From NCBI GenBank assembly GCA_032718475.1, contig JAUCBJ010008244.1, positions 1 to 64,000 of the forward strand: a DNA stretch of 64,000 bases, written 5' to 3'. This document shows positions 1 to 64,000 of this stretch, piece after piece (within the stretch, counting starts at the first letter, position 1; every line of letters starts with the position of its first letter). This stretch comes from Nemertoderma westbladi (Eukaryota; Animalia; Xenacoelomorpha). The notes under the pieces were generated by a model. It saw nothing but the letters and a program-made list of their open reading frames with translations. It searched no databases and had not been told where the DNA came from. Position numbers and translations under genes: made by a program.

Positions 1-388
1 CAGTAAGACTGAACACTCTCCTTATGATCGGCAGGAAAGCTACACGTCGACAGGAAAAACCGCCCTGATTGGCCCAAGCCAAACAAAGAACCACGCGGCC
101 AATGGCTGTTTCCATGTCAGCAACCAGCTGCTAGATGTCGTAATATGAATCATCACGGCTAAGCTGTGAAAGGTGGTTGGTGCATTACAAGTTTTTTGTC
201 TTACCATGTCCACTAAAACACGTATATAGCAGAATTACTTTTATGTCCGTTAAAACCCCTGTAAAGGTACCTTGCGGGCGAGGGGAATATATATACAGCT
301 AGAAAACCTTTTTTAGAGTATTCCAGCGCCTGGGGGGGAACTGGCCAGCAAAGGCAAATGTATCAGTTATCCCACAAAAGCTTTTACA
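1..388 (-). mobile_element. Partial LTR (5' end on the minus strand) of a diverged relative of BEL/Pao element 2
   Basis: Aligns by eye to 27723-28110 and 37452-37839 with many substitutions; ends ...CTTTTACA at 388 like those LTRs; runs off the window start. Confidence 0.85.
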
Positions 389-3300
389 GAAATAAAGTAA
401 CTAGTCGGATCACCTAAGTAGAAATAAAAGGAGGGAAATAAAGTAACTAGTCGGTACAACTAAGTAGAAATACAAGGAGGGAAATAAAGTAACTAATCGG
501 TACAACTAAGTAGAAATAAAAGGAGGGAAATAAAGTAACTAATCGGTACAACTAAGTAGAAATACAAGGAGGGAAATAAAGTAACTAGTCGGTACAACTA
601 AGTAGAAATACAAGGAGGGAAATAAAGTAACTAATCGGTACAACTAAGTAGAAATACAAGGAGGGAAATAAAGTAACTAGTCGGTACAACTAAGTAGAAA
701 TAAAAGGAGGGAAATAAAGTAACTAATCGGTACAACTAAGTAGAAATACAAGGAGGGAAATAAAGTAATTTGTCGGATCACCTAAGCAGAAATAAAAGGA
801 GGGAAATAAAGTAACTAGTCGGATCACCTAAGTAGAAATAAAAGGAGGGAAATAAAGTAACTAATCGGTACAACTAAGTAGAAATAAAAGGAGGGAAATA
901 AAGTAACTAATCGGTACAACTAAGAAGAAATACAAGGAGGGAAATAAAGTAACTAGTCGGATCACCTAAGTAGAAATAAAAGGAGGGAAATAAAGTAACT
1001 AATCGGTACAACTAAGTAGAAATAAAAGGAGGGAAATAAAGTAACTAATCGGTACAACTAAGTAGAAATACAAGGAGGGAAATAAAGTAATTTGTCGGAT
1101 CACCTAAGCAGAAATAAAAGGAGGGAAATAAAGTAACTAGTCGGATCACCTAAGTAGAAATAAAAGGAGGGAAATAAAGTAACTAGTCGGATCACCTAAG
1201 TAGAAATACAAGGAGGGAAATAAAGTAACTAGTCGGATCACCTAAGTAGAAATAAAAGGAGGGAAATAAAGTAACTAGTCGGTACAACTAAGTAGAAATA
1301 AAAGGAGGGAAATAAAGTAACTAGTCGGATCACCTAAGTAGAAATAAAAGGAGGGAAATAAAGTAACTAGTCGGTACAACTAAGTAGAAATACAAGGAGG
1401 GAAATAAAGTAATTTGTCGGATCACCTAAGCAGAAATAAAAGGAGGGAAATAAAGTAACTAGTCGGATCACCTAAGTAGAAATAAAAGGAGGGAAATAAA
1501 GTAACTAGTCGGTACAACTAAGTAGAAATACAAGGAGGGAAATAAAGTAACTAATCGGTACAACTAAGTAGAAATAAAAGGAGGGAAATAAAGTAACTAA
1601 TCGGTACAACTAAGTAGAAATACAAGGAGGGAAATAAAGTAACTAGTCGGTACAACTAAGTAGAAATACAAGGAGGGAAATAAAGTAACTAGTCGGATCA
1701 CCTAAGCATACATAAAAGGAGGGAAATAAAGTAACTAGTCGGTACAACTAAGTAGAAATACAAGGAGGTAAATAAAGTAATTAGTCGGATCACCTAAGCA
1801 GAAATAAAAGGAGGGAAATAAAGTAACTAGTCGGATCACCTAAGTAGAAATAAAAGGAGGGAAATAAAGTAACTAGTCGGATCACCTAAGCATACATAAA
1901 AGGAGGGAAATAAAGTAACTAGTCGGTACAACTAAGTAGAAATACAAGGAGGGAAATAAAGTAACTAGTCGGATCACCTAAGCATACATAAAAGGAGGGA
2001 AATAAAGTAACTAGTCGGTACAACTAAGTAGAAATACAAGGAGGTAAATAAAGTAATTAGTCGGATCACCTAAGCAGAAATAAAAGGAGGGAAATAAAGT
2101 AACTAGTCGGATCACCTAAGTAGAAATAAAAGGAGGGAAATAAAGTAACTAGTCGGTACAACTAAGTAGAAATACAAGGAGGGAAATAAAGTAACTAGTC
2201 GGTACAACTAAGAAGAAATACAAGGAGGGAAATAAAGTAACTAATCGGTACAACTAAGTAGAAATACAAGGAGGGAAATAAAGTAACTAGTCGGTACAAC
2301 TAAGTAGAAATACAAGGAGGTAAATAAAGTAATTAGTCGGTACAACTAAGTAGAAATACAAGGAGGGAAATAAAGTAACTAGTCGGATCACCTAAGTAGA
2401 AATAAAAGGAGGGAAATAAAGTAACTAATCGGTACAACTAAGTAGAAATAAAAGGAGGGAAATAAAGTAACTAATCGGTACAACTAAGTAGAAATACAAG
2501 GAGGGAAATAAAGTAATTTGTCGGATCACCTAAGCAGAAATAAAAGGAGGGAAATAAAGTAACTAGTCGGATCACCTAAGTAGAAATAAAAGGAGGGAAA
2601 TAAAGTAACTAGTCGGTACAACTAAGTAGAAATACAAGGAGGGAAATAAAGTAACTAGTCGGATCACCTAAGTAGAAATAAAAGGAGGGAAATAAAGTAA
2701 CTAGTCGGTACAACTAAGTAGAAATAAAAGGAGGGAAATAAAGTAACTAGTCGGATCACCTAAGTAGAAATAAAAGGAGGGAAATAAAGTAACTAGTCGG
2801 TACAACTAAGTAGAAATACAAGGAGGGAAATAAAGTAATTAGTCGGATCACCTAAGTAGAAATAAAAGGAGGGGAATAAAGTAACTAGTCGGTACAACTA
2901 AGTAGAAATACAAGGAGGGAAATAAAGTAATTAGTCGGATCACCTAAGTAGAAATAAAAGGAGGGAAATAAAGTAACTAGTCGGTACAACTAAGTAGAAA
3001 TAAAAGGAGGGAAATAAAGTAACTAATCGGTACAACTAAGTAGAAATACAAGGAGGGAAATAAAGTAATTTGTCGGATCACCTAAGCAGAAATAAAAGGA
3101 GGGAAATAAAGTAACTAATCGGTACAACTAAGTAGAAATACAAGGAGGGAAATAAAGTAACTAGTCGGTACAACTAAGTAGAAATACAAGGAGGTAAATA
3201 AAGTAACTAGTCGGATCACCTAAGTAGAAATAAAAGGAGGGAAATAAAGTAACTAGTCGGTACAACTAAGTAGAAATAAAAGGAGGGAAATAAAGTAACT

Positions 3301-5338
3301 AATCGGTACAACTAAGTAGAAATAAAAGGAGGGAAATAAAGTAACTAGTCGGATCACCTAAGTAGAAATACAAGGAGGGAAATAAAGTAATTAGTCGGAT
3401 CGCCTAAGTAGAAATAAAAGGAGGGAAATAAAGTTACTAATCGGTACAACTAAGTAGAAATAAAAGGAGGGAAATAAAGTAACTAGTCGGATCACCTAAG
3501 TAGAAATACAAGGAGGGAAATAAAGTAATTAGTCGGATCGCCTAAGTAGAAATAAAAGGAGGGAAATAAAGTAACTAATCGGTACAACTAAGTAGAAATA
3601 AAAGGAGGGAAATAAAGTAACTAGTCGGTACAACTAAGAAGAAATAAAAGAGGGGAAATAAAGTAATTAGTCGGTACAACTAAGTAGAAATAAAAGGAGG
3701 GAAATAAAGTAATTAGTCGGTACAACTAAGTAGAAATAAAAGGAGGGAAATAAAGTAACTAGTCGGTACAACTAAGTAGAAATACAAGGAGGGAAATAAA
3801 GTAACTAGTCGGATCACCTAAGTAGAAATAAAAGGAGGGAAATAAAGTAACTAGTCGGTACAACTAAGTAGAAATACAAGGAGGGAAATAAAGTAACTAG
3901 TCGGATCACCTAAGTAGAAATAAAAGGAGGGAAATAAAGTAACTAGTCGGTACAACTAAGAAGAAATAAAAGAGGGGAAATAAAGTAATTAGTCGGTACA
4001 ACTAAGTAGAAATAAAAGGAGGGAAATAAAGTAACTAGTCGGATCACCTAAGTAGAAATAAAAGGAGGGAAATAAAGTAACTAGTCGGTACAACTAAGTA
4101 GAAATACAAGGAGGGAAATAAAGTAACTAGTCGGATCACCTAAGTAGAAATAAAAGGAGGGAAATAAAGTAACTAGTCGGTACAACTAAGTAGAAATACA
4201 AGGAGGGAAATAAAGTTACTAGTCGGATCACCTAAGTAGAAATAAAAGGAGGGAAATAAAGTAACTAGTCGGTACAACTAAGTAGAAATAAAAGGAGGGA
4301 AATAAAGTAACTAATCGGTACAACTAAGTAGAAATAAAAGGAGGGAAATAAAGTAACTAGTCGGATCACCTAAGCAGAAATAAAAGGGGGGAAATAAAGT
4401 AATTAGTCGGATCGCCTAAGTAGAAATAAAAGGAGGGAAATAAAGTTACTAATCGGTACAACTAAGTAGAAATAAAAGGAGGGAAATAAAGTAACTAGTC
4501 GGATCACCTAAGTAGAAATACAAGGAGGGAAATAAAGTAATTAGTCGGATCGCCTAAGTAGAAATAAAAGGAGGGAAATAAAGTTACTAATCGGTACAAC
4601 TAAGTAGAAATAAAAGGAGGGAAATAAAGTAACTAGTCGGATCACCTAAGTAGAAATACAAGGAGGGAAATAAAGTAATTAGTCGGATCGCCTAAGTAGA
4701 AATAAAAGGAGGGAAATAAAGTTACTAATCGGTACAACTAAGTAGAAATAAAAGGAGGGAAATAAAGTAATTAGTCGGATCGCCTAACTAGAAATAAAAG
4801 GAGGGAAATAAAGTAACTAATCGGTACAACTAAGTAGAAATAAAAGGAGGGAAATAAAGTAACTAGTCGGATCACCTAAGTAGAAATACAAGGAGGGAAA
4901 TAAAGTAATTAGTCGGATCGCCTAAGTAGAAATAAAAGGAGGGAAATAAAGTTACTAATCGGTACAACTAAGTAGAAATAAAAGGAGGGAAATAAAGTAA
5001 CTAGTCGGATCACCTAAGTAGAAATACAAGGAGGGAAATAAAGTAATTAGTCGGATCGCCTAAGTAGAAATAAAAGGAGGGAAATAAAGTAACTAATCGG
5101 TACAACTAAGAAGAAATAAAAGAGGGGAAATAAAGTAATTAGTCGGTACAACTAAGTAGAAATAAAAGGAGGGAAATAAAGTAACTAGTCGGTACAACTA
5201 AGTAGAAATAAAAGGAGGGAAATAAAGTAATTAGTCTGATCACCTAAGCAGAAATAAAAGGAGGGAAATAAAGTAACTAGTCGGATCACCTAAGTAGAAA
5301 TAAAAGGAGGGAAATAAAGTAACTAGTCGGATCACCTA
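389..5338. repeat. 46-bp tandem minisatellite, roughly 107 copies
   Basis: Unit GAAATAAAGTAACTAGTCGG(TACAA/ATCAC)CTAAGTAGAAATAMAAGGAGG repeated head-to-tail with no spacers. Confidence 0.98.
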
Positions 5339-5707
5339 GTATAATTCCAATAAGTATATTGGTTTGTTTTATAGGTAGTTGGTGCTTTCACCCAGAAACC
5401 ACTACACCAAGGTGTGACACTGGTAGCACATGAAAGCAATTGATGGTCTACCGTCTAAATATAAAGTCAGCCCGCGTATAAAGTTATACATTGCATATTT
5501 ACATTCCGATCTACATTACACACGGATACAGGTAATATTTCCATTTTCAAATAAATTAAAAAGGGTCGATGCTACGGGGTGGGGGTATCTCTGGTTCGAG
5601 TTCCACCAGGAAGAACTAGAGTATAGGCGCCGCCACCATATGACACCTTCCGTTGTAAAGAAATCAACCTCTTAATAAAATAGTTTAATTTCTGGAAATT
5701 TACTTAC

Positions 5708-5924
5708 CTATGTTCAGCAAGAAATTGTTGACAATTAGGATTGGGATTAACTAAAGTGTCTCCCAGCGTATCCAAACAGCCAGGAGATTGGGAAGTGCCA
5801 TAGCCGTTGCAGATAAGAGGACAAGTAGAGACCATATAGTCTGGGTTGGACCGACATTCACCTCGCTGTGCCCAGTATAGACAGTATTCCTTCTGTGAAC
5901 AAAAATTACGTGCCGAAGATATAC
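5708..5924 (-). CDS. Internal exon of a host gene encoding an ShK (ShKT) domain
   Basis: Open minus-strand frame ...FCSQKEYCLYWAQRGECRSNPDYMVSTCPLICNG... matches the ShK pattern C-x2-WA-x2-GEC-x2-NP-x-YM-x3-CP-x2-C; bounded by CAG acceptor (5925) and GTAAGT donor (5707). Not in the ORF track. Confidence 0.75.
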
Positions 5925-5947
5925 CTGATTAGTCTTTACAGAAATAG

Positions 5948-8900
5948 TTTAGAGAACTACCCCGTTCCAACTTATATAATTTAGAGAACAACCTTGTTCC
6001 AACTTATATAATTTAGAGAACTACCCCGTTCCAACGTATATAATTTAGAGAACTACCCCGTTCCAACCTATATAATTTAGAGAACTACCCCGTTCCAACT
6101 TATATAATTTAGAGAACTACCCCGTTCCAACGTATATAATTTAGAGACCTACCCCGTTCCAACTTATATAATTTGGAGAACTACCCCGTTCCAACTTATA
6201 TAATTTAGAGAACTACCCCGTTCCAACTTATATAATTTAGAGAATTACCCCGTTCCAACGTATATAATTTAGAGACCTACCCCGTTCCAACTTATATAAT
6301 TTAGAGAACTACCCCGTTCCAACTTATATAATTTAGAGAACTACCCAGTTCCAACTTATATAATTTAGAGAACTACCCCGTTCCAACTTATATAATTTAG
6401 AGAACTACCCCGTTCCAACTTATATAATTTAGAGAACTACCCCGTTCCAACTTATATAATTTAGAGAACTACCCCGTTCCAACTTATATAATTTAGAGAA
6501 CTACCCCGTTCCAACTTATATAATTTAGAGAACTACCCCGTTCCAACTTATATAATTTAGAGAACTACCCCGTTCCAACTTATATAATTTAGAGAACTAC
6601 CCCGTTCCAACTTATATAATTTAGAGAACTATCCAGTTCCAACTTATATAATTTAGAGAACTACCCCGTTCCAACTTATATAATTTAGAGAACTACCCCG
6701 TTCCAACTTATATAATTTAGAGAACTACCCCGTTCCAACTTATATAATTTAGAGAACTACCCCGTTCCAACTTATATAATTTAGAGAACTACCCCGTTCC
6801 AACTTATATAATTTAGAGAACTACCCCGTTCCAACTTATATAATTTAGAGAACTACCCCGTTCCAACTTATATAATTTAGAGAACTACCCCGTTCCAACT
6901 TATATAATTTAGAGAACTACCCCGTTCCAACCTATATAATTTAGAGAACTACCCCGTTCCAACTTATATAATTTAGAGAACTACCCCGTTCCAACTTATA
7001 TAATTTAGAGAACTACCCCGTTCCAACTTATATAATTTAGAGAACTACCCCGTTCCAACCTATATAATTTAGAGAACTACCCCGTTCCAACTTATATAAT
7101 TTAGAGAACTACCCCGTTCCAACTTATATAATTTAGAGAACTACCCCGTTCCAACCTATATAATTTAGAGAACTACCCCGTTCCAACTTATATAATTTAG
7201 AGAACTACCCCGTTCCAACCTATATAATTTAGAGAACTACCCCGTTCCAACTTATATAATTTAGAGAACTACCCCGTTCCAACTTATATAATTTAGAGAA
7301 CTACCCCGTTCCAACCTATATAATTTAGAGAACTACCCCGTTCCAACCTATATAATTTAGAGAACTACCCCGTTCCAACTTATATAATTTAGAGAACTAC
7401 CCCGTTCCAACCTATATAATTTAGAGAGCTACCCCGTTCCAACCTATATAATTTAGAGAACTACCCCGTTCCAACTTATATAATTTAGAGAACTACCCCG
7501 TTCCAACTTATATAATTTAGAGAACTACCCCGTTCCAACCTATATAATTTAGAGAACTACCCCGTTCCAACTTATATAATTTAGAGAACTACCCCGTTCC
7601 AACCTATATAATTTAGAGAACTACCCCGTTCCAACTTATATAATTTAGAGAACTACCCCGTTCCAACTTATATAATTTAGAGAACTACCCCGTTCCAACT
7701 TATATAATTTAGAGAACTACCCCGTTCCAACTTATATAATTTAGAGAACTACCCCGTTCCAACTTATATAATTTAGAGAACTACCCCGTTCCAACTTATA
7801 TAATTTAGAGAACTACCCCGTTCCAACCTATATAATTTAGAGAACTACCCCGTTCCAACTTATATAATTTAGAGAACTACCCCGTTCCAACTTATATAAT
7901 TTAGAGAACTACCCCGTTCCAACCTATATAATTTAGAGAACTACCCCGTTCCAACTTATATAATTTAGAGAACTACCCCGTTCCAACCTATATAATTTAG
8001 AGAACTACCCCGTTCCAACTTATATAATTTAGAGAACTACCCCGTTCCAACTTATATAATTTAGAGAACTACCCCGTTCCAACTTATATAATTTAGAGAA
8101 CTACCCCGTTCCAACTTATATAATTTAGAGAACTACCCCGTTCCAACTTATATAATTTAGAGAACTACCCCGTTCCAACTTATATAATTTAGAGAACTAC
8201 CCCGTTCCAACTTATATAATTTAGAGAACAACCCCGTTCCAACTTATATAATTTAGAGAACTACCCCGTTCCAACCTATATAATTTAGAGAACTACCCCG
8301 TTCCAACTTATATAATTTAGAGAACTACCCCGTTCCAACTAATATAATTTAGAGAACTACCCCGTTCCAACTTATATAATTTAGAGAACTACCCCGTTCC
8401 AACTTATATAATTTAGAGAACTACCCCGTTCCAACTTATATAATTTAGAGAACTACCCCGTTCCAACTTATATAATTTAGAGAACTACCCCGTTCCAACT
8501 TATATAATTTAGAGAACTACCCCGTTCCAACTTATATAATTTAGAGAACTACCCCGTTCCAACCTATATAATTTAGAGACCTACCCCGTTCCAAATTATA
8601 TAATTTAGAGAACTACCCCGTTCCAACTTATATAATTTAGAGAACTACCCCGTTCCAACTAATATAATTTAGAGAACTACCCCGTTCCAACTTATATAAT
8701 TTAGAGAACTACCCCGTTCCAACTTATATAATTTAGAGAACTACCCCGTTCCAACTTATATAATTTAGAGAACTACCCCGTTCCAACCTATATAATTTAG
8801 AGACCTACCCCGTTCCAACTTATATAATTTAGAGAACTACCCCGTTCCAACTTATATAATTTAGAGAACTACCCCGTTCCAACTTATATAATTTAGAGAA

Positions 8901-9010
8901 CTACCCCGTTCCAACTTATATAATTTAGAGAACTACCCCGTTCCAACTTATATAATTTAGAGAACTACCCCGTTCCAACTTATATAATTTAGAGAACTAC
9001 CCCGTTCCAA
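5948..9010. repeat. 32-bp tandem minisatellite, roughly 96 copies
   Basis: Unit TTAGAGAACTACCCCGTTCCAACTTATATAAT, very homogeneous. Confidence 0.98.
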
Positions 9011-9073
9011 TCGAAAAATCGGAAAATCATAAATTCGATTTTAGGTATATAGGTAGATGCAAACATAATTCAA

Positions 9074-9866
9074 TTACTACTACTAGGTCGAGCGAACTCA
9101 GACAGTGGAAATGAGATCCTTCCAGGCTTCCCGATTCTCCATAGTTGTCGCAATTACGTTTCTCCCTAGTTCACTATCCCTTTCAAGTTGATCTATATAT
9201 ATGTTATGGCCGGTCGTCCACGACTACGCTTTCCATGAGTTGGTTGCCAGAAAAGTATATCTGGTATGACCTCGTCTTTACTTCTCCAGCAGTGCCCACT
9301 GAATCTTAATCTGCGTTCACGGAGGGTGGTTGATACAGGCGGTATTGTACCATAAAGCTCGGCGTTTGTCATGTGTTGTCTCAAGCTGATGTTTAGGGTT
9401 GCCCTTAGTAGTCTTGTGTAGCAACCATAAATTCGTTGTTCAAGTGATTTAGTCAGTGTCCAGGTCTCACCCCCGTATAAAAATACACTTTCCACTGTGG
9501 CTCGAAAGAACTTACTCTTCAGGTGCCTGGAGAGATCTGATTTCGAGATGGCATCCATTTTTGATAGAGCTACCCAAGCCTTTGCTTTCCTAACTTCTAT
9601 GTCCTTTTTGCTACTCTCTATCCATGATCCAAGGTACTGGAAGTCGTCGACCTTCCTTAGTTGATTATTATCAATTGTTGTCAAGTTTCCATTAACATTA
9701 AAAGTCATGAATTCGGTCTTGGTAGCATTTATATGCAATCTAACCTCCTTAGCAGCCCTCTCCACTTTATTCCGTAGAAACTGTGCATCTGCTGGCGTTA
9801 CAGCGAGCAGGGCGATGTCATCCGCAAAGTCTGTGTCTGTGACTGTAGTTGCCGGATATCTACTAC
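9074..9866 (-). mobile_element. RTE-clade non-LTR retrotransposon, 3' part (RT C-terminus)
   Basis: ORF 9193-9765 (FQYLGS, YGGETWTLTK, RLRFSGH, RSRGRP); DFADDIALL at ~9810-9835; short (TAG)n tail near 9074-9085. Confidence 0.9.
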
Positions 9867-9994
9867 TATAGAATTATATTCCCTAAATGCCGTGGATTTT
9901 CAAAATTTTTATTTTATTCGAATTAACTTTGTAAAAGATTACTTTGAGTCCTCATTTGTATTTGATTTATCATTTGTACGACCTTTAGTCAAGT

Positions 9995-10081
9995 GGTTCA
10001 GTAGCTCAGTCGGTAGAGCGTTGGAAATTATATGTGTAGTAGGTATTGAGTTCGAATCCTAGTAAGCGCGAATTATTTTTT
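9995..10081 (+). ncRNA. tRNA-derived Pol III-type unit in the LTR (second copy 24481-24567); not an intact tRNA
   Basis: A box and D-arm TAGCTCAGTCGGTAGAGC, B box GAGTTCGAATCC, T6 run at 10076-10081; acceptor and anticodon stems do not pair. Confidence 0.6.
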
Positions 10082-10147
10082 GTGCAGAATTTCAACTCAT
10101 TTAAATTGACCGCTACAAATTAAATTGCATTTGTCTGTACCTAGATT

Positions 10148-10424
10148 AACCAATGAGACTGTAGTTATTTGATTGTAACCAATGTCGTGCAAGTTATATA
10201 TTAGCTGGACCAATAGTTATCTTTAAAAACCTGTTAGAACCTATAGAACAATCGAGAATTTTCTCGATTGATTGCAGCACAAATTTGCTATATAAAGGTG
10301 CGATTTGTTCATTAGTTATCAATCTTAATCTATCTCTCTATATTCAATTATTCTGAGTTATCTGATATTTGTTTATTCTGTTATTAGTATTCAGATTACA
10401 TTTTGTATAATTATCTGCAATAAA
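10148..10424 (+). promoter_or_regulatory. Putative LTR Pol II promoter and poly(A) signal
   Basis: Three CCAAT boxes (~10150, 10179, 10210), palindrome 10249-10270, TATATAAA 10289-10296, AATAAA ~10419. Confidence 0.55.
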
Positions 10425-12577
10425 TTCAGAAATACCGCTATCTGCTGTTCTTTCACCATGATTCACTACGGTGAACAAACTTAAGAACAGGATGGCCGGC
10501 TAGAGATCGGGCCGCAGCAATGAACGGGAACATCGGGGGAATGTAGACAAGAGACAACCCGCAATACCATCTCAGTTATTCGCCCATCGCCTGAAAGGTT
10601 AGACAGCGTTCGACGCCTTGCTACCTAAGTGTAAGACCAAAGATCAAAAGGTAGAAGTATTGACACGCTGTGAGCCTAAAATTACATCTTAGGGACTGTA
10701 CTGTCTTGATTCAGGAAAAAACCACAGTAGACCTTCACATTCCTACGGGGGGAGAGCAGGCAGATACTAGTACGCAGATAGGACATAGGCACACCGGTAC
10801 GAAGCATACACATTGGTAGGGTGCAGCAAACTGTACGCCTAACTCTTGCTAAGTACAGGTGCGTTTGCGACTATTTGTGGTACAACGGTGTCCATTGCAT
10901 TAGAACTTGTAGGCTAGGAAGGTTGTTGTGTTTCACCTGAATTGGGATTGTACCGTTCAGGCGGTAGGGCAGTTTACAACTAGGCGCAAATAAATTGAGG
11001 CTATTAGGGATATACTAACATCTACCGTGTCCCCACCAACGTCCTAATAGGAAGTTACCCAGCCTACCTAGGTGACTAAAATTCTAGATAGGAAGCCAGG
11101 ATAGCTATTAGTAACTGTACGCCTACAGTAGTAAACTAACACATTTCTTCTTAGTATTAGGGGCCTGGTAAATTAAAATTGCCGAATTCTGGGCGTAGCA
11201 TTAACCTTATGCCTGAATTTGAGTCCTGGAAATACGCAAGAGGGGAAGGAACCTTATCATTCGTGAGTATTGGACCTACAAGTTACAAAATTAGAATATT
11301 CGTAAAATGCACACCGTACCCAGTAATTATATATGTGAAGGAGCAAAACTGTTTTGACCGTTCAGAATTAACACACGCGCGTTAGAAATTATTTACACCT
11401 CAAAATATATAAAATTAACTTTTGTCCGTACTGTGCTTTGCCCGCTAGTTAGACATCTCCAAATCTCTGCCTCTGTACCTAGCTAGCGTCCCTTCGCCCA
11501 ACCATATAAATCACACCGCGGCAAAGTATACGAGCCCCTTAGTCCGTCAGTGAGTCAGCCTGATTTTAGGATTCGCTGCGCGGGATTTTGTTTTATCGAA
11601 GTTTGTCTGCTCGTAGACTGTTTTCTGCCTCACCGGTTATAAGAGATCGATACTGCAATATATTCGCTTACTTAGAGTTTACTGTTTTGGTGAGAAGGTC
11701 GGATTTATGATTTGATTCACAAACTTTACAGTAAGATATTGCAGGTATTGTTACTGTCTCTTCCATATAGTAGGAATGTGTTTTACTGAACTACGGTTCG
11801 GTAGGACTAAAGTTATTTGAAAATTTTGTATTTTGAGGTAAAAATTTATATTTGATTAGCTAAGTGCTAATTTTTTGAAATAAAATTTGATTTGAACCGC
11901 GTGTAAAATATTTTTGGAATTGAATACCGGTGTTTAAAAGGGTTTAAATACCATATTGTACCGGTACAAAATTTTCGTAAAAGTAAAACCTAACTCTTTT
12001 TTTTTTCAGGATTCAGTTCTCATTTCTAGACTGTAACGGGAGCAAGACCGTGTTTAGCAAGTTTGGGAGATAGATAACTCAACAACTTTGGTTGGGAAAA
12101 TCGCGCTTCGTCCGCAACGCTGAAAACGGAAAGGTTCACGTCCGGTTTGTATCTGGGAATCTGTTTTTCTGGAGAATTATTGGAGTGGGTGAGTTCGAAA
12201 AGTTGCATAAATAAGTTAGGCATTACCGTATTAGTTAAAATTATTGTGGGTTCCACTGTCTCAAGTATTTATGCATTCCGTATGATTTCTTTGTTCATTG
12301 CTGAATTAGTCCGTATTATTGTATTTAATTTACCTTTTGATAACGCATATCGTTATCCGATTTATTTGTTATAAAATTGGCCGCTAGGCTAATTTTATTA
12401 TATACTTATTCCGTGACATTTATTTACTGTAAAATTGGCCGTCTAGGCTAATTTTATCCATCTGCTATAAAATCGGCCGGTAGGCTAATTTTATATGACT
12501 GTAATTAGTACCGTTTAGATAAAATACGGTAAATTTGATACTTTGACACTCACTTTACTTGACTTACAACTACCGAA

Positions 12578-15500
12578 ATGAGTGACAAACAAGACTATAC
12601 GAAGAATACACAAACCGACTATGACTCATGCGACGGAGATAAGTCAGCAGCGGAAGAACAACAGGGGAAGACTCGCGAGCCTACCGAACCTACACCGTGT
12701 GCGTCACCAGTACATCCAACGGGAGTACCGGATGCCGTAGTACGAGGCGACGGCAGGACCGAGGACTTTCTAACTGTTCCGCAACCTAGATACAGGGAAA
12801 CGGACATGGTAAGTTCAGTAGGAAGCCAGGAGAGCGTAGTTAGAAGCGTCGGCGGTTACATGGCGCATATTACCAGGAGTATTGGAGAAGGCCAATGCAT
12901 ATTAGACAAGTTAACTGCTCCGATGTCTCGGTTCGAGTTCTACACTCTACAGGTGAGAGTACAGAGTAAAGTATATAAGTCCGTAGATAACCTAATTGGT
13001 CTACAAGATCTAGCTAGACAGAGACAGGATATGGACACTCAGCTTAGAATCCTCGAGGAACTAATGATCGCTAGAGAGAAACTGATTCAGTTTAAGTCGA
13101 CGATTAGACAGATACAACAGGAACAAGCGGACCAGTTGTTAGGTGAGTCAGTTTCGGACGAATTATTGCAACCCGAGGAAGAACAGGAACTGTACCGACT
13201 GGATGGACAATTGAAACACCTAACGGATCACTTACGCATGTGCGGCGAGGACGTCGGAGATTGGGAAACCGTGCCGGAGGCTACGAGGGAAACTTCGCTC
13301 GCACAAATCGAAACGGCACCGGGAACACTAGATCAATCACTGGTGAGTATTCGCAGCGAAATTGGCGAGGTGAGTATGGCTACGTCAGAAATTGCTCGAC
13401 AACAGCAGATCTACAGACAACAACAGGAGTGGGAGGAACAAACTCAATTACTAATGGCACAAGTAGCAGCAGAAGAAGAGAAACTACGCGTTGCGAATGT
13501 TGCGAGAATCTCTCACCTGCAAGAACAAGCTGAGTTGGAAGTAGCCGAAATGGAAAGGTTAGAGTTGGACATTGCACAACAAGCGGCAGCGGCCGAGTTA
13601 GCGCAACGAACGGCAGCGGCCGAGTTAGAGCGACAAGCGGCAGCGGCCGAGTTAGAGCGACAAGCGGCAGCGGCAGCGGCAGCGGCAGCGTCCGAGTTAG
13701 AGCGACAAAGATTAGCTTCAGAAGCGAGAACCGAAATGAAAAAACGGCAAATAAAGGCTCAATCAGCGATACGACAAGCGGAGTTCGAGGCGCAACAACA
13801 ACAAACGGAACAACGTGAGAAAGAAGTTAAACTTCGTTTCGAACTCGAGAAGAAGGCGAGAGAATTAGCCAACGCCAAGGAAGACCTGGATCTACAAGCC
13901 CGCGATCGATCAATGAGATCTCGAGACGGACATGACTTGGACCAGATAGAGGTAAGACATCGCCAAATTCAGGAACGGAAGAAGGAAGGAAGCGTAGGAG
14001 CACCCGGACGGGAACGACAATTAGTAAAGGACTTGTGTCAACGATTCCCACAGGTAACTCATATGTTTGCACCAGTTACGACTAAGGAACCTGTTTCGAT
14101 TGCGGGTAGTAGTAACATTTCTCCTATCCATGGTGCGGCGGAACACAGGTTTGTTATTCCGGACAAGTTTACACCGCCAAGAGCAACGTCGTCGCCTATT
14201 CCGAAAGTCAAGGTAAGTAACCCACCGACTACCGATCGTAGTAGTTTATTGACCGGACCTGCACTACTAACGACAAAACAGCAGAGTCCACCTTTGACAC
14301 CTAAACCCGTTACGCACTACGAATACCCAATTACGTTTCGGCCTACAAGGCCAGTTGATTCAAAAGCGGTTATTCGACCACCGGTCCAGTTTACATCGCA
14401 ATCTACGACTTCGAGGAAGACTTGTGAGCCTACCGAACAACGGAGACCAGTGGATACGCGACCGTTCAACCAGTTTACATCGCAATCTACGACTTCGAGG
14501 AGGACTTGTGAGCCTACCGAACAACGGAGATCAGTGGACGATGTTCCGAAACGAAACGTGAGAATTCGTACGACGCAACGGACACGAGCACGTCGACCAC
14601 CATATCCAGATGATAGTAGTACTTCGAGCGAATCGGATTACCCGAAACGCGAGGTATTTAGAACAGGGGCGGCCGATGAATATAAACGCGAGCGTTCAGA
14701 TAACTCCTTTGTAGACAATCCTCCACAGAATACACCAACACAGAAGGCGTTACAACCAACGGACGCAATCAGTACACAACAGTTCGCCGACATCCTGCGA
14801 CCAGTTGTTAACAAGTTGGCTCAGATCGAGGAGCGTCTGGAGGAAGTTCAAACCGATAGTTCGAGGAACACTGAATTCGAACACGATAGACACCCGAAGG
14901 AACCACAAAGACCGGTACCTTCAAAACACACATCGTATCAGGGAAAAGCGCCAAGAAGGGATATCAACCAGATTACCAACCAAGGACGCGAAACTCTGAA
15001 CGTTGCCGAGGAAATAGCGAAATTCGCAGCTAGACAAGGATTGCCGGTACAACAACCACCGAAGTTTTCCGGTAGCTCAAAACACTGGCACACATTCGTA
15101 GACTATATCGAATCTCAGATCGCCGTGTGCGCCTTTACATCACGGGAGAAGTTTAATTACCTGCTTCAAACGTTGTCAGGAGAACCTAAACGTTTGGCGG
15201 AGACCTTTGTTGGTGTACCGGACGCTTTCGAACTAGCGTACGATCGTTTAACTTCGATATACGGAGGTACAGTCAGCATGGCCAGGTCAGTGATAGAGGA
15301 ACTCTGTAAGGGAGGGGCTATCACTAAACCCGTCGACTTATTAAAACTGGCTGACGAGATAAAGAATGCTATCACTACTTTGAGATCCATTGGACAACTT
15401 GACTACGGGAATACCCCTACAGTCCTATTAAAGATCATAGGACGACTCCACCATCGACTTCGTCGGGAGTGGAGGAAGATCGAATACCAGCGGGAAGAGC

Positions 15501-18500
15501 GGGGTGGATTCTTAAAACTGGAGGATGTGTACCTTTTGATATCCAGGGAGGCAGTGGTAGAAACTCGATCCAACTACACTGACCAGCACATCGTGGCAGA
15601 AGGAATCACCTTGCCATCCTCAAACCGACAAAAACCCCAGACAACATCCACTAAGACGGCCACTTACGCCACACCGACGGAATCACGACAATTCTCGGAC
15701 GGTAGTAGGGTATCTGCGCCCATTGGGACAAAACAGACGAGACAGCAACTCAGTACCGACTTCAGCGGCTGCCAATACTGCGAGCATTTGGGCAAGCGGT
15801 ATATCGGTCACAAGTTGAGAGGTTGTCGACAGTTTCGCGAGTTAAACTCGGAAGAACGACGGCTGCAGATACGGCCATTGGACTCTTGTTGGCGGTGTAC
15901 GCGACACGGACACGTCCGTAAAGATTGCCCAAATACCGACACTTGTCCATCCTGTGGACGCAACCACGACGGTCTGCTCCACACAGACAGCCACACACCG
16001 ACAAAACGCTTCGCCAGGGAACACCCGGAAGCAGCAGCGAGATGTGATGCGGCCTACAGAAATCGAGAATCGAAAACGACTCCAACCTTTGTGACACATA
16101 TAAAGGATTGCTTCTCAGAACAATCCGGATCGTCGGACGAAGAGTCAGAAGACGACGACGTATATTCTGATGGAGACGAACAACCATCGATCGCGCTTCT
16201 GACGACTGACCAACTAAAGGGATTCAGCGTAATTCCGATCAAGATTACTGGCACAAAGGGGAGCAAGAGAATCTACACTATCCTGGATTCAGCCTCATCT
16301 CACAGCTACGTGGATGAGCAGATAGCTGACGTAGTGACGGATCTCAGACACGGTAAGCGCGTCAGTTACACCGTAAGTAGTATGCACGGACAACGTGCAA
16401 TACCAGTGACACGAGTTAAGTTGGACTTAGACTCTCTTCTTCCAAAATCGCAACACAGCGAGAGGGAGAGGTCTTTGTTACCCTTCAAGGATTTGACTTT
16501 TGCGGCCACCAAAGACTTTAGTAACCTACTAGGTCCGGTCCCAGAACAATCCTTGGAGGACCGTAAGTATTTCAGACACCTTGGTGTACCTGAATGTCCT
16601 GTCAATTATCGATCGGTAGCCATGCTGATCAGGACAGACCAATTCAACCTACATCAAGTGTGGGAAACCAGACCATCGGCAGTCGTGGCGGGAAACGCAT
16701 ACGCCTGCAGAACGCCGATAGGGTGGTATACTCGAGCGCCTGTGCGCACACTGGACATAAGTGACGAGGAAGACGATGTACAAAGTACATGTAGTCTATT
16801 AACTACAAATTCAATTCATTCCTTTTCACACGACATGGACCATACTACCTTACATACAAAACATGACAGACGTGTAACCAGTATGATAAGTCACAAGGAG
16901 CAGCTAATCCACCAGGTGAGTTTAGAACTTGGGGAGAAGACGAGTCAGCTAGAGATTCCATCGACGACAGATGATAACGCCGGAAGGCTTGCGAGTCTAC
17001 CTACCCCAACAACCTCAACAATGCCCATCGATATCGATGATGACGCGTTGAGAAATCATCAATTGGAACAAGCTGTATTGGACAAAGAATTAACGGAGAA
17101 GACTATCAGGTGGTTAGAACAAGATACAGCTGAACCTGGTAGCTACGAACCATGTATGTCGGAACAAGATAAACAATCTTTGAGGATCATGGAAGATACT
17201 ATCCGCCAGACGGAGGACGGACATTATGAGGTAGGGATGTTATGGCGTAGCCAAAATCCTAAACTTATAAATAACTACCCACTGGCTTTAAGACGTCTAC
17301 ACTCAATACGACAACGTCTATTAAAGGACGAGAAAGCCCATCTGCAGTACAACACTCAGATGGAGACGTATTTGACTAAGGGATACGCTATCCGAATGAC
17401 TAACCCAGAGATAGTGACTAACCAGACATACTACCTGCCACATCACTATGTGAGACACCCCGACAAACCAGACAAAGTACGTGTAGTCAATGACTGTGCG
17501 GCTCTGTTTGAGGGAATGTCCCTCAATAGCGAGTTGATGGATGGACCAAACATGAATAATTATCTTATGGGGGTGATTATGCGCTTCCGTCAGCGTCAAG
17601 TAGCCTTTACTTGTGACGTTGAAGCTATGTTTCACCAAGTGAGAGCGTTAGAGCGAGACAGAGACAGTTTGAGGTTCCTCTGGTACCCGGAAGGAGACTT
17701 AAGTCTACCACCGGCGACTTACCAAATGCAAGTTCGCGTTTTCGGTGCCAGGGACAGCCCAAACTGTACGATGTACGCCCTAAAGCAAGCCGCTAGAGAT
17801 CAGAAACACCTGTATGACCCAGAGATAATTAGGATTGTGGAACGTGACTTTTACGTCGACGACGGTTTACAGAGTTGCGACACAGTAGAATGTGCTACAA
17901 CAGTAGCACATCAATTACGGGACTGCTTAGCGGGCGGAGGTTTTAACCTCACCAAATTCGCCTCAAACAGTGCCGAATTAGTAGACTCATTCGGAACGAC
18001 TGAGCGTGGAGGTGGTGACATAGACCTAGAGTTCGAACCACTACCGACGACCAAGGTGTTGGGGCTCTTTTGGGACCCAAACACGGATAACTTTCGAGTG
18101 AAGGTGAGACTGGACAGTCAAGAAAACACACTGACAAAGAGATCATGCTTGTCAAAGTTGAGCCGATTGTTCGATCCATTAGGATTCATCAGTCCAATAA
18201 TACTGCAAGCCCGCATTTATATGCGCAGTATTTGGAAGGATGGACTGACATGGGACGAGCCGATCTCATCAGACCAAGTGGACTTATGGAAGACCTGGGA
18301 GGCAGAATTATCTTCGCTAGAGGATTATTCCATACCCAGAGTCTACTTTCCATTACAAACAACATTTCCTGACAACTTGGAATTACATTGTTTTTCCGAC
18401 GCCAGTGACAACGGTTTTGGTGTGGCAGCGTACTTGCGCAGACAAGTAGACTCAGAAGAATTCGATGTTTCGCTCATTACTTCTAAGGCAAAAACAATGC

Positions 18501-21085
18501 CTACTAAGTACATGACGACACCACGAGCTGAGCTACAAGCCGCAACACTATCAACCACAATTGTGAACCTTATACAGACGGAACTACAGTCAAGTTTACA
18601 GATATTTTATTGGACTGACGCGACGTTGGTTTTATTTTACATAAACAACGACACACTTGAATTCAAGACATTCGTAGCTAACCGTCGCGCAGAAATTCTA
18701 GACCGTTCAATAAAGGAAGATTGGCGACATTGTCCCGGACCACAAAACCCAGCCGATATTGCGTCGCGAGGAATGATGCCTGAGGAATTCTGTAAACCGG
18801 AGAACAAAGAATTTTGGCAACACGGTCCCCAATTCTTGCAGAAATCGACACAAGATTGGCCACCGTTATACGACAACAAGTCTAACACTATCCCTAAGGA
18901 CGCGGAAATCAAGAAACCAAAAAAGGGGAAGGCAAAGAAAAAGACGACGGCGGCAAAACTCAAGAAAAAACCGAAGGCGAAATGGAAAGATATAACTTCA
19001 AAGGTCAAGAGAGGAAGACTTGCGAGCCTTTCTACACCAGACATATCGCCAGACGGTCAACCAGACACGTTACTAGACGGTCAACCAGACATTTTGCCAG
19101 ACATGTCACAAAATGTTCTACCAGACACTAGTAACATACTGACAAATAGTAAAGCCGCAGTTTCCCTATTGGAGCGGCCTTGTATTGACAAACTACCAAT
19201 TTTGACACACTTGAGCAACCATAAGCACGGTGAAACCTCATGTATTACAGATGTGGGTAGTACCTACGCTAATGTAAATACAGGTGTTACTCTGCGCTCA
19301 AGAGACATACCAAACTTGCAACCTATGGTGAGACCTGGGATTAATGTCGGCAGAAAAATAAGTTTACCGAAACCTGCTGACCCCATAGAGTTCAAACCAC
19401 CATTAACGATCGACTTACAAAGTACCGACAATCAAGGTAAGAAGACGAAGAAGGACAAATTACTTGTAGACCCGGACGGATCAACAGTCAACAAGGGAAT
19501 ACTTACCGGCGGACCCGTGGGCCCTTCTAGTAATTCAAAACCTTCCAAATTCTTTGACTTACCTGATGACGTCACAAATACTTACGTCGACCGTATTGTA
19601 AACCTAACAGACTCTTGGTCAAACGCTTGCCGAAAATTAGCGTGGATTGTAAGTTTTGTACAATACGTTAAAGGCAAACGAGACTTTACACGTCGACTTA
19701 CATTGGCTGAGATTGACAGGTGTGAAATTAAATTAATTAGCCATTACCAACTGCGATATTTCGCGATATATCTATAAATCAAGGTCAACCAATCAAGTCG
19801 TCACCAATACTGAGTTGGAGTCCGATTATTTATAATGGCTTAATTTGTCATAAATCTCGGCTTCAAAACATTGACTTTAACACAAATTTTAGATACCCAA
19901 TAATAATACCGCAACACCACGAACTACAACGTGCAATGATACTGGACGCACATTTACATCTGAAACACGCTGGAAGACACCACTGTCTTTCCTACTTACG
20001 TACAAGATTTGTATTAATTAGACCCAGTAAAGCGTTAAGTTCAGTGACACGTACGTGTATTATTTGTAAAAAGGTACATTCTAGAATAGGTACCCAAGAA
20101 ATGAGTGAACTTCCACAAGCACGACTTCAAGCATTCAGACCACCTTTTACAGAGACTGGAATTGATTGCTTTGGTCCCATACATACGAAACGTGGACGTA
20201 TACTAGTAAAACGCTGGGGACTGATTTTCACATGTATGTCCAGTAGGGCAGTTCATATTGAACGTGTGATGGATCTTTCCACCAAAGCGTTTATACTAGC
20301 ATTGCGGCGATTTATCGCTAGACGCGGACTAGTGAAATGCTTGTACTCAGACCAAGGGACAAACTTTGTTGGTGCTCGAAATGAGATTGCTAGAGCCTTT
20401 AAGAAATTAGATCATGATCAAATCTCGAACGAACTACAACCTCACAAGATTGTTTGGAAGTTTAATCCTCCAGATAGTCCTTGGAGAGGCGGAGTCTGGG
20501 AGAGATTGATTAGATCTATAAAGACGGCAATGGCAAAAGTCATTCCAGTAAACCACATATTGACAGACGACCAACTGACAACACTGTTTGTTGAAATCGA
20601 GGCAATACTAAATACTAGACCAATAGTATTAGTACCCGATGACAAACAATCTCAGTTTGCTTTGACACCGGCACACCTGCTTATGCAGGCACCGACCACA
20701 TTGACGCCTATTTCTATTCCAATAGAAAGCGATAGCTACGGTAGAAAAGCGTGGAAAATCACGCAACTACTGGCTAACAAATTCTGGGAAATATGGCAAA
20801 ACCATTTTGCCCTCTATTTCTGCCAGAACAACTTGGTACAATAACACCCGCGCATTAAAGCCGGGAGATCACGTGCTGTTAGCGGAAGTGAATCTAAAAA
20901 GACGCTTCTGGATAACAGGTGTAATTTTAGCCACACATCCATCTATGGATGGAGTGACAAGAACTGTGACGGTACGGACAATTGACGGTCGTACAGTAGA
21001 CAGACCAACTCAACGTCTCGTACTTCTTGAAGAGACTCGTAACGAGTCTGGAGACTACAAATCTCCACCTAATACTAGTAAATAA
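12578..21085 (+). pseudogene. gag-pol: BEL/Pao gag-pol polyprotein with two frameshifts (~19770, ~20810)
   Basis: 2399-aa ORF: Pao-type gag (PKFSGSSKHW), CQYC/CWRC/CPSC knuckles, ILDSAS protease, YLPHH, FYVDD RT, FSDAS RNase H, NPADIASRG; integrase in 19936-20844 (GIDCFGP, SDQGTNF, WERLI) and C-terminus in 20807-21085. Confidence 0.95.
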
Positions 21086-21744
21086 TTAGGAGTTTACAAA
21101 TAGATTTCACGGACCTGTACACCGTAGTAAAGACAGCGGTAGAATTCCATTGTCTTTATATGTGAACATTGAGGGTAGTACCCTTATGTGTCACATAGGA
21201 GCGGGATTTGTAGGTATAAGAAATGGAATTCTACTTGGAACTCACAATATTGAGACATTTTCGAAATTTTAGACAATCCATTTGGATTTGAAAAATTTTT
21301 AAAATTTTCTCCAGTAAATAGATTTCAGGGTACAGTCGGGTGGAACTTAAAATTAGAGAAACAAGAGAGGAAGACTTGCGAGCCTTTCTTAAAATTTTAA
21401 TTAAATTTTACACGGTCTTGTTTCAATAAGTTACGTCAAAATAGACTCCCCTATATTTATTACTAATTCTTGACTGCTTATTTTCTGATAATAGTTTGGG
21501 ATCAAAAGGTGAGTATTTTAGACTCACAGCCAGTTTAGCCCAAATTCGTTTTTATTTCGGCAAAAAATTTTAGATAAGAAGCAGCGTGTCATTAAAGAAA
21601 CCCTAGATCTTAGGCTATGGGTAGGAGGTTAGAGCGTTGTCGAGCCAAAAGGGCAGACGAAAACTCTCACGTCTCCTCACAACTAACTACAACCTCTGTT
21701 GTATTCCCTCTAGTAGTAATGATTATGTAACTACACCTCTAATT

Positions 21745-23343
21745 ATGGAGAAAGGGATACAAGGAGAGCCGAGATGGGGATATGATATCCAAGAGGAGGC
21801 AGCAGCGCCATTCGAAAGATTTGGAGCTAAAGATTACACTATATTTGGAAAAAAGGAATTATCAGAAAGTACAGCGAAACTCGCGAGAACTAAATATGAC
21901 ACGACGGTATCGTGGAGGTTACGAACGAATCACGGCAGACGCGTGCGCCTATCGGTCACCTTGGTGATGATTTCGAAGTAACTACTACGATCACTGACGA
22001 TCCTTTAGAGGAACTTCTTGAGATAGAAAGGAACCTCCAGAAGAAATCTCAGACGGAGATTCGACAACTTGAAGCAACAGATGCTATAGTTTGTATACAA
22101 CCTTCAGAAACCTACCAACCCATAGACCCAGATGATTACGATTATAGTGTGGGAGGAAGCGCTCGACCGATTGGAGATCTTATATACGAACGAGTGTGGT
22201 ACCCTGCCAATACGATGTGGTAAATGTGGCGTCGCTGGACATCATATGACAAAGTGCAGTGGAAAGCACATTACTACGACTCAGCTAATCTGTGGATGGT
22301 GTGGGGATCAAGGGTCTCATACCTTTTATACTTGCTGGAGATTTATGGCTCAATGTACTTATTGCAATATAAAGGGACATCGAGCATCTGAATGCCAACT
22401 AAGAGACATACCCTATGAACACGAATCTGTAAAACTCGTGAGGAAATTATTCGATGAGTGGGAAGATTTAGCCGACGAACATGTATCGGCACAAAGAAGA
22501 CGGTTTCCGATGAGAGCGCATCTTGGATTTTGGGCGGTAAATCCTCAAACGATGATGTCGGAAGGATATATCTCCGCTATGCCCCAATATGACGAACTTA
22601 TCGAGGTAGTCGATATTTTGCCCCACGACAGCGGATTCCGAGTAGTGCGCGAGTATCTACTACAGATTCACCCGGATAACAAAAACACGTGGAATTTTCA
22701 GAAAGTCGTTAATCGCATCACGTATGGTGAATTCGATCGTTTCCGAACTGAAAAGCGGAACAAAGGAGCTTGGTTAACCGTCGCATGGGCATACCGAGCC
22801 GCGTTTTACCATAAACGTATACGAGCGAGTGTATTCGAGGAAGAGGAGGTCCTAGAGGCGACAAATCCAGCCACTCCGGTTGCGCCGTCTGCACGTCACC
22901 CTCGGGAGGACGGACAGGGTAGGATCATACGGGTCCAGAAAGTGGGCCAACAATTAAAGAAAATTATTAATATAGAAGAACGCAAGGGAGTTGAGCCGAC
23001 CATTCGAATTACTCGGGATACGGTATCGCTTCCTAGAGAACCAACAGGAGGATCGGGACACACACCAGCTGATCAAAAGGGGGCGCAAGCTGCTCTTGGG
23101 TCTGCGTCGTCCGCTTCTCGCGCGTTCCCAGACGTTCTACCAACTGTAGTGACAACTGATCGGTCACGAGGAATCGGTCGAGGTTTTGGGATGCCAAATA
23201 GACGAATTTGCGAGGAAATGGTCGCACCGTCTCTCAACGTCCAAACGAAACCAGTGACTCGCCCCACAAGTCCCATATCGCGAGCAAAGTCACCTGTGCG
23301 CAGTTTTCGAGGACGCGGCAGGGCTCGATCCACTAAGCGATAA
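21745..23343 (+). CDS. Accessory 3' gene of element 1: triple CCHC zinc-knuckle protein with a basic C-terminus, spread over three overlapping frames
   Basis: CGKCGVAGHHMTKC, CGWCGDQGSHTFYTC, CTYCNIKGHRASEC; ends RSFRGRGRARSTKR; homologous to 28189-29638. Confidence 0.8.
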
Positions 23344-23455
23344 AAGGGAGGGCAAGGGTGGACGGAAGACTCGTGAGCCTTTCTTGTGAATTTGTGATTT
23401 ATTTGAATTATATGTTTTATATTTAATTAGTAAGTTTTGTATTCTGGAAAAAACT

Positions 23456-23728
23456 CATATTTAGTAAGACTTATATTTAGTAAGAATTTATATTTAGTAA
23501 GAATTTATATTTAGTAAGACTTATATTTAGTAAGAATTTATATTTAGTAAGAATTTATATTTAGTAAGAATTTATATTTAGTAAGATTTATATTTAGTAA
23601 GAATTTATATTTAGTAAGAATTTATATTTAGTAAGAATTTATATTTAGTAAGATTTATATTTAGTAAGAATTTATATTTAGTAAGAATTTATATTTAGTA
23701 AGAATTTATATTTAGTAAGATTTATATT
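23456..23728. repeat. 16-17-bp tandem repeat in the 3' UTR of element 1
   Basis: TTATATTTAGTAAGA(A)T, about 16 copies. Confidence 0.9.
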
Positions 23729-24352
23729 TTATATTTGTGATTATTCCGAACTTATGCAATTTATATTGTTCCGAATATTATGCAATTTATATCTTATAAG
23801 CAGTATTTGTATTTACAGTGAAATAGAAAGTAAGAGTAGATGGAAGACTCGTGGGCCTTTCTTATAGTTTCATTTGTAAAGTGTTATATTTTGTATTTAG
23901 AAAGTTTTATAGTTAGAAAGTTTGTGCTTAGAAAGACTCATATTTGTAATTATTCCGAACTTATGCAATCTACATTTAGGCACGAAAGTATTTGTAATTA
24001 TTTGAATTTATGCAATATTTGAGATGCAATAGTAGACGGAAGACTCGCGAGCCTTTCTTATGATTTTCATTTATTTGTATTTGTAATTATTTGAATTTAT
24101 GCAATATTGAGATGCAATAGATTTATATTGGTGAATTTAATTTCGATTTATATTGTACTTACTCAGTAAAGCCTTAACTACGTAAAGTTTGAATTTGTAA
24201 TTATTTTGTATCGAATCATTATGTAGAAAGGAAGTATTGTTTGAAATTTAATTGTAAATATGTAAGTACGCCCTAAGTATTCTATAGTTTGATTGATTAT
24301 TGGTGAAAACCGTATATTTTATGCACGATAATATCCTGTTTTCATGGAGCGG

Positions 24353-26255
24353 TATAGAATTATATTCCCTAAATGCCGTGGATTTTCAAAATTTTTATTT
24401 TATTCGAATTAACTTTGTAAAAGATTACTTTGAGTCCTCATTTGTATTTGATTTATCATTTGTACGACCTTTAGTCAAGTGGTTCAGTAGCTCAGTCGGT
24501 AGAGCGTTGGAAATTATATGTGTAGTAGGTATTGAGTTCGAATCCTAGTAAGCGCGAATTATTTTTTGTGCAGAATTTCAACTCATTTAAATTGACCGCT
24601 ACAAATTAAATTGCATTTGTCTGTACCTAGATTAACCAATGAGACTGTAGTTATTTGATTGTAACCAATGTCGTGCAAGTTATATATTAGCTGGACCAAT
24701 AGTTATCTTTAAAAACCTGTTAGAACCTATAGAACAATCGAGAATTTTCTCGATTGATTGCAGCACAAATTTGCTATATAAAGGTGCGATTTGTTCATTA
24801 GTTATCAATCTTAATCTATCTCTCTATATTCAATTATTCTGAGTTATCTGATATTTGTTTATTCTGTTATTAGTATTCAGATTACATTTTGTATAATTAT
24901 CTGCAATAAATTCAGAAATACCGCTATCTGCTTTTCTTTCACCATGATTCACTACGGTGAACAAACTTAAGATCAGGATGGCCGGCTAGAGATCGGGCCG
25001 CAGCAATGAACGGGAACATCGGGGGAATGTAGACAAGAGACAACCCGCAATACCATCTCAGTTATTCGCCCATCGCCTGAAAGGTTGGACAGCGTTCGAC
25101 GCCTTGCTACCTAAGTGTAAGACCAAAGATCAAAAGGTAGAAGTAGTGACACGCTGTGAGCCTAAAATTACATCTTAGGGACTGTACTGTCTTGATTCAG
25201 GAAAAAACCACAGTAGACCTTCACATTCCTACGGGGGGAGAGCAGGCAGATACTAGTACGCAGATAGGACGTAGGCACACCAGTACGAAGCATACACATT
25301 GGTAGGGTGCAGCAAACTGTACGCCTAACTCTTGCTAAGTACAGGTGCGTTTGCGACTATTTGTGGTACAACGGTGTCCATTGCATTAGAACTTGTAGGC
25401 TAGGAAGGTTGTTGTGTTTCACCTGAATTGGGATTGTACCGTTCAGGCGGTAGGGCAGTTTACAACTAGGCGCAAATAAATTGAGGCTATTAGGGATATA
25501 CTAACATCTACCGTGTCCCCGCCAACGTCCTAATAGGAAGTTACCCAGCCTACCTAGGTGACTAAAATTCTAGATAGGAAGCCAGGATAGCTATTAGTAA
25601 CTGTACGCCTACAGTAGTAAACTAACACATTTCTTCTTAGTATTAGGGGCCTGGTAAATTAAAATTGCCGAATTCTGGGCGTAGCATTAACCTTATGCCT
25701 GAATTTGAGTCCTGGAAATACGCAAGAGGGGAAGGAACCTTATCATTCGTGAGTATTGGACCTACAAGTTACAAAATTAGAATATTCGTAAAATGCACAC
25801 CGTACCCAGTAATTATATATGTGAAGGAGCAAAACTGTTTTGACCGTTCAGAATTAACACACGCGCGTTAGAAATTATTTACACCTCAAAATATATAAAA
25901 TTAACTTTTGTCCGTACTGTGCTTTGCCCGCTAGTTAGACATCTCCAAATCTCTGCCTCTGTACCTAGCTAGCGTCCCTTCGCCCAACCATATAAATCAC
26001 ACCGCGGCAAAGTATACGAGCCCCTTAGTCCGTCAGTGAGTCAGCCTGATTTTAGGATTCGCTGCGCAGGATTTTGTTTTATCGAAGTTTGTCTGCTCGT
26101 AGACTGTTTTCTGCCTCACCGGTTATAAGAGATCGATACTGCAATATATTCGCTTACTTAGAGTTTACTGTTTTGGTGAGAAGGTCGGATTTATGATTTG
26201 ATTCACAAACTTTACAGTAAGATATTGCAGGTATTGTTACTGTCTCTTCCATATA
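24353..26255 (+). repeat. 3' LTR of element 1
   Basis: Direct repeat of 9867-11769. Confidence 0.97.
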
Positions 26256-26450
26256 ACTACTTTTGCGTTCTTGTAGTGTGAATCCCAGATCTTCACCCTT
26301 TGTGGCCGTCCTGATTGCGTAATCCAGTACAATTACAAAAATAGTAATGGCGCCATTGTGTCACCTTTGCAGTACGCCAGCCAGGATTGAGAAGAACTCA
26401 GTTTCACCATCTGGTGAGAGTACCTGCGCTTCTGTGTCACAATATAACAC
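26256..26450 (-). mobile_element. RTE-clade LINE, middle RT fragment
   Basis: Translates VLYCDTEAQVLSPDGETEFFSILAGVLQ...FVIVLDYAIR...QERKSS, and continues into RYPATTVTDTDFADD at 9866. Confidence 0.9.
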
Positions 26451-26839
26451 GTTCGTGGGGCCTTCGCGCAGCACGAGGCCCAGTTATGAGATACAAATTA
26501 AAATTGTGCGACTGTATCACAAAATCAGGTTATGAGAGATTAACCCACACCACCAATTAATCAAAGAAAGGGGGACAGTACGTGTTCACCCCTTTTAATC
26601 TGCACCCCCCCCCCCATCCCCCCAATACATAACCGCGACATCTACCACCCACGGAAGGGTAGCACGAACTTATTTCCAAATGCACGTTCAATATGCAAAG
26701 CCAGGTGGTTTATAGGAATATAATCAATGCAGTACTCGTCTTCATTATAAGCCTCTTTGCGTTCGACCTGTTTTGTATTAAAATATATTTATTAAACGCA
26801 TGCTGACGCTCTTTATAATAATAATACTGTAATACCTAG

Positions 26840-28110
26840 TGTACGCGCTTTTGAAGACCTTTAGCAGTTTAACCTGCCAAAATTTATATGTCTTTTTGGT
26901 TTACAAATAGACTTTAGAAGTTGACAAATATTTAATACCAATAAACACAACATTAGCAGAAGCCAGCCTAGTGCGCGTCCATTCACCCGCTGGATATACC
27001 CGGGGGGCTGGATTCTGAGGGCTTAGATTATTATTGCAGTGTAAGCTTACTGTATTGTATTATTCGATTGATCGTTAATAAATAATTTCTGACTAATATT
27101 ATTTACTTTCGGGAAATATTAACAGTTCCTTTAGGACGTGGCGCTCTATCTAGGTAAACAGAGATATGACTTATACTAATCACAACGGTAAGTCGGTAAG
27201 GCTTATGATTCACGTATGAGGCGCATTCTTTAGGAAATGCTTAGTTATCAGTAACAATCAGGCACACTACCGGTAACACACAATACTGCTCACTAATTTG
27301 CAGACCGTCAATGAATTTTATCATATATAAAGAGAACAGCAACGGACCCATGTAGTGCTTATCAAATAGCATTAAATTCACTACAAACCACAATAATATA
27401 AGTCGCAATCGCTATATATAACCCGTCTCTCTAACCTGTAGTGTATCAAGAAAATTGGGAAATTTGGGTTCTTTATTAATGTTCTCCAAATAATATTCAA
27501 CCAACTAATACAAAATATGACAACAGTAAAACATTAAGACGGTAGGTTAAGATATGATATGACAAGTAATGATATGTGATATATGACATAGACTGGACTG
27601 ATAACAGTTATACGCTCTATAATCTTGAGCCTACTAATGTTTCTTCTAAAGTATGAAAACGAATTGATTCTAGAGCCGGTGTTCCTGGCCTAGATAGAAG
27701 GAACACAACAGTATCACAAAAACAGTAAGACTGAACACTCCTAGTATGATCGGCCGAATATCTCCACATCAACAGAAAAAATCGCTCTGATTGGCTTAAG
27801 CTAAACAAAGAACCATGTGTCCAATGGCCGTTTCCATGTCAGCAACCAGCTGTTAGATGTCGTAATCTGAATCATCAAGGCTAAGCTGTGTAAAGGTATT
27901 TGGTGCATTGCAGGTTTTTTGCCTTACCATGTCCGCCAAAACACGTATATAGAAGAATGACTGTTATGTCCGTTAAAACACCTATAACGGTACCTTGCGG
28001 GCGAGGGGAATATATATATAGTTAGAGAGCCTTTTAGAGTATTCCAGCGCCTGGGGGGAAACTGGATTGCGAAGCAAAAGGGCCAGTTATATCCCACAGA
28101 AGCTTTTACA
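26840..28110 (-). repeat. 3' LTR of element 2 (1271 bp)
   Basis: Near-identical to 36574-37839 (about 5 substitutions and one 5-bp indel). Confidence 0.96.
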
Positions 28111-28188
28111 CCGCTCCCAGAAAATGGGATTTGAGTCTATCAAATATACAAAATCACAGTTTCTAATATACGTAAATACTCTAAACAG

Positions 28189-29638
28189 TTAGTCTTTCTT
28201 GCGCGGACGGCGTTTACGCAGTTTTTTAAAGCTAGCCAGAGTCCTTTTCTCTTTGGGGCGAGCCACTTTACAAGGAGGGCTATAACTCCTGGGTGAAGGG
28301 TGCAATATGATTGCATCAGAGGGTGTAGGATTATGGTCGGTGTATCCGCCAGTCGAAGTACCGGGTTGATTGACATCAACGTCAGGTGAGAGGGGTCTAA
28401 CGGCTTTGAGAGCTCGTTTCAAGACAGCCGCTCTTACGGGTCCTTTACGAGTGGTCTGAACGAGGGCCGTGGGTGGACCATAGGCAGTTAGAAACCTCCG
28501 GGGTTTAATGGTTCTTTCCAACTCGCGTTCGCGGGCTCGGTATTCGTAAGGCCGTCGATATACTTCCTGTAACTCGGGGTGTGAGTTAACAAACAAGTCT
28601 CCATAGTCCGGATCCTGACGGATATAATTGATTAAGTTATAGGAATGAAGGTCGCTAGGATTAACACTCCTGAGAAATTTGCGTACGAATTTGGTTGAAA
28701 TACATTCTCCGACGCGCTTCAGTAGCTCGTAACTTGATATGCGTGATTTCTGTTCAACCGAAGCAAATAGATAAGGATGGAACGCATAAACTCCTTCGTA
28801 AGCGCGTCCGGGATAATAGCGATGGCGCGAATCACAATGTAAATCAGCGTTCGCTTCCCAAGCTCTGATGTAACGTAGTGTGATCATTTCATCTACGCTT
28901 TCCAAATCGTGATTAAAAGGGCAGTCGAAACTGGCATGTCCCTTTAGTTGACAATGGTGACATTGAGTCATAAATTGAGGGCAAACCGCAAAGATATGCA
29001 AGTTATTGAGTCTGCAATATGCGCAATAAATTTCCATAGTCGGTTGTTCTTGGAAATAGGAACAGCGGACGTTGGTGTCCATGGGCGTATCGTGGTCTCT
29101 CGATGCGCATAACCGACAACGTTGCCGAGAAACATAGTTGGCATGGCGATAATTGTACGCAGTGAGACACTGTGGACCTTGATACCATTCTAGGATGTAA
29201 TCGTTGTCGCTGTTCCGGGGCGCGATAGGCTGAATCTCCTCAGATTCTAGGCATATTGGTTCGTCTTCCCAGTCTGTTACGAATAGAATTTTCGTGATCT
29301 ATTCTCGGTTTACCGTTACGACTCCGCTGGGTATGATATTTAAATAGAACCATTTCCCTTTCGGTGTCTACATCGTCCGTATCATGTAAATCGATAGGAT
29401 GGCCGGTCGTTAAGAAGTCCATATACGTACCATTACGATTCGTATAGCGAGTGGTGAATTTTCGATAGTCCAATTCACGCGCAAGTTGCTCTTGGGACAT
29501 CGGCGGTTCGATATAACGACCATCGTCCTCCGTAATGGTTGGATCGGCTTCACCGCGTATTAAGCTATCCACAAATGCTTGTAAAGGTAGAGTATATCGC
29601 TCCCTAATACCAAGATCATCTTCTATCAACTCCGTCAT
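28189..29638 (-). CDS. Accessory 3' zinc-knuckle gene of element 2 (two overlapping frames, switch near 29240-29300)
   Basis: The 297-aa ORF frame stays open upstream of its Met to ~29298 and adds CRLCASRDH; then CAYCRLNNLHIFAVC and CHHCQLKGHASFDC; ends KKLRKRRPRKKD. Confidence 0.8.
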
Positions 29639-31268
29639 ATCTGCTATCTGAGTTTATTAATATCAAATAAGTTTATATTTAGGCGAGCGGGCGTCGCTGC
29701 CTACTTCTCTTTGCCCCCGGACAGTGGGATTCTCAGCGCCGATGTACCATTGTCGCGGTGTTTACGCCAACATGTAGCAACAGCACGACAACGATAACCG
29801 GCACAAGTCACTCCACTGTCCATCCCAAAGGCTTGAATCCACTTTAGGTTCTTTCTATAGGAGAGTTGGGTTACTTTCACAATTGCGACTAGCTACTGTA
29901 AACATACTTTAGCAGTAACATTCACCTATAAACGCACAAATTCCACACAACTGTCACCAATTGTACACATACAGGCCATTTGTCTGTTAGTCAGTGCCTT
30001 CCAGAATGTCACGTTATTACTGTGTATCCTTGGATACTAACAGTGTGCTATGTATTCTCTATGCTATGCAATGGGACAAGCTTTCTATTGTTCTTTTAAC
30101 TTGCTTCTAATTCTAGCGTGGGTGTTGCTATGGTGACATTATGGAAAGCTAGCGGTAGAATTAGAGTAATTCTCATGCATACAGATCTGGAATGCTATTT
30201 AATAGTAATTCTTTAATTGTCAATATCCTCTTTATACATGATTTTATTAATTTTATCGGCTATTGACTATATGTTGGAGATTCTCGCACTCTAATACACT
30301 CAATAGGATGAATCTCCGCTCCCATGATCTATTAATTAATGGAATTTTGGGAATGTTATAAATTGCACAAAATGACAATTTATGAAATTCATTTAAAATA
30401 TGAATTTAAATTTATTCCCGTGAATTTTATTATTTGATGTTAAAATTGACACAATTTGATTCCAGAGCAGGTCTGGGAACATAGGATCCTTAATTCTATG
30501 AAAATTGTCTTTTAAGAGTATCGGTAAGTGCTGCGATATCTTAATTGACTAGAAATTTTAAAGGATCTGAATTTTACAGATTTTAATAAATATTAAATTA
30601 ATATTTAAGATGGGCACCGATTTATTCCAGAACTTGTCTGGGGACGTTAACCACTGATTCTAGAATTGGTCTTTCAAGTATATCGGTGGGTGCCGCGATA
30701 TCTTAATCGACTAGAATTACAGATGGTCAAAAGGTTTAACAGATTTATTTGCGTTTTACGCTACTGTTAGAGGGACATCACGCTACTATATGTATTATTA
30801 TATATGGTATGAGAGCAATATCGCACGAAGCAATGTCAGTGTGAAGAGGCAAGTCGTTTCCAAGGTCTACCCAGAGCTTGGTTTAGCCCAGACACGAGGA
30901 TCTGAACTTTGCATTCCTAATACTCTGCCTACCAATAATACTTGAATATAGTAGTGGCTTTATTGTACTTTAATAAGTACGGACATTTCATCTTACTGTA
31001 GTCACGTATTTATAATATGATACGGACAGTAAGGAAAGAGAAAAATAATTATTTCTTGCCGTCGCACTAAATATATATTATAAGTAATTACGTACGTAAT
31101 AAACACTATAAATATATTGCACTAATCTACTAAATAATCACTAAAATAACATTCTACTAAATAAAATTAAAGAAAACGATTATAATAAAATTACATAATA
31201 ATACATACATAAATATAAAATAAAAACAAATATAAAATGATATAGTCACACGCCCACTCCATATATTA

Positions 31269-34200
31269 TTACGTTATGGAGTCCCTAGATATTTGTCGGA
31301 TTAGGGAAGTGGTCGTAGGAAGAGTATCTTGCCTTCCATAGTTTCCGGACAGTTTTCGGTCTCTTTCCAGTAAACATAAACGACCAGCTGGGCGATTGAG
31401 TTGTTGTGTTACTTTCTCCGCTCCCTTGGCCTGTCTAATCTCCGTAGTGGTAAGATGAGGAGGCCATTCTTCTTCTTCTTTACTTAAGAAGTCGGATCCA
31501 CCTAACCAGCCTGGATTATCTATCAGTTCTTGAGGAGTTGCTCCTCTGGAAGCGATGTCGGCTGGATTAATCGTCCCAAGGCAATGTCTCCATTGATCTA
31601 CATTGGAGTTAATATCGTCATTATCTGAGGAGTATGGTGTTCCCTCAGTTGGATCGTCCACATTACTGCTCTCCACTTCCCATTCCTTTACTTGGTATAC
31701 CTGTTGTTGAGGTAATCTCTCTTTGAGAGTTCTACGGGAAGGGCCAGTGAAGTACCAACCTACTCTAGTTCTTACCGCATAGGTTTGTAGTGGCTGCGGT
31801 TGAGCAGGCCGTTTCTCCAATGTCTCGAGCGCCTCATGCGCGTTTTGGCCGATGAGTATTTGCACTCCAGGATAATCTGTCTGGAATCGAGGTATCTTAA
31901 GCCTTGCACCTACATAGTAATCTGCCGTTATGGTAGATTTCCAAACCTGCATAATTCCGGACATATTCAACTTAGTTCGGAATTTGGGTTGTCCAGCAAA
32001 GATGTCTTCGGCTAGTTCTTGATCGATGAATGTTCCTGTGCTGCCGGAGTCAAGGAGGGCGTTCACTATGTAACTTTTGTTAGGACCGTGAACTCTTACC
32101 TGCACTACAGGAAATTCTCTGATTCCTATGTTGGAAGTTGGAGCTTTCCAAGATGGTTGTCTGTCAAAGGTAGTTGGGGGGAACTCATTGTCGGTGTCAT
32201 TTTCATACGTAAGTGCTCGATACACTGCGGTATTTATTAGGTAACAGGATTCGTTGGCGTCGGAGAATTCGTCCGTATAGAATCCTTCCATCTCAGACTC
32301 TTGATCAGTGTCATTTACATCACTGAATTGGACATGTAGTTCGGGTTCACTTACCTGACTCGGGTTGTTTCGTTCGAATTCACTGCGTAACAAGATGTGA
32401 TGTTTCGCACCGCACTTTGCACACTTTACTTCGGAGTAACAGGTTCGCCGTTGGTGTCCTGGTCTGAGGCAATGATAGCATAACCGCTTATCCCACATGA
32501 CTTCACGTCTGTCTACCGGGGATTTCTTTAGGAATTCAGCACACACACTCAAACGGTGGGGCCCGTCGCACAGCGCACATTTTGGTTTGATGTTACTCAC
32601 TTTACCTTGGGTAACGTTATGCACTCTCGTTCTTTCTTCGGGCTTTCTTCCGTGAATTCTCTTAGGAGACGTAGGAGGAGTTGTTGTTACCTGTTCTCTC
32701 CGGTCACTGGTTCGAGACTTATATTTACTTACGTCTTTATAGGTCTTGTTGTCATAGTAGGATTTTGCTGTGTCTTTCCCGCTGTCCTCTTCCTGAGAGA
32801 CTTGGCTTTCGCCGTCGTCAGTATAACACACTGGTGTTACCCTTCTCCTAGAAACGGGTTTCTCACTTACCTTATTTTCCGATGTTTTCTCTCTGGACTG
32901 CTTTATGAGTTGTAATTTTACTTCACTATCTAAGAAGGACATGAGATCAGCCATGGTAGGGTCTCGTTGTTGTTGTTCCATCATATATAACACTTTCTTG
33001 TCCCAGCGTGTACCTACTCCACCCTTTGGTAAAGTAGATGCTAAGGCTCCTACAACCATAGAGTTCTGGTATTCATGAGACTCACCTAACCAATCTAGCT
33101 GTCTACAGATCTCCTGAATTTCATCGGAAAATTCTATAATCCCGCTGCTAAGAAACTTTCGGGGCGCCATTAATTTCGCATATAAATACCTAGCTATGTT
33201 AGTCCTATTACCATACCTGATGTTTAATGTATCCCAAACTTGTCTTAATCCATCTGGATGTCCAATAAATTTTAACGCCATTAACTTGGGAGGTCCTTCC
33301 AAGCATTCGATGAGGTATCTGAGTTTCTCTCCGTTAGATAGCACAGAATTCTGTATGTTATCTTTGTAATATTCATTAAAAGGTAACCATTTCATCTCAT
33401 CTCCATTGAACTTGACGATCTCTCCAACCTTTACCGCTTGACGGGCTTCGGTTCTAGCCATTTGACGCGTAAAACTTTCTTGAGCCATCGTATTATTGAA
33501 TATAGAATTATCGGTATATAAATTTCTCGGATTATGATCAGGTCTATATGGAATATTATTATCAACAGGTTTATAATCACCCTGAATAGGGTTTACTATA
33601 GGAGTTTCTACTTCACTAGCAGTATAGATGCGTGTAGGCTCCACACCTTGCGCATGAGATACTTCAGACCTAACGGGTTGACACATTGTTACAGGGGGTG
33701 GTGGTATACCCTTTTGTAAATTGACTAATTTATCGCGTTCTAACGCGATACTTTGCTGCACCTTTTGCAACTCTAACCTACTTTCCCTTACTGTTCCCTT
33801 GAGCTGCTGAACAGTCTCTTCCATTTCCCGGACCTGCTGAGAGGAGCACAAACAGTGTTCCCTCAGCTGCTCGAGCAGGAGACCCATCTCCCGTCGTCCC
33901 TCAGCTACCCACTCAACCGCCGAAGCGGGAGTCGCCAACGTAGTAGCGGGCGAGCGAGAGACGACGGGCGATAAATTCTTGATATCTCGCTCGGCGTCCA
34001 GGACGGGTTCGGACTCGGGAACAGTCCTACTGGGCACAGGTAGTTTAGTACTGTACAAAGGGAATTTATAGGCAGGTTCTGGGAGTACAGGTGTCTCTAT
34101 CTTTCTTTCCGCTTCTACTGTTGCCATTGCCTCTGCCGCCTTTCTTTCCGCTTCTGCTGTTGCCATTGTCTCTGCCGCCTTTCTTTCCGCTTCTGCTGTT

Positions 34201-34343
34201 GCCATTGCCTCTGCCGCCTTTCTTTCCGCTTCTGCTGTTGCCATTGCCTCTGCCATCTTCCTTTCAAGACCCTGTCCAAGTCTAAGACTCATTCTAACAC
34301 CTTCCAAAAGACTATCTGACAGTGCCCGTTTTGTGTCAGACAT
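31269..34343 (-). CDS. gag: BEL/Pao Gag-protease fused in frame to the end of the RNase H region; RT and integrase absent
   Basis: KFNGDEMKW, CALC/CYHC/CAKC knuckles, LLDSGS, then directly WRHCLGTINPADIASRG; 13-aa AEAMATAEAERKA repeats at the N-terminus. Confidence 0.9.
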   Translation of the reverse strand: MSDTKRALSDSLLEGVRMSLRLGQGLERKMAEAMATAEAERKAAEAMATAEAERKAAETMATAEAERKAAEAMATVEAERKIETPVLPEPAYKFPLYSTKLPVPSRTVPESEPVLDAERDIKNLSPVVSRSPATTLATPASAVEWVAEGRREMGLLLEQLREHCLCSSQQVREMEETVQQLKGTVRESRLELQKVQQSIALERDKLVNLQKGIPPPPVTMCQPVRSEVSHAQGVEPTRIYTASEVETPIVNPIQGDYKPVDNNIPYRPDHNPRNLYTDNSIFNNTMAQESFTRQMARTEARQAVKVGEIVKFNGDEMKWLPFNEYYKDNIQNSVLSNGEKLRYLIECLEGPPKLMALKFIGHPDGLRQVWDTLNIRYGNRTNIARYLYAKLMAPRKFLSSGIIEFSDEIQEICRQLDWLGESHEYQNSMVVGALASTLPKGGVGTRWDKKVLYMMEQQQRDPTMADLMSFLDSEVKLQLIKQSREKTSENKVSEKPVSRRRVTPVCYTDDGESQVSQEEDSGKDTAKSYYDNKTYKDVSKYKSRTSDRREQVTTTPPTSPKRIHGRKPEERTRVHNVTQGKVSNIKPKCALCDGPHRLSVCAEFLKKSPVDRREVMWDKRLCYHCLRPGHQRRTCYSEVKCAKCGAKHHILLRSEFERNNPSQVSEPELHVQFSDVNDTDQESEMEGFYTDEFSDANESCYLINTAVYRALTYENDTDNEFPPTTFDRQPSWKAPTSNIGIREFPVVQVRVHGPNKSYIVNALLDSGSTGTFIDQELAEDIFAGQPKFRTKLNMSGIMQVWKSTITADYYVGARLKIPRFQTDYPGVQILIGQNAHEALETLEKRPAQPQPLQTYAVRTRVGWYFTGPSRRTLKERLPQQQVYQVKEWEVESSNVDDPTEGTPYSSDNDDINSNVDQWRHCLGTINPADIASRGATPQELIDNPGWLGGSDFLSKEEEEWPPHLTTTEIRQAKGAEKVTQQLNRPAGRLCLLERDRKLSGNYGRQDTLPTTTSLIRQISRDSIT

Positions 34344-35684
34344 GTTTGATTGTACAGTTGAATGCCTACTGCTATATTACAGTTAAAGCAAGTCTAGTAA
34401 TTCAGTATCACTGTTAGCCTAATAATTAATTACCGATACTGCTACTCAGTGTAGCGTGATATATATATAATATATTAGAATACCGGTATTATTACAGACT
34501 AGATTTGTCACAGAGTACCGGTATATAAATTTAGCACAAATATATATAAATATATAATAGGCCTATCGTGAATACCGGTATGCAGCTTACACTTATAGTA
34601 TATAAGTATAATTCTGGACTAGAATTAATTACAGAGTACCGGTATGATTTCAGCCTAAATTTATAGAATAAATATAATAAGCCTATTGTAAATACCGGTC
34701 GTCAATTATTTTAAAATAATTGAATTTCTGAATGTTAGGGGTTACTTGGTTACTTTACTTACTTTATTACCGTTATTTGAGCAGCAGTCCAACTGATATT
34801 AAGACCTAAGTGTTGTATAACAGGTCAACTATTTTATTAATAGATTTAGTGGATTTATATGTACCCGTATGAGGGGTTTTGTTACAATATTGAAATAGAT
34901 GTTACTATTTCTGGGAAGTAATCACTACACAAAAGCTGTGCGCTCTCAGTGAAGTGCTACTTATTAGACACTAAAACAGATAATTCTACTTCCTAAGTTA
35001 CTTATCTACAAATTACTTACGATACGGGTGAGATTAATTCTCTAACTAAACACAACAAAAATATTACGTACGAAATTTTAGGGTAATTTTACAGGAAGTC
35101 TACAAACCAGCCTAACAAAGGGTTAGAATTCTGGTTATTACAAACGGACAGGATACTACGGTATTTGAAAATAATAAGTAGTAGTAAATACACTGTGTTG
35201 TCCAGATAGGAAAATACCACCGCCTGACGACCTATAACCGTATCGCTATAGGTACTACGTTATGTATCACGGAGTGTCCCTACCTAGAAGTTAATTACCG
35301 CGGTCTACCAGAACCAACGTGCCTATTAACCACTTTACAACACAAATATACTGCCTACACACTAATTACCTTCGGAAAGCACTGTACACTAAACCCTAAA
35401 TTAGGTACAAGTACTGGTACAACAAATAATCAGTAGTTAAAAATACTTGAACAGCTAAAAGAACCACGGCATCTGCTGGAGTGACCGGTGCACAAAATCA
35501 CCAGTCTTTACCTACGCCAAGCAGCCCGTGTAGTACCGGGGTTAATTTAACTATAACGGTATATATAACAAGCACAATTACTGTAGGAATAAACTTGGGG
35601 ACATGAATGTTGCGAATAATCGCATAAACTCTGAATAATAAATATTACGCTACCCGTACAGAATACTCAAACAAAATACAAACC

Positions 35685-36170
35685 AAACGCTGGCAGACTA
35701 CCACCAAGCCTAAATAAACTACCGTATGTGTAGATTCCGAAATGGTTAGTTAGTATGCGTTCTAACACGGTAGTACGACTTATTCTTTAAGAGGGGATTG
35801 ACCTTACAGCTATGGCTGCCCCAACTTACTAACTGGCACTTTATCAGACAAACTCTACACACGCAGCAATCTCTTCAGACCTAATAATAGCTAGACAACA
35901 ATCCAGCCTACAAAATATCTGAGTAATAACTATTACGGTACCTGAACAGACCACACAAACAAACACAGGCCAAAACGTTGGCAGAATACCGTCAAGCCTA
36001 AATAAACTACAGTATGTGCAGATTCCAAAATGGTTAGTTAGTATGCGTTCTAACACGGTAGTACGACTTATTCTTTAAGAGGGGATTGACCTTACAGCTA
36101 TGGCTGCCCCAACTTACTAACTGGCACTCTATCAGACAAACTCTACACACGCAGTAATCTCTCCAAACCC
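35685..36170. repeat. ~288-bp tandem duplication in the leader of element 2
   Basis: GGTTAGTTAGTATGCGTTCTAACACGG...CAGACAAACTCTACACACGCAG occurs twice, ~288 bp apart. Confidence 0.85.
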
Positions 36171-36573
36171 AACAACAATCCGACAACAGTCCGGCCTACA
36201 ATTATCTGAACAATCTGAGCAGACTTACACGTCTTCAGCTCAATATTAACTTACATGTAAATAAAACCGACAGAAATAAGTAAAATCTCAATAAAAAACC
36301 AGGGCGGCCGTCCCTGATTAAATACTAAGACCTACCAGTATACTATAATCAAAATCGAATAATACTAATGTACTTATACTGGAAGTACCGGTTAGGACAG
36401 TTGGGCCTACGGACCTACAGAAGTACCGGTTCTGGCAGTTGGACCTACGGACCTACAGCAGTACCGGTTCTGGCAGTTGGGCCTACTGACCTACAGAAGT
36501 ACCGGTTCAGGTTTACCGATCGACCGGTACTTTCAACTTTATTGCTTACTGCAATAAAGACAATAACTGTTAT

Positions 36574-37839
36574 TGTACGCGCTTTTGAAGACCTTTAGCA
36601 GTTTAACCTGCCAAAATTTATATGTCTTTTTGGTTTACAAATAGACTTTAGAAGTTGACAAATATACCAATAAACACAACATTAGCAGAAGCCAGCCTAG
36701 TGCGCGTCCATTCACCCGCTGGATATACCCGGGGGGCTGGATTCTGAGGGCTTAGATTATTATTGCAGTGTAAGCTTACTGTATTGTATTATTCGATTGA
36801 TCGTTAATAAATAATTTCTGACTAATATTATTTACTTTCGGGAAATATTAACAGTTCCTTTAGGACGTGGCGCTCTATCTAGGTAAACAGAGATATGACT
36901 TATACTAATCACAACGGTAAGTCGGTAAGGCTTATGATTCACGTATGAGGCGCATTCTTTAGGAAATGCTTAGTTATCAGTCACAATCAGGCACACTACC
37001 GGTAACACACAATACTGCTCACTAATTTGCAGACCGTCAATGAATTTTATCATATATAAAGAGAACAGCAACGGACCCATGTAGTGCTTATCAAATAGCA
37101 TTAAATTCACTACAAACCACAATAATATAAGTCGCAATCGCTATATATAACCCGTCTCTCTAACCTGTAGTGTATCAAGAAAATTGGGAAATTTGGGTTC
37201 TTTATAAATGTTCTCCAAATAATATTCAACCAACTAATACAAAATATGACAACAGTAAAACATTAAGACGGTAGGTTAAGATATGATATGACAAGTAATG
37301 ATATGTGATATATGACATAGACTGGACTGATAACAGTTATACGCTCTATAATCTTGAGCCTACTAATGTTTCTTCTAAAGTATGAAAACGAATTGATTCT
37401 AGAGCCGGTGTTCCTGGCCTAGATAGAAGGAACACAACAGTATCACAAAAACAGTAAAACTGAACACTCCTAGTATGATCGGCCGAATATCTCCACATCG
37501 ACAGAAAAAATCGCTCTGATTGGCTTAAGCTAAACAAAGAACCATGTGTCCAATGGCCGTTTCCATGTCAGCAACCAGCTGTTAGATGTCGTAATCTGAA
37601 TCATCAAGGCTAAGCTGTGTAAAGGTATTTGGTGCATTGCAGGTTTTTTGCCTTACCATGTCCGCCAAAACACGTATATAGAAGAATGACTGTTATGTCC
37701 GTTAAAACACCTATAACGGTACCTTGCGGGCGAGGGGAATATATATATAGTTAGAGAGCCTTTTAGAGTATTCCAGCGCCTGGGGGGAAACTGGATTGCG
37801 AAGCAAAAGGGCCAGTTATATCCCACAGAACCTTTTACA
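36574..37839 (-). repeat. 5' LTR of element 2 (1266 bp)
   Basis: Near-identical to 26840-28110. Confidence 0.96.
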
Positions 37840-38439
37840 CCTAGGGATGCCAGCTTCCAGACTTTCAATCTTTACTGCCGCGCAAACCCCGCAGAGGAAG
37901 TTTTGGTTTGAGAGATCAAGCCCATCGGCAATTGGTGTTTCAATTTCGGTCCAGGAACTCTGACAATGGGAGCATTAAATCTTAGCTGTGGTCCATTCCC
38001 GTGGTTTCGGCTTCCTTTTCTTTGTCCCAATGACAGATTCTTCTGAAGACGTTCGATTCGCTTTCAGTTTATTATTGGCGTTTGTGTTTTGAAGTTGTAT
38101 TCGAGTGGACAGTCGCGCCGGTTTCGAGGTAACCTGTGATAAGCGTTGGTTTTGTTGAGTGCCGGTATTCCAGTATTCATCTTCTCTCACCTCTTCAATG
38201 TCAGATGTTGCAAATACTGATAACACGAATAACGGTATATTTCAATACTTGTCAATAGTAATATAGATAATTTAGATAACTATTTTATAACTGTACTGTT
38301 GAGCAAACTCTACATAAATTCCAACCTGTGTATCGCCAGTAGTGCTGTTGCTGTGCAACAGTGCAAGTGCTGAAGTGCTAGTTGCCACCGGTGAGCCGGT
38401 ACCGGTAGTAGGGTGGTACCTACGGTGCGCACTACAACG

Positions 38440-39051
38440 ATAAAGTGTATAATGGTAAATGTCCCAATTACCTAAAACAAAAATTCAACAGAGTACGCGA
38501 TACACACTCTTACAGTACCAGAGCTAGTGCTTCAAACTTCTACCTCCCGAATTGTAAATCCTTCGAATCTGATACTTTCTTTTTTAACGGTATTAAAAAT
38601 TGGAACGCTCTGCCTAATGAAATTAAAAACCTAAATAATCAACATTCTTTTAAATCTGCAGTTAAATCTCATCTCCGTGTGCAATGTAAAAATAGATACA
38701 ATAGTCCTACAGTAAGTTATTAGCTTATTAATTATTTACTATTTATACTGTAAATACGTTTTATATTAAATTGTTCTGTACATTACATCTTTATCGTTGA
38801 GTCGGGCATTGTCACGCTCTCGGTAAAGTTGTACATGTACATAGTGTAATTACGTTTTATATTGGTTTTAGGTTAGCGTAGTGTAATATTGTATTTGTAA
38901 CCAAGTAACATAAAGGACCCCCTTGGAAATAAGCTGCAAAGCTTTAGGGGTAATCCTATATGTTATGTTGGACAATACCTTTATACCGGTACATTGTTTG
39001 GTGTATTTGTTATTGTTTTTACATAATGTATAAATAAATCTATCTATCTAT
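38440..39051 (+). mobile_element. 5'-truncated copy of the LINE at 47420-51320, with a (TCTA)n tail
   Basis: Near-identical to 50743-51310; AATAAA followed by TCTATCTATCTA. Confidence 0.92.
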
Positions 39052-39650
39052 AACGGCAGTACAGCAATACGGTGTACCGTGCCAATGACTGAATGATTAG
39101 CGGTAACTATCTAAACTATTATATTATTATTACCGGTACTGGGCTAATTAGGCCTAAACTATAATCACCGCAGGGATTGCCGGGGCCATGTTTAATTAGA
39201 TTACATGATATGGCATGTCTGCAGTGTATGGTACCGACTGACCAGTATTGCAGTATTGACTGATTGCAGAATTCTCGATTCAGGGATTGAGTACAGCCTG
39301 ACAGTACCGGTACACATGGTACATAGATGTATTGCAAAATTTGTCAGAAACCCAGCTGTTTATCCTACAGTAATAATAATTTAACGCATTTTAATTTTGG
39401 ATAAATTAATTTATTATAACTGCAATAACAGTTACACTGCTGCTGCACGAAGGCCCCACGCAAATTCTACTTGGAAAATTTTCAAACTTTTGCCAAACAA
39501 CATGTGTACCAAGTTTGGATAGATTTCATCAAGGATTGGCCGAGTTATTAACGTTTAAAATAAAATACTGAAAAAAAACGCGACAGAACGACAGGTTGAT
39601 TAATGGTACCCCTACGCTAAGGCTCACTCACTTCGTGGCTCGCCCCACAA

Positions 39651-40005
39651 TCCAATGCCAGCAACAATTACTTCTGGTATTCCATAAGCTCTTAGGATTT
39701 CAAGCATTTTACCTCTATGGATGGAGTCGAATGCCTTCTTGAAGTCCACAAAAGTCATGACTGCGGGGAGATTCTTTGACTTAATTCCTTCAATCAGTCT
39801 CCGTGGCGCAAGTATCTGAGCTATTGTTGATCTATTTGGTCGAAATCCGTTTTGGCTCTTACGCAGTAGTTTCTCTATGTGAGGCCTAATCCTAGATATA
39901 GAATCATTTTATTGTCTATTTTGGCAGCTACCACAAGCAGACAGATCTCACGATAGTTTGTTGGTATGCCGAGGTCTCCTTTCTTGGGGAGAGGCTTTCC
40001 ATGAG
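39651..40005 (-). mobile_element. RTE-clade LINE, N-terminal RT fragment
   Basis: PLPKKGDL..NYR; SQNGFRPNRST; FVDFKKAFDSIHR; YGIPEVIVAGIG, joining VLYCDTEA at 26450. Confidence 0.88.
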
Positions 40006-40169
40006 CTCCATTTATGTACTGTGGTAACATACATAACCCCCCCCCCCCCCCACATGCAACCCCCTCGCCCCACCCCCTCCTACCCCCCCACACAGCCCCC
40101 CTCACACATGCACCCCTCCCCACACACACCCCCCCTCCCAATCATCATAGCTATGTTACTTCCTCCCTG

Positions 40170-40420
40170 TGATAACGGGTTAAGATTTGTTTTTTAGAGT
40201 GGTTTTAAAATTAATGTAAGAGGTAATTTTTCTGGTGTCAAGAGGTAGTTCATTCCATATTTTTATTAGTTTGGCAGTTATGCTGTTGTTGTGACCGAAG
40301 TTGTTTTTTGTTGAAGGTATTTTTAGCTTGTACGTGCGTTTGTTTAGGAGTTGTGATTTGTTTGATATGAAATTGAAATTGTTTGAAATTGTTTTGTTTA
40401 ATGACATATTCGTTAAAGGT
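40170..40420 (-). mobile_element. Degenerate LINE 3' fragment
   Basis: KIWNELP...FK motif typical of CR1/L2 ORF2 C-termini. Confidence 0.6.
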
Positions 40421-40508
40421 ACCGGTAATATAGTTAGTTATACTTGATACTTGATATTTATTTCTTTCTGCTGGTTACATATTAAATACATATTAACAAC
40501 ACCACCCC

Positions 40509-40541
<33 letters not shown>

Positions 40542-40739
40542 GGTGCCTGGTCCTTTTGAAATTTCGAATGTAGGCATATATTACCGAACACATACACGTA
40601 TGTATTGTGTAACGTAAATCAAGTAGTTTAACTATATTGTGGTTCGCATATATTTTAATTCTGTTTCAATTTTTATTGGGATTATTACCTTTATTTTTGT
40701 ATGATTAATATTAAAATTAAAATTAACGGTAAATGTTAC

Positions 40740-41563
40740 AGCTCTGAAAATAAGTGGTTTTTTAAGTTTGACGTAAAAGACGATTTTGATTTTTTATTGC
40801 GTATCTCTAGTGGCACAGAATTCCAGATCGAGGGTCCTCGAAAACTCACTGATCTCTGTGAGGAAGTTAGGTGACATAGTGGTATTGAGAAGTTGCCATG
40901 GGAGGCGCTGCGGGTAGGGTAGTTGTGGACTGAAGAACGTTTTCGGAATAGTTTACCGAGGGTGGAATTTGGGCTTATGGTTTTCTAATAAATATCGTAC
41001 ATGAAGGTGCAAACTGATAGTTCATAGAGTTTGTTAAGTGGTAAAATATTTAATTGTTTGTAAATGGGAATTGATGACGATCTGTAGTGTGAAAATGTAA
41101 TACAGCGTAAAAGTTTATTGATTTTTGTACGTAGTGGTTTCAGTGTTGTGGAATGGGTGCTACCCCATACCAGGATCCCATAATTAACGTAGGGATGGAT
41201 CAGTGAAAAGTAGAGGGTTCCGAGTATATGTAGAGGAAATATGTGCCTAAGTTTATAGAAAATACCGCTGGATTTATAAATTTTTTTGAGTACCTGATTT
41301 ATATGTGTTTTCCACTTTAGTTTTGAATCTATCCAAATGCCAAGTAATTTTGTGTTGTCTGTCTGTTTGATATCGGTGTTGTTAATTTTTAGTTGTAATC
41401 TGTTGTTGGTGGTAGAAGGAATAGGAAGGTTAGTAAATATGGTGTACTCAGTTTTCTTCAGGTTTAGTAATAGTTTATTGTCACGTAACCAGTCGTAGAT
41501 TTTTGTTAATTCACTGTTTGTACTAGATATTAATGAGTGGATATCACGATAAAACATATACAC
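40740..41563 (-). mobile_element. CR1/L2-like LINE ORF2 3' fragment
   Basis: WLRDNKLLLNLKKT, KLLGIWIDSKLKWKTHI, YGILVWG; FRGPSIWNSVP downstream. Confidence 0.85.
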
Positions 41564-41784
41564 ATTAAAATTTGCACTCAGCCATGCTAGATAAAAAGCA
41601 CCACAGAGATGTGCTGTGTAAATAATACTTAAATAAAATTAAATTTAAAATTGACAGACTGAACATGAATATTAAATGATGTAATGGTAAAATTGAATGC
41701 ACTCTTATTTATATATATGGTTAATTCTATCTAATACATACTGTATGACAATCAAACGAAATAAAACCGCAATGTTTAAATATT

Positions 41785-44700
41785 GTACTTTTATTTATTT
41801 CAACTATGAGTTCTATAAAGTAATACAAGAGTGCTAATTAGAATTAGGAAAAATAATTTAATGTATTTACTTGGTGACAATGGAAGGCGGGGTATAGACA
41901 TCATTAAATGTGTTTTTCCAAGAACCGCTGCAATGCATAATTAAATTTACGGTTTCTAGATTCGATTTAAATACATTTAGGGAATTAGCGAGGACTACTT
42001 TAGATGGTAAACTGTTCCACACGGATATCCTACGGACACTGAAATGGTTCTGGTGTATGCAGTTAGATGACCTTGGAATAAAGATAGCTGCACCATTACT
42101 ACGATTAGACAAGATGGTCGGTTTGAACATAATTTTACCACTGAGAGGGGACAGGCCACGTATAATCTTATACATTTCTACCAGATCTATCTGTATACGT
42201 CGCTCCTCTAGTGATTTACAGTTCAGTCTTTTCATTCTGTTGGCGTAACTCAAACCGGCCATACCAGGTAGATATCGAACAAAATGCCGTTGAACACGTT
42301 CTAGAATATTTATGTCTTTATCTAGGTAAGGGCACCAGATAGCGCTGTTATGCTCGAGGATCGGACGGCAGTATGTTGTAAATAAGCCGAACTGGAATGC
42401 AGCATCACGGTGTCCAAAGGAGCGGCGTATTTGACCAAACGCTCTTCGGGCTTTGGAAGCAATATGGGCCACGTGCTCACTGAAACGTAGGTCGGAGGGT
42501 ATAATTATGCCAAGATCTCGAGCACAACTCGAGTTTTCCAGTTCAACGTTGTTCATATAATAACGCCGATTATAAATTGACTGGGAGGCTTGTAGCGAAA
42601 CTACAGAACACTTTGGGATATTTAGTTCCATCTGCCAAGTCTGTGACCATTCCAGGATAGAATCTATATCCGATTGAAGCAAAACTGAGTCGTTTTCCGA
42701 GAAGATAGGACGATATAACTTTGTATCATCAGCATATAATTTTATTTCAGTGTTCCTAGAGATGTTATCAACAATATCATTAATAAATAGAATAAATAGC
42801 AGAGGGGCAATAACGCTGCCTTGCGGCACCCCGCTCGTAACAACTATGGGCGATGATAGTGCGCCATTAATAACAGTACATTGCTTGCGATCTCTGAGGA
42901 ATGCACCAAACCACTTCAACAGGTTTCCCGTCAATCCCATAAGATTGCAGTTTGAATAGCAACTTCTGATGGGAAACCTTATCAAAGGCTCGACGAAAGT
43001 CCGTATAGATAACATCAACTGGGATTCCCAAGTTGCGTAAATTTACCCAGTCCCATGAGCTCTCGAGAAGCTGAGTGAATGTAGACTTCTTCTGCAGGAA
43101 TCCATGCTGATGAGAAGTAATCATTTTGTTTTTAAGCAGGAAAGATGACAACGAGTCTCTGATAATTGTTTCCATCAGTTTAACTAAGAGTGATGTGAGC
43201 GATATGGGACGGTAGTTGCTGGGGAATGATTTCGATCCTTTATTCTTGTATACTGGGACCACATGAGCCATCCGCCACCCATTGGGAATACATCTGTTAT
43301 CAAAAAACTGCTGGAATAATCGCTGTAATGGATCAGCCAACCAGGTACAAAGTTTACGTAGCAGGATGGCTGAAATCTTATCTGGTCCAGATGACTTGTT
43401 GACTTTTAACTTTGACAGTAATTTATAAACGTCCCAACTTTTAAAATTAACCGATGTAAGCTTCTCGTTAGGGGGACGTTTGGAAGTGGAAGTGGAAAAA
43501 TATCATTATCTTTAGTAAATGCTGATTTAAATGTTTCGTTAAATAGGTTTGCACGCTCTGTATCACCAACAACAATCTCGCCATTTTCGTCAATCATTGT
43601 TGGAATTGTACTCTGTCTGAATAGGTTTGATTTTGTATATCGCCAGAATTTCTTAGAGTTTTTGTGACGTAGTATGCGGTCCTCGTGTTTTGTCCGATAG
43701 GAAATAAATATTGATTCTAACCTAGAAGTCAGTGCTGCTAAGTTGTCACGTAGAACCGATGATCGACAATGATCTGTACACCCATGTAGTTTACTTCTTG
43801 TGCGGTGGATTTTTCTAAGTAACTTCTTAGTTGCAGGATTCTCCTTATACTTGGTAGGTTTATAAATAGGTACACAGTCTTCTACGATTGAGTTTAATAT
43901 ACACTCCAACGATTCAAGGTTTTGCTCCGGTTGCGTTGCCAGTTTGAGTTGACAACTTTACCCCAGTCGATGTGTGCTGCAATTCCAGATATCTCATCCC
44001 AATTAGCTTTTGACCAATCTTTACTAGTAACGCTATGTTTTATAGGTACAATTGTAGGTAGATACCCACCATTCACAACGAAATGATCACTTCGGATATC
44101 GCCAAAACCAAACCGGTCGCCAACAGTTTGACATCCTGTTAGAATTGGGCAATTAGTTAATAACAGATCGAGGATGCCACCATGGATGTGGGTGGCTTCG
44201 TGGAGATGTTGCAAAAGATCTCTGTCGGATACCTCATCAATAAAGCGCTGGGTTAGACTAGGTTGCTGACAGTTAACGCTAGGGGCTGGGATTGACCAAT
44301 CGATATGACGAGAATTGAAGTCGCCAGTAACAATAACAGAGCGGGTTAATTCAACAGGAAAATAATAGTCTAGGTCCTTCTTGAAGCAGTTGAAGTGATC
44401 CGCCGTCATATATGGTAGGTACACTGTTCCGATACGGATAGGAACTTTGTAAGCAAATAAATCAACCCATATACATTCACCAAGGGGAGTATGATGTACA
44501 TCAACCTGAGTAGCGTTTAGTTCGCGTGATATCAGCATTGCCACCCCACCGCCTCTGTTACTACCTGCTCGGTCACGTCTAAATATGTCAAATCCAGCCA
44601 ACTCGGGACCAGCGAAAATATCATCTGAATCATCGTCTAGTAAATGAGTTTCGGTTAGACAGATGACTAAAGGAGACGTTGAGTGTGAAGTTGCTAGTAG

Positions 44701-45900
44701 TTTAAGTGCTTTCAGTTTATTCCTAATAGATTGGCAATTCATGTAGAATAGTATAGGAACCACAGAGTTGGTATTATCATTACACTTAACTTAATTCTAG
44801 TATTACTTTGATCACAGAGTTCTGGAGCATTAACTGAGTGCACTGATCCTCAAGCCTGGGAAGGACCGATAACTGAGACATCTTCAATATCGGAGACAAC
44901 TTGGGAAGAAACTATAGGAACAATATGTGGAGATGAAACATTGAGTTGATTGTTTCGGGTAGCGTCATGCGAGTGACTACCTGAGGATGCACCTCGGTTT
45001 CGATTTGCTTGCCGAAGCATATATTCCTGCTTGGACTGCAGATTAGTCAAGTCTCGATTAACATATACCATGGAGTGTCTCGTTGAACTTCGCAGTTTGT
45101 TTTTCGATTTCAAGATGGATGATTTACAGTTGGATGTTTTTAGTCTTACAATAAACATTGTTGGTTTATTGTCCTTAGCTGGGCGACGATACAACACACG
45201 GTCGACTGGATCGTCCACCGAATCCAATTCGCTAGTCAGGAAGTCGTTGATCGATTGTACATCGTTACTAGCATTTGCCGGCAAGGGTAACCCGGAGATA
45301 ACAATATTTTTTTCCTGTTTCTGTTGTTCCACAATTTCTTGTTGGACATCATTTACTGATAAATACGGATCGTCATCCTTGCACCGCGGTTTATTTTTCC
45401 TATTAGGTTGTTGCCAAACGTCGGAGTCGGAGGAGATCACATTGTCTACACACGCTTTTGTTACAGCTTGTGTAAGTGTACTGATTTCACGCTGTATAGA
45501 TGAAAGAGATTCAGTGAGTTCGAAAGAATCAGAGCTACGAATTGTAAGTGCACCCTTTGATTCGCACGGAGAGCACACAATTTTACAGTTTGTACACTTC
45601 GTGAGGATTTTGAGATCAGTAGTTGATAAGTTCAGACACGCTGTGTGGATCCATGAACCACAGATGTCGCAACCAAGGCAGTCATTGCCCACAATCTTTT
45701 TACAGCAATGAGGGCAAATATCACCCTTGCTACACGCCGAGCAATGATCCTCATAAGAACTCTTCTCTAAGAATAGAGCTGAACAGCTGTCACAGTTAAA
45801 CAATTTGGACATGTCAACTTTGGTAGAAGCGGACATTGGTTTCTGTTTTGCGTTCGATTTCCTCCTGTCAGACATTATGTTACGTTGCTGCTAATATCAT
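41785..45900 (-). mobile_element. Near full-length CR1-like LINE (ORF1 plus frameshifted ORF2)
   Basis: ORF1 44850-45875; APE endonuclease 43894-44763 (CLTETHL, GDFN, SDH); RT in 42867-43340 and 41867-43018 (GVPQGS, YADD); AATAAA near 41790. Confidence 0.93.
44850..45875 (-). CDS. LINE ORF1 protein with a PHD finger
   Basis: CPHC...CDICGSWIHTAC...CSPC; NIVISGLP; YVNRDLT. Confidence 0.85.
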   Translation of the reverse strand: MSDRRKSNAKQKPMSASTKVDMSKLFNCDSCSALFLEKSSYEDHCSACSKGDICPHCCKKIVGNDCLGCDICGSWIHTACLNLSTTDLKILTKCTNCKIVCSPCESKGALTIRSSDSFELTESLSSIQREISTLTQAVTKACVDNVISSDSDVWQQPNRKNKPRCKDDDPYLSVNDVQQEIVEQQKQEKNIVISGLPLPANASNDVQSINDFLTSELDSVDDPVDRVLYRRPAKDNKPTMFIVRLKTSNCKSSILKSKNKLRSSTRHSMVYVNRDLTNLQSKQEYMLRQANRNRGASSGSHSHDATRNNQLNVSSPHIVPIVSSQVVSDIEDVSVIGPSQA

Positions 45901-46117
45901 CAATTTAAAATTGTTAAAACAGTTCAAAATTATAATATCAGTATATATCAGTATATAATATCTGCTTACTGTACTGCAGTACTCAGTACAGTAAGTACTC
46001 TAGTAAGAGTACATTTATAATGCAGCCTCTTTGTAATCAATTCAGCAAATAATTGAACATGGTGTTGAAACATGGGATATAAAAGGAGGAGTTAGACTTA
46101 AGAATGGCTTTGATAGG

Positions 46118-46530
46118 TTATAAATGTATTTGAAGAGGAATAACAGTCCAAAGTATTCGCGATAAGAAGCGATCAGTGACAGTGCAGTCTCTAATACGTG
46201 TGTTGTAAATCGAGCGTAATGCGTAATTCTGTGTTTTTTCTAGTTTGTAGAGAATGTCTTTGTAGCCGTATGTGTCATGTAATGATAGGAGTAGTTGACA
46301 GCAGTACTGGTGAAATGGCAGAGTCATTGCTTTATAAATATTTATTTTTGTTAATGTTGATAATTGCCCTTTTATTTTATGGAGACAGGATATACTAAGA
46401 TTCATCTTTCTAATTATTGTTTCTATTTGATCGTGTAGTGTAGTGAACATGTAGTGAACATGTAGTGAACTGTTATTATGATGCCTAAGTATTTTATCGT
46501 AGTGGATTGTTCAATCGTTATAGAGTTTAC
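46118..46530 (-). mobile_element. Degenerate LINE RT C-terminal fragment
   Basis: IKYLGII-like motif, YKAMTLP..QYC, LEKTQNYALRSI. Confidence 0.65.
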
Positions 46531-46589
46531 ATTCAGTTTGAGGTCAGAAACTAGGGAATCCTATTGAAATTACTATTACTATGTATAAT

Positions 46590-47126
46590 GAAAGGTCGAT
46601 TATCTCCAAATATTTTTTTCATGAAATTGTCAACTTCAAAACCCTACTACTTTTACAATTTTTGAGTAATTAGTCTGAAACTTCCTGTGGGTGTCTAGAT
46701 AGCCACCCTGCATAAAAGTATCAGACAACTTTTCGAAATTTTTTGTTAATAAAATTTAATACTATTTATAAAAAACATAAAAATTAGCATAAATTTGCAG
46801 CGCCACCTAGCGGTGCAGAATTATTTTAACAAAATTTCGCCTGATAGTTATGTTGCCCCATCTTTGATCTATCATATAAAAAAACTTTCGTGTGATTAGG
46901 TTCAAAACTGTAAAAGCCTTAGGGTTTTAAGCGCAACCAAGTTTTTTTTATTGTTAACTAGTATTAACTAATATTAAACAGCGAAAAAAAAAAAATTTCT
47001 GACCTGTCATGTAGAATAGCATCTTAGGCACCTATATGCCAAATTTTAGCCAAAACCAAACAATTTTGAAACGCTGAGAGTGATAAATCGAAGAGTTGTC
47101 TGAAAATGGCGTACCCCCCCCCTTAA
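46590..47126. mobile_element. Fragment of a non-autonomous DNA transposon (Kolobok/piggyBac-like end)
   Basis: Ends GGCGTACCCCCCCCC followed by TTAA; the other terminus was not found. Confidence 0.4.
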
Positions 47127-47419
47127 AGAACTACCCCATTCATCCTATGACCAATATTACTTATTTGTACATAGTATTGAACTTATAGTTACTTGGTTTA
47201 GAACGGTTCCATCGTCGCTAGTCTCTGAAAGGCAACTGTATCCTTGGTAAACATTTGAGTACAACTCATAATCGTGAATCGAACAGCTGTCCCAGCCTCC
47301 CCTCATTCTGTGGAATAACATCATTCATTATGTTAAATAGACAGAACTCATCATTACATTGTATATGGGATGGTTCCTTTTTGACTTGAAGTAGAAGGAG
47401 ACAGCTGTAGGCCTGCCAA

Positions 47420-50400
47420 CAATAAGACCAAGAAAGATACCGGTACTAGGCCTATCCAGTTTTTATCTTTTGAGTCAGACTACAGCCAGACAGCACAATG
47501 TCACCGCTCTTAATCTCCACAGTTGTCATCGTTCTGGGCCGTTTCGTTGTGGCAGAACCACCCGATCCGCGGGGTAATCCTGCAACCCACCCAATACCCG
47601 TATTGGACTGGTTTGCCGAACACCCTGTCGCTACCGTTTCGAACTGCCGTGCCGAATCGATGGAGATGTGGTGGATTTAGCCTCTACTGCTCTCGTCGGG
47701 GAAGAAGATCTTGCTGTCTTGGGTCTCCTCTCCACGAACTAGAGGCCTAATCGCCAAACTCTGTCTTCTGTCTCTGGCTGGGGATATTGAGACCAACCCA
47801 GGACCCAGCAGGATGCGGGCCCCAAAGATCAACTGTCCCGTCTGTCAACGAGGAACAAACTCTCGGAGTAAGATCATCCAATGCGAGAGTTGTGACACAT
47901 TTGTACATTTAAAATGTTACCGTAGGAAAAGCAGTAATTTATTCTCCACCAAAAACAATCTTGAGCCAAGTTTTCTCTGCAATAGCTGTATTTTTACCGA
48001 ACTTCCCTTTCATGATACTATTTTAGAATCAGAAACCGACGATTCATTCCTCACATCGCCTCTGCAAACTCCAAGTAATGCTGAGAGTGAAACTTTTAAA
48101 TTTTTTAAGAAAAAAGGTCTGCATTTTTTGCATTTAAATGCACGATCTCTGCTTCCCAAACTTTCCGAAATTCGTATTTTAATCAATAAATCCAACCCAG
48201 CAGTTTTAACAATCTCTGAAACTTGGCTCGATGATAGCGTTTCTGATGGAGAAATTTATATTGATAATTACGGAGTTTTATGTAAGGATAGGGACAGACA
48301 CGGTGGTGATGTCTGTACTTACATTCGATGTGATTTAGCTTTTAATCGTAGGGAAGATTTAGAGACTTGTGACGAAGTTTTACTGGTGGAACTTTTACTT
48401 CCTAAAACTAAACCTATTTTAATCGGTACTTTATATCGGCCCCCTAAACAATGAGATTTTTTGCAAAATTTTGAAAATACAATTTTATGTAATCTTAGGT
48501 CAGACTGTGAAATATATTTCTTAGGTGATTTTAATATCCTGTTACCATCACAAAGCATCCCCCATCTGTAAACAGTACCAAAGTATTTTAAATTTGTTTG
48601 GTTTAAAACAAATTATTCGAGATTCTACCAGAATTACCAGTAAAACTTCTACTTTACTAGATCACATCCTTTGTAATAATACCGATATTATTTCTCAATC
48701 TGGGGTTTTACCTATAGGTCTAAGCGATCATTTTATAGTTTTTTGCACAAGAAAGACACAAAAATCTTTTTTGGGGATCATAAAACAGTAACAGTTAGGT
48801 CTATGAAAAATTACAGCAAGGAACGCTTTTTAAGTTTGTTAGTTAATTCTGACTGGGAACCCTGTTTTAAGGCCGCTGACATTAACCTTGCGTACACTGT
48901 TTTTAAAGGTATGTTTCTAAAGGCACTTAATACTGTAGCACCAATTAAAGAAATTAGTCTTAAACAACGCACTGAGCCCTGGATGACCTCGGGTATTCTT
49001 AGTAATATCAGAGAAAGAGATAACTATTTGTATAAATTTAGGAAATACCGTGTTTTAGCTGATTATAATAATTACTGCAAATATAGAAACCTTGTCCAAC
49101 GGGAAATAAAAAAAGCTAAATCTGAATATTTGTACAACAAAATAAGTGAGAATAAAGATAATCCTAAAAGTCTATGGTCTACCCTAAAATCTTTAGGTTA
49201 TAAAAACCTTAAATCTAAATCGAATATTGTTCTGCAAGATAACGGTGAGCTGATTCATGATCATACTCTAGTTAGTAATTTATTTAATAATTATTTTACT
49301 ATAATGTTGCCTCTAATTTAGTTAAGAAGTTACCGTTATCAAGTAATAAATATAGTATAGGGTCCGAAACTCTAAATAATTTTTATTTAGAAAAGTTACA
49401 AAATTCAGAAAAGTTATTTTTAAAACCCGTTTCTGAGGATTTCGTTTTTCAAAATCTACTTAGCCTATCAGCCTCAAAAAGTACCGGTCTAGACCTAATA
49501 ACTGCCCGTTTTCTTAAGGATGGTGCTGAAGTACTTAAAGTGCCTATCACTTTTATTATTAATTACTCTATCGTAGATAATGTAGTACCAGACGAACTGA
49601 AATTAGCTAAGGTTGTTCCTCTGTATAGTCTGTATAGTAAAGTAGAACCCTGTAATTACAGACCTGTTAGTATCTTAAGTATTGTATCTAAAATTCTAGA
49701 ACGTTCTGTTTTTCTACAGCTGGAAGCACATCTTAGTAGGCTAAATCTGATCTATGAACTTCAGTCCGGTTTTCGTAAATCATATTCTACACCTGCCTTA
49801 TTAACTTAACTGATACAATTAGATGTAATAACGCAAAGGGTTTATATACTGGTATGGTAATGTTGGACCTAAAAAAGGCTTTCGATACAGTAGATCACGA
49901 AATTCTGCTTGGTAAGTTAGGCCTGATGGGTGTAGGTTCTATAGACTGGTTCAAGTCCTACTTGTCAGACAGAGGTCAAACTGTAGTCATTAGCAAATCG
50001 CAGTCTACTGTACAAGATATTACCTGTGGTGTACCGCAAGGTACTGTAGTATAGTACTGTACTATAGTATAAGGTCCTCTGCTTTTTGTATGCTATGTAA
50101 ATGATATGATAAGTAGTATAGATCCCGATTTTAAACTCATTTTATATGCCGACGACAATGCTCTTATTTTCTCTCATAAAGAAAAGATCCTATCCATATT
50201 TCCCAAAAGTTAAGTGCAGTTCTAGAATCCTGTAATGAGTGGTTTGTTGATAATAAGCTATCCATTCACTACGGTAAGACTGAAAGTATTTTGTTTGGTT
50301 CCAAAAGAAAGTTAAAGAAGGTAACTAAGTTTGAAGTCACTAGTAATGGACATAAGATTGAGAATAAAAAGGAAGTTAAATATTTGGGCGCCACATTGGA

Positions 50401-51320
50401 TAACTGCTTATCAGGAGAAAGTACAGTGAAAAATATTTTCTCGAAAGTTAACAGTAGGCTTAGGTTTCTATACAGAAATAAAAATAGTTTGAACACCGAC
50501 TCCCGCAAGTTACTTTGCCCTTCTTTAATACTTTTTTACTAATTTGCTTTTCTATGCGTGCTCTACTTGGTATGAAGGCTTAACCAAACAGCTTAAATGT
50601 AAATTACAAGTAGCTCAGAATAAAGTAGTACGATTTATTAAAGACTACAAACCTAGGCACCACCTAACTCCAGATGACTTTTCTGAATCTGGACTACTTA
50701 ACTTAGATAGTAGAGTTAAGCAGCTACGTCTTAACCATGTGCATAAAGTGTATAATGGTAAATGTCCCAATTACCTAAAACAAAAATTCAACAGGGTACG
50801 CGATACACACTCTTACAGTACCAGAGCTAGTGCTTCAAACTTCTACCTCCTGATTTGTAAATCCTTTGAATCTGATACTTTCTTTTTTAACGGAATTAAA
50901 AATTGGAACGCTCTGCCTAATGAAATTAAAAACCTAGATAATCAACATTCTTTTAAATCTGCAGTTAAATCTCATCTCCGTGTGCAATGTAAAAATAGGT
51001 ACAATAGTCCTACAGTAAGTTATTAGTTTATTAATTATTTACTATTTATACTGTAATTACGTTTTATAATAAATTGTTCTGTACATTACATCTTTATCGT
51101 TGAGTCGGACATTGTCACGCTCTTGGTAAAGTTGTACATGTACATAGTGTAATTACGTTTTATATTGGTTTTAGGTTAGCGTAGTGTAATATTGTATTTG
51201 TAACCAAGTAACATAAAGGACCCCCTTGGAAATAAGCTGCAAAGCTTTAGGGGTAATCCTATATGTTATGTTGGACAATACCTTTATACCGGTACATTGT
51301 TTGGTGTATTTTTTATTTAA
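47420..51320 (+). mobile_element. CR1/L2-group LINE (2A peptide, PHD, APE, RT), heavily frameshifted
   Basis: [64 protein letters not shown]; 5' boundary approximate. Confidence 0.92.
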
Positions 51321-51599
51321 TTAATTAAATCAAATATCCAATATAACATTAATACATCAATAATTAAACGCTACAATACATTATTAATAGTAAAATACAA
51401 AAGTAATCTGTACATAATATTACAATAATAAGAATAATGGAACATTTTATATAACCTAAATAAATTTGTGTATGAGTGGCGAGCAAGAAGGGCCTGCAGA
51501 TGATAATGCTACTCTAAAAAAATAAATTAAGAAGACAACAATACTAATTTTGATAAAATGTGATATGAGCTAAAATGTGATAAAAAAAAGGGAAAGGAA

Positions 51600-51816
51600 T
51601 AATAAAAGGCATCTATTCGTCGTGCAGGAGGTGATCACTATTAAAGTAGGAAAATCTCGTCTAGTTTTCTGTTAGAGGGGAAGGTGCCGAGGACTGCGGT
51701 GGCATTTCCTCTTACCACCGCCATGGATAGGTGTTGGTGGAGGAAAGCTGTGGACCGGGGTTCACTAGTGGTATGGGCGATCCTCCTCCCTATCTCACGA
51801 TTGGTGCTGGTTGCTT
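51600..51816 (-). mobile_element. 3' end of a CRE-like (RLE-type) non-LTR retrotransposon
   Basis: Translates IGRRIAHTTSEPRSTAFLHQHLSMAVVRGNATAVLGTF, like the LxQRLSxAxQRGNA C-terminus. Confidence 0.65.
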
Positions 51817-52272
51817 TGTAGTGGAGAAAGAACTAGGTACTGTATAATATATGTTTTTGCCCCTACCGGTGATGTCGGCAGTACTGCACTACTTCTTTAT
51901 GATTTGATCACTGATTATTATTATATACTCTTTGACACAACAGGCCTATTTCAGTATTTGTTATGTTTGTACAGATAGATCCCCAGCCTGACAGCTTAGG
52001 GATTTATATTGGTGACCCGGACGAGATACGAGATTAAAATAAATAAACAAAAAAAAAAAACTACTGTTTGTAATTATTTTTACTAATAAACTTTACTATC
52101 TTAATTATTATATTTGTATATTGGAATACTGGAATTGGCCACTGTGACAAACTGCTAAAATATATAAGGCCTACCAGCCTATACAGCTATAGCGACCAAT
52201 GAGACTGCCGATACCGGTATTGGAATACAAACACGGTGCCGGTAGTCAAAATTCGAATACTCCATTTCAAGA

Positions 52273-53207
52273 ATGACTACAAACTCAGTAAACCCGGGTA
52301 AAACAAATTCATTAACACAGCCATCGGAGGCAACCGGGAGTGGAGCTGGAGCTAATGGCAATGTTGGGGCCGGATCAAATGTTCCTGTGACAAAAGTTGC
52401 TGTAAAACCACCACCGTTCTATCGCTCAAATCCCAATGTTTGGTTTCGATCTCTGAGTCTCAGTTCGCATTGGCGGGAGTATCAGTAGATTCAACAAAAT
52501 TCCATTACGTAATCGCCAATTTACCAGAGGACGTTGCTCTCAATATACCTACGGATACCATTACTTATGATGGATTAAAAACAATGATCTTACAACTTTA
52601 CCAAAAGACTAAAACAGAACTATTAGAAGAAGCCCTTGGGCAGGTTTCCCTAGAAGGACAAAAGCCCTCATTAGCGTATCTCCGAATAAAGAGGAAATTG
52701 CAGGAGTGCAACTTGACAGCAGACGATGACGTTGTACGGCACAAGTTAATGCAAGCAATCCCTATAACTGCACGGGCTGCACTCAGTGCCCATCTAAGTC
52801 TACCACCAGAAGAGTTTGCAACGTTGGCCGATACTATAATCCAGTTTACCTCCGCCATACCGGTACCTATGCAGGTTCAACCTGTAACTCAGCAACCTCA
52901 ACAGATGGGGGTGTCAAGGATAAATTATAGACAAGGGGGCAGCGCATCCAGATACGAGCGACAAACAGCTAGAAATAGCAATTATGGGTCGGCCAACCAC
53001 AATGCTGAGAGCACGATACATCCATTCAGTACTGGCCAACGACCAAAAATCTGCCGATTCCATATTTTCTTTGGTGAAAAAGCAAAATATTGTAAACCAT
53101 GGTGCCGTTGGCCAGGACGGAAACCTAACTATATGCTAAGTTCCTCCAGAGGTAATTCCCCTTCCAGCGGGCGTTCAAGAAATAACTCAGAAGGATCGGA
53201 AAACTAG
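52273..53207 (+). pseudogene. gag: Gypsy gag with one frameshift near 52450
   Basis: KPPPFYRSNPNVWF / ESQFALAG; CRFHIFFGEKAKYCKPWC; ends G GAA AAC TAG, a candidate -1 slippery site into pol. Confidence 0.88.
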
Positions 53208-56200
53208 ATACCCTCGGTATTAATGCTGCAAATGCTGAGGGGGGAATTTCTGCCGTTTTTAAATGTACCGCAGCAATCGTCGACTCAGCAAACTCACAGG
53301 AGCAATGGATAGAATTCTTAATAGATACTGGATCACAAGCTTCTATATTAAAACCGGCTGTGGCCAAGTTTTTAATTTGGGAACATACAACAACTCAATT
53401 ACATACGGCATCAGGATCAAATATTATAGTACATGGTAAAGCTTCAGTTCGAGTCAAATTACTCCGGCGAATATTTACCTGGACTTTTTATATAGCTGAT
53501 GTTAATGATAATATAATAGGGATGGATTTCTTATCCCAATTTGGACTCATACTGGACTGTGGAAAACGTTTAATTATAGATAAAACAACGCAACTTTCAA
53601 CACAATTAAAGATGGCACAGACACAAAGTTCAATGATTCAAAAAGTTTCAATTTCACATCCAGATGAACGATTTAACATTCTACTTCAGCAATACAGCGA
53701 ATTGTTTGATCCAGCTTGTGCATTTAGTGGCCCTGCAACAACAGACACTGTACATAAAATTATAACCAATGATACACAGCCAATTTACTCAAAACCACGG
53801 CAACTGAGTGGTCATAAGCTAGCAATTGCAAAACAGGTGTTTAATGATTTAAGTGAAAAAGGAATTGTTCGTCCATCTACAAGCCCATGGGCTTCGCCAC
53901 TACATATGGCACCAAAGAACAACTCAAAAGATCAATGGCGTCCTTGCGGTGATTATAGAGGCTTGAATCGTGTTACTGAGCCAGACAGATATCCAGTACC
54001 CCATATTAGCCATTTTCATAACCAGATTAAAGGCTCAACCATATTTAGTAAGATCGATTTAGTGCGTGCTTATAACCAGATTGAAATGTCACCTGATGAT
54101 ATACAGAAAACTGCCGTGGCAACACCTTTTGGGTTATTCGAGTTCAACCGTATGCCATATGGATTAAAAAATGCAGCTCAGACAATGCAAAGATATATGA
54201 ACAAAGCATTGGTTGGCCTCGATTTCGTAGTCATTTATATAGACGATGTTCTGATTCACTCTAAAACAATAGAAGAACACTATAAACACTTACAGATGGT
54301 TTTTCAACGTTTACGGCTATATGGCCTTAAGGTTAATTACTCAAAATGTGAGTGGTTGAAACCTCAGATAGTTTTTCTGGGTTATCTGATATCACATCAA
54401 GGAATTGCCCCACCACCAGAACGTGTGAAATGTCTAACAGCACTTCCAGAGCCAACCAACTACATGGAACTACGCCGCATTTTGGGGATGTTCAACTATT
54501 ATAGACGTCATATACCAAAATATAGTGTTATAACAGATCCTTTACAGACATTGTTGAATAAAACTCAACCAAATAGAAAGAAATTACCTCAGAGAAACTT
54601 TACTGAAGACGAATGGAAAGTGGAACATTCTAATGCCTTCTCAGCATTAAAAAGTGGATTAGTTGAAGCAGTGTTACTGCATTATCCATCAACCGATGAC
54701 CGCCCATTAACACTCACATGTGTCAGTGATGCTTCTAATGTTGCAATAGGTGGAGCACTACATGAATATTTATCAGAAACAGAAACTATACCATTGGGTT
54801 TTTATTCGCGGCGACTTACTGAGAAAGAACGTTCATTGGCAACCTTTGATCGTGAGTTGCTTGCAGCTTATGAGATAACGAAACATTTTAGAGATACAAT
54901 AGAGGGGCGTGAAGTCACAATATTTACTGATCATAAACCTTTAGTCGGAGCATTCAATAAAACTGAAAGTTTATCACCCAGACACCAACGACAATTATCA
55001 TATTTAGCTGAATATATTGACAGCGTAGAATTCATACCTGGAGACACCAATGTTGTTGCTGATACCCTGTCTAGGCAGGTTACTGCAACCATAGTGGATG
55101 CATTCGGTTTAGATAATATAGCAGACGCTCAACAACTAGATGAGAATATATTAAAAAACCCAAATTCGTTCAATGTTAAAACATTTCAAACTGCTTCTGG
55201 AAAATCAGTCCTCTGTGATACTAGCACTGTTTTTCCACGGCCTATTATTCCATATAGTCATCATAAAATAATTTTTAATGAACTTCATAACTTGTCTCAT
55301 CCTGGAATTAAAGCTACTACTAGATTGATAACAGATCGATATATTTGGAATAATGCAAAACGGGATATTAGACAAATGTGTCAAGATTGCATACAATGTC
55401 AAAAAGCCAAAATTATAAAACATACAAAGGCCCCATTAGAAACATTTCCATTGTCAGAGCGTTTTTCTCACGTACATACTGACATAGTTGGACCATTGCC
55501 ACCGGTTCCAAATTATCCCTATCGTTATGTTGTTACATTTATAGATCGCGCTACTAATTGGGCTGAAGCTACACCAGTTGACACAATTACCGCAGAAGCC
55601 ACGGCTATTGCTTTTATAGATTCGTGGTTCTCGAGGTTTGGAGTACCTTTACATTTAACGACTGACCGTGGTTCACAATTCGAATCAGAATTGTTTAATC
55701 AAGTATCAAAGTTGATTGGATTTTATAGACTGAGAACTAGTAGTTATCATCCAATTGCAAATGGAAAAATAGAAAGATTTCATAAAGGACTAAAAGCATC
55801 ATTAAAGGCCCGTGAATCAGATTGGTTAATGTCATTACCAATTATTCTTTTTAGTTACAGAATAACTCCATCACATATAACAGGGATTTCGCCTTTCGAA
55901 TTGGTGACTGGTACTTCTCCATTGATTCCATGCAGTCTGGTAGTGCCAACTGATGTTAAATTCAACAATGACTATGTACAGGCGCTTCACAAACATATTT
56001 CCGAACTAGGTTTTATCGCACAGTCGGAATATTTAGAACAGCCAGATCCAAATATCTATAGAAAAAGTTACATACCTACAGCATTGCAGACTTGCGACCG
56101 AGTGTTTGTTCGTGTAGACAGAGTGCGAAAAGCTTTAGAAGCACCATACCAAGGTCCATTCTTAGTGCTAGAAAGATATTCGAAAGTTTTTAAATTGTTG

Positions 56201-56413
56201 CTACCAAGTGGACCAAAAGAGATTTCAATTGATCGATTAAAACCATATAGTAACTGCCGTCCAAAACAACCAAAAGACCCGGTACTAAAAACGAAACTGA
56301 AAGTAATACATTACGACAACGCAATAGTTCCGGATGTGGAGTCAGTACCGGACGACTCGAATATAGACTCATTACGTACGCGTAGTGGAAAGAAGTATGT
56401 CAGATTTGTTTAA
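53204..56413 (+). CDS. pol: Gypsy pol (PR, RT, RNase H, IN) in the -1 frame relative to gag
   Basis: LIDTGS, SPWASP, YIDD, SDAS, HHCC, TDRGSQF, PYQGPF, TRSG. Confidence 0.93.
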   Translation, partial: LDTLGINAANAEGGISAVFKCTAAIVDSANSQEQWIEFLIDTGSQASILKPAVAKFLIWEHTTTQLHTASGSNIIVHGKASVRVKLLRRIFTWTFYIADVNDNIIGMDFLSQFGLILDCGKRLIIDKTTQLSTQLKMAQTQSSMIQKVSISHPDERFNILLQQYSELFDPACAFSGPATTDTVHKIITNDTQPIYSKPRQLSGHKLAIAKQVFNDLSEKGIVRPSTSPWASPLHMAPKNNSKDQWRPCGDYRGLNRVTEPDRYPVPHISHFHNQIKGSTIFSKIDLVRAYNQIEMSPDDIQKTAVATPFGLFEFNRMPYGLKNAAQTMQRYMNKALVGLDFVVIYIDDVLIHSKTIEEHYKHLQMVFQRLRLYGLKVNYSKCEWLKPQIVFLGYLISHQGIAPPPERVKCLTALPEPTNYMELRRILGMFNYYRRHIPKYSVITDPLQTLLNKTQPNRKKLPQRNFTEDEWKVEHSNAFSALKSGLVEAVLLHYPSTDDRPLTLTCVSDASNVAIGGALHEYLSETETIPLGFYSRRLTEKERSLATFDRELLAAYEITKHFRDTIEGREVTIFTDHKPLVGAFNKTESLSPRHQRQLSYLAEYIDSVEFIPGDTNVVADTLSRQVTATIVDAFGLDNIADAQQLDENILKNPNSFNVKTFQTASGKSVLCDTSTVFPRPIIPYSHHKIIFNELHNLSHPGIKATTRLITDRYIWNNAKRDIRQMCQDCIQCQKAKIIKHTKAPLETFPLSERFSHVHTDIVGPLPPVPNYPYRYVVTFIDRATNWAEATPVDTITAEATAIAFIDSWFSRFGVPLHLTTDRGSQFESELFNQVSKLIGFYRLRTSSYHPIANGKIERFHKGLKASLKARESDWLMSLPIILFSYRITPSHITGISPFELVTGTSPLIPCSLVVPTDVKFNNDYVQALHKHISELGFIAQSEYLEQPDPNIYRKSYIPTALQTCDRVFVRVDRVRKALEAPYQGPFLVLERYSKVFKLLLPSGPKEISIDRLKPYSNCRPKQPKDPVLKTKLKVIHYDNAIVPDVESVPDDSNIDSLRTRSGKKYVRFV

Positions 56414-56644
56414 CTAAAGGTTATACATTCCATTTTTTGGTGGGGGGAGTTGTGTAGTGGAGAAAGAACTAGGTACTGTATAATATATGTTTTTGCCCCT
56501 ACCGGTGATGTCGGCAGTACTGCACTACTTCTTTATGATTTGATCACTGATTATTATTATATACTCTTTGACACAACAGGCCTATTTCAGTATTTGTTAT
56601 GTTTATACAGATAGATCCCCAGCCTGACAGCTTAGGGATTTATA

Positions 56645-57420
56645 ACGGCACAGGAGGGGGGTGAAACTCGTCGGGAGTGAGTGGGAGAGATAGGGGTTGA
56701 GTTGTAGTGCGGAGAGAGTGCGGGTGCAATTCAAGTGTGGGGGGGGGGGGGAATAAGAGGCTGAGTGAGGGACATGGAAGTCCGAAAGTTAGAGCAGAAG
56801 TGAGGAGAAGTAGAGGAGAGTCAGGGTGAGAACAGAGTAGAGTTAGGGGTGAAAGTGTTGGGGAAACAAAAGTCGTGTGAGAAGAGCGCACGATCGGCCC
56901 GACACGGGACGCCAGATAAACAGGGTAGCGATATCATACCCATAGGGGGTGGTCTGGAAAGCCGGCTCCGAGGAAAATAGTTCCACCCCACACTCGATAC
57001 TAGGTCGAGATCCAACGGAATTGTAGCGCACTAGAGGTGGATGCTATCTTCTCACCGGGAAGATAGCATGGGGGGGGAGTGTCATAAAGTTCGTCATAAG
57101 GGCTGGAGACAACCGTGTACTTTCACTGTAAAATTCTTTAAGGTACGTAGGAACTAATGAATTACGCTTACAATCTTTAAGGAAACCTATCTGGAGAGGA
57201 ATCCTCATTAATTTTAATTGTGTACAGAACAAGGTGCGGATGTCAGCAATTGCCCCTTTATTAATCTTTAAATTACTAACGAGCTGACACGCCGTCTTCA
57301 GGGAGTGGAGTTTCATAATGAATGTTATTGTAAATTCTGGGGTCTACGCTCCCTTGTACTAATAAAAACGCTTGGTTTCCGATCGATTTCTGGCACTAAG
57401 GCCCTTCTTCAGGGAAATAA
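56645..57420 (-). mobile_element. 5' fragment of a Penelope-like element
   Basis: Hammerhead motif followed by ATG at 57316 and FLKDCKRNSLVP, typical of PLE ORF N-termini; RT not present. Confidence 0.65.
57376..57417 (-). ncRNA. Minimal type I hammerhead ribozyme
   Basis: UUUCC-CUGAAGA-[stem II]-GAAA-UCGA-UC^GGAAA; core intact, palindromic tetraloop in place of stem III, stem II imperfect. Confidence 0.75.
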
Positions 57421-58799
57421 TATATTAAATGAAATTTTACATAGTACTGCAATGAAAAGATAGACCTAATATTTAAAGTACTGATTTAAATTTCAGTCCT
57501 ACGCGCTACGCTACGGTACATTGCACGTGCCGTGCACAGTTTGGAAGGTATAAAAACTGATAAATTGAATAATGGTACCAGTATAATAGGCCTACGATTT
57601 TTTTAAAAAACACAAACAAAATCGAAAAATAGGATAAGGCGTAATAATTATTGTAGAGTAATATATGAAAAATTTTTTATTTTTTTCCATTGAAATAAAA
57701 ACTACTATAGTGAAAAACAAATAAACTCGGCGAATGGAACTGAAATGTACAGGCTGTACTGTTACTGCGTTTTGTGTAGCAGTCCACAGTACGCACTATG
57801 CACTGACTATGCAGCTCGTGCATATCTGATTGTACATGCCACGGTACATAACAAGCTAGACAGACGCACAATAGCTTACTACAGTACTATGTGTAATATA
57901 AACAGGATGTTCACATAACCTACGCGTATCACCATTCACCAACTAATTATTAATCTGTAAATGAGTAATTAAAGACGGCGTCGAGACGCCGTGAAGGAAC
58001 CGAAGTTAAACCAAACCGAAACTAATATTTTTACAGGCCATAAGCCGCTAACTATTTTTTTCAGGATATCAACTCTAAACCAGTTTCGAATCTGAGCGCC
58101 TAGTTACAAATCTGTATTTCCGCATTACGAATCAATGTGTTTGGTTAAAAATATGAGCACCTTGTCACGAATTGATATCCCTGGTTACAATTTGTTACAA
58201 ATGGTTGTAAATATGAGCACCCAGTATCAGCCAGCACTACCTATACTAATACTGTAATTTGCACGTATGTTCAGCATTTATAATAAAAAATTGCACCAAG
58301 GTAGTGAACAAAGGAGACAGGGGGGGAAGTGAACGCAAAACCCACCTTGGCGAATTAATATCCCGCCTCAATGTTAAATTCTCAATTTAGGGAAAAGAAA
58401 CTCATATATCTCATAATCTGTTCCTAGTAATTATTAAAGCAGTTAGGGCAACATATATCCTGTCTACATCAAAATTATATATAATACCAAACACCACTCA
58501 TAGTATTAATGTTGCCAAAATATAATTAGACCTCCAAACTCTGATTTTAATTGAACATTGCAACTAGTATAGTTATTAATAGTACCCTACAGTTAGGTTC
58601 ATATATGGCGAGTCAGAACTGCGAATAACCAGCGAACTTAGGTGTAGGTTTCAGTGTATGTGTGTGTCGGAAGCCAATATCAGAATATATAACTAGCCAT
58701 AGTATAATTATAATTGTTCGCTGAGAGAGTTAGGCCTCACTCATGTACACTACTCTATAACTAAAAAGTCATTCAGGTGCCCAGCTTTTCCCAGGAACC

Positions 58800-59560
58800 T
58801 ACTGTAATAGACATTCGCATTCATTGAATCCAGGGCAAACAGTTTGTGTTGGATTAAAGGAGCTATCAGCTGGGTAAAAAGTTATACAGAGACAGGTACT
58901 GTAGATACCACTCTGTATTCCCTCTGGTTTGACAGATTAATATAATTAATGTTTGCCAAGCAAGTCATTAACTCACCTCCCTCTCGGATTTTTAAATACA
59001 TCAATTATTATTTTATTATTAGCTGAGTATAGTACCATTAACGGTAACCAGCACTATGTGTGTAACTAAAATTCATTCCGCTGACCCACAACCCACTACC
59101 ACCTTGTAGATATTCCCTTAGGAAGCACGGGGAAGAGTTATTCAGCTGATGGGATAATAGTAGATTACTAACCAAGTTAATGTTTGTTTATAGTCTGGGT
59201 TGAAAGAGTGAGTGACTAAATAAAAACTTGGCACAGAAAGTACATCCTTGTTAGTTGGCCCTTTCTCTATTGAATAGAATCACTAGGCCCTCTATACATT
59301 TTTCATGCGCTCCAGCTGGTGTTTTATCATTGCGCCTATGGCGTTTTTTCGCTTATGACTATTTTTCGAGCCCACATTCTATGGACAGACATGGGACCAG
59401 CGGGAAACGATAGTGGTCATCAAAACATTGCGTTATGCAAAATTTTAACAAAATCGTTAGAGCCGTTTTTATGTTATTTCGCTTCAAAATATTACTATAT
59501 TACTATTATTACTATTACTATTACATCAAATTCTTACAGAAAGTAACCTTCGGTTCCTAA
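58800..59560 (-). mobile_element. Diverged relative of the downstream Helitron-like unit
   Basis: Shares TTTTTCGAGCCCAC, CAAAATCGTTAGAG and CGGTTCCTAA; has (ATTACT)n in place of (CAGT)n; left boundary approximate. Confidence 0.6.
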
Positions 59561-62500
59561 CTAGTGACGGGCCTAGCGGCCCGATAAGGAACCGATTTTT
59601 TATTTTAAATAATAGAGACAACGAGAATTAGTATAGAACTAATAATTATGTAAAAATACAATCATATTTCATACAATAATTATTAATAAATTTGATCTAT
59701 TATTAGTTGCTCAATTCTAGAACAAAATCGACCTGCAACTAGTGAAGACCTCGTTTTGGAATTTCGAAACCACGCTGGTGCGATGCGCGATATCGTGTTT
59801 AGTTAATAAATTGAAAACTCCATCAGTTCATGTGCAACAATTAATAAGAAATCGCGATAAATGTAATTAAATAAAAATTATTCTAGAAAAATTTTCCTCA
59901 AAAAGTATGAAGTCTTGGCATTGGTGACGCGAAACTAGGCTAGTGAGATTCAGGATATTGCGTTTAATATAAAAATCGAAAACGCTATCGAATTCCGTAA
60001 AGGCGTTAATAAAATACTGCAACTTTTTTGAAATTTGTAAAATTCTAGAACTAGAAAAAATTAATTTTTGAACGGCGCTGTTTGGGGTTTCGAAACATGG
60101 ATAGGCTGAAAGAGGACATCGAATTAAGTTGAAAAATGAATTTGGACAAAGCGTTCCGGAGTTATAGCGAATTGAAAAAAATTGACCCCCCCCCCAGTCG
60201 CCAAAAATTTACAGTAATTTAAAATTTTGCAAAAAAAAATTTTTGCGTTATTTTTGATGGCGAATCGATTGGCAGTACTGGCTACGAAAAAAAATTTTTT
60301 GAAATTTTTGGTCAGAAAAAAAAACATGGAAAAAGTATATTTTTAAAAAGATTTGATGTCTTTGCCTATGGTCAGAGAATGATCCAACTCTGTAACTTGG
60401 CAATCGCTCAAATCCATTCAGCTGAATGGCACAGTAGAGTAAACTAAAGTAAATTCCCTATACAATGTTCTGAGAGGAGAGTGACAGAGAGTAATCCAAC
60501 AATAAAACATTTTGCAATAATGTTGGCATTAATGTAGCCAACACACTGTGTACTTAAGTCATTCAGCTTACATTAGCAGAGTGAGATACTTCCATAGAAT
60601 ACATTGGGAAGAGTAATTCAGATGAGGCGATAATAGATTTCAAACTAAACCAACCACCATTTAATGTTTGCTTTGACAGAGAGTGCAGAGCCTAAACAAA
60701 CAGTATGGGTGTACTAAGTACAATAATCTTGGCAACCTCATCGATTTATACTAAGCCTTGTGTAGAAATCCATTACGTAAGCCATTTTTCATCACGACAC
60801 CAGCTGTTATTGGTGATATTTTACCATTGCGCCAATGGCGTTTTTTCGTTTATGTCTATTTTTCGAGCCCACGGCTCATGGACGAAATAGCGGAACATAC
60901 CAGGGACCTTAGAACCGCGGTATCTAGATGCTGTGAAAATTTCATCAAAATCGTTAGAGTAGTTTTGGCTGTAGATCAGTCAGCCAGCCAGTCAGCCACG
61001 AGCAATTCTTAAAGTAATGAACCTCTCGGTTCCTAACTAGTGACGGGCCTAGCGGCCCGATAAGGAACCGACTTTTTATTTTAAATAAAAGAGACAACGA
61101 GAATTAGTATAGAACTAATAATTATGTAAAAATACAATCATATTTCATACAATAATTATTAATAAATTTGATCTGTTATTAGTTGCTCAATTCTAGAACA
61201 AAATCGACCTGCAACTAGTGAAGACCTCGTTTTGGAATTTCGAAACCACGCTGGTGCGATGCGCGATATCGTGTTTAGTTAATAAATTGAAAACTCCATC
61301 AATTCATGTGCAACCAGTAATAAGAAATCGCGATAAATGTAATTAAATAAAAATTATTCTAGAAAAATTTTCCTCAAAAAGTATGAAGTCTTGGCATTGG
61401 TGACGCGAAACTAGGCTAGTGAGATTCAGGATATTGCGTTTAATATAAAAATCGAAAACGCTATCGAATTCCGTAAAGGCGTTAATAAAATACTGCAACT
61501 TTTTTGAAATTTGTAAAATTCTAGAACTAGAAAAAATTAATTTTTGAACGGCGCTGTTTGGGGTTTCGAAACATGGATAGGCTGAAAGAGGACATCGAAT
61601 TAAGTTGAAAAATGAAAACCCCATCGAATTTGGACAAAGCGTTCTGGAGTTATAGCGGATCGAAAAAAATTGACCCCCCCCCCAGTCGCCAAAAATTTAC
61701 AGTAATTTAAAATTTTGCAAAAAAAATTTTTTGCGTTATTTTTGATGGCGAATCGATTGGCAGTACTGGCTACGAAAAAATTTTTTTTGAAATTTTTGGT
61801 CAGAAAAAAAAACATGGAAAAAGTATATTTTTAAAAAGATTTGATGTCTTTGCCTATGGTCAGAGAATGATCCAACTCTGTAACTTGGCAATCGCTCAAA
61901 TCCATTCAGCTGAATGGCACAGTAGAGTAAACTAAAGTAAATTCCCTATACAATGTTCTGAAGGGGTGACTGACAGAGAGTAATCCAACAATAAAACATT
62001 TTGCAATAATGTTGGCATTAATGTAGCCAACTCACTGTGTACGTAAGAGTCATTCAGCTTACATTAGCAGAGTGAGATATTCCCATAGATTGCATTGGGA
62101 AGAGTAATTCAGCTGAGGCGATATTAGATTTCAAACTAAACCAACCAGTTAATAGTTTGCTTTGACAGAGAGTGGTGGCCTATACAAACAGTATGGGTGT
62201 ACTGAGTATAATAATCTTGGCAACCTCATCGATTTATTACTAAGCCTTGTGTAGAAATGCATTACATAAGCCATTTTTCATCATGACACCAGCTGTTATT
62301 GGTGTTATTTTACCATTGCGCCTATGGCGTTTTTTCGTTTATGTCTATTTTTCGAGCCCACGGCTCATGGACGAAATAGCGGAACATACCAGGGACCTTA
62401 GAATCGCGGTATCTAGCCGCTGTGAAAATTTCATCAAAATCGTTAGAGTAGTTTTGGCTGTAGATCAGTCAGTCAGCCAGCCAGCCAGCCAGCCAGTCAG

Positions 62501-64000
62501 TCACGAGCAATTCTTACAGTAATGAACCTCTCGGTTCCTAACTAGTGACGGGCCTAGCGGCCCGATAAGGAACCGACTTTTTATTTCAAATAAAAGAGAC
62601 AACGAGAATTATTATAGAACTAATAATTATGTAAAAATACAATCATATTTCATACAATAATTATTAATAAATTCGATCTATTATTAGTTACTCAATTCTA
62701 GAACAAAATCGACCTGCAACTAGTGAAGACCTCGTTTTGGAATTTCGAAACCACGCTGGTGCGATGCGCGATATCGTGTTTAGTTAATAAATTGAAAACT
62801 CCATCAATTCATGTGCAACCAGTAATAAGAAATCGCGATAAATGTAATTAAATAAAAATTATTCTAGAAAAATTTTCCTCAAAAAGTATGAAGTCTTGGC
62901 GTTGGTGACGCGAAACTAGGCTAGTGAGATTCAGGATATTGCGTTTAATATAAAAATCGAAAACGCTATCGAATTCCGTAAAGGCGTTAATAAAATACTG
63001 AAACTTTTTTGAAATTTGTAAAATTCTAGAACTGGAAAAAATTATTTTTGAACGGCGCTGTTTGGGGTTTGGAAACATGGATAGGCTGAAAGAGGACATC
63101 TAATTAAGTTGAAAAATGAAAACCCCATCGAATTTGGACAAAGCGTTCCGGAGTTATAGCGGATCGAAAAAAATTGACCCCCCCCCAGTCGCCAAAAATT
63201 TACAGTAATTTAAAATTTTGCAAAAAAAATTTTTTGCGTTATTTTTGATGGCGAATCGATTGGCAGTACTGGCTACGAAAAATTTTTTTTGAAATTTTTG
63301 GTCAGAAAAAAAACATGGAAAAAGTATATTTTTAAAAAGATTTGATGTCTTTGCCTATGGTCAGAGAATGATCCAACTCTGTAACTTGGCAATCGCTCAA
63401 ATCCATTCAGCTGAATGGCACAGTAGAGTAAACTAAAGTAAATTCCCTATACAATGTTCTGAAGGGGTGACTGACAGAGAGTAATCCAACAATAAAACAT
63501 TTTGCAATAATGTTGGCATTAATGTAGCCAACTCACTGTGTACGTAACAGTCATTCAGCTTACATTAGCAGAGTGAGATATTCCCATAGATTGCATTGGG
63601 AAGAGTAATTCAGCTGAGGCGATATTAGATTTCAAACTAAACCAACCAGTTAATAATGTTTGCTTTGACAGAGAGTGGTGGCCTATACAAACAGTATGGG
63701 TGTACTGAGTATAATAATCTTGGCAACCTCATCGATTTATTACTAAGCCTTCTGTAGAAATGCATTACATAAGCCATTTTTCATCACGACACCAGCTGTT
63801 ATTGGTGTTATTTTACCATTGCGCCTATGGCGTTTTTTCGTTTATGTCTATTTTTCGAGCCCACGGCTCATGGACGAAATAGCGGAACATACCAGGGACC
63901 TTAGAATCGCGGTATCTAGCCGCTGTGAAAATTTCATCAAAATCGTTAGAGTAGTTTTGGCTGTAGATTAGTCAGTCAGTCAGTCAGTCAGCCAGCCAGT
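59561..64000 (-). mobile_element. Head-to-tail array of ~1.5-kb non-autonomous Helitron/Helentron (HINE)-like units
   Basis: Units start at 59561, 61037 and 62542; minus-strand 3' end CGGGCC-GCTA-GGCCCG-TCA-CTAG; subterminal inverted repeat AGGAACCG/CGGTTCCT; 5' hairpin GAACC-GAGA-GGTTC; (CAGT/CAGC)n microsatellite. Confidence 0.8.

Follow-up and report, generated by a model that had tools for sequence, protein, structure and literature searches.

A pair of BEL/Pao retrotransposons in Nemertoderma westbladi with predicted self-priming and a likely spliced zinc-knuckle gene

Two BEL/Pao retrotransposons, E1 and E2, lie near each other in the window analysed here (the whole 64,000-nt stretch of Nemertoderma westbladi DNA). 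Neither has a recognizable tRNA primer-binding site (PBS), and both carry an additional gene at the 3' end, which raises the question of how such elements start reverse transcription and what the extra gene does for them. An earlier note on this DNA had proposed a lineage with a regulatory layer like that of complex retroviruses. The reading we arrived at, to which we give a probability of roughly 0.5, is that E1 and E2 prime themselves and that a spliced accessory protein is predicted to let unspliced genomic RNA be made or exported.

Both E1 (9867-26255, plus strand) and E2 (37839-26840, minus strand) are young, and LTR pairs, short target site duplications (TSDs), purine tracts (PPTs) and Pfam domains bore out their assignment to BEL/Pao. 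The 5' LTR of E1 (9867..11769, +; 1903 nt) has the ends TATA...TATA, not TG...CA, and adjoins the TSD ACTAC at 9862-9866; the same TSD directly follows the 3' LTR (24353..26255, +). Both copies show the TA...TA termini, and they differ by 8 mismatches in 1903 nt. The PPT-LTR junction of E1 was also present as a loose end in run X5. The E2 LTRs (5', 36574..37839, 1266 nt; 3', 26840..28110, 1271 nt; both -) are of the TG...CA type (TGTA...TACA), with the TSD CTAGG, and differ by 5 mismatches and 5 gap positions. No alignable similarity was found between the LTRs of the two elements (best blastn E 0.085), as the earlier note had judged by eye. The E1 coding region comprises a gag-PR-RT-RNase H ORF of about 2400 aa (12578..19777, +) and the integrase (19741..21085, +), which in this copy is spread over two other frames (19741-20844 and 20726-21085). 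The Pfam matches of E1 (Peptidase_A17, E 2e-42; DUF1759; DUF5641) and its PR-RT-RH-IN order correspond to the BEL/Pao (Belpaoviridae) set; its RT is of the BEL/Pao type and not that of a Ty3/gypsy chromovirus, which places it outside Tf1/sushi. E2 is a deletion derivative without RT, most of RNase H and integrase. Its gag-protease is fused to the RNase H tail (31269..34343, -), and its BEL/Pao markers are DUF1759 and the protease (Pfam) and the RNase H tail (tblastn). No envelope gene was found in either element, and an Rfam scan of 9000-40000 gave one chance match only.

In a gag-core tree of 31 sequences, E1 and E2 were sisters (support 0.93); when the knuckle, the protease and the RNase H tail were each compared, E1 ranked 81st, 18th and 9th among the matches of E2. 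In a tree built without reference Sinbad sequences, E1 fell, on a long branch, into a clade of 149 tips (support 0.857). Six published families were looked up from the 30 shown with the RT motif of this clade, and all six were Sinbad; E1 departs from this motif by one residue. The named relatives come mainly from marine hosts. Two features that the earlier note had counted as lineage traits were rejected as markers. The LTRs are long in both elements, but published BEL/Pao LTRs span such lengths (in Sinbad up to 2,110 nt, with a median of 657; PMC3118150 S9). The tract GGAGCGG does precede both 3' LTRs directly (E1, 24346..24352, +; E2, 28111..28117, -), but it looks like a variant of the similar G-rich, C-containing tracts of relatives (GGGGCCGG, GGGGAGCCA). 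Each element has a second, internal GGAGCGG. The one in E1 (21198..21204, +; 0.009 expected by composition) lies 113 nt after the integrase end, where relatives have their terminal PPT, and the one in E2 (30316..30322, -; 0.015 expected by composition) lies between the pol remnant and the accessory gene.

The absence of a TGG directly 3' of the 5' LTR was confirmed for both elements. Within each LTR, a perfect complement covers exactly the first 11 nt after the LTR. The putative PBS at 11770..11780 (+) in E1 is matched by a segment at 10736..10746 (+), with a 3' LTR copy at 25222-25232, and that at 36563..36573 (-) in E2 by a segment at 37330..37340 (-). Complements of at least 11 nt arose in 7 (E1) and 30 (E2) of 20,000 dinucleotide shuffles, so the LTR-internal complementarity pointed out earlier holds for both elements. 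In E1, no site of the LTR forms a better duplex with post-LTR nt 1-14 than this segment. The self-primer rule of PMC6317226 calls for a complement of at least 10 bp located 0-5 bp from the LTR. Both elements have an LTR complement of at least 10 nt, a site 0-5 nt after the LTR and no tRNA PBS. Judging from these sequences, self-priming by an 11-nt LTR RNA segment is quite probable. Two other candidates were set aside in E1. A degenerate tRNA-like A-box/B-box segment in the LTR (10002..10062, +) is no tRNA gene (ARAGORN 0 genes; Rfam tRNA 12.2 bits, E 6.6, below threshold), is absent from E2 and is not the best partner of the PBS, so it was rejected as a self-encoded tRNA primer. The pairing of post-LTR nt 13-45 with LTR 9984-10004 (-24.2 kcal/mol) was barely above the next sites (-22.4 and -20.9) and was not counted.

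The same arrangement recurred among relatives. Of 18 elements tested, 14 had a complement of at least 10 nt, as did 2 of 300 non-cognate cross-pairs, and the primer helix begins 0-4 nt from the LTR end. For 8 of the 14 positive elements the complement arises only across a GT-AG splice junction in the LTR, with the donor 155-381 nt into the LTR. PBS sequences vary freely among families, yet they match their own LTR or splice junction. Two relatives, L082 and L083, show three compensated differences in primer and PBS, unlike what a fixed tRNA would produce. Wider-clade elements with short LTRs and no extra gene also have tRNA-free, LTR-complementary primer sites. tRNA-free priming thus appears to be a habit common to most sampled relatives. 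It is not specific to the E1/E2 lineage, and PBS loss and the complement do not single out the pair. The extra gene was absent from all 23 relatives with a measurable integrase-to-PPT gap. The expectation that PBS loss, LTR complementarity and the extra ORF would co-occur in one clade therefore failed, and the priming and the accessory gene seem to be two layers of different age.

A possible course of replication follows from the Tf1 model. The LTR segment would pair with the 11 nt after the LTR, as their sequences allow, and RNase H would free the 3' end of the primer segment by a cut. Such a cut, after base 11, is shown for Tf1 (PMC7175516, PMC6317226 and PMC4600332). Copying would then proceed for about 1020 nt of LTR in E1, or 756 nt in E2, before the jump to the 3' LTR. 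If priming starts from this segment, the genomic RNA must end downstream of it, past LTR position 880 in E1 or 510 in E2. For E1 the predicted end signal is the distal AATAAA in the 3' LTR (10989..10994, +, in 5' LTR coordinates), 242 nt downstream of the segment; the proximal AATAAA (10419..10424, +) lies upstream of it. Among 14 relatives, a poly(A) signal is downstream of the primer in 11 and upstream in 1. Where the primer exists only after the LTR intron has been spliced, it would lie inside R and not at the cap. Such an intron would persist, since the 3' LTR is the template for that stretch of the new LTR; its loss could have given the contiguous primer of E1 and E2.

The strongest rival concerns this step. 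In a plain Tf1 geometry, a second start at the 11-nt segment would make the primer the capped 5' end of the RNA, and the upstream promoter would serve the accessory mRNA only. For E1, that promoter may use a candidate TATA box found by motif scan at 10289..10295 (+), with the spliced mRNA starting at about 10312. RNA folding favours the rival in E1, where the helix formed with a pair probability of about 1 only if the RNA started at the segment; with the upstream start the value was 0, and in E2 it reached at most 0.21. The E1 segment also begins in an initiator-like context (TTCACATT). Alternative start sites are known to control Tf2 priming (PMC5341516), and each helix is 11 nt long, precisely the length in Tf1 (PMC7175516). 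However, the motif scan found no TATA box about 30 nt upstream of the segment in either LTR, and the primers that span an intron in 8 of 14 positive elements, with donors well inside the LTR, argue for an internal primer there. We regard this geometry as a serious possibility that falls short of even odds. Only the priming step would change under it; the rest of the model could stand.

The second layer is the accessory gene. The E1 ORF (22126..23343, +; ATG at 22132, 403 aa) and the E2 reading frame (28189..29298, -; 369 aa stop to stop) each encode three CCHC-type zinc knuckles and a basic, NLS-like tail. Their products are identical at 48 of 176 positions (27%, E 3e-19), and the homology reaches past the knuckles to a shared domain, which upholds the claim of a homologous extra 3' gene. 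The first ATG of the E2 frame lies within knuckle 1, so a further splice or frameshift would be needed. Upstream ORFs precede the knuckle ORF on the path of the ribosome: in E1 a 78-aa ORF (21745..21981, +), the first long one after the acceptor and in the same frame as the knuckle ORF; in E2 a 132-aa acidic ORF (29240..29638, -), which overlaps the knuckle frame and showed no similarity to the E1 upstream piece tested. In both elements an AG stands two bases ahead of a conserved Trp codon, and a further intron may connect the upstream ORF with the knuckle exon. Collecting relatives by a search with the accessory protein, as the earlier note had envisaged, gave no homologue among 5183 candidates, among 4131 longer candidates, or in metagenome or viral contigs; a scan of the viral contigs with the RT also gave 0 loci. 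In 99 loci the best matches (E 0.03 or worse) were to Gag knuckles or noise, and the four matches among 1.84 billion representatives were generic knuckle proteins or spurious. The Atlas matches were all under 0.9, the best PDB match had E 0.046, Pfam gave no glycoprotein family, and neither Rev nor CERV was matched in these database searches. A single-sequence AlphaFold model of the protein had a pLDDT of 36.8, too low to be of use.

Two GT..AG joints at consensus splice sites connect this gene to the E1 LTR. The first removes intron 1 (10598..12009, +), which contains the primer segment and the PBS, and the second removes intron 2 (12189..21713, +), 9.5 kb that include gag-pol; between them lies exon 2 (12010..12188, +; 179 nt). 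Each joint was found in one contig of run X4, with shorter sides of 22 and 29 nt, respectively, among 15 of the 47 joints of that run; X4 is labelled 'DNA?' and is not on record as RNA. Neither joint was seen in runs X1, X3 or X5. The donor used in X4 lies upstream of the primer segment. In X4, the 3' gene and the first LTR bins had a higher contig depth, a measure that cannot rank parts and was given no weight. It is likely that the E1 accessory gene is reached by a doubly spliced mRNA that skips primer, PBS and gag-pol, and a real spliced accessory gene is very probable. Lacking all three, such an mRNA could not be copied. The genomic RNA would have to keep the 9.5-kb intron and read past the proximal poly(A) signal, a problem of the kind solved by Rev and CERV.

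A possible cis element was seen in E1. A 20-nt hairpin with a YGYG loop occurs in 11 copies between 12666 and 24057 (+). Seven start in intron 2 (12666, 14415, 14499, 16982, 19013, 19508 and 21369) and are confined to unspliced RNA; four start in exon 3 (21934, 23364, 23842 and 24038) and are also present in the spliced mRNA. The strict pattern, written after the copies were seen, occurred 0 times in the rest of the window, in 713 kb of the 99 loci and in 2000 shuffles. The copies occupy different reading frames. Two pairs change on both sides, and 2 of 500 shuffles reached the covariation score. Of the 10 distinct copies, 9 have a non-standard A-C at one pair. E2 lacks the hairpin and showed no clear dispersed motif above shuffles in the gag and 3' end that remain after the pol deletion. 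The accessory protein would bind the RNA of the element, with the 11 hairpins as candidate sites. By analogy with known systems, an export or processing role for the protein has a little less than an even chance, and we propose the hairpins as its target more tentatively.

The protein could also act as a nucleocapsid-like chaperone or assist packaging, with neither export nor splicing among its tasks; the hairpins would then be packaging signals for it or for Gag. CCHC knuckles are the RNA-binding module of nucleocapsids, the only database matches were generic knuckle proteins, a chaperone could be required for a long-range primer helix that fails to form by itself, and seven of the 11 hairpins occur in unspliced RNA alone. 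However, Gag already has zinc knuckles of its own, apart from the accessory protein, relatives self-prime without the extra gene, and four hairpins persist in the spliced mRNA, so we consider this rather unlikely. Less likely again is a DNA-level activator or anti-silencing factor. The hairpin motif is near-palindromic, with partial matches on the minus strand, so a DNA site also fits, and the basic, NLS-like tails agree with it; but the loop orientation (11 sense copies, 1 antisense), the alternation of G-U and G-C at paired positions and the lack of any copy in the LTR promoter speak against it. The weakest rival, in which the LTR-PBS pairing is structural or regulatory and an unrecognised host tRNA fragment or small RNA primes, can draw on half-tRNA priming in other LTR groups (PMC6317226), but is improbable given PBS sequences that track their own LTR or junction with compensation and helices that start 0-4 nt from the LTR end, where the primer 3' end must sit.

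The best reading is thus Tf1-like self-priming across a likely Sinbad-type clade, together with a lineage-specific regulator that is predicted to work in the manner of CERV or Rev. The regulatory-layer lineage proposed at the outset keeps its homologous gene, the apparent double splicing, the sister relationship and the E1 cis element, but loses priming as a lineage trait. Its fullest form, a complex BEL/Pao lineage with clade-wide tRNA-free priming, a primer often built by host splicing, and a Rev-like, spliced triple-knuckle protein that reads a dozen hairpins spread over gag-pol to license unspliced read-through genomic RNA, remains doubtful as a whole.

Tf1/Tf2/Tj1, Tf1/sushi, plant Tcn1 and TAR resemble E1 and E2 in having no tRNA site and an 11-nt LTR segment complementary to the PBS (PMC7175516, PMC6317226 and PMC4600332). 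These are Gypsy or Copia elements, whereas E1 and E2 are BEL/Pao, for which we found no report in print of self-priming or of a spliced zinc-knuckle accessory gene; the words 'priming' and 'tRNA' are absent from the searched passages of the Sinbad/Sailor clade literature. Tf1 takes its primer from the first 11 nt of its RNA, while the E1/E2 segment lies deep in the LTR, in E1 downstream of a used donor, and that of relatives is split by an intron. If a major marine BEL/Pao clade primes without tRNA, 'missing PBS' annotations would be explained, and defences that direct tRNA fragments at the PBS would fail against these elements; if the primer is often assembled by splicing, replication would depend on host splicing.

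E1 and E2 share with Sinbad/Sailor the domain order, Pfam families, RT motif class, LTR size range and the mainly marine hosts of named relatives, whereas E1 differs in a 3.1-kb module with the extra gene behind a PPT-like tract, a long branch and TA...TA ends. Extra ORFs in or after gag-pol are also described for BEL/Pao elements with env-like genes (roo, and mosquito BEL with a Chuviridae-like glycoprotein) and for plant eORF-3'F elements (PMC13524379, PMC6317226), but the E1/E2 product consists of zinc knuckles and a basic tail, with no glycoprotein match. The short, well-defined hairpin makes the regulation idea directly testable in vitro. Complex retroviruses have multiply spliced accessory mRNAs and structured cis elements in a retained intron, and the predicted layout of E1 resembles them and HIV Rev/RRE in both respects. 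Rev/RRE uses one large element and an arginine-rich helix, while E1 has many small dispersed hairpins and zinc knuckles. CERV of Cer1, a Gypsy/Ty3 element of C. elegans, is a parallel to the predicted E1 protein within LTR retrotransposons: according to PMC10309623, which also describes HIV Rev, it is made from a spliced mRNA, carries a candidate NLS and a putative zinc finger rich in cysteine, and is needed for export of unspliced RNA. Compared by description, CERV has exons in common with Gag, and its putative finger is of the C4 type, whereas E1 and E2 have a separate 3' gene with three CCHC knuckles. If the proposed reading is true, a spliced RNA-binding gene with its own dispersed response element would add to CERV another independent origin of complex regulation of the retroviral kind.

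Self-comparison of the window revealed two LTR pairs, belonging to two BEL/Pao elements. E1, on the forward strand (9867-26255), has 1903-nt LTRs with 8 mismatches and the target site duplication (TSD) ACTAC, and E2, on the reverse strand (37839-26840), has LTRs of 1266 and 1271 nt and the TSD CTAGG. With about 0.4% divergence within each pair, both insertions are young. No alignment was obtained between the two LTR types (best E 0.085), in agreement with the earlier note. The E1 LTRs have the termini TATA...TATA, not TG...CA (9867-9870, 26252-26255), despite the clean 5-nt TSD. Degenerate tRNA-like A/B boxes at 10002-10062, which may represent a captured SINE head or a Pol III element, were seen in the E1 LTR and not in E2. 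In E1, DUF1759 and Peptidase_A17 are found in a single gag-pol ORF, about 2400 aa long; the integrase lies 3' of it, split over two further frames in the window copy. A basic low-complexity stretch of more than 200 aa (about 18900-19600), containing two copies of the hairpin described below, lies between RNase H and integrase, and the 3' UTR holds a 17-nt tandem array (23457-23729). In E2, gag-protease is joined directly to an RNase H tail, with RT and integrase absent; its 2.2-kb leader carries a 288-nt duplication and 38-nt repeats (35630-36214; 36382-36508).

Contigs from the public sequencing runs X1 (21,025) and X3 (9,144) mapped on E1, which is therefore a member of a variable multi-copy family. 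One X1 contig fuses LTR position 617 (10483) back to the LTR start (9867). E1 split a LINE RT gene (Pfam RVT_1), whose halves flank it (9193-9873 on the reverse strand, and from 26261); the intact flank is present in run X5. The window also holds satellite arrays at 389-5330 (46-nt unit, 107 copies) and 5944-9010 (32-nt unit, 96 copies), and an array of a ~1.48-kb unit at 59529-64000 (three copies, 95-96.5% identity) that continues beyond the window. A Gypsy-type element (51801-56644) has 208-nt LTRs (96.6%), a DUF7041 gag and a 1075-aa pol frame. LINE-like remnants with RT, endonuclease-like and PHD-finger ORFs lie at 41867-45890 (-), 47681-51026 (+) and 40985-41638 (-), and a 575-nt repeat occurs at 38440-39014 and 50743-51317.

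The earlier note had reported that TGG was absent after the 5' LTR and that the LTRs contained a complement of the following sequence. Both observations held in E1 and E2, and the complement matched perfectly exactly the first 11 post-LTR nucleotides of each. Dinucleotide shuffles equalled it in 7 of 20,000 trials for E1 and 30 of 20,000 for E2, and only 9 of 12,572 and 6 of 8,457 internal positions, respectively, had any 11-mer complement in the LTR. The complement is of the kind that PMC6317226 counts as a predicted self-primer. A strong variant of self-priming is a second start site at the primer segment, which would make the primer the RNA 5' end in both elements; folding predictions favoured the primer helix only for an RNA beginning at the segment. 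For the extra 3' protein, a chaperone or packaging role and a role at the DNA level were weighed as further explanations, and for the primer site priming by a tRNA fragment.

The primer trait was followed through 99 relatives collected by RT profile, comprising 80 metagenome loci and 19 from genome bins. We examined 35 loci with a repeat flanking the RT, and tested the 16 whose LTR 3' end was usable; L035 and L091, with unclear LTR ends, were left out. A TGG site was found in only one, L017, as a TGG-type PBS (L017:56-80) 5 nt past the LTR; this locus falls outside the putatively self-priming clade in the RT tree. Reading of the LTRs indicated that the complements of several relatives were interrupted by a GT-AG intron. 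Under one uniform rule for 18 elements (the 16 loci, E1 and E2), a complement of at least 10 nt was present in 14, versus 2 of 300 non-cognate pairs; the donor pattern was composed after the sequences had been seen, and was applied equally to the controls. The complement was contiguous in six elements (L010, L045, L050, L063, E1 and E2) and existed only across the splice junction in eight (L007, L018, L038, L061, L072, L082, L083 and L094). L082 and L083 differ by three compensated changes. The non-matching elements were the tRNA-type L017 and three others: L036, recovered once the acceptor threshold was lowered from 0.6 to 0.55; L089, with a 10/11 complement and one mismatch in both LTRs; and L098, whose LTR end had been placed too early and whose junction is the same as in its sister L018. 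A second set of 12 loci, including three re-tests and L035, gave 9 positives, a partly circular figure since each LTR end was the best of 7-20 candidates. Several loci are sisters, so independent families are fewer, about 11 spliced by the tree. The primer trait, spread in this way across the clade, does not mark the E1/E2 lineage alone.

In 11 of 14 relatives the primer segment is followed by a poly(A) signal, and in one such a signal comes before it, which places the segment inside R. A cut at the 3' end of the segment would leave a short repeat for strand transfer. The 3' LTR would serve as the template for all sequence upstream of the cut, the intron among it, and this would account for the inheritance of an intron that the element needs. 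Long repeats of 1.2-1.7 kb were also seen in L093 (1561-3189), a possible long LTR, and in L091 and L046 (2806-4492), as internal duplications or nesting.

In a FastTree RT-RNase H tree of 206 sequences, built without reference elements, E1, L023 and two tunicate sequences came together on a long branch (support 0.98). This group was nested in a 149-tip clade (0.857), which took in every one of the 20 complement-bearing elements that the tree contained. Named RT relatives, with identity up to about 42%, came mainly from marine invertebrates and fish. All six published families looked up with the RT motif of this clade are Sinbad in the supplements consulted (PMC3118150 S6, S4), so a Sinbad/Sailor placement by motif is likely. 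Sinbad LTRs reach 2,110 nt (PMC3118150 S9); thus the 1.3-1.9 kb LTRs of E1 and E2, singled out earlier as very long, are indeed long, though not exceptional. A gag-core tree of 31 sequences joined E1 and E2 as sisters (0.93), while other domains ranked them less close.

Homology between the extra 3' frames, 405 aa long in E1 and 369 aa in E2, was confirmed as had been proposed, with 27% identity over 176 residues (E 3e-19), including about 100 residues outside the knuckles. Both frames encode three CCHC-type knuckles and a basic tail, and no homologue was found in the databases searched, including metagenome and viral contigs and the 99 relative loci. ORFs also lie upstream of the knuckle frame in both elements, with no mutual resemblance in the pair tested. 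In all 23 measurable relatives, the PPT lay 110-439 nt past the integrase end, with no ORF above 64 aa. A second GGAGCGG occurs 113 nt past the integrase in E1 (0.009 expected) and about 950 nt past the pol remnant in E2 (0.015 expected). From this spacing and the internal motif, the accessory module seems to be an addition downstream of the former PPT position, which may serve as an internal plus-strand start.

Among the joints listed (15 of 47), two on E1 came from run X4, labelled 'DNA?': 10597>12010 and 12188>21714, each in one contig with a shorter side of 22 or 29 nt. Neither was among the joints listed for X1, X3 or X5. Both are GT..AG at consensus sites and enclose a 179-nt exon, a point in favour of their being genuine. 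The RNA that they define would lack the primer, PBS and gag-pol. The genomic RNA would have to retain the 9.5-kb intron and bypass the proximal AATAAA in the 3' LTR, extending past the primer segment. The zinc-knuckle protein, with its basic tail and probable spliced message, would be a natural candidate for this intron-retention and read-through switch toward genomic RNA.

E1 also carries 11 sense-strand copies of a 20-nt motif from the gag start through the 3' UTR, 7 in the large intron and 4 in exon 3, in different reading frames. A 17-nt pattern gave 15 matches against 0.05 expected, and the strict pattern gave none in the rest of the window, in 713 kb of relatives or in 2000 shuffles. A repeated 16-mer family with more than 4 copies occurred in one of 22 relatives scanned, L082, a locus with a repeated flank. 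Modelled as a YGYG-loop hairpin, the copies had 87% of cells paired. The closing pair varied among U-A, C-G, G-C and U-G; at one position, 9 of the 10 distinct copies had A-C and the remaining one G-U. The covariation score was reached by 2 of 500 shuffles. Judged from its sequence, the repeated hairpin is a putative cis element beyond the features first listed for these elements. No copy was found in E2, which weakens a link between the hairpin and the shared protein.

Taken together, the features of E1 and E2 hold up and far exceed chance expectation. The earlier note had bundled them as the package of one lineage; the accessory layer is indeed lineage-specific, but the predicted self-priming is older and clade-wide, and the traits thus form two separate parts. 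In the full-text literature as available, self-priming, splice-built primers and a zinc-knuckle accessory gene were not found for BEL/Pao. This scope covered PMC3601003, PMC3118150, PMC7175516, PMC6317226, PMC4600332, PMC554778, PMC6238403, PMC8220671, PMC8556966, PMC5443660, PMC3286476, PMC5341516, PMC13524379 and PMC10309623, with Repbase, GyDB and most subscription papers outside it. Each part has a known counterpart in a different group of LTR elements. The self-primer of Tf1 has the same length, 11 nt, in the available text of PMC7175516, and CERV of Cer1, as described in the accessible part of PMC10309623, has a switch role analogous to the one that the E1 protein may play.

Follow-up and report, generated by a model that had tools for sequence, protein, structure and literature searches.

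Self-priming, in which copying starts from a piece of the element's own RNA, is described for the retrotransposons Tf1 and Tf2 of Schizosaccharomyces pombe in the openly available text of several reports (PMC7175516, PMC5341516, PMC5443660, PMC3601003), one of which states that RNase H of Tf1 cuts between bases 11 and 12 (PMC7175516). In the available part of a further source, the same behavior is predicted from sequence for Tcn1 and for the plant Ty1/copia TAR lineage, represented by Houba and Osr-1 (PMC6317226). Fungal GalEa elements are described in an available excerpt as having a hairpin site and no primer-binding site (PBS; PMC5445492). For Belpaoviridae, the ICTV gives priming by host tRNA-Arg or tRNA-Gly at an 18-nt site, LTRs of 0.2–1.2 kb and genomes of 4.2–10 kb (PMC8742986). 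The available portions of five BEL/Pao surveys mention neither PBS, tRNA, nor priming (PMC554778, PMC3118150, PMC6238403, PMC2774666, PMC8556966); those of two other papers treat the PBS only in general terms (PMC8220671) or concern gypsy elements (PMC13524379). The literature covered, with few subscription journals, Repbase reports or bioRxiv supplements, contains no account of BEL/Pao self-priming, and an earlier description is possible. The BEL/Pao element Cer7 of Caenorhabditis elegans reportedly encodes its own primer, a separate tRNA-like RNA from the internal region and not an LTR segment paired to a site.

The window analyzed here is a stretch of 64,000 nt from Nemertoderma westbladi (contig JAUCBJ010008244.1). 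Its + strand carries a young BEL/Pao retrotransposon, designated element 1, at 9867–26255 (16,389 bp). The 5' LTR (9867–11769, +) and the 3' LTR (24353–26255, +) are each 1903 bp in length and differ by 8 mismatches over 1903 bp, 0 of which fall within 10736–10746. The LTR termini are TA...TA (9867–9871, 11765–11769), not TG...CA; TG...TA termini were seen in two relatives, L001 and L030. A 5-bp target duplication, ACTAC, is present at 9862–9866 and 26256–26260, and a contig of sequencing run X1 (share 0.17), which is probably DNA, joins 9861 to 26256, so that the empty site fixes the ends of element 1. Contigs of this run cover neither 10736–10746 nor 11770–11780. Another LTR end, which would place the terminus at CA (11764–11765) and leave a 4-nt spacer, was rejected because both LTRs contain the bases concerned and the empty site agrees with an end at 11769. 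The element sits in an older RT-bearing repeat (9084–9861 and 26256–26449, with RVT_1 on the minus strand), the uninterrupted form of which is present in run X1.

The gag-pol frame (12563–19777, +; first ATG at 12578) encodes DUF1759, zinc knuckles, a protease motif, the RT motif YVDD, RNase H acidic motifs and Pfam Peptidase_A17, with the protease, RT and RNase H motifs following in order within this main frame and Pfam matches to PF05380 (E 2e-42) and PF03564 (E 6e-11). The integrase (19741–20844, +) lies in a frame different from that of pol and its C-terminal part in yet another; this copy is broken at the integrase, where the frames are split. It is followed by an extra ORF with three CCHC-like knuckles (22126–23343, +), the upstream part of which is in other frames, and by a purine-rich tract (24346–24352, +) that adjoins the 3' LTR. 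Among the matches listed, the closest proteins are BEL/Pao polyproteins of 39–44% identity; PF05380 occurs in all 120 homologues listed, and those that are named come from cnidarians, molluscs, sea urchins and one nemertean, with one more filed under a bacterial name. The BEL/Pao arrangement, with the order PR-RT-RH-IN between two LTRs and a target duplication, is present, and by its gag and pol proteins element 1 is a BEL/Pao element. It resembles Belpaoviridae/Semotivirus in its PR-RT-RH-IN gag-pol order, LTRs, polypurine tract and animal-type relatives, but departs from the ICTV profile in having no site for a tRNA 3' end, in its 1903-bp LTRs and in its overall length of 16,389 bp (PMC8742986).

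The initial annotation held that element 1 has no tRNA PBS, and no TGG follows the 5' LTR. Instead, the 11 nt that adjoin the LTR (11770–11780, +), which start with GT, are the exact reverse complement, without spacer, of a segment of the element's own LTR at 10736–10746 (+), as that annotation had also claimed. This 11-nt candidate self-primer ends in AC and has its 3' LTR copy at 25222–25232. When the LTR was dinucleotide-shuffled 5000 times, 2 shuffles gave a match of this length, and 314 of 123,960 positions in the window (0.25%) have such a match in the preceding 1903 nt. A gypsy element in the same window (51801–56644; 208-bp LTRs, DUF7041 gag) served as an internal control: it has an ordinary TGG-type tRNA site and no self-match. 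The two LTRs of element 1 are identical at the partner segment, and consequently no within-family compensatory change is seen. ARAGORN detected no tRNA across the window, and Rfam gave no match over 9800–12600. A tRNA-like stretch with A-box and B-box look-alikes occurs at 9995–10065 (and 24481–24551), within U3 of element 1; in the window, its copies are confined to the two LTRs of this element. The sequence evidence, including that from the relatives described below, suggests with a probability of roughly 0.7 that element 1 primes reverse transcription with 10736–10746 of its own RNA, cut after 10746, and not with a tRNA; derivation of the primer from the element itself is very probable.

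A second BEL-type element in the window, element 2, lies on the minus strand and is very divergent from element 1, with a gag-protease frame (31269–34376, −; DUF1759) that is 22% identical to its counterpart and with RT absent. Its 5' LTR (36574–37839, −) is 1266 bp long, with TG...CA ends and a 5-bp target duplication, and its 3' LTR (26840–28110, −) is 1271 bp long; all 7 bases of the purine-rich tract of element 1 are identical in element 2. The 11 nt adjoining the 5' LTR (36563–36573, −) are exactly complementary to positions 500–510 of the same LTR (37330–37340, −), a candidate self-primer that ends in AT, is unlike that of element 1 in its letters and lies 756 nt from the LTR end. This match was reached by 6 of 5000 shuffles, and the 11-mer is nearly palindromic. 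A loose-end line of four X1 contigs keeps the 11-mer of element 2 and diverges a few bases beyond it. Other X1 contigs contain length variants of 65–212 nt at 26895–27528, in the part of the element 2 LTR from the partner to the LTR end; these variants lack GT-AG ends. In neither element does a splice junction appear to build a longer primer: that candidate was rejected, the best junction matches being 8 nt in element 1 and 6 nt in element 2. An extra CCHC-like ORF (28189–29298, −) follows the coding region of element 2, and the extra ORFs after pol of the two elements share 27% identity over 176 aa. No close relative was found: longer proteins gave none, two weak matches were found among representatives, and atlas matches stayed below 0.9 and pointed to zf-CCHC; it is a guess that this ORF encodes an RNA chaperone for the long-range duplex. 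Elsewhere in the window are 575-bp direct repeats (98%) at 38440–51317, around LINE-like endonuclease and RT fragments and a PHD-finger ORF, and tandem arrays at 251–about 5400, 5944–9010 and 59322–64000, whose repeat units measure 46 bp, 64 bp and about 1.5 kb.

Relatives were drawn from public metagenome contigs as the best 80 of 543 confirmed BEL/Pao loci (37–44% identical in RT-RNase H); viral contigs, also scanned, yielded no usable locus. Complements of the post-LTR bases were sought in each element's own LTR, both contiguously and across GT[AG]...[CT]AG junctions, at offsets of 0–5 and with Watson–Crick pairs only. The 5' LTR end was fixed by the divergence of two copies in 15 loci, of which L027 was dropped as belonging to the same family as L028, to leave the 14 loci of set 1; the ends of L019 and L076 were moved 1–2 bases to ACA, and that of L075 is less sure. 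Among these 14 loci, from the best 80 of 543, and elements 1 and 2, 15 of 16 have 10–15 Watson–Crick pairs to their own LTR; the 16th, L076, has 12 pairs with one G-U. When tested against the LTR of another element, post-LTR sequences reached 10 pairs in 12 of 240 tests, several of them between related families. None of the 14 set 1 loci has a TGG tRNA site, and the match is contiguous in 5/14 and found only across a junction in 9/14, again for relatives from the best 80 of 543 loci; the junctions have GTAAG or GTACG donors and pyrimidine-rich acceptors.

In a further 17 loci (set 2) the LTR end was not fixed, and every ACA or ATA end was tried (227 ends). A match of 10–15 nt was found at an ACA end 17–212 nt before gag in 12/17, with 11 of these spliced (best 80 of 543 loci). 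Four more matches of at least 10 nt lay elsewhere, two of them shifted repeats of true ones. L016, L041, L067 and L069, which start within about 400 nt of gag, gave no match. L036 was missed by the search and found by eye, with an AAG acceptor and 13 nt, and stands outside the counts. Since L014, L029, L060 and L063 repeat families already counted, set 2 contributed 8 new relatives, and the non-redundant set comprises 24 elements: 22 relatives together with elements 1 and 2. The counts leave out 48 other loci, including L033, L034, L038, L054, L061 and L062, in which repeats defined no LTR. L013, which is near element 1 in a quick tree, has no LTR repeat and no match. In that tree element 1 forms a long branch of unsure placement among the relatives, and spliced and contiguous forms do not cluster.

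With relatives from the best 80 of 543 loci, the 24 elements have 22 different 10-mers after the LTR. The site begins with GT in 19 elements and with AT in the other 5, and every partner accordingly ends in AC or AT. TGG is absent from the first 8 nt post-LTR in all 24, and only one of 279 pairs, a G-U, is non-Watson–Crick, in a search that itself admitted Watson–Crick pairs only. Matches start 0–5 nt after the LTR, at the fixed GT or AT, and no other primer site is present; L030, in which the longest match begins a base earlier, was given a manually chosen offset. How sharply the duplex ends on its 3' side is mostly a product of the search design and was not counted as evidence. Target duplications of 5 bp occur in three of the six relatives with both flanks, and the partner lies 62–245 nt from the LTR end in relatives (best 80 of 543 loci), compared with 1023 and 756 nt in elements 1 and 2, respectively. 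The initial annotation had supposed that relatives lacking the duplex would count against self-priming of the Tf1 kind. The opposite was found, in that 14/14 fixed-end relatives (best 80 of 543 loci), like element 2, pair their own LTR with a post-LTR sequence that differs from element to element, which supports the suggestion of self-priming. The BEL/Pao group formed by element 1, element 2 and their distant relatives thus likely starts copying with a piece of its own RNA.

In 16 of the 22 non-redundant relatives (best 80 of 543 loci), the partner is found only when the sequence is joined at a predicted intron junction; in most relatives, splicing of the 5' LTR is accordingly predicted to be needed before the partner can form. 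For 11 of these relatives, the predicted probability of the duplex is 0.67–0.99 in 8 and 0 in 3 when the RNA is spliced, and at most 0.21 in all 11 when it is unspliced. In L074, an acceptor of the 5' LTR coincides exactly with the junction, and the 3' LTR carries the joined form; the two LTRs are only 88% alike, so this may be a mixed assembly. Within this system, element 1 represents an intron-less form.

The claim that pairing in element 1 extends to both sides of the 11-mer held up in two-strand folds, in which an outer arm joins 10725–10731 (+) to 11782–11788 (+) and an inner arm (10750–10767 with 11745–11764, both +) pairs 10750–10759 with 11754–11764 and also 10763–10767 with 11745–11749. 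The terminal bases of the LTR, 11765–11769, are unpaired in this fold, as had likewise been claimed. The outer arm has 7 bp and the inner arm 15 bp, with 3 G-U pairs among the 22, and together with the 11-mer they make a composite helix of 33 bp that closes a loop of 1023 nt between the partner and the LTR end. For neither the outer arm (z −3.5) nor the inner arm (z −2.9) did any of 200 shuffles do as well. Across the 24 elements (relatives from the best 80 of 543 loci), z falls below −2 for the inner arm in 2 and for the outer arm in 6. The flanking arms are therefore particular to element 1 and not a conserved second duplex of the Tf1 type.

Folding of the region around 10700–11800, which the initial annotation had proposed as a check, bore out the pairing in part: the primer is paired with a probability of 0.82–0.99 in 5 of 10 segments and of 0.04 or less in the other 5. 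The duplex is predicted only for an RNA with its start near 10700: values were near 0 in all four segments with a start no later than 10650, among them the one that begins at the TATA-predicted start. The inner arm, scored in one register, reached at most 0.19 in 6/6. For element 2, the predicted primer pairing was at most 0.07 in 4/4 segments. The dependence of the element 1 fold on the segment chosen may reflect a nearer RNA start, an upstream intron, a chaperone or the limits of folding 1.1–1.5 kb. A weak GT donor-like site (10770) lies 2 nt beyond the end of the inner arm, whose other strand begins directly after a CAG (11742–11746). The CAG/GT near the LTR end could instead act as a donor whose use would splice out the primer site; a CAG/GT is found near the LTR end of element 2 as well. 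A strong splice-acceptor-like sequence, with a CTAAC branch-point-like motif, a long T run and CAG, occupies 11990–12009, in the stretch of leader that separates gag from the primer site.

The predicted RNA start of element 1 has a single basis, the TATA-like box TATATAAA (10289–10296, +), which would put it near 10320. This box begins 447 nt before the partner, compared with 31 nt in L018 (TATA box at L018:6627–6660, counted to the first partner base) and 68–150 nt in several other relatives. In L018 the RNA may thus begin with the primer, as it does in Tf1, and its first exon would be ~5 nt long. AATAAA occurs in element 1 both upstream of the partner (10419–10424, +; 3' LTR copy at 24905) and downstream of it (10989–10994, +; 3' LTR copy at 25475), the latter being the candidate poly(A) signal. 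Among the 22 relatives (best 80 of 543 loci), A[AT]TAAA lies 3' of the partner in 18, where 1000 shuffles gave a mean of 3.0 and a maximum of 9. It lies 5' of the partner in 1, so that element 1 differs in this respect from 21/22. The LTR of element 2 contains no A[AT]TAAA. A poly(A) signal downstream of the partner is the order needed by strand transfer after a cut and fits priming in cis. Were element 1 to be cut in cis, its transcription would need to pass the 24905 copy of the upstream AATAAA; three internal AATAAA need read-through in any case.

Priming in cis would begin when the genomic RNA pairs 10736–10746 with 11770–11780, helped by the two side arms across the 1023-nt loop. The element's RNase H would then cut after the final AC, by analogy with the cut described for Tf1 in the available text (PMC7175516), and free an RNA 3' end exactly at the LTR edge. 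From this end, RT would copy 11769 back to 10747, which comprises U5 together with the R sequence on the 3' side of the cut, and then jump to the 3' end of the RNA. As the jump would use R downstream of the cut, polyadenylation near the 10989 signal, and not near 10419, would be needed. The plus strand would then copy the primer; Tf1 reportedly retains its primer, according to the title of one study. If the site were copied from the primer during plus-strand synthesis, it would stay perfectly matched to its partner while both drift. Moreover, because copying would stop at the cut and the region upstream would be rebuilt from the unspliced 3' LTR copy, the intron of the spliced relatives would be retained.

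A primer derived from the element could also be supplied in trans, either by a second RNA copy or as a fragment with its 3' end at 10746 made by a host nuclease or small-RNA pathway. The template would then stay whole, R might lie upstream and poly(A) might be added near 10419, which suits the upstream AATAAA and unstable long-range fold of element 1 and the low cis-pairing probability of element 2. Yet an uncut, spliced template would be expected to lose its intron in each cycle, and 16/22 relatives keep theirs; the poly(A) signals downstream of the partner in 18/22 also speak against supply in trans, which is judged unlikely. The same concern with introns bears on the proposal that the 3' R copy of the 11-mer is the primer, with the far end of the RNA folding back onto the primer-binding position. 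The RNA of intron-less element 1 would carry the 11-mer at both ends if it lies in R, the LTRs being identical there, but the 16 relatives with introns would need a spliced 3' copy, and their progeny would lose the intron; this reading is accordingly very improbable.

Other readings give the duplex no part in priming or the LTR match no meaning. The duplex might be a structural switch that acts in packaging, in dimerization or between translation and packaging, with priming left, for example, to a tRNA fragment or a protein. The 33-bp composite helix made with the side arms of element 1 is what such a switch might look like, and the step from duplex to priming is itself inferred. A structural helix should nevertheless tolerate G-U pairs, of which the core has 1/279, in a Watson–Crick-only search, against 3/22 in the arms of element 1; nor need it adjoin the LTR edge, from which the matches lie 0–5 nt away with a fixed GT or AT start. 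A purely structural role is thus unlikely. Some copia elements use half tRNAs, and the site could similarly bind an internal tRNA fragment, with the match to the LTR arising by chance. However, the 24 elements have 22 different 10-mers, each of which fits its own LTR and rarely that of another, and chance alone yields the match of element 1 in 2/5000 shuffles, which leaves this reading scarcely credible.

Priming in cis is best compared with that of Tf1, among the closest known precedents for self-priming. Like Tf1/Tf2 and the Tf1/sushi group with Tcn1, as far as these are covered in the available text, element 1 has no tRNA site; what follows its 5' LTR is instead complementary to 11 bases of that element's own LTR. 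It differs from the Tf1/sushi group, which consists of Ty3/gypsy chromoviruses, in that its proteins belong to another superfamily, BEL/Pao, and in that the partner is split by a predicted intron in 16/22 of its relatives. A further difference is that the adjacent second duplex, which has z −2.9 in element 1 and is weak in whole-region folds, is not conserved across the relatives. Element 1 thus likely works as in Tf1 self-priming without membership in the Tf1/sushi group. The TAR lineage offers a parallel outside that group, in which self-priming is likewise predicted by sequence alone, although these are copia elements of plants and the available part of the source mentions no intron-built primer (PMC6317226).

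Extended to the relatives, these observations make it somewhat more probable than an even chance that a large and widespread animal branch of BEL/Pao has lost tRNA priming. Its members would cut a primer ending in AC or AU from their own R, and in most of them the spliceosome would assemble this primer from two exons of the 5' LTR, so that the spliced 5' end alone primes; elements 1 and 2 would be derivatives with long LTRs and no intron, in which additional helices span distances of up to 1 kb. The exact RNA ends predicted at 10746/10747 could be tested by one sequencing experiment. For annotation, the complement of the post-LTR bases should be sought in the LTR, across introns as well. If true, the proposal would explain why a recognizable primer site is missing from many BEL/Pao elements, and it would make BEL/Pao the third superfamily of LTR elements with self-priming, here from an internal primer that most relatives would build by splicing.

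What the first reader, a model, noticed from the sequence alone, without database searches (positions are those of the whole stretch)
21745..23343. Conserved extra gene in the env position encodes a triple zinc-knuckle protein, not an envelope
Seen: CGWCGDQGSHTFYTCWRFMAQCTYCNIKGHRASEC aligns with CAYCRLNNLHIFAVCPQFMTQCHHCQLKGHASFDC of element 2. WEDLADEH...RRFPMRAHLGFWAVNP aligns with WEANADLH...RYYPGRAYEGVYAFHP, and CIQPSETYQPIDP with CLESEEIQPIAP. Both proteins end in Arg/Lys-rich tails and show no obvious signal peptide or TM helix. Conservation across such divergence implies selection. Inference: a nuclear RNA-binding accessory factor (export, splicing, chaperone or anti-silencing).
Basis: partly seen in the sequence, partly recalled or inferred. 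Interest (0 to 1): 0.85.

Follow-up and report, generated by a model that had tools for sequence, protein, structure and literature searches.

The report
Spliced zinc-knuckle accessory gene in retrotransposons
Two distantly related jumping genes carry, where retroviruses keep their envelope gene, a gene for a three-zinc-knuckle protein with no membrane anchor and no full-length relative found, which appears to be made from its own spliced RNA and likely binds the element's RNA to help its unspliced genome leave the nucleus.

Summary
The homology is real. Two BEL/Pao LTR retrotransposons in the window carry a homologous extra gene 3' of pol (BLASTP E=3e-19). It has three zinc knuckles, a conserved ~140-aa domain after them (0 of 1000 shuffles reach its score), basic tails and no hydrophobic segment. 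It is as conserved as their Gag and protease, is not a Gag duplicate, and has no full-length relative in any protein search run.

(1) The gene is broken into three frames in element 1 and two in element 2. (2) One public run holds two GT..AG joints; one skips all of gag-pol and lands 31 nt before the start codon, like an env-type subgenomic RNA. (3) Element 1 carries nine copies of a 20-bp near-palindrome, about every 2 kb, even inside gag-pol; element 2 has none.

Best reading (0.45, untested): a CERV/Rev-like RNA-binding accessory protein from the spliced RNA, acting on intron-retaining element RNA. The main precedent is Cer1 CERV (Gypsy; no sequence relation found). Folding failed, and dN/dS among copies was not obtained. 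New variant of a known kind; interest 0.62.

The parts
9867..11769 (+). Element 1 5' LTR (ends TAT...ATA, not TG...CA; target-site duplication ACTAC)
   Evidence: 8 substitutions, 0 gaps against the 3' LTR over 1903 bp
10598..12009 (+). Intron 1 (GT..AG), from the LTR into the 5' leader; removes the LTR 3' part and the LTR/internal junction
   Evidence: joint 10595>12008 in run X4 only (one contig, short side 22 nt); site sequences
12010..12188 (+). Non-coding exon 2 (no AUG)
   Evidence: lies between the two joints
12189..21713 (+). Intron 2 (GT..AG), 9525 nt, holding all of gag-pol; acceptor 31 nt before the extra gene's AUG
   Evidence: joint 12187>21713 in run X4 only (one contig, short side 29 nt)
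12578..21085 (+). BEL/Pao gag-pol, broken into three frames (breaks near 19741-19777 and 20726-20844)
   Evidence: (DUF1759, Peptidase_A17, Integrase_H2C2, DUF5641)
21745..21981 (+). Extra gene, piece 1 (78 aa from the first AUG in exon 3 with both -3 A and +4 G)
21900..22223 (+). Extra gene, piece 2 (acidic; holds CIQPSETYQPIDP)
22216..22395 (+). Three tandem zinc knuckles (in piece 3, 22126-23343)
   Evidence: Pfam zf-CCHC E=0.0087, below the gathering cut-off
22396..22830 (+). Conserved post-knuckle domain of unknown fold
   Evidence: no usable model
23251..23343 (+). Basic C-terminal tail and stop
   Evidence: 10 K+R, 0 D+E in 30 aa
12666..24057 (+). Nine dispersed copies of a 20-bp near-palindrome, starting at 12666, 14415, 14499, 16982, 19013, 21369, 23364, 23842, 24038
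24353..26255 (+). Element 1 3' LTR
26840..37839 (-). Element 2: BEL/Pao with gag-protease only (RT, RNase H and most of integrase absent), TG...CA ends, target-site duplication CCTAG
   Evidence: (6 substitutions, 1 gap in 1276 bp)
29240..29638 (-). Element 2 extra gene, piece 1 (AUG at 29638, just after two AG dinucleotides; splicing not tested)
28189..29298 (-). Element 2 extra gene, piece 2: knuckles, conserved domain, basic tail

Best explanation
This is an accessory gene in the env position of a lineage of BEL/Pao LTR retrotransposons; it appears to be expressed from a spliced subgenomic RNA and encodes a three-zinc-knuckle protein without a membrane anchor that likely enters the nucleus, likely binds the element's own RNA, and would help intron-retaining RNAs (the genome and the gag-pol message) escape splicing or decay and be exported, as CERV does for Cer1 and Rev for HIV. 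Shown: position, homology, knuckles, absence of hydrophobic segments, conservation equal to Gag, and two GT..AG joints in one run. Inferred: both joints occur on one molecule; the knuckles bind RNA (from the known behaviour of CCHC knuckles, recalled); the basic tail is a nuclear signal; and the protein acts on export. The 20-bp repeated motif of element 1 is a candidate binding site, with no direct link shown.
For: Homology beyond the knuckles. Conservation equal to Gag and protease. The gene is kept in element 2 although most of pol is lost. Of 15 listed joints (25 in all), the only 2 with GT..AG ends are in X4 alone and fall on polypyrimidine acceptors and GT donors; none of the other 13 is GT..AG. 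The second joint lands 31 nt before the first AUG in exon 3 with both -3 A and +4 G. Intron 1 removes the LTR/internal junction, so the packaged genome must keep both introns, which is the problem CERV and Rev solve (inference). Precedent: CERV's C-terminal half is the ORF in the env position of Cer1, comes from a spliced mRNA, has a Cys finger and is needed for gRNA export (PMC10309623, passages). At 4 variable stem pairs of the motif, every departure from Watson-Crick gives G-U on the sense strand (weak, about 1 in 16 by chance).
Against: No binding, localisation or export data. Each joint rests on one contig with a short side under 30 nt, in a run whose kind is a guess ('DNA?'). Both window copies are frame-broken, and no internal donor or acceptor explains the breaks in element 1. 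NES-like and NLS-like patterns are loose and not at shared positions. Three of the nine motif sites are in the 3' UTR shared by spliced RNA, unlike a Rev response element, and the 4 sites folded with flanks do no better than shuffles. Element 2 has the gene but no comparable motif (best 3 sites against 2 in shuffles). Only two members of the family are known. No usable structure (pLDDT 38).
Confidence: 0.45

Rival explanations
1. A sequence-specific anti-silencing factor or transactivator working on DNA or chromatin, like Arabidopsis VANC: a dimer binds the 20-bp dyad spaced about every 2 kb along the element and keeps full-length copies open.
For: The motif is a dyad with half-site G[GA][AT]AG[AG]C[TC][CT][GA]. 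It occurs only in element 1, with 0 expected by chance. Spacings are 1749-2567 bp. It is read in two different frames inside gag-pol, in segments that 120 homologues do not cover (0-6%). VANC binds short motifs accumulated in its own elements (PMC5735166, passages).
Against: CCHC knuckles are known for single-stranded nucleic acid, not dsDNA dyads (recalled). No site lies in the LTR promoter. CpG observed/expected is 0.7-1.33 across the window, suggesting little CpG methylation to counter. Element 2 lacks the motif. About half of Gag-Pol is uncovered by homologues anyway.
Confidence: 0.2
2. A cytoplasmic RNA chaperone or small-RNA decoy: a free nucleocapsid-like protein that aids packaging or reverse transcription, or shields element RNA from piRNA/siRNA attack.
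For: The third knuckle resembles the MLV nucleocapsid finger, weakly (E=0.35). The protein has tandem knuckles and basic, Pro-rich tails.
Against: Both elements keep knuckles in Gag. A separate spliced message and a conserved extra domain are more than a chaperone needs (inference).
Confidence: 0.2
3. A once-captured host zinc-knuckle gene or Gag piece that is now decaying baggage.
For: All three frame breaks in the two window copies. Knuckle spacing resembles a fungal tandem-CCHC protein (36% over 67 columns). Element 2's knuckle region scores slightly above shuffles against its own Gag (1 of 300).
Against: Protein identity equals Gag's while DNA similarity is nearly gone (best blastn 40 bp, E=0.044). 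0 of 120 BEL/Pao polyproteins have this knuckle spacing, and all 53 with a triple Gag knuckle end in His. A dedicated acceptor is in use. Gag-pol of the same copy has two breaks as well, so the breaks are not specific to this gene.
Confidence: 0.12
4. An unusual envelope or cell-to-cell transmission factor.
For: Env position and env-like splicing. Small fusogens exist in env-less elements (bioRxiv 10.1101/2025.03.14.642691, passages).
Against: No hydrophobic segment in any of the 5 pieces (max 0.83). The cysteines are in knuckle spacing.
Confidence: 0.03

Closest known systems
CERV of C. elegans Cer1 (Gypsy/Ty3; PMC10309623)
   Same: ORF in the env position that is not an envelope, made from a spliced mRNA, with a Cys-rich finger and no homologues outside its host group; needed for export of unspliced RNA.
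   Different: CERV shares exons with gag, has a C4-type finger and a G-protein-like domain, and sits in a Gypsy element. Here the two exons seen upstream are non-coding, there are three CCHC knuckles, the element is BEL/Pao, no sequence relation was found, and function is untested.
ORF3 types of bdelloid rotifer LTR elements (PMC5408684)
   Same: Non-env ORF3 after pol, typically a separate spliced unit.
   Different: Those are GDSL esterases, DEDDy exonucleases or TM proteins in other lineages; none in the passages read is a knuckle protein.
VANC/VANDAL anti-silencing system (PMC5735166)
   Same: An element-encoded accessory protein together with many copies of a short motif in the same element.
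   Different: VANDAL is a plant DNA transposon with 8- to 9-nt motifs in non-coding tandem arrays and shown dsDNA binding. Here a 20-bp dyad is dispersed, partly in coding DNA, with no shown link to the protein.
[quoted passage not shown]
   Same: Same superfamily, same genomic slot.
   Different: No signal peptide, TM anchor or glycoprotein features here. These elements (16.4 and 11 kb, LTRs 1.9 and 1.3 kb) exceed the usual 4.2-10 kb and 0.2-1.2 kb.
Host tandem-CCHC proteins (CNBP/Air-type; names recalled) such as P0002 of Verruconis
   Same: Three closely spaced knuckles.
   Different: The match stops at the knuckles; the post-knuckle domain has no hit.

Membership tests
BEL/Pao LTR retrotransposon (element 1) | LTR pair with target-site duplication | tested here: met
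   1903-bp LTRs, ACTAC duplication
BEL/Pao LTR retrotransposon (element 1) | DUF1759 Gag, triple knuckle ending in His, Peptidase_A17, integrase last with DUF5641 | tested here: met
   1588 relatives at E<=1e-20, best 43-44% identity
BEL/Pao LTR retrotransposon (element 1) | TG...CA LTR termini (usual for LTR elements, recalled; not superfamily-defining) | tested here: not met
   element 1 ends TAT...ATA; element 2 ends TG...CA
Envelope glycoprotein | Signal peptide and TM anchor | tested here: not met
   max 19-aa hydropathy 0.12-0.83 in 5 of 5 pieces; no dedicated predictor was run
Envelope glycoprotein | Position after pol and spliced subgenomic RNA | tested here: met
   (one run, one contig per joint; element 1 only)
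CERV/Rev-like export factor (works-like claim) | Encoded by a spliced RNA that lacks gag-pol | tested here: met
   joint 12187>21713; run kind is a guess
CERV/Rev-like export factor (works-like claim) | Nuclear import and export signals | tested here: inconclusive
   basic tails; loose NES/NLS patterns not at shared positions
CERV/Rev-like export factor (works-like claim) | Response element confined to intron-retaining RNA | tested here: inconclusive
   6 of 9 motif sites in intron 2, 3 of 9 in the shared 3' UTR
CERV/Rev-like export factor (works-like claim) | Required for export of unspliced RNA | not testable with these tools
   needs knock-down and RNA FISH
CERV protein family (membership) | Sequence or fold homology to the H, M, G domains | tested here: inconclusive
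   no such hit; CERV itself was not fetched and the models were unusable
BEL/Pao Gag fragment | Gag-type knuckle spacing and capsid homology | tested here: not met
   0 of 120 homologues share the spacing; no DUF1759 hit; core against own Gag 36 and 1 of 300 shuffles
VANC-like anti-silencing system | Multiple copies of a family-specific motif | tested here: inconclusive
   met in element 1, not in element 2
VANC-like anti-silencing system | Protein binds the motif as dsDNA and removes silent marks | not testable with these tools
   needs EMSA or ChIP

The most novel reading that the evidence does not exclude
A lineage of BEL/Pao elements has become 'complex', like HIV. Double splicing makes a new three-knuckle regulator that recognises a 20-nt signal laid out every ~2 kb along the element, even inside gag-pol linkers, and so licenses full-length RNA or chromatin of its own family against host surveillance. 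This would be an independently evolved Rev/VANC-type protein-plus-signal system in an animal retrotransposon.
Probability: 0.25. Interest if true: 0.85.

Novelty: new variant of a known kind. Interest (0 to 1): 0.62.

Why it matters
How LTR retrotransposons export unspliced RNA and evade silencing is worked out for few elements, and most extra ORFs in the env position have no known function (PMC10309623, introduction passage). This case supplies an unrelated protein family, mapped candidate splice sites and a candidate cis-signal in one element, so the question can be tested directly with binding and knock-down assays. It also warns against calling BEL/Pao ORF3s 'env' by position.

Tried and rejected
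No host genome was held, so copy-level tblastn and dN/dS were not possible. The element 2 splice joint and the indels among family copies in the extra gene remain unexamined.

Protein searches: none at E<=0.001 among 84 candidates; none at E<=0.01 among 2427 with the two-sequence alignment; both covered only lengths of about 200-709 aa. phmmer over 1.84 billion representatives gave 3 hits: 2 knuckle-only (Coffea, Verruconis) and 1 repetitive protein judged chance. Atlas: best 0.88 to fungal DUF8363 clusters, 173 of 256 features, a lead only; no usable hit for the post-knuckle domain. NCBIfam gave 0 families for 5 pieces. PDB sequences gave only weak finger or repeat matches. Related-locus scans found 0 of 142 (metagenomes) and 0 of 44 (viral).

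Both AlphaFold jobs gave pLDDT about 38, so fold search and complex prediction were not run. Motif scans: 26 single matches in metagenomes, none with tblastn similarity to gag-pol or either extra ORF, and 0 in viral contigs. Introns as the cause of the frame breaks were rejected for lack of sites. No tRNA or Rfam hit. No RNA holder listed. Uneven depth in X4 was not used, because contig depth cannot rank genes. Only 2 of the 40 shown variant rows (779 in all) fall in the extra gene, too few for dN/dS; the 32 in gag-pol were 24 synonymous to 8 not, a selected sample. Earlier scan findings: nothing in 3 look-ups.

Full report
Setting. The finding lies in a 16.4-kb BEL/Pao LTR retrotransposon (element 1, 9867-26255, +). 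Its 1903-bp LTRs differ by 8 substitutions and no gaps, with target-site duplication ACTAC. Pfam finds DUF1759, Peptidase_A17, Integrase_H2C2 and DUF5641. The closest RT/RNase H relatives are 43-44% identical. The named ones are nearly all marine invertebrates (corals, mussel, urchins), so the host is probably an animal not closely sampled (inference). No host genome is held. Element 2 (26840-37839, -) is a second BEL/Pao element with LTRs differing by 6 substitutions and 1 gap. It keeps gag and protease but only two small remnants of the rest of pol.

Observation. The quoted motifs are present. ORF 22126-23343 aligns with 28189-29298 at 27% over 176 aa, E=3e-19. The similarity is not only knuckle cysteines: the 140 aa after the knuckles score 94 against 29+/-4.9, with 0 of 1000 shuffles reaching it. 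Both products end in basic tails (10 and 14 K+R in 30 aa) that do not align with each other. No piece has a hydrophobic window above 0.83. The CIQPSETYQPIDP motif is out of frame with the knuckles and only weakly significant (7 of 1000). No donor or acceptor inside the 5' part of the gene explains the breaks. Gag-pol of the same copy has two breaks. Family contigs show loose ends or small gaps close to three of the four breaks of element 1, so the breaks are likely private to this copy or to the assembly; this was not resolved.

Selection. Over aligned codons the core has 32% identity, with nucleotide identity 0.47/0.55/0.32 at codon positions 1/2/3. Gag CA gives 30% and 0.45/0.53/0.32; protease gives 27% and 0.46/0.59/0.30. 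The best DNA match between the elements is 40 bp. The position pattern is partly built in by aligning on protein, but parity with Gag indicates long co-inheritance under constraint. dN/dS among copies was not obtained: only 2 of 40 shown variant rows (779 in all) fall in the gene.

Origin. It is not a Gag duplicate. All 53 of 120 BEL/Pao homologues with a triple Gag knuckle end in His, and 0 of 120 show this gene's spacing. Against its own Gag the core scores at background for element 1 (36 of 300 shuffles) and slightly above for element 2 (1 of 300). No full-length relative was found (lengths about 200-709 aa only). phmmer over 1.84 billion representatives gave 3 hits, two limited to knuckles and one repetitive. 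The Atlas gave a 0.88 lead to fungal DUF8363 clusters for the core and nothing for the post-knuckle domain. Related-locus scans were empty. Both folds failed at pLDDT about 38. The knuckles may descend from a host tandem-CCHC gene or a retroelement nucleocapsid; this is open.

Splicing. Four of the nine listed runs were laid on 9867-23400. Of 15 joints shown (25 in all), two have GT..AG ends, both only in X4: 10595>12008 and 12187>21713. The second skips 9525 nt, all of gag-pol. The sites read AAG|GTTAGA, T9CAG|, TGG|GTGAGT and TTCCCTCTAG|. The first AUG in exon 3 with both -3 A and +4 G is 21745, 31 nt after the acceptor; 6 upstream AUGs open frames of only 1-8 codons, taking a start near 10320 inferred from a TATA box at 10289. 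Caveats: one contig per joint, short sides of 22 and 29 nt, and X4's kind is a guess ('DNA?'). If X4 is DNA, the joined form would be an intron-less copy, which still implies splicing (inference). X1 and X3, with 19628 and 8381 records laid, show neither joint. Intron 1 removes the LTR/internal junction, so the replicating genome has to retain both introns (inference). Element 2 has two AG dinucleotides just before its AUG that did not pass my pyrimidine rule; its splicing is untested.

A dispersed motif. A 20-bp near-palindrome occurs 8 times within 3 mismatches, all in element 1, with 0 expected in 100 shuffles. A weight matrix adds a ninth site (14499), then drops from 23.6 to 13 bits. Main spacings are 1749-2567 bp. 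Five sites lie in gag-pol, are read in two frames and fall in segments that 120 homologues cover at 0-6%, although about half the polyprotein is uncovered anyway. None is in the LTRs. It can be read as a DNA dyad or as a weak sense-strand hairpin. Departures at four variable pairs are all G-U on the sense strand, but the four sites folded with flanks are no more stable than shuffles. Element 2 has no comparable motif (3 sites at best against 2 in shuffles), though it has lost most of pol. Public collections gave 26 single, unrelated matches and 0. A link to the extra gene is a hypothesis; Gag or a host factor could bind it instead.

Mechanism. The most likely reading (0.45) is a CERV/Rev-like accessory protein: made from the spliced RNA, imported through its basic tail, bound to element RNA through the knuckles, and favouring survival or export of intron-retaining RNA. 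The splice joints and the anatomy are observed; import, binding and export are inferred. Rivals are a VANC-like chromatin factor on the dyad (0.2; CpG o/e of 0.7-1.33 suggests little methylation to counter), a cytoplasmic chaperone or small-RNA decoy (0.2), decaying baggage (0.12) and an envelope (0.03).

Literature. I saw passages of PMC10309623 (CERV: env-position ORF, spliced, needed for gRNA export), the first of five parts and passages of PMC5408684 (rotifer ORF3s), and passages of PMC5735166 (VANC), PMC3118150 (few BEL/Pao carry env), PMC2774666, PMC6431247 (Burro), PMC8220671 and bioRxiv 10.1101/2025.03.14.642691. Eight full-text searches listed no title or abstract start describing a zinc-knuckle ORF3 in BEL/Pao; several searches showed only part of their hits. 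The library lacks most subscription papers, I read no supplements, and Repbase-type annotations, where such an ORF may already be noted, were not available.

Verdict. A real, lineage-restricted accessory gene with env-like expression and no known full-length homologue, broken in both window copies. The kind is known (non-env ORF3, CERV); this protein family and the dispersed motif were not found described. New variant of a known kind, interest 0.62.

Noticed in passing
window 9867-11769 and 24353-26255: Element 1's LTRs begin TAT and end ATA at both copies, flanked by a clean 5-bp duplication, instead of TG...CA; this may mean an integrase with altered end specificity.
   Followed up: partly
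window 10002-10059 and 24488-24545: Pol III-like A and B boxes (tRNA-like) in the U3 part of element 1's LTR, with a second B box at 10608; ARAGORN and Rfam found nothing. Possibly an insulator-like or SINE-derived piece.
   Followed up: partly
window 12578-14800 and 18860-19777: Element 1's Gag-Pol has about 750 N-terminal residues and a roughly 300-aa RNase H-integrase linker that none of 120 homologues cover.
   Followed up: partly
window 21480-21515: A strong donor (AAG|GTGAGT at 21509) shortly after an acceptor-like AG, upstream of the extra gene; a possible 14-nt micro-exon, not among the joints shown.
   Followed up: no
window 21745-23343 and 28192-29640: Both extra genes have the highest CpG observed/expected of the 11 regions measured (1.25 and 1.33).
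   Followed up: no
window 34400-36530: Element 2's long 5' leader holds tandem ACCGGT-containing repeats and a 290-bp duplication; a 115-bp old duplication lies at 30440-30716.
   Followed up: no
window 251-5200: A 46-bp satellite of about 107 copies; its first 388 bases also match element 2's LTRs at 85%, suggesting a related LTR next to or giving rise to the array.
   Followed up: no
window 51801-56644: An LTR element that looks Gypsy-type by its translation, with 208-bp LTRs (96.6% alike) and open gag and pol frames.
   Followed up: no
window 41867-45890, 47681-51026, 9193-9873: Frame-broken LINE-like elements by their translations, one with an ORF1 holding a PHD-like Cys cluster (labels recalled).
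   Followed up: no
window 23416-23730 and 59529-64000: A short AT-rich tandem array in element 1's 3' UTR, and a roughly 1.5-kb tandem repeat at the window's end.
   Followed up: no
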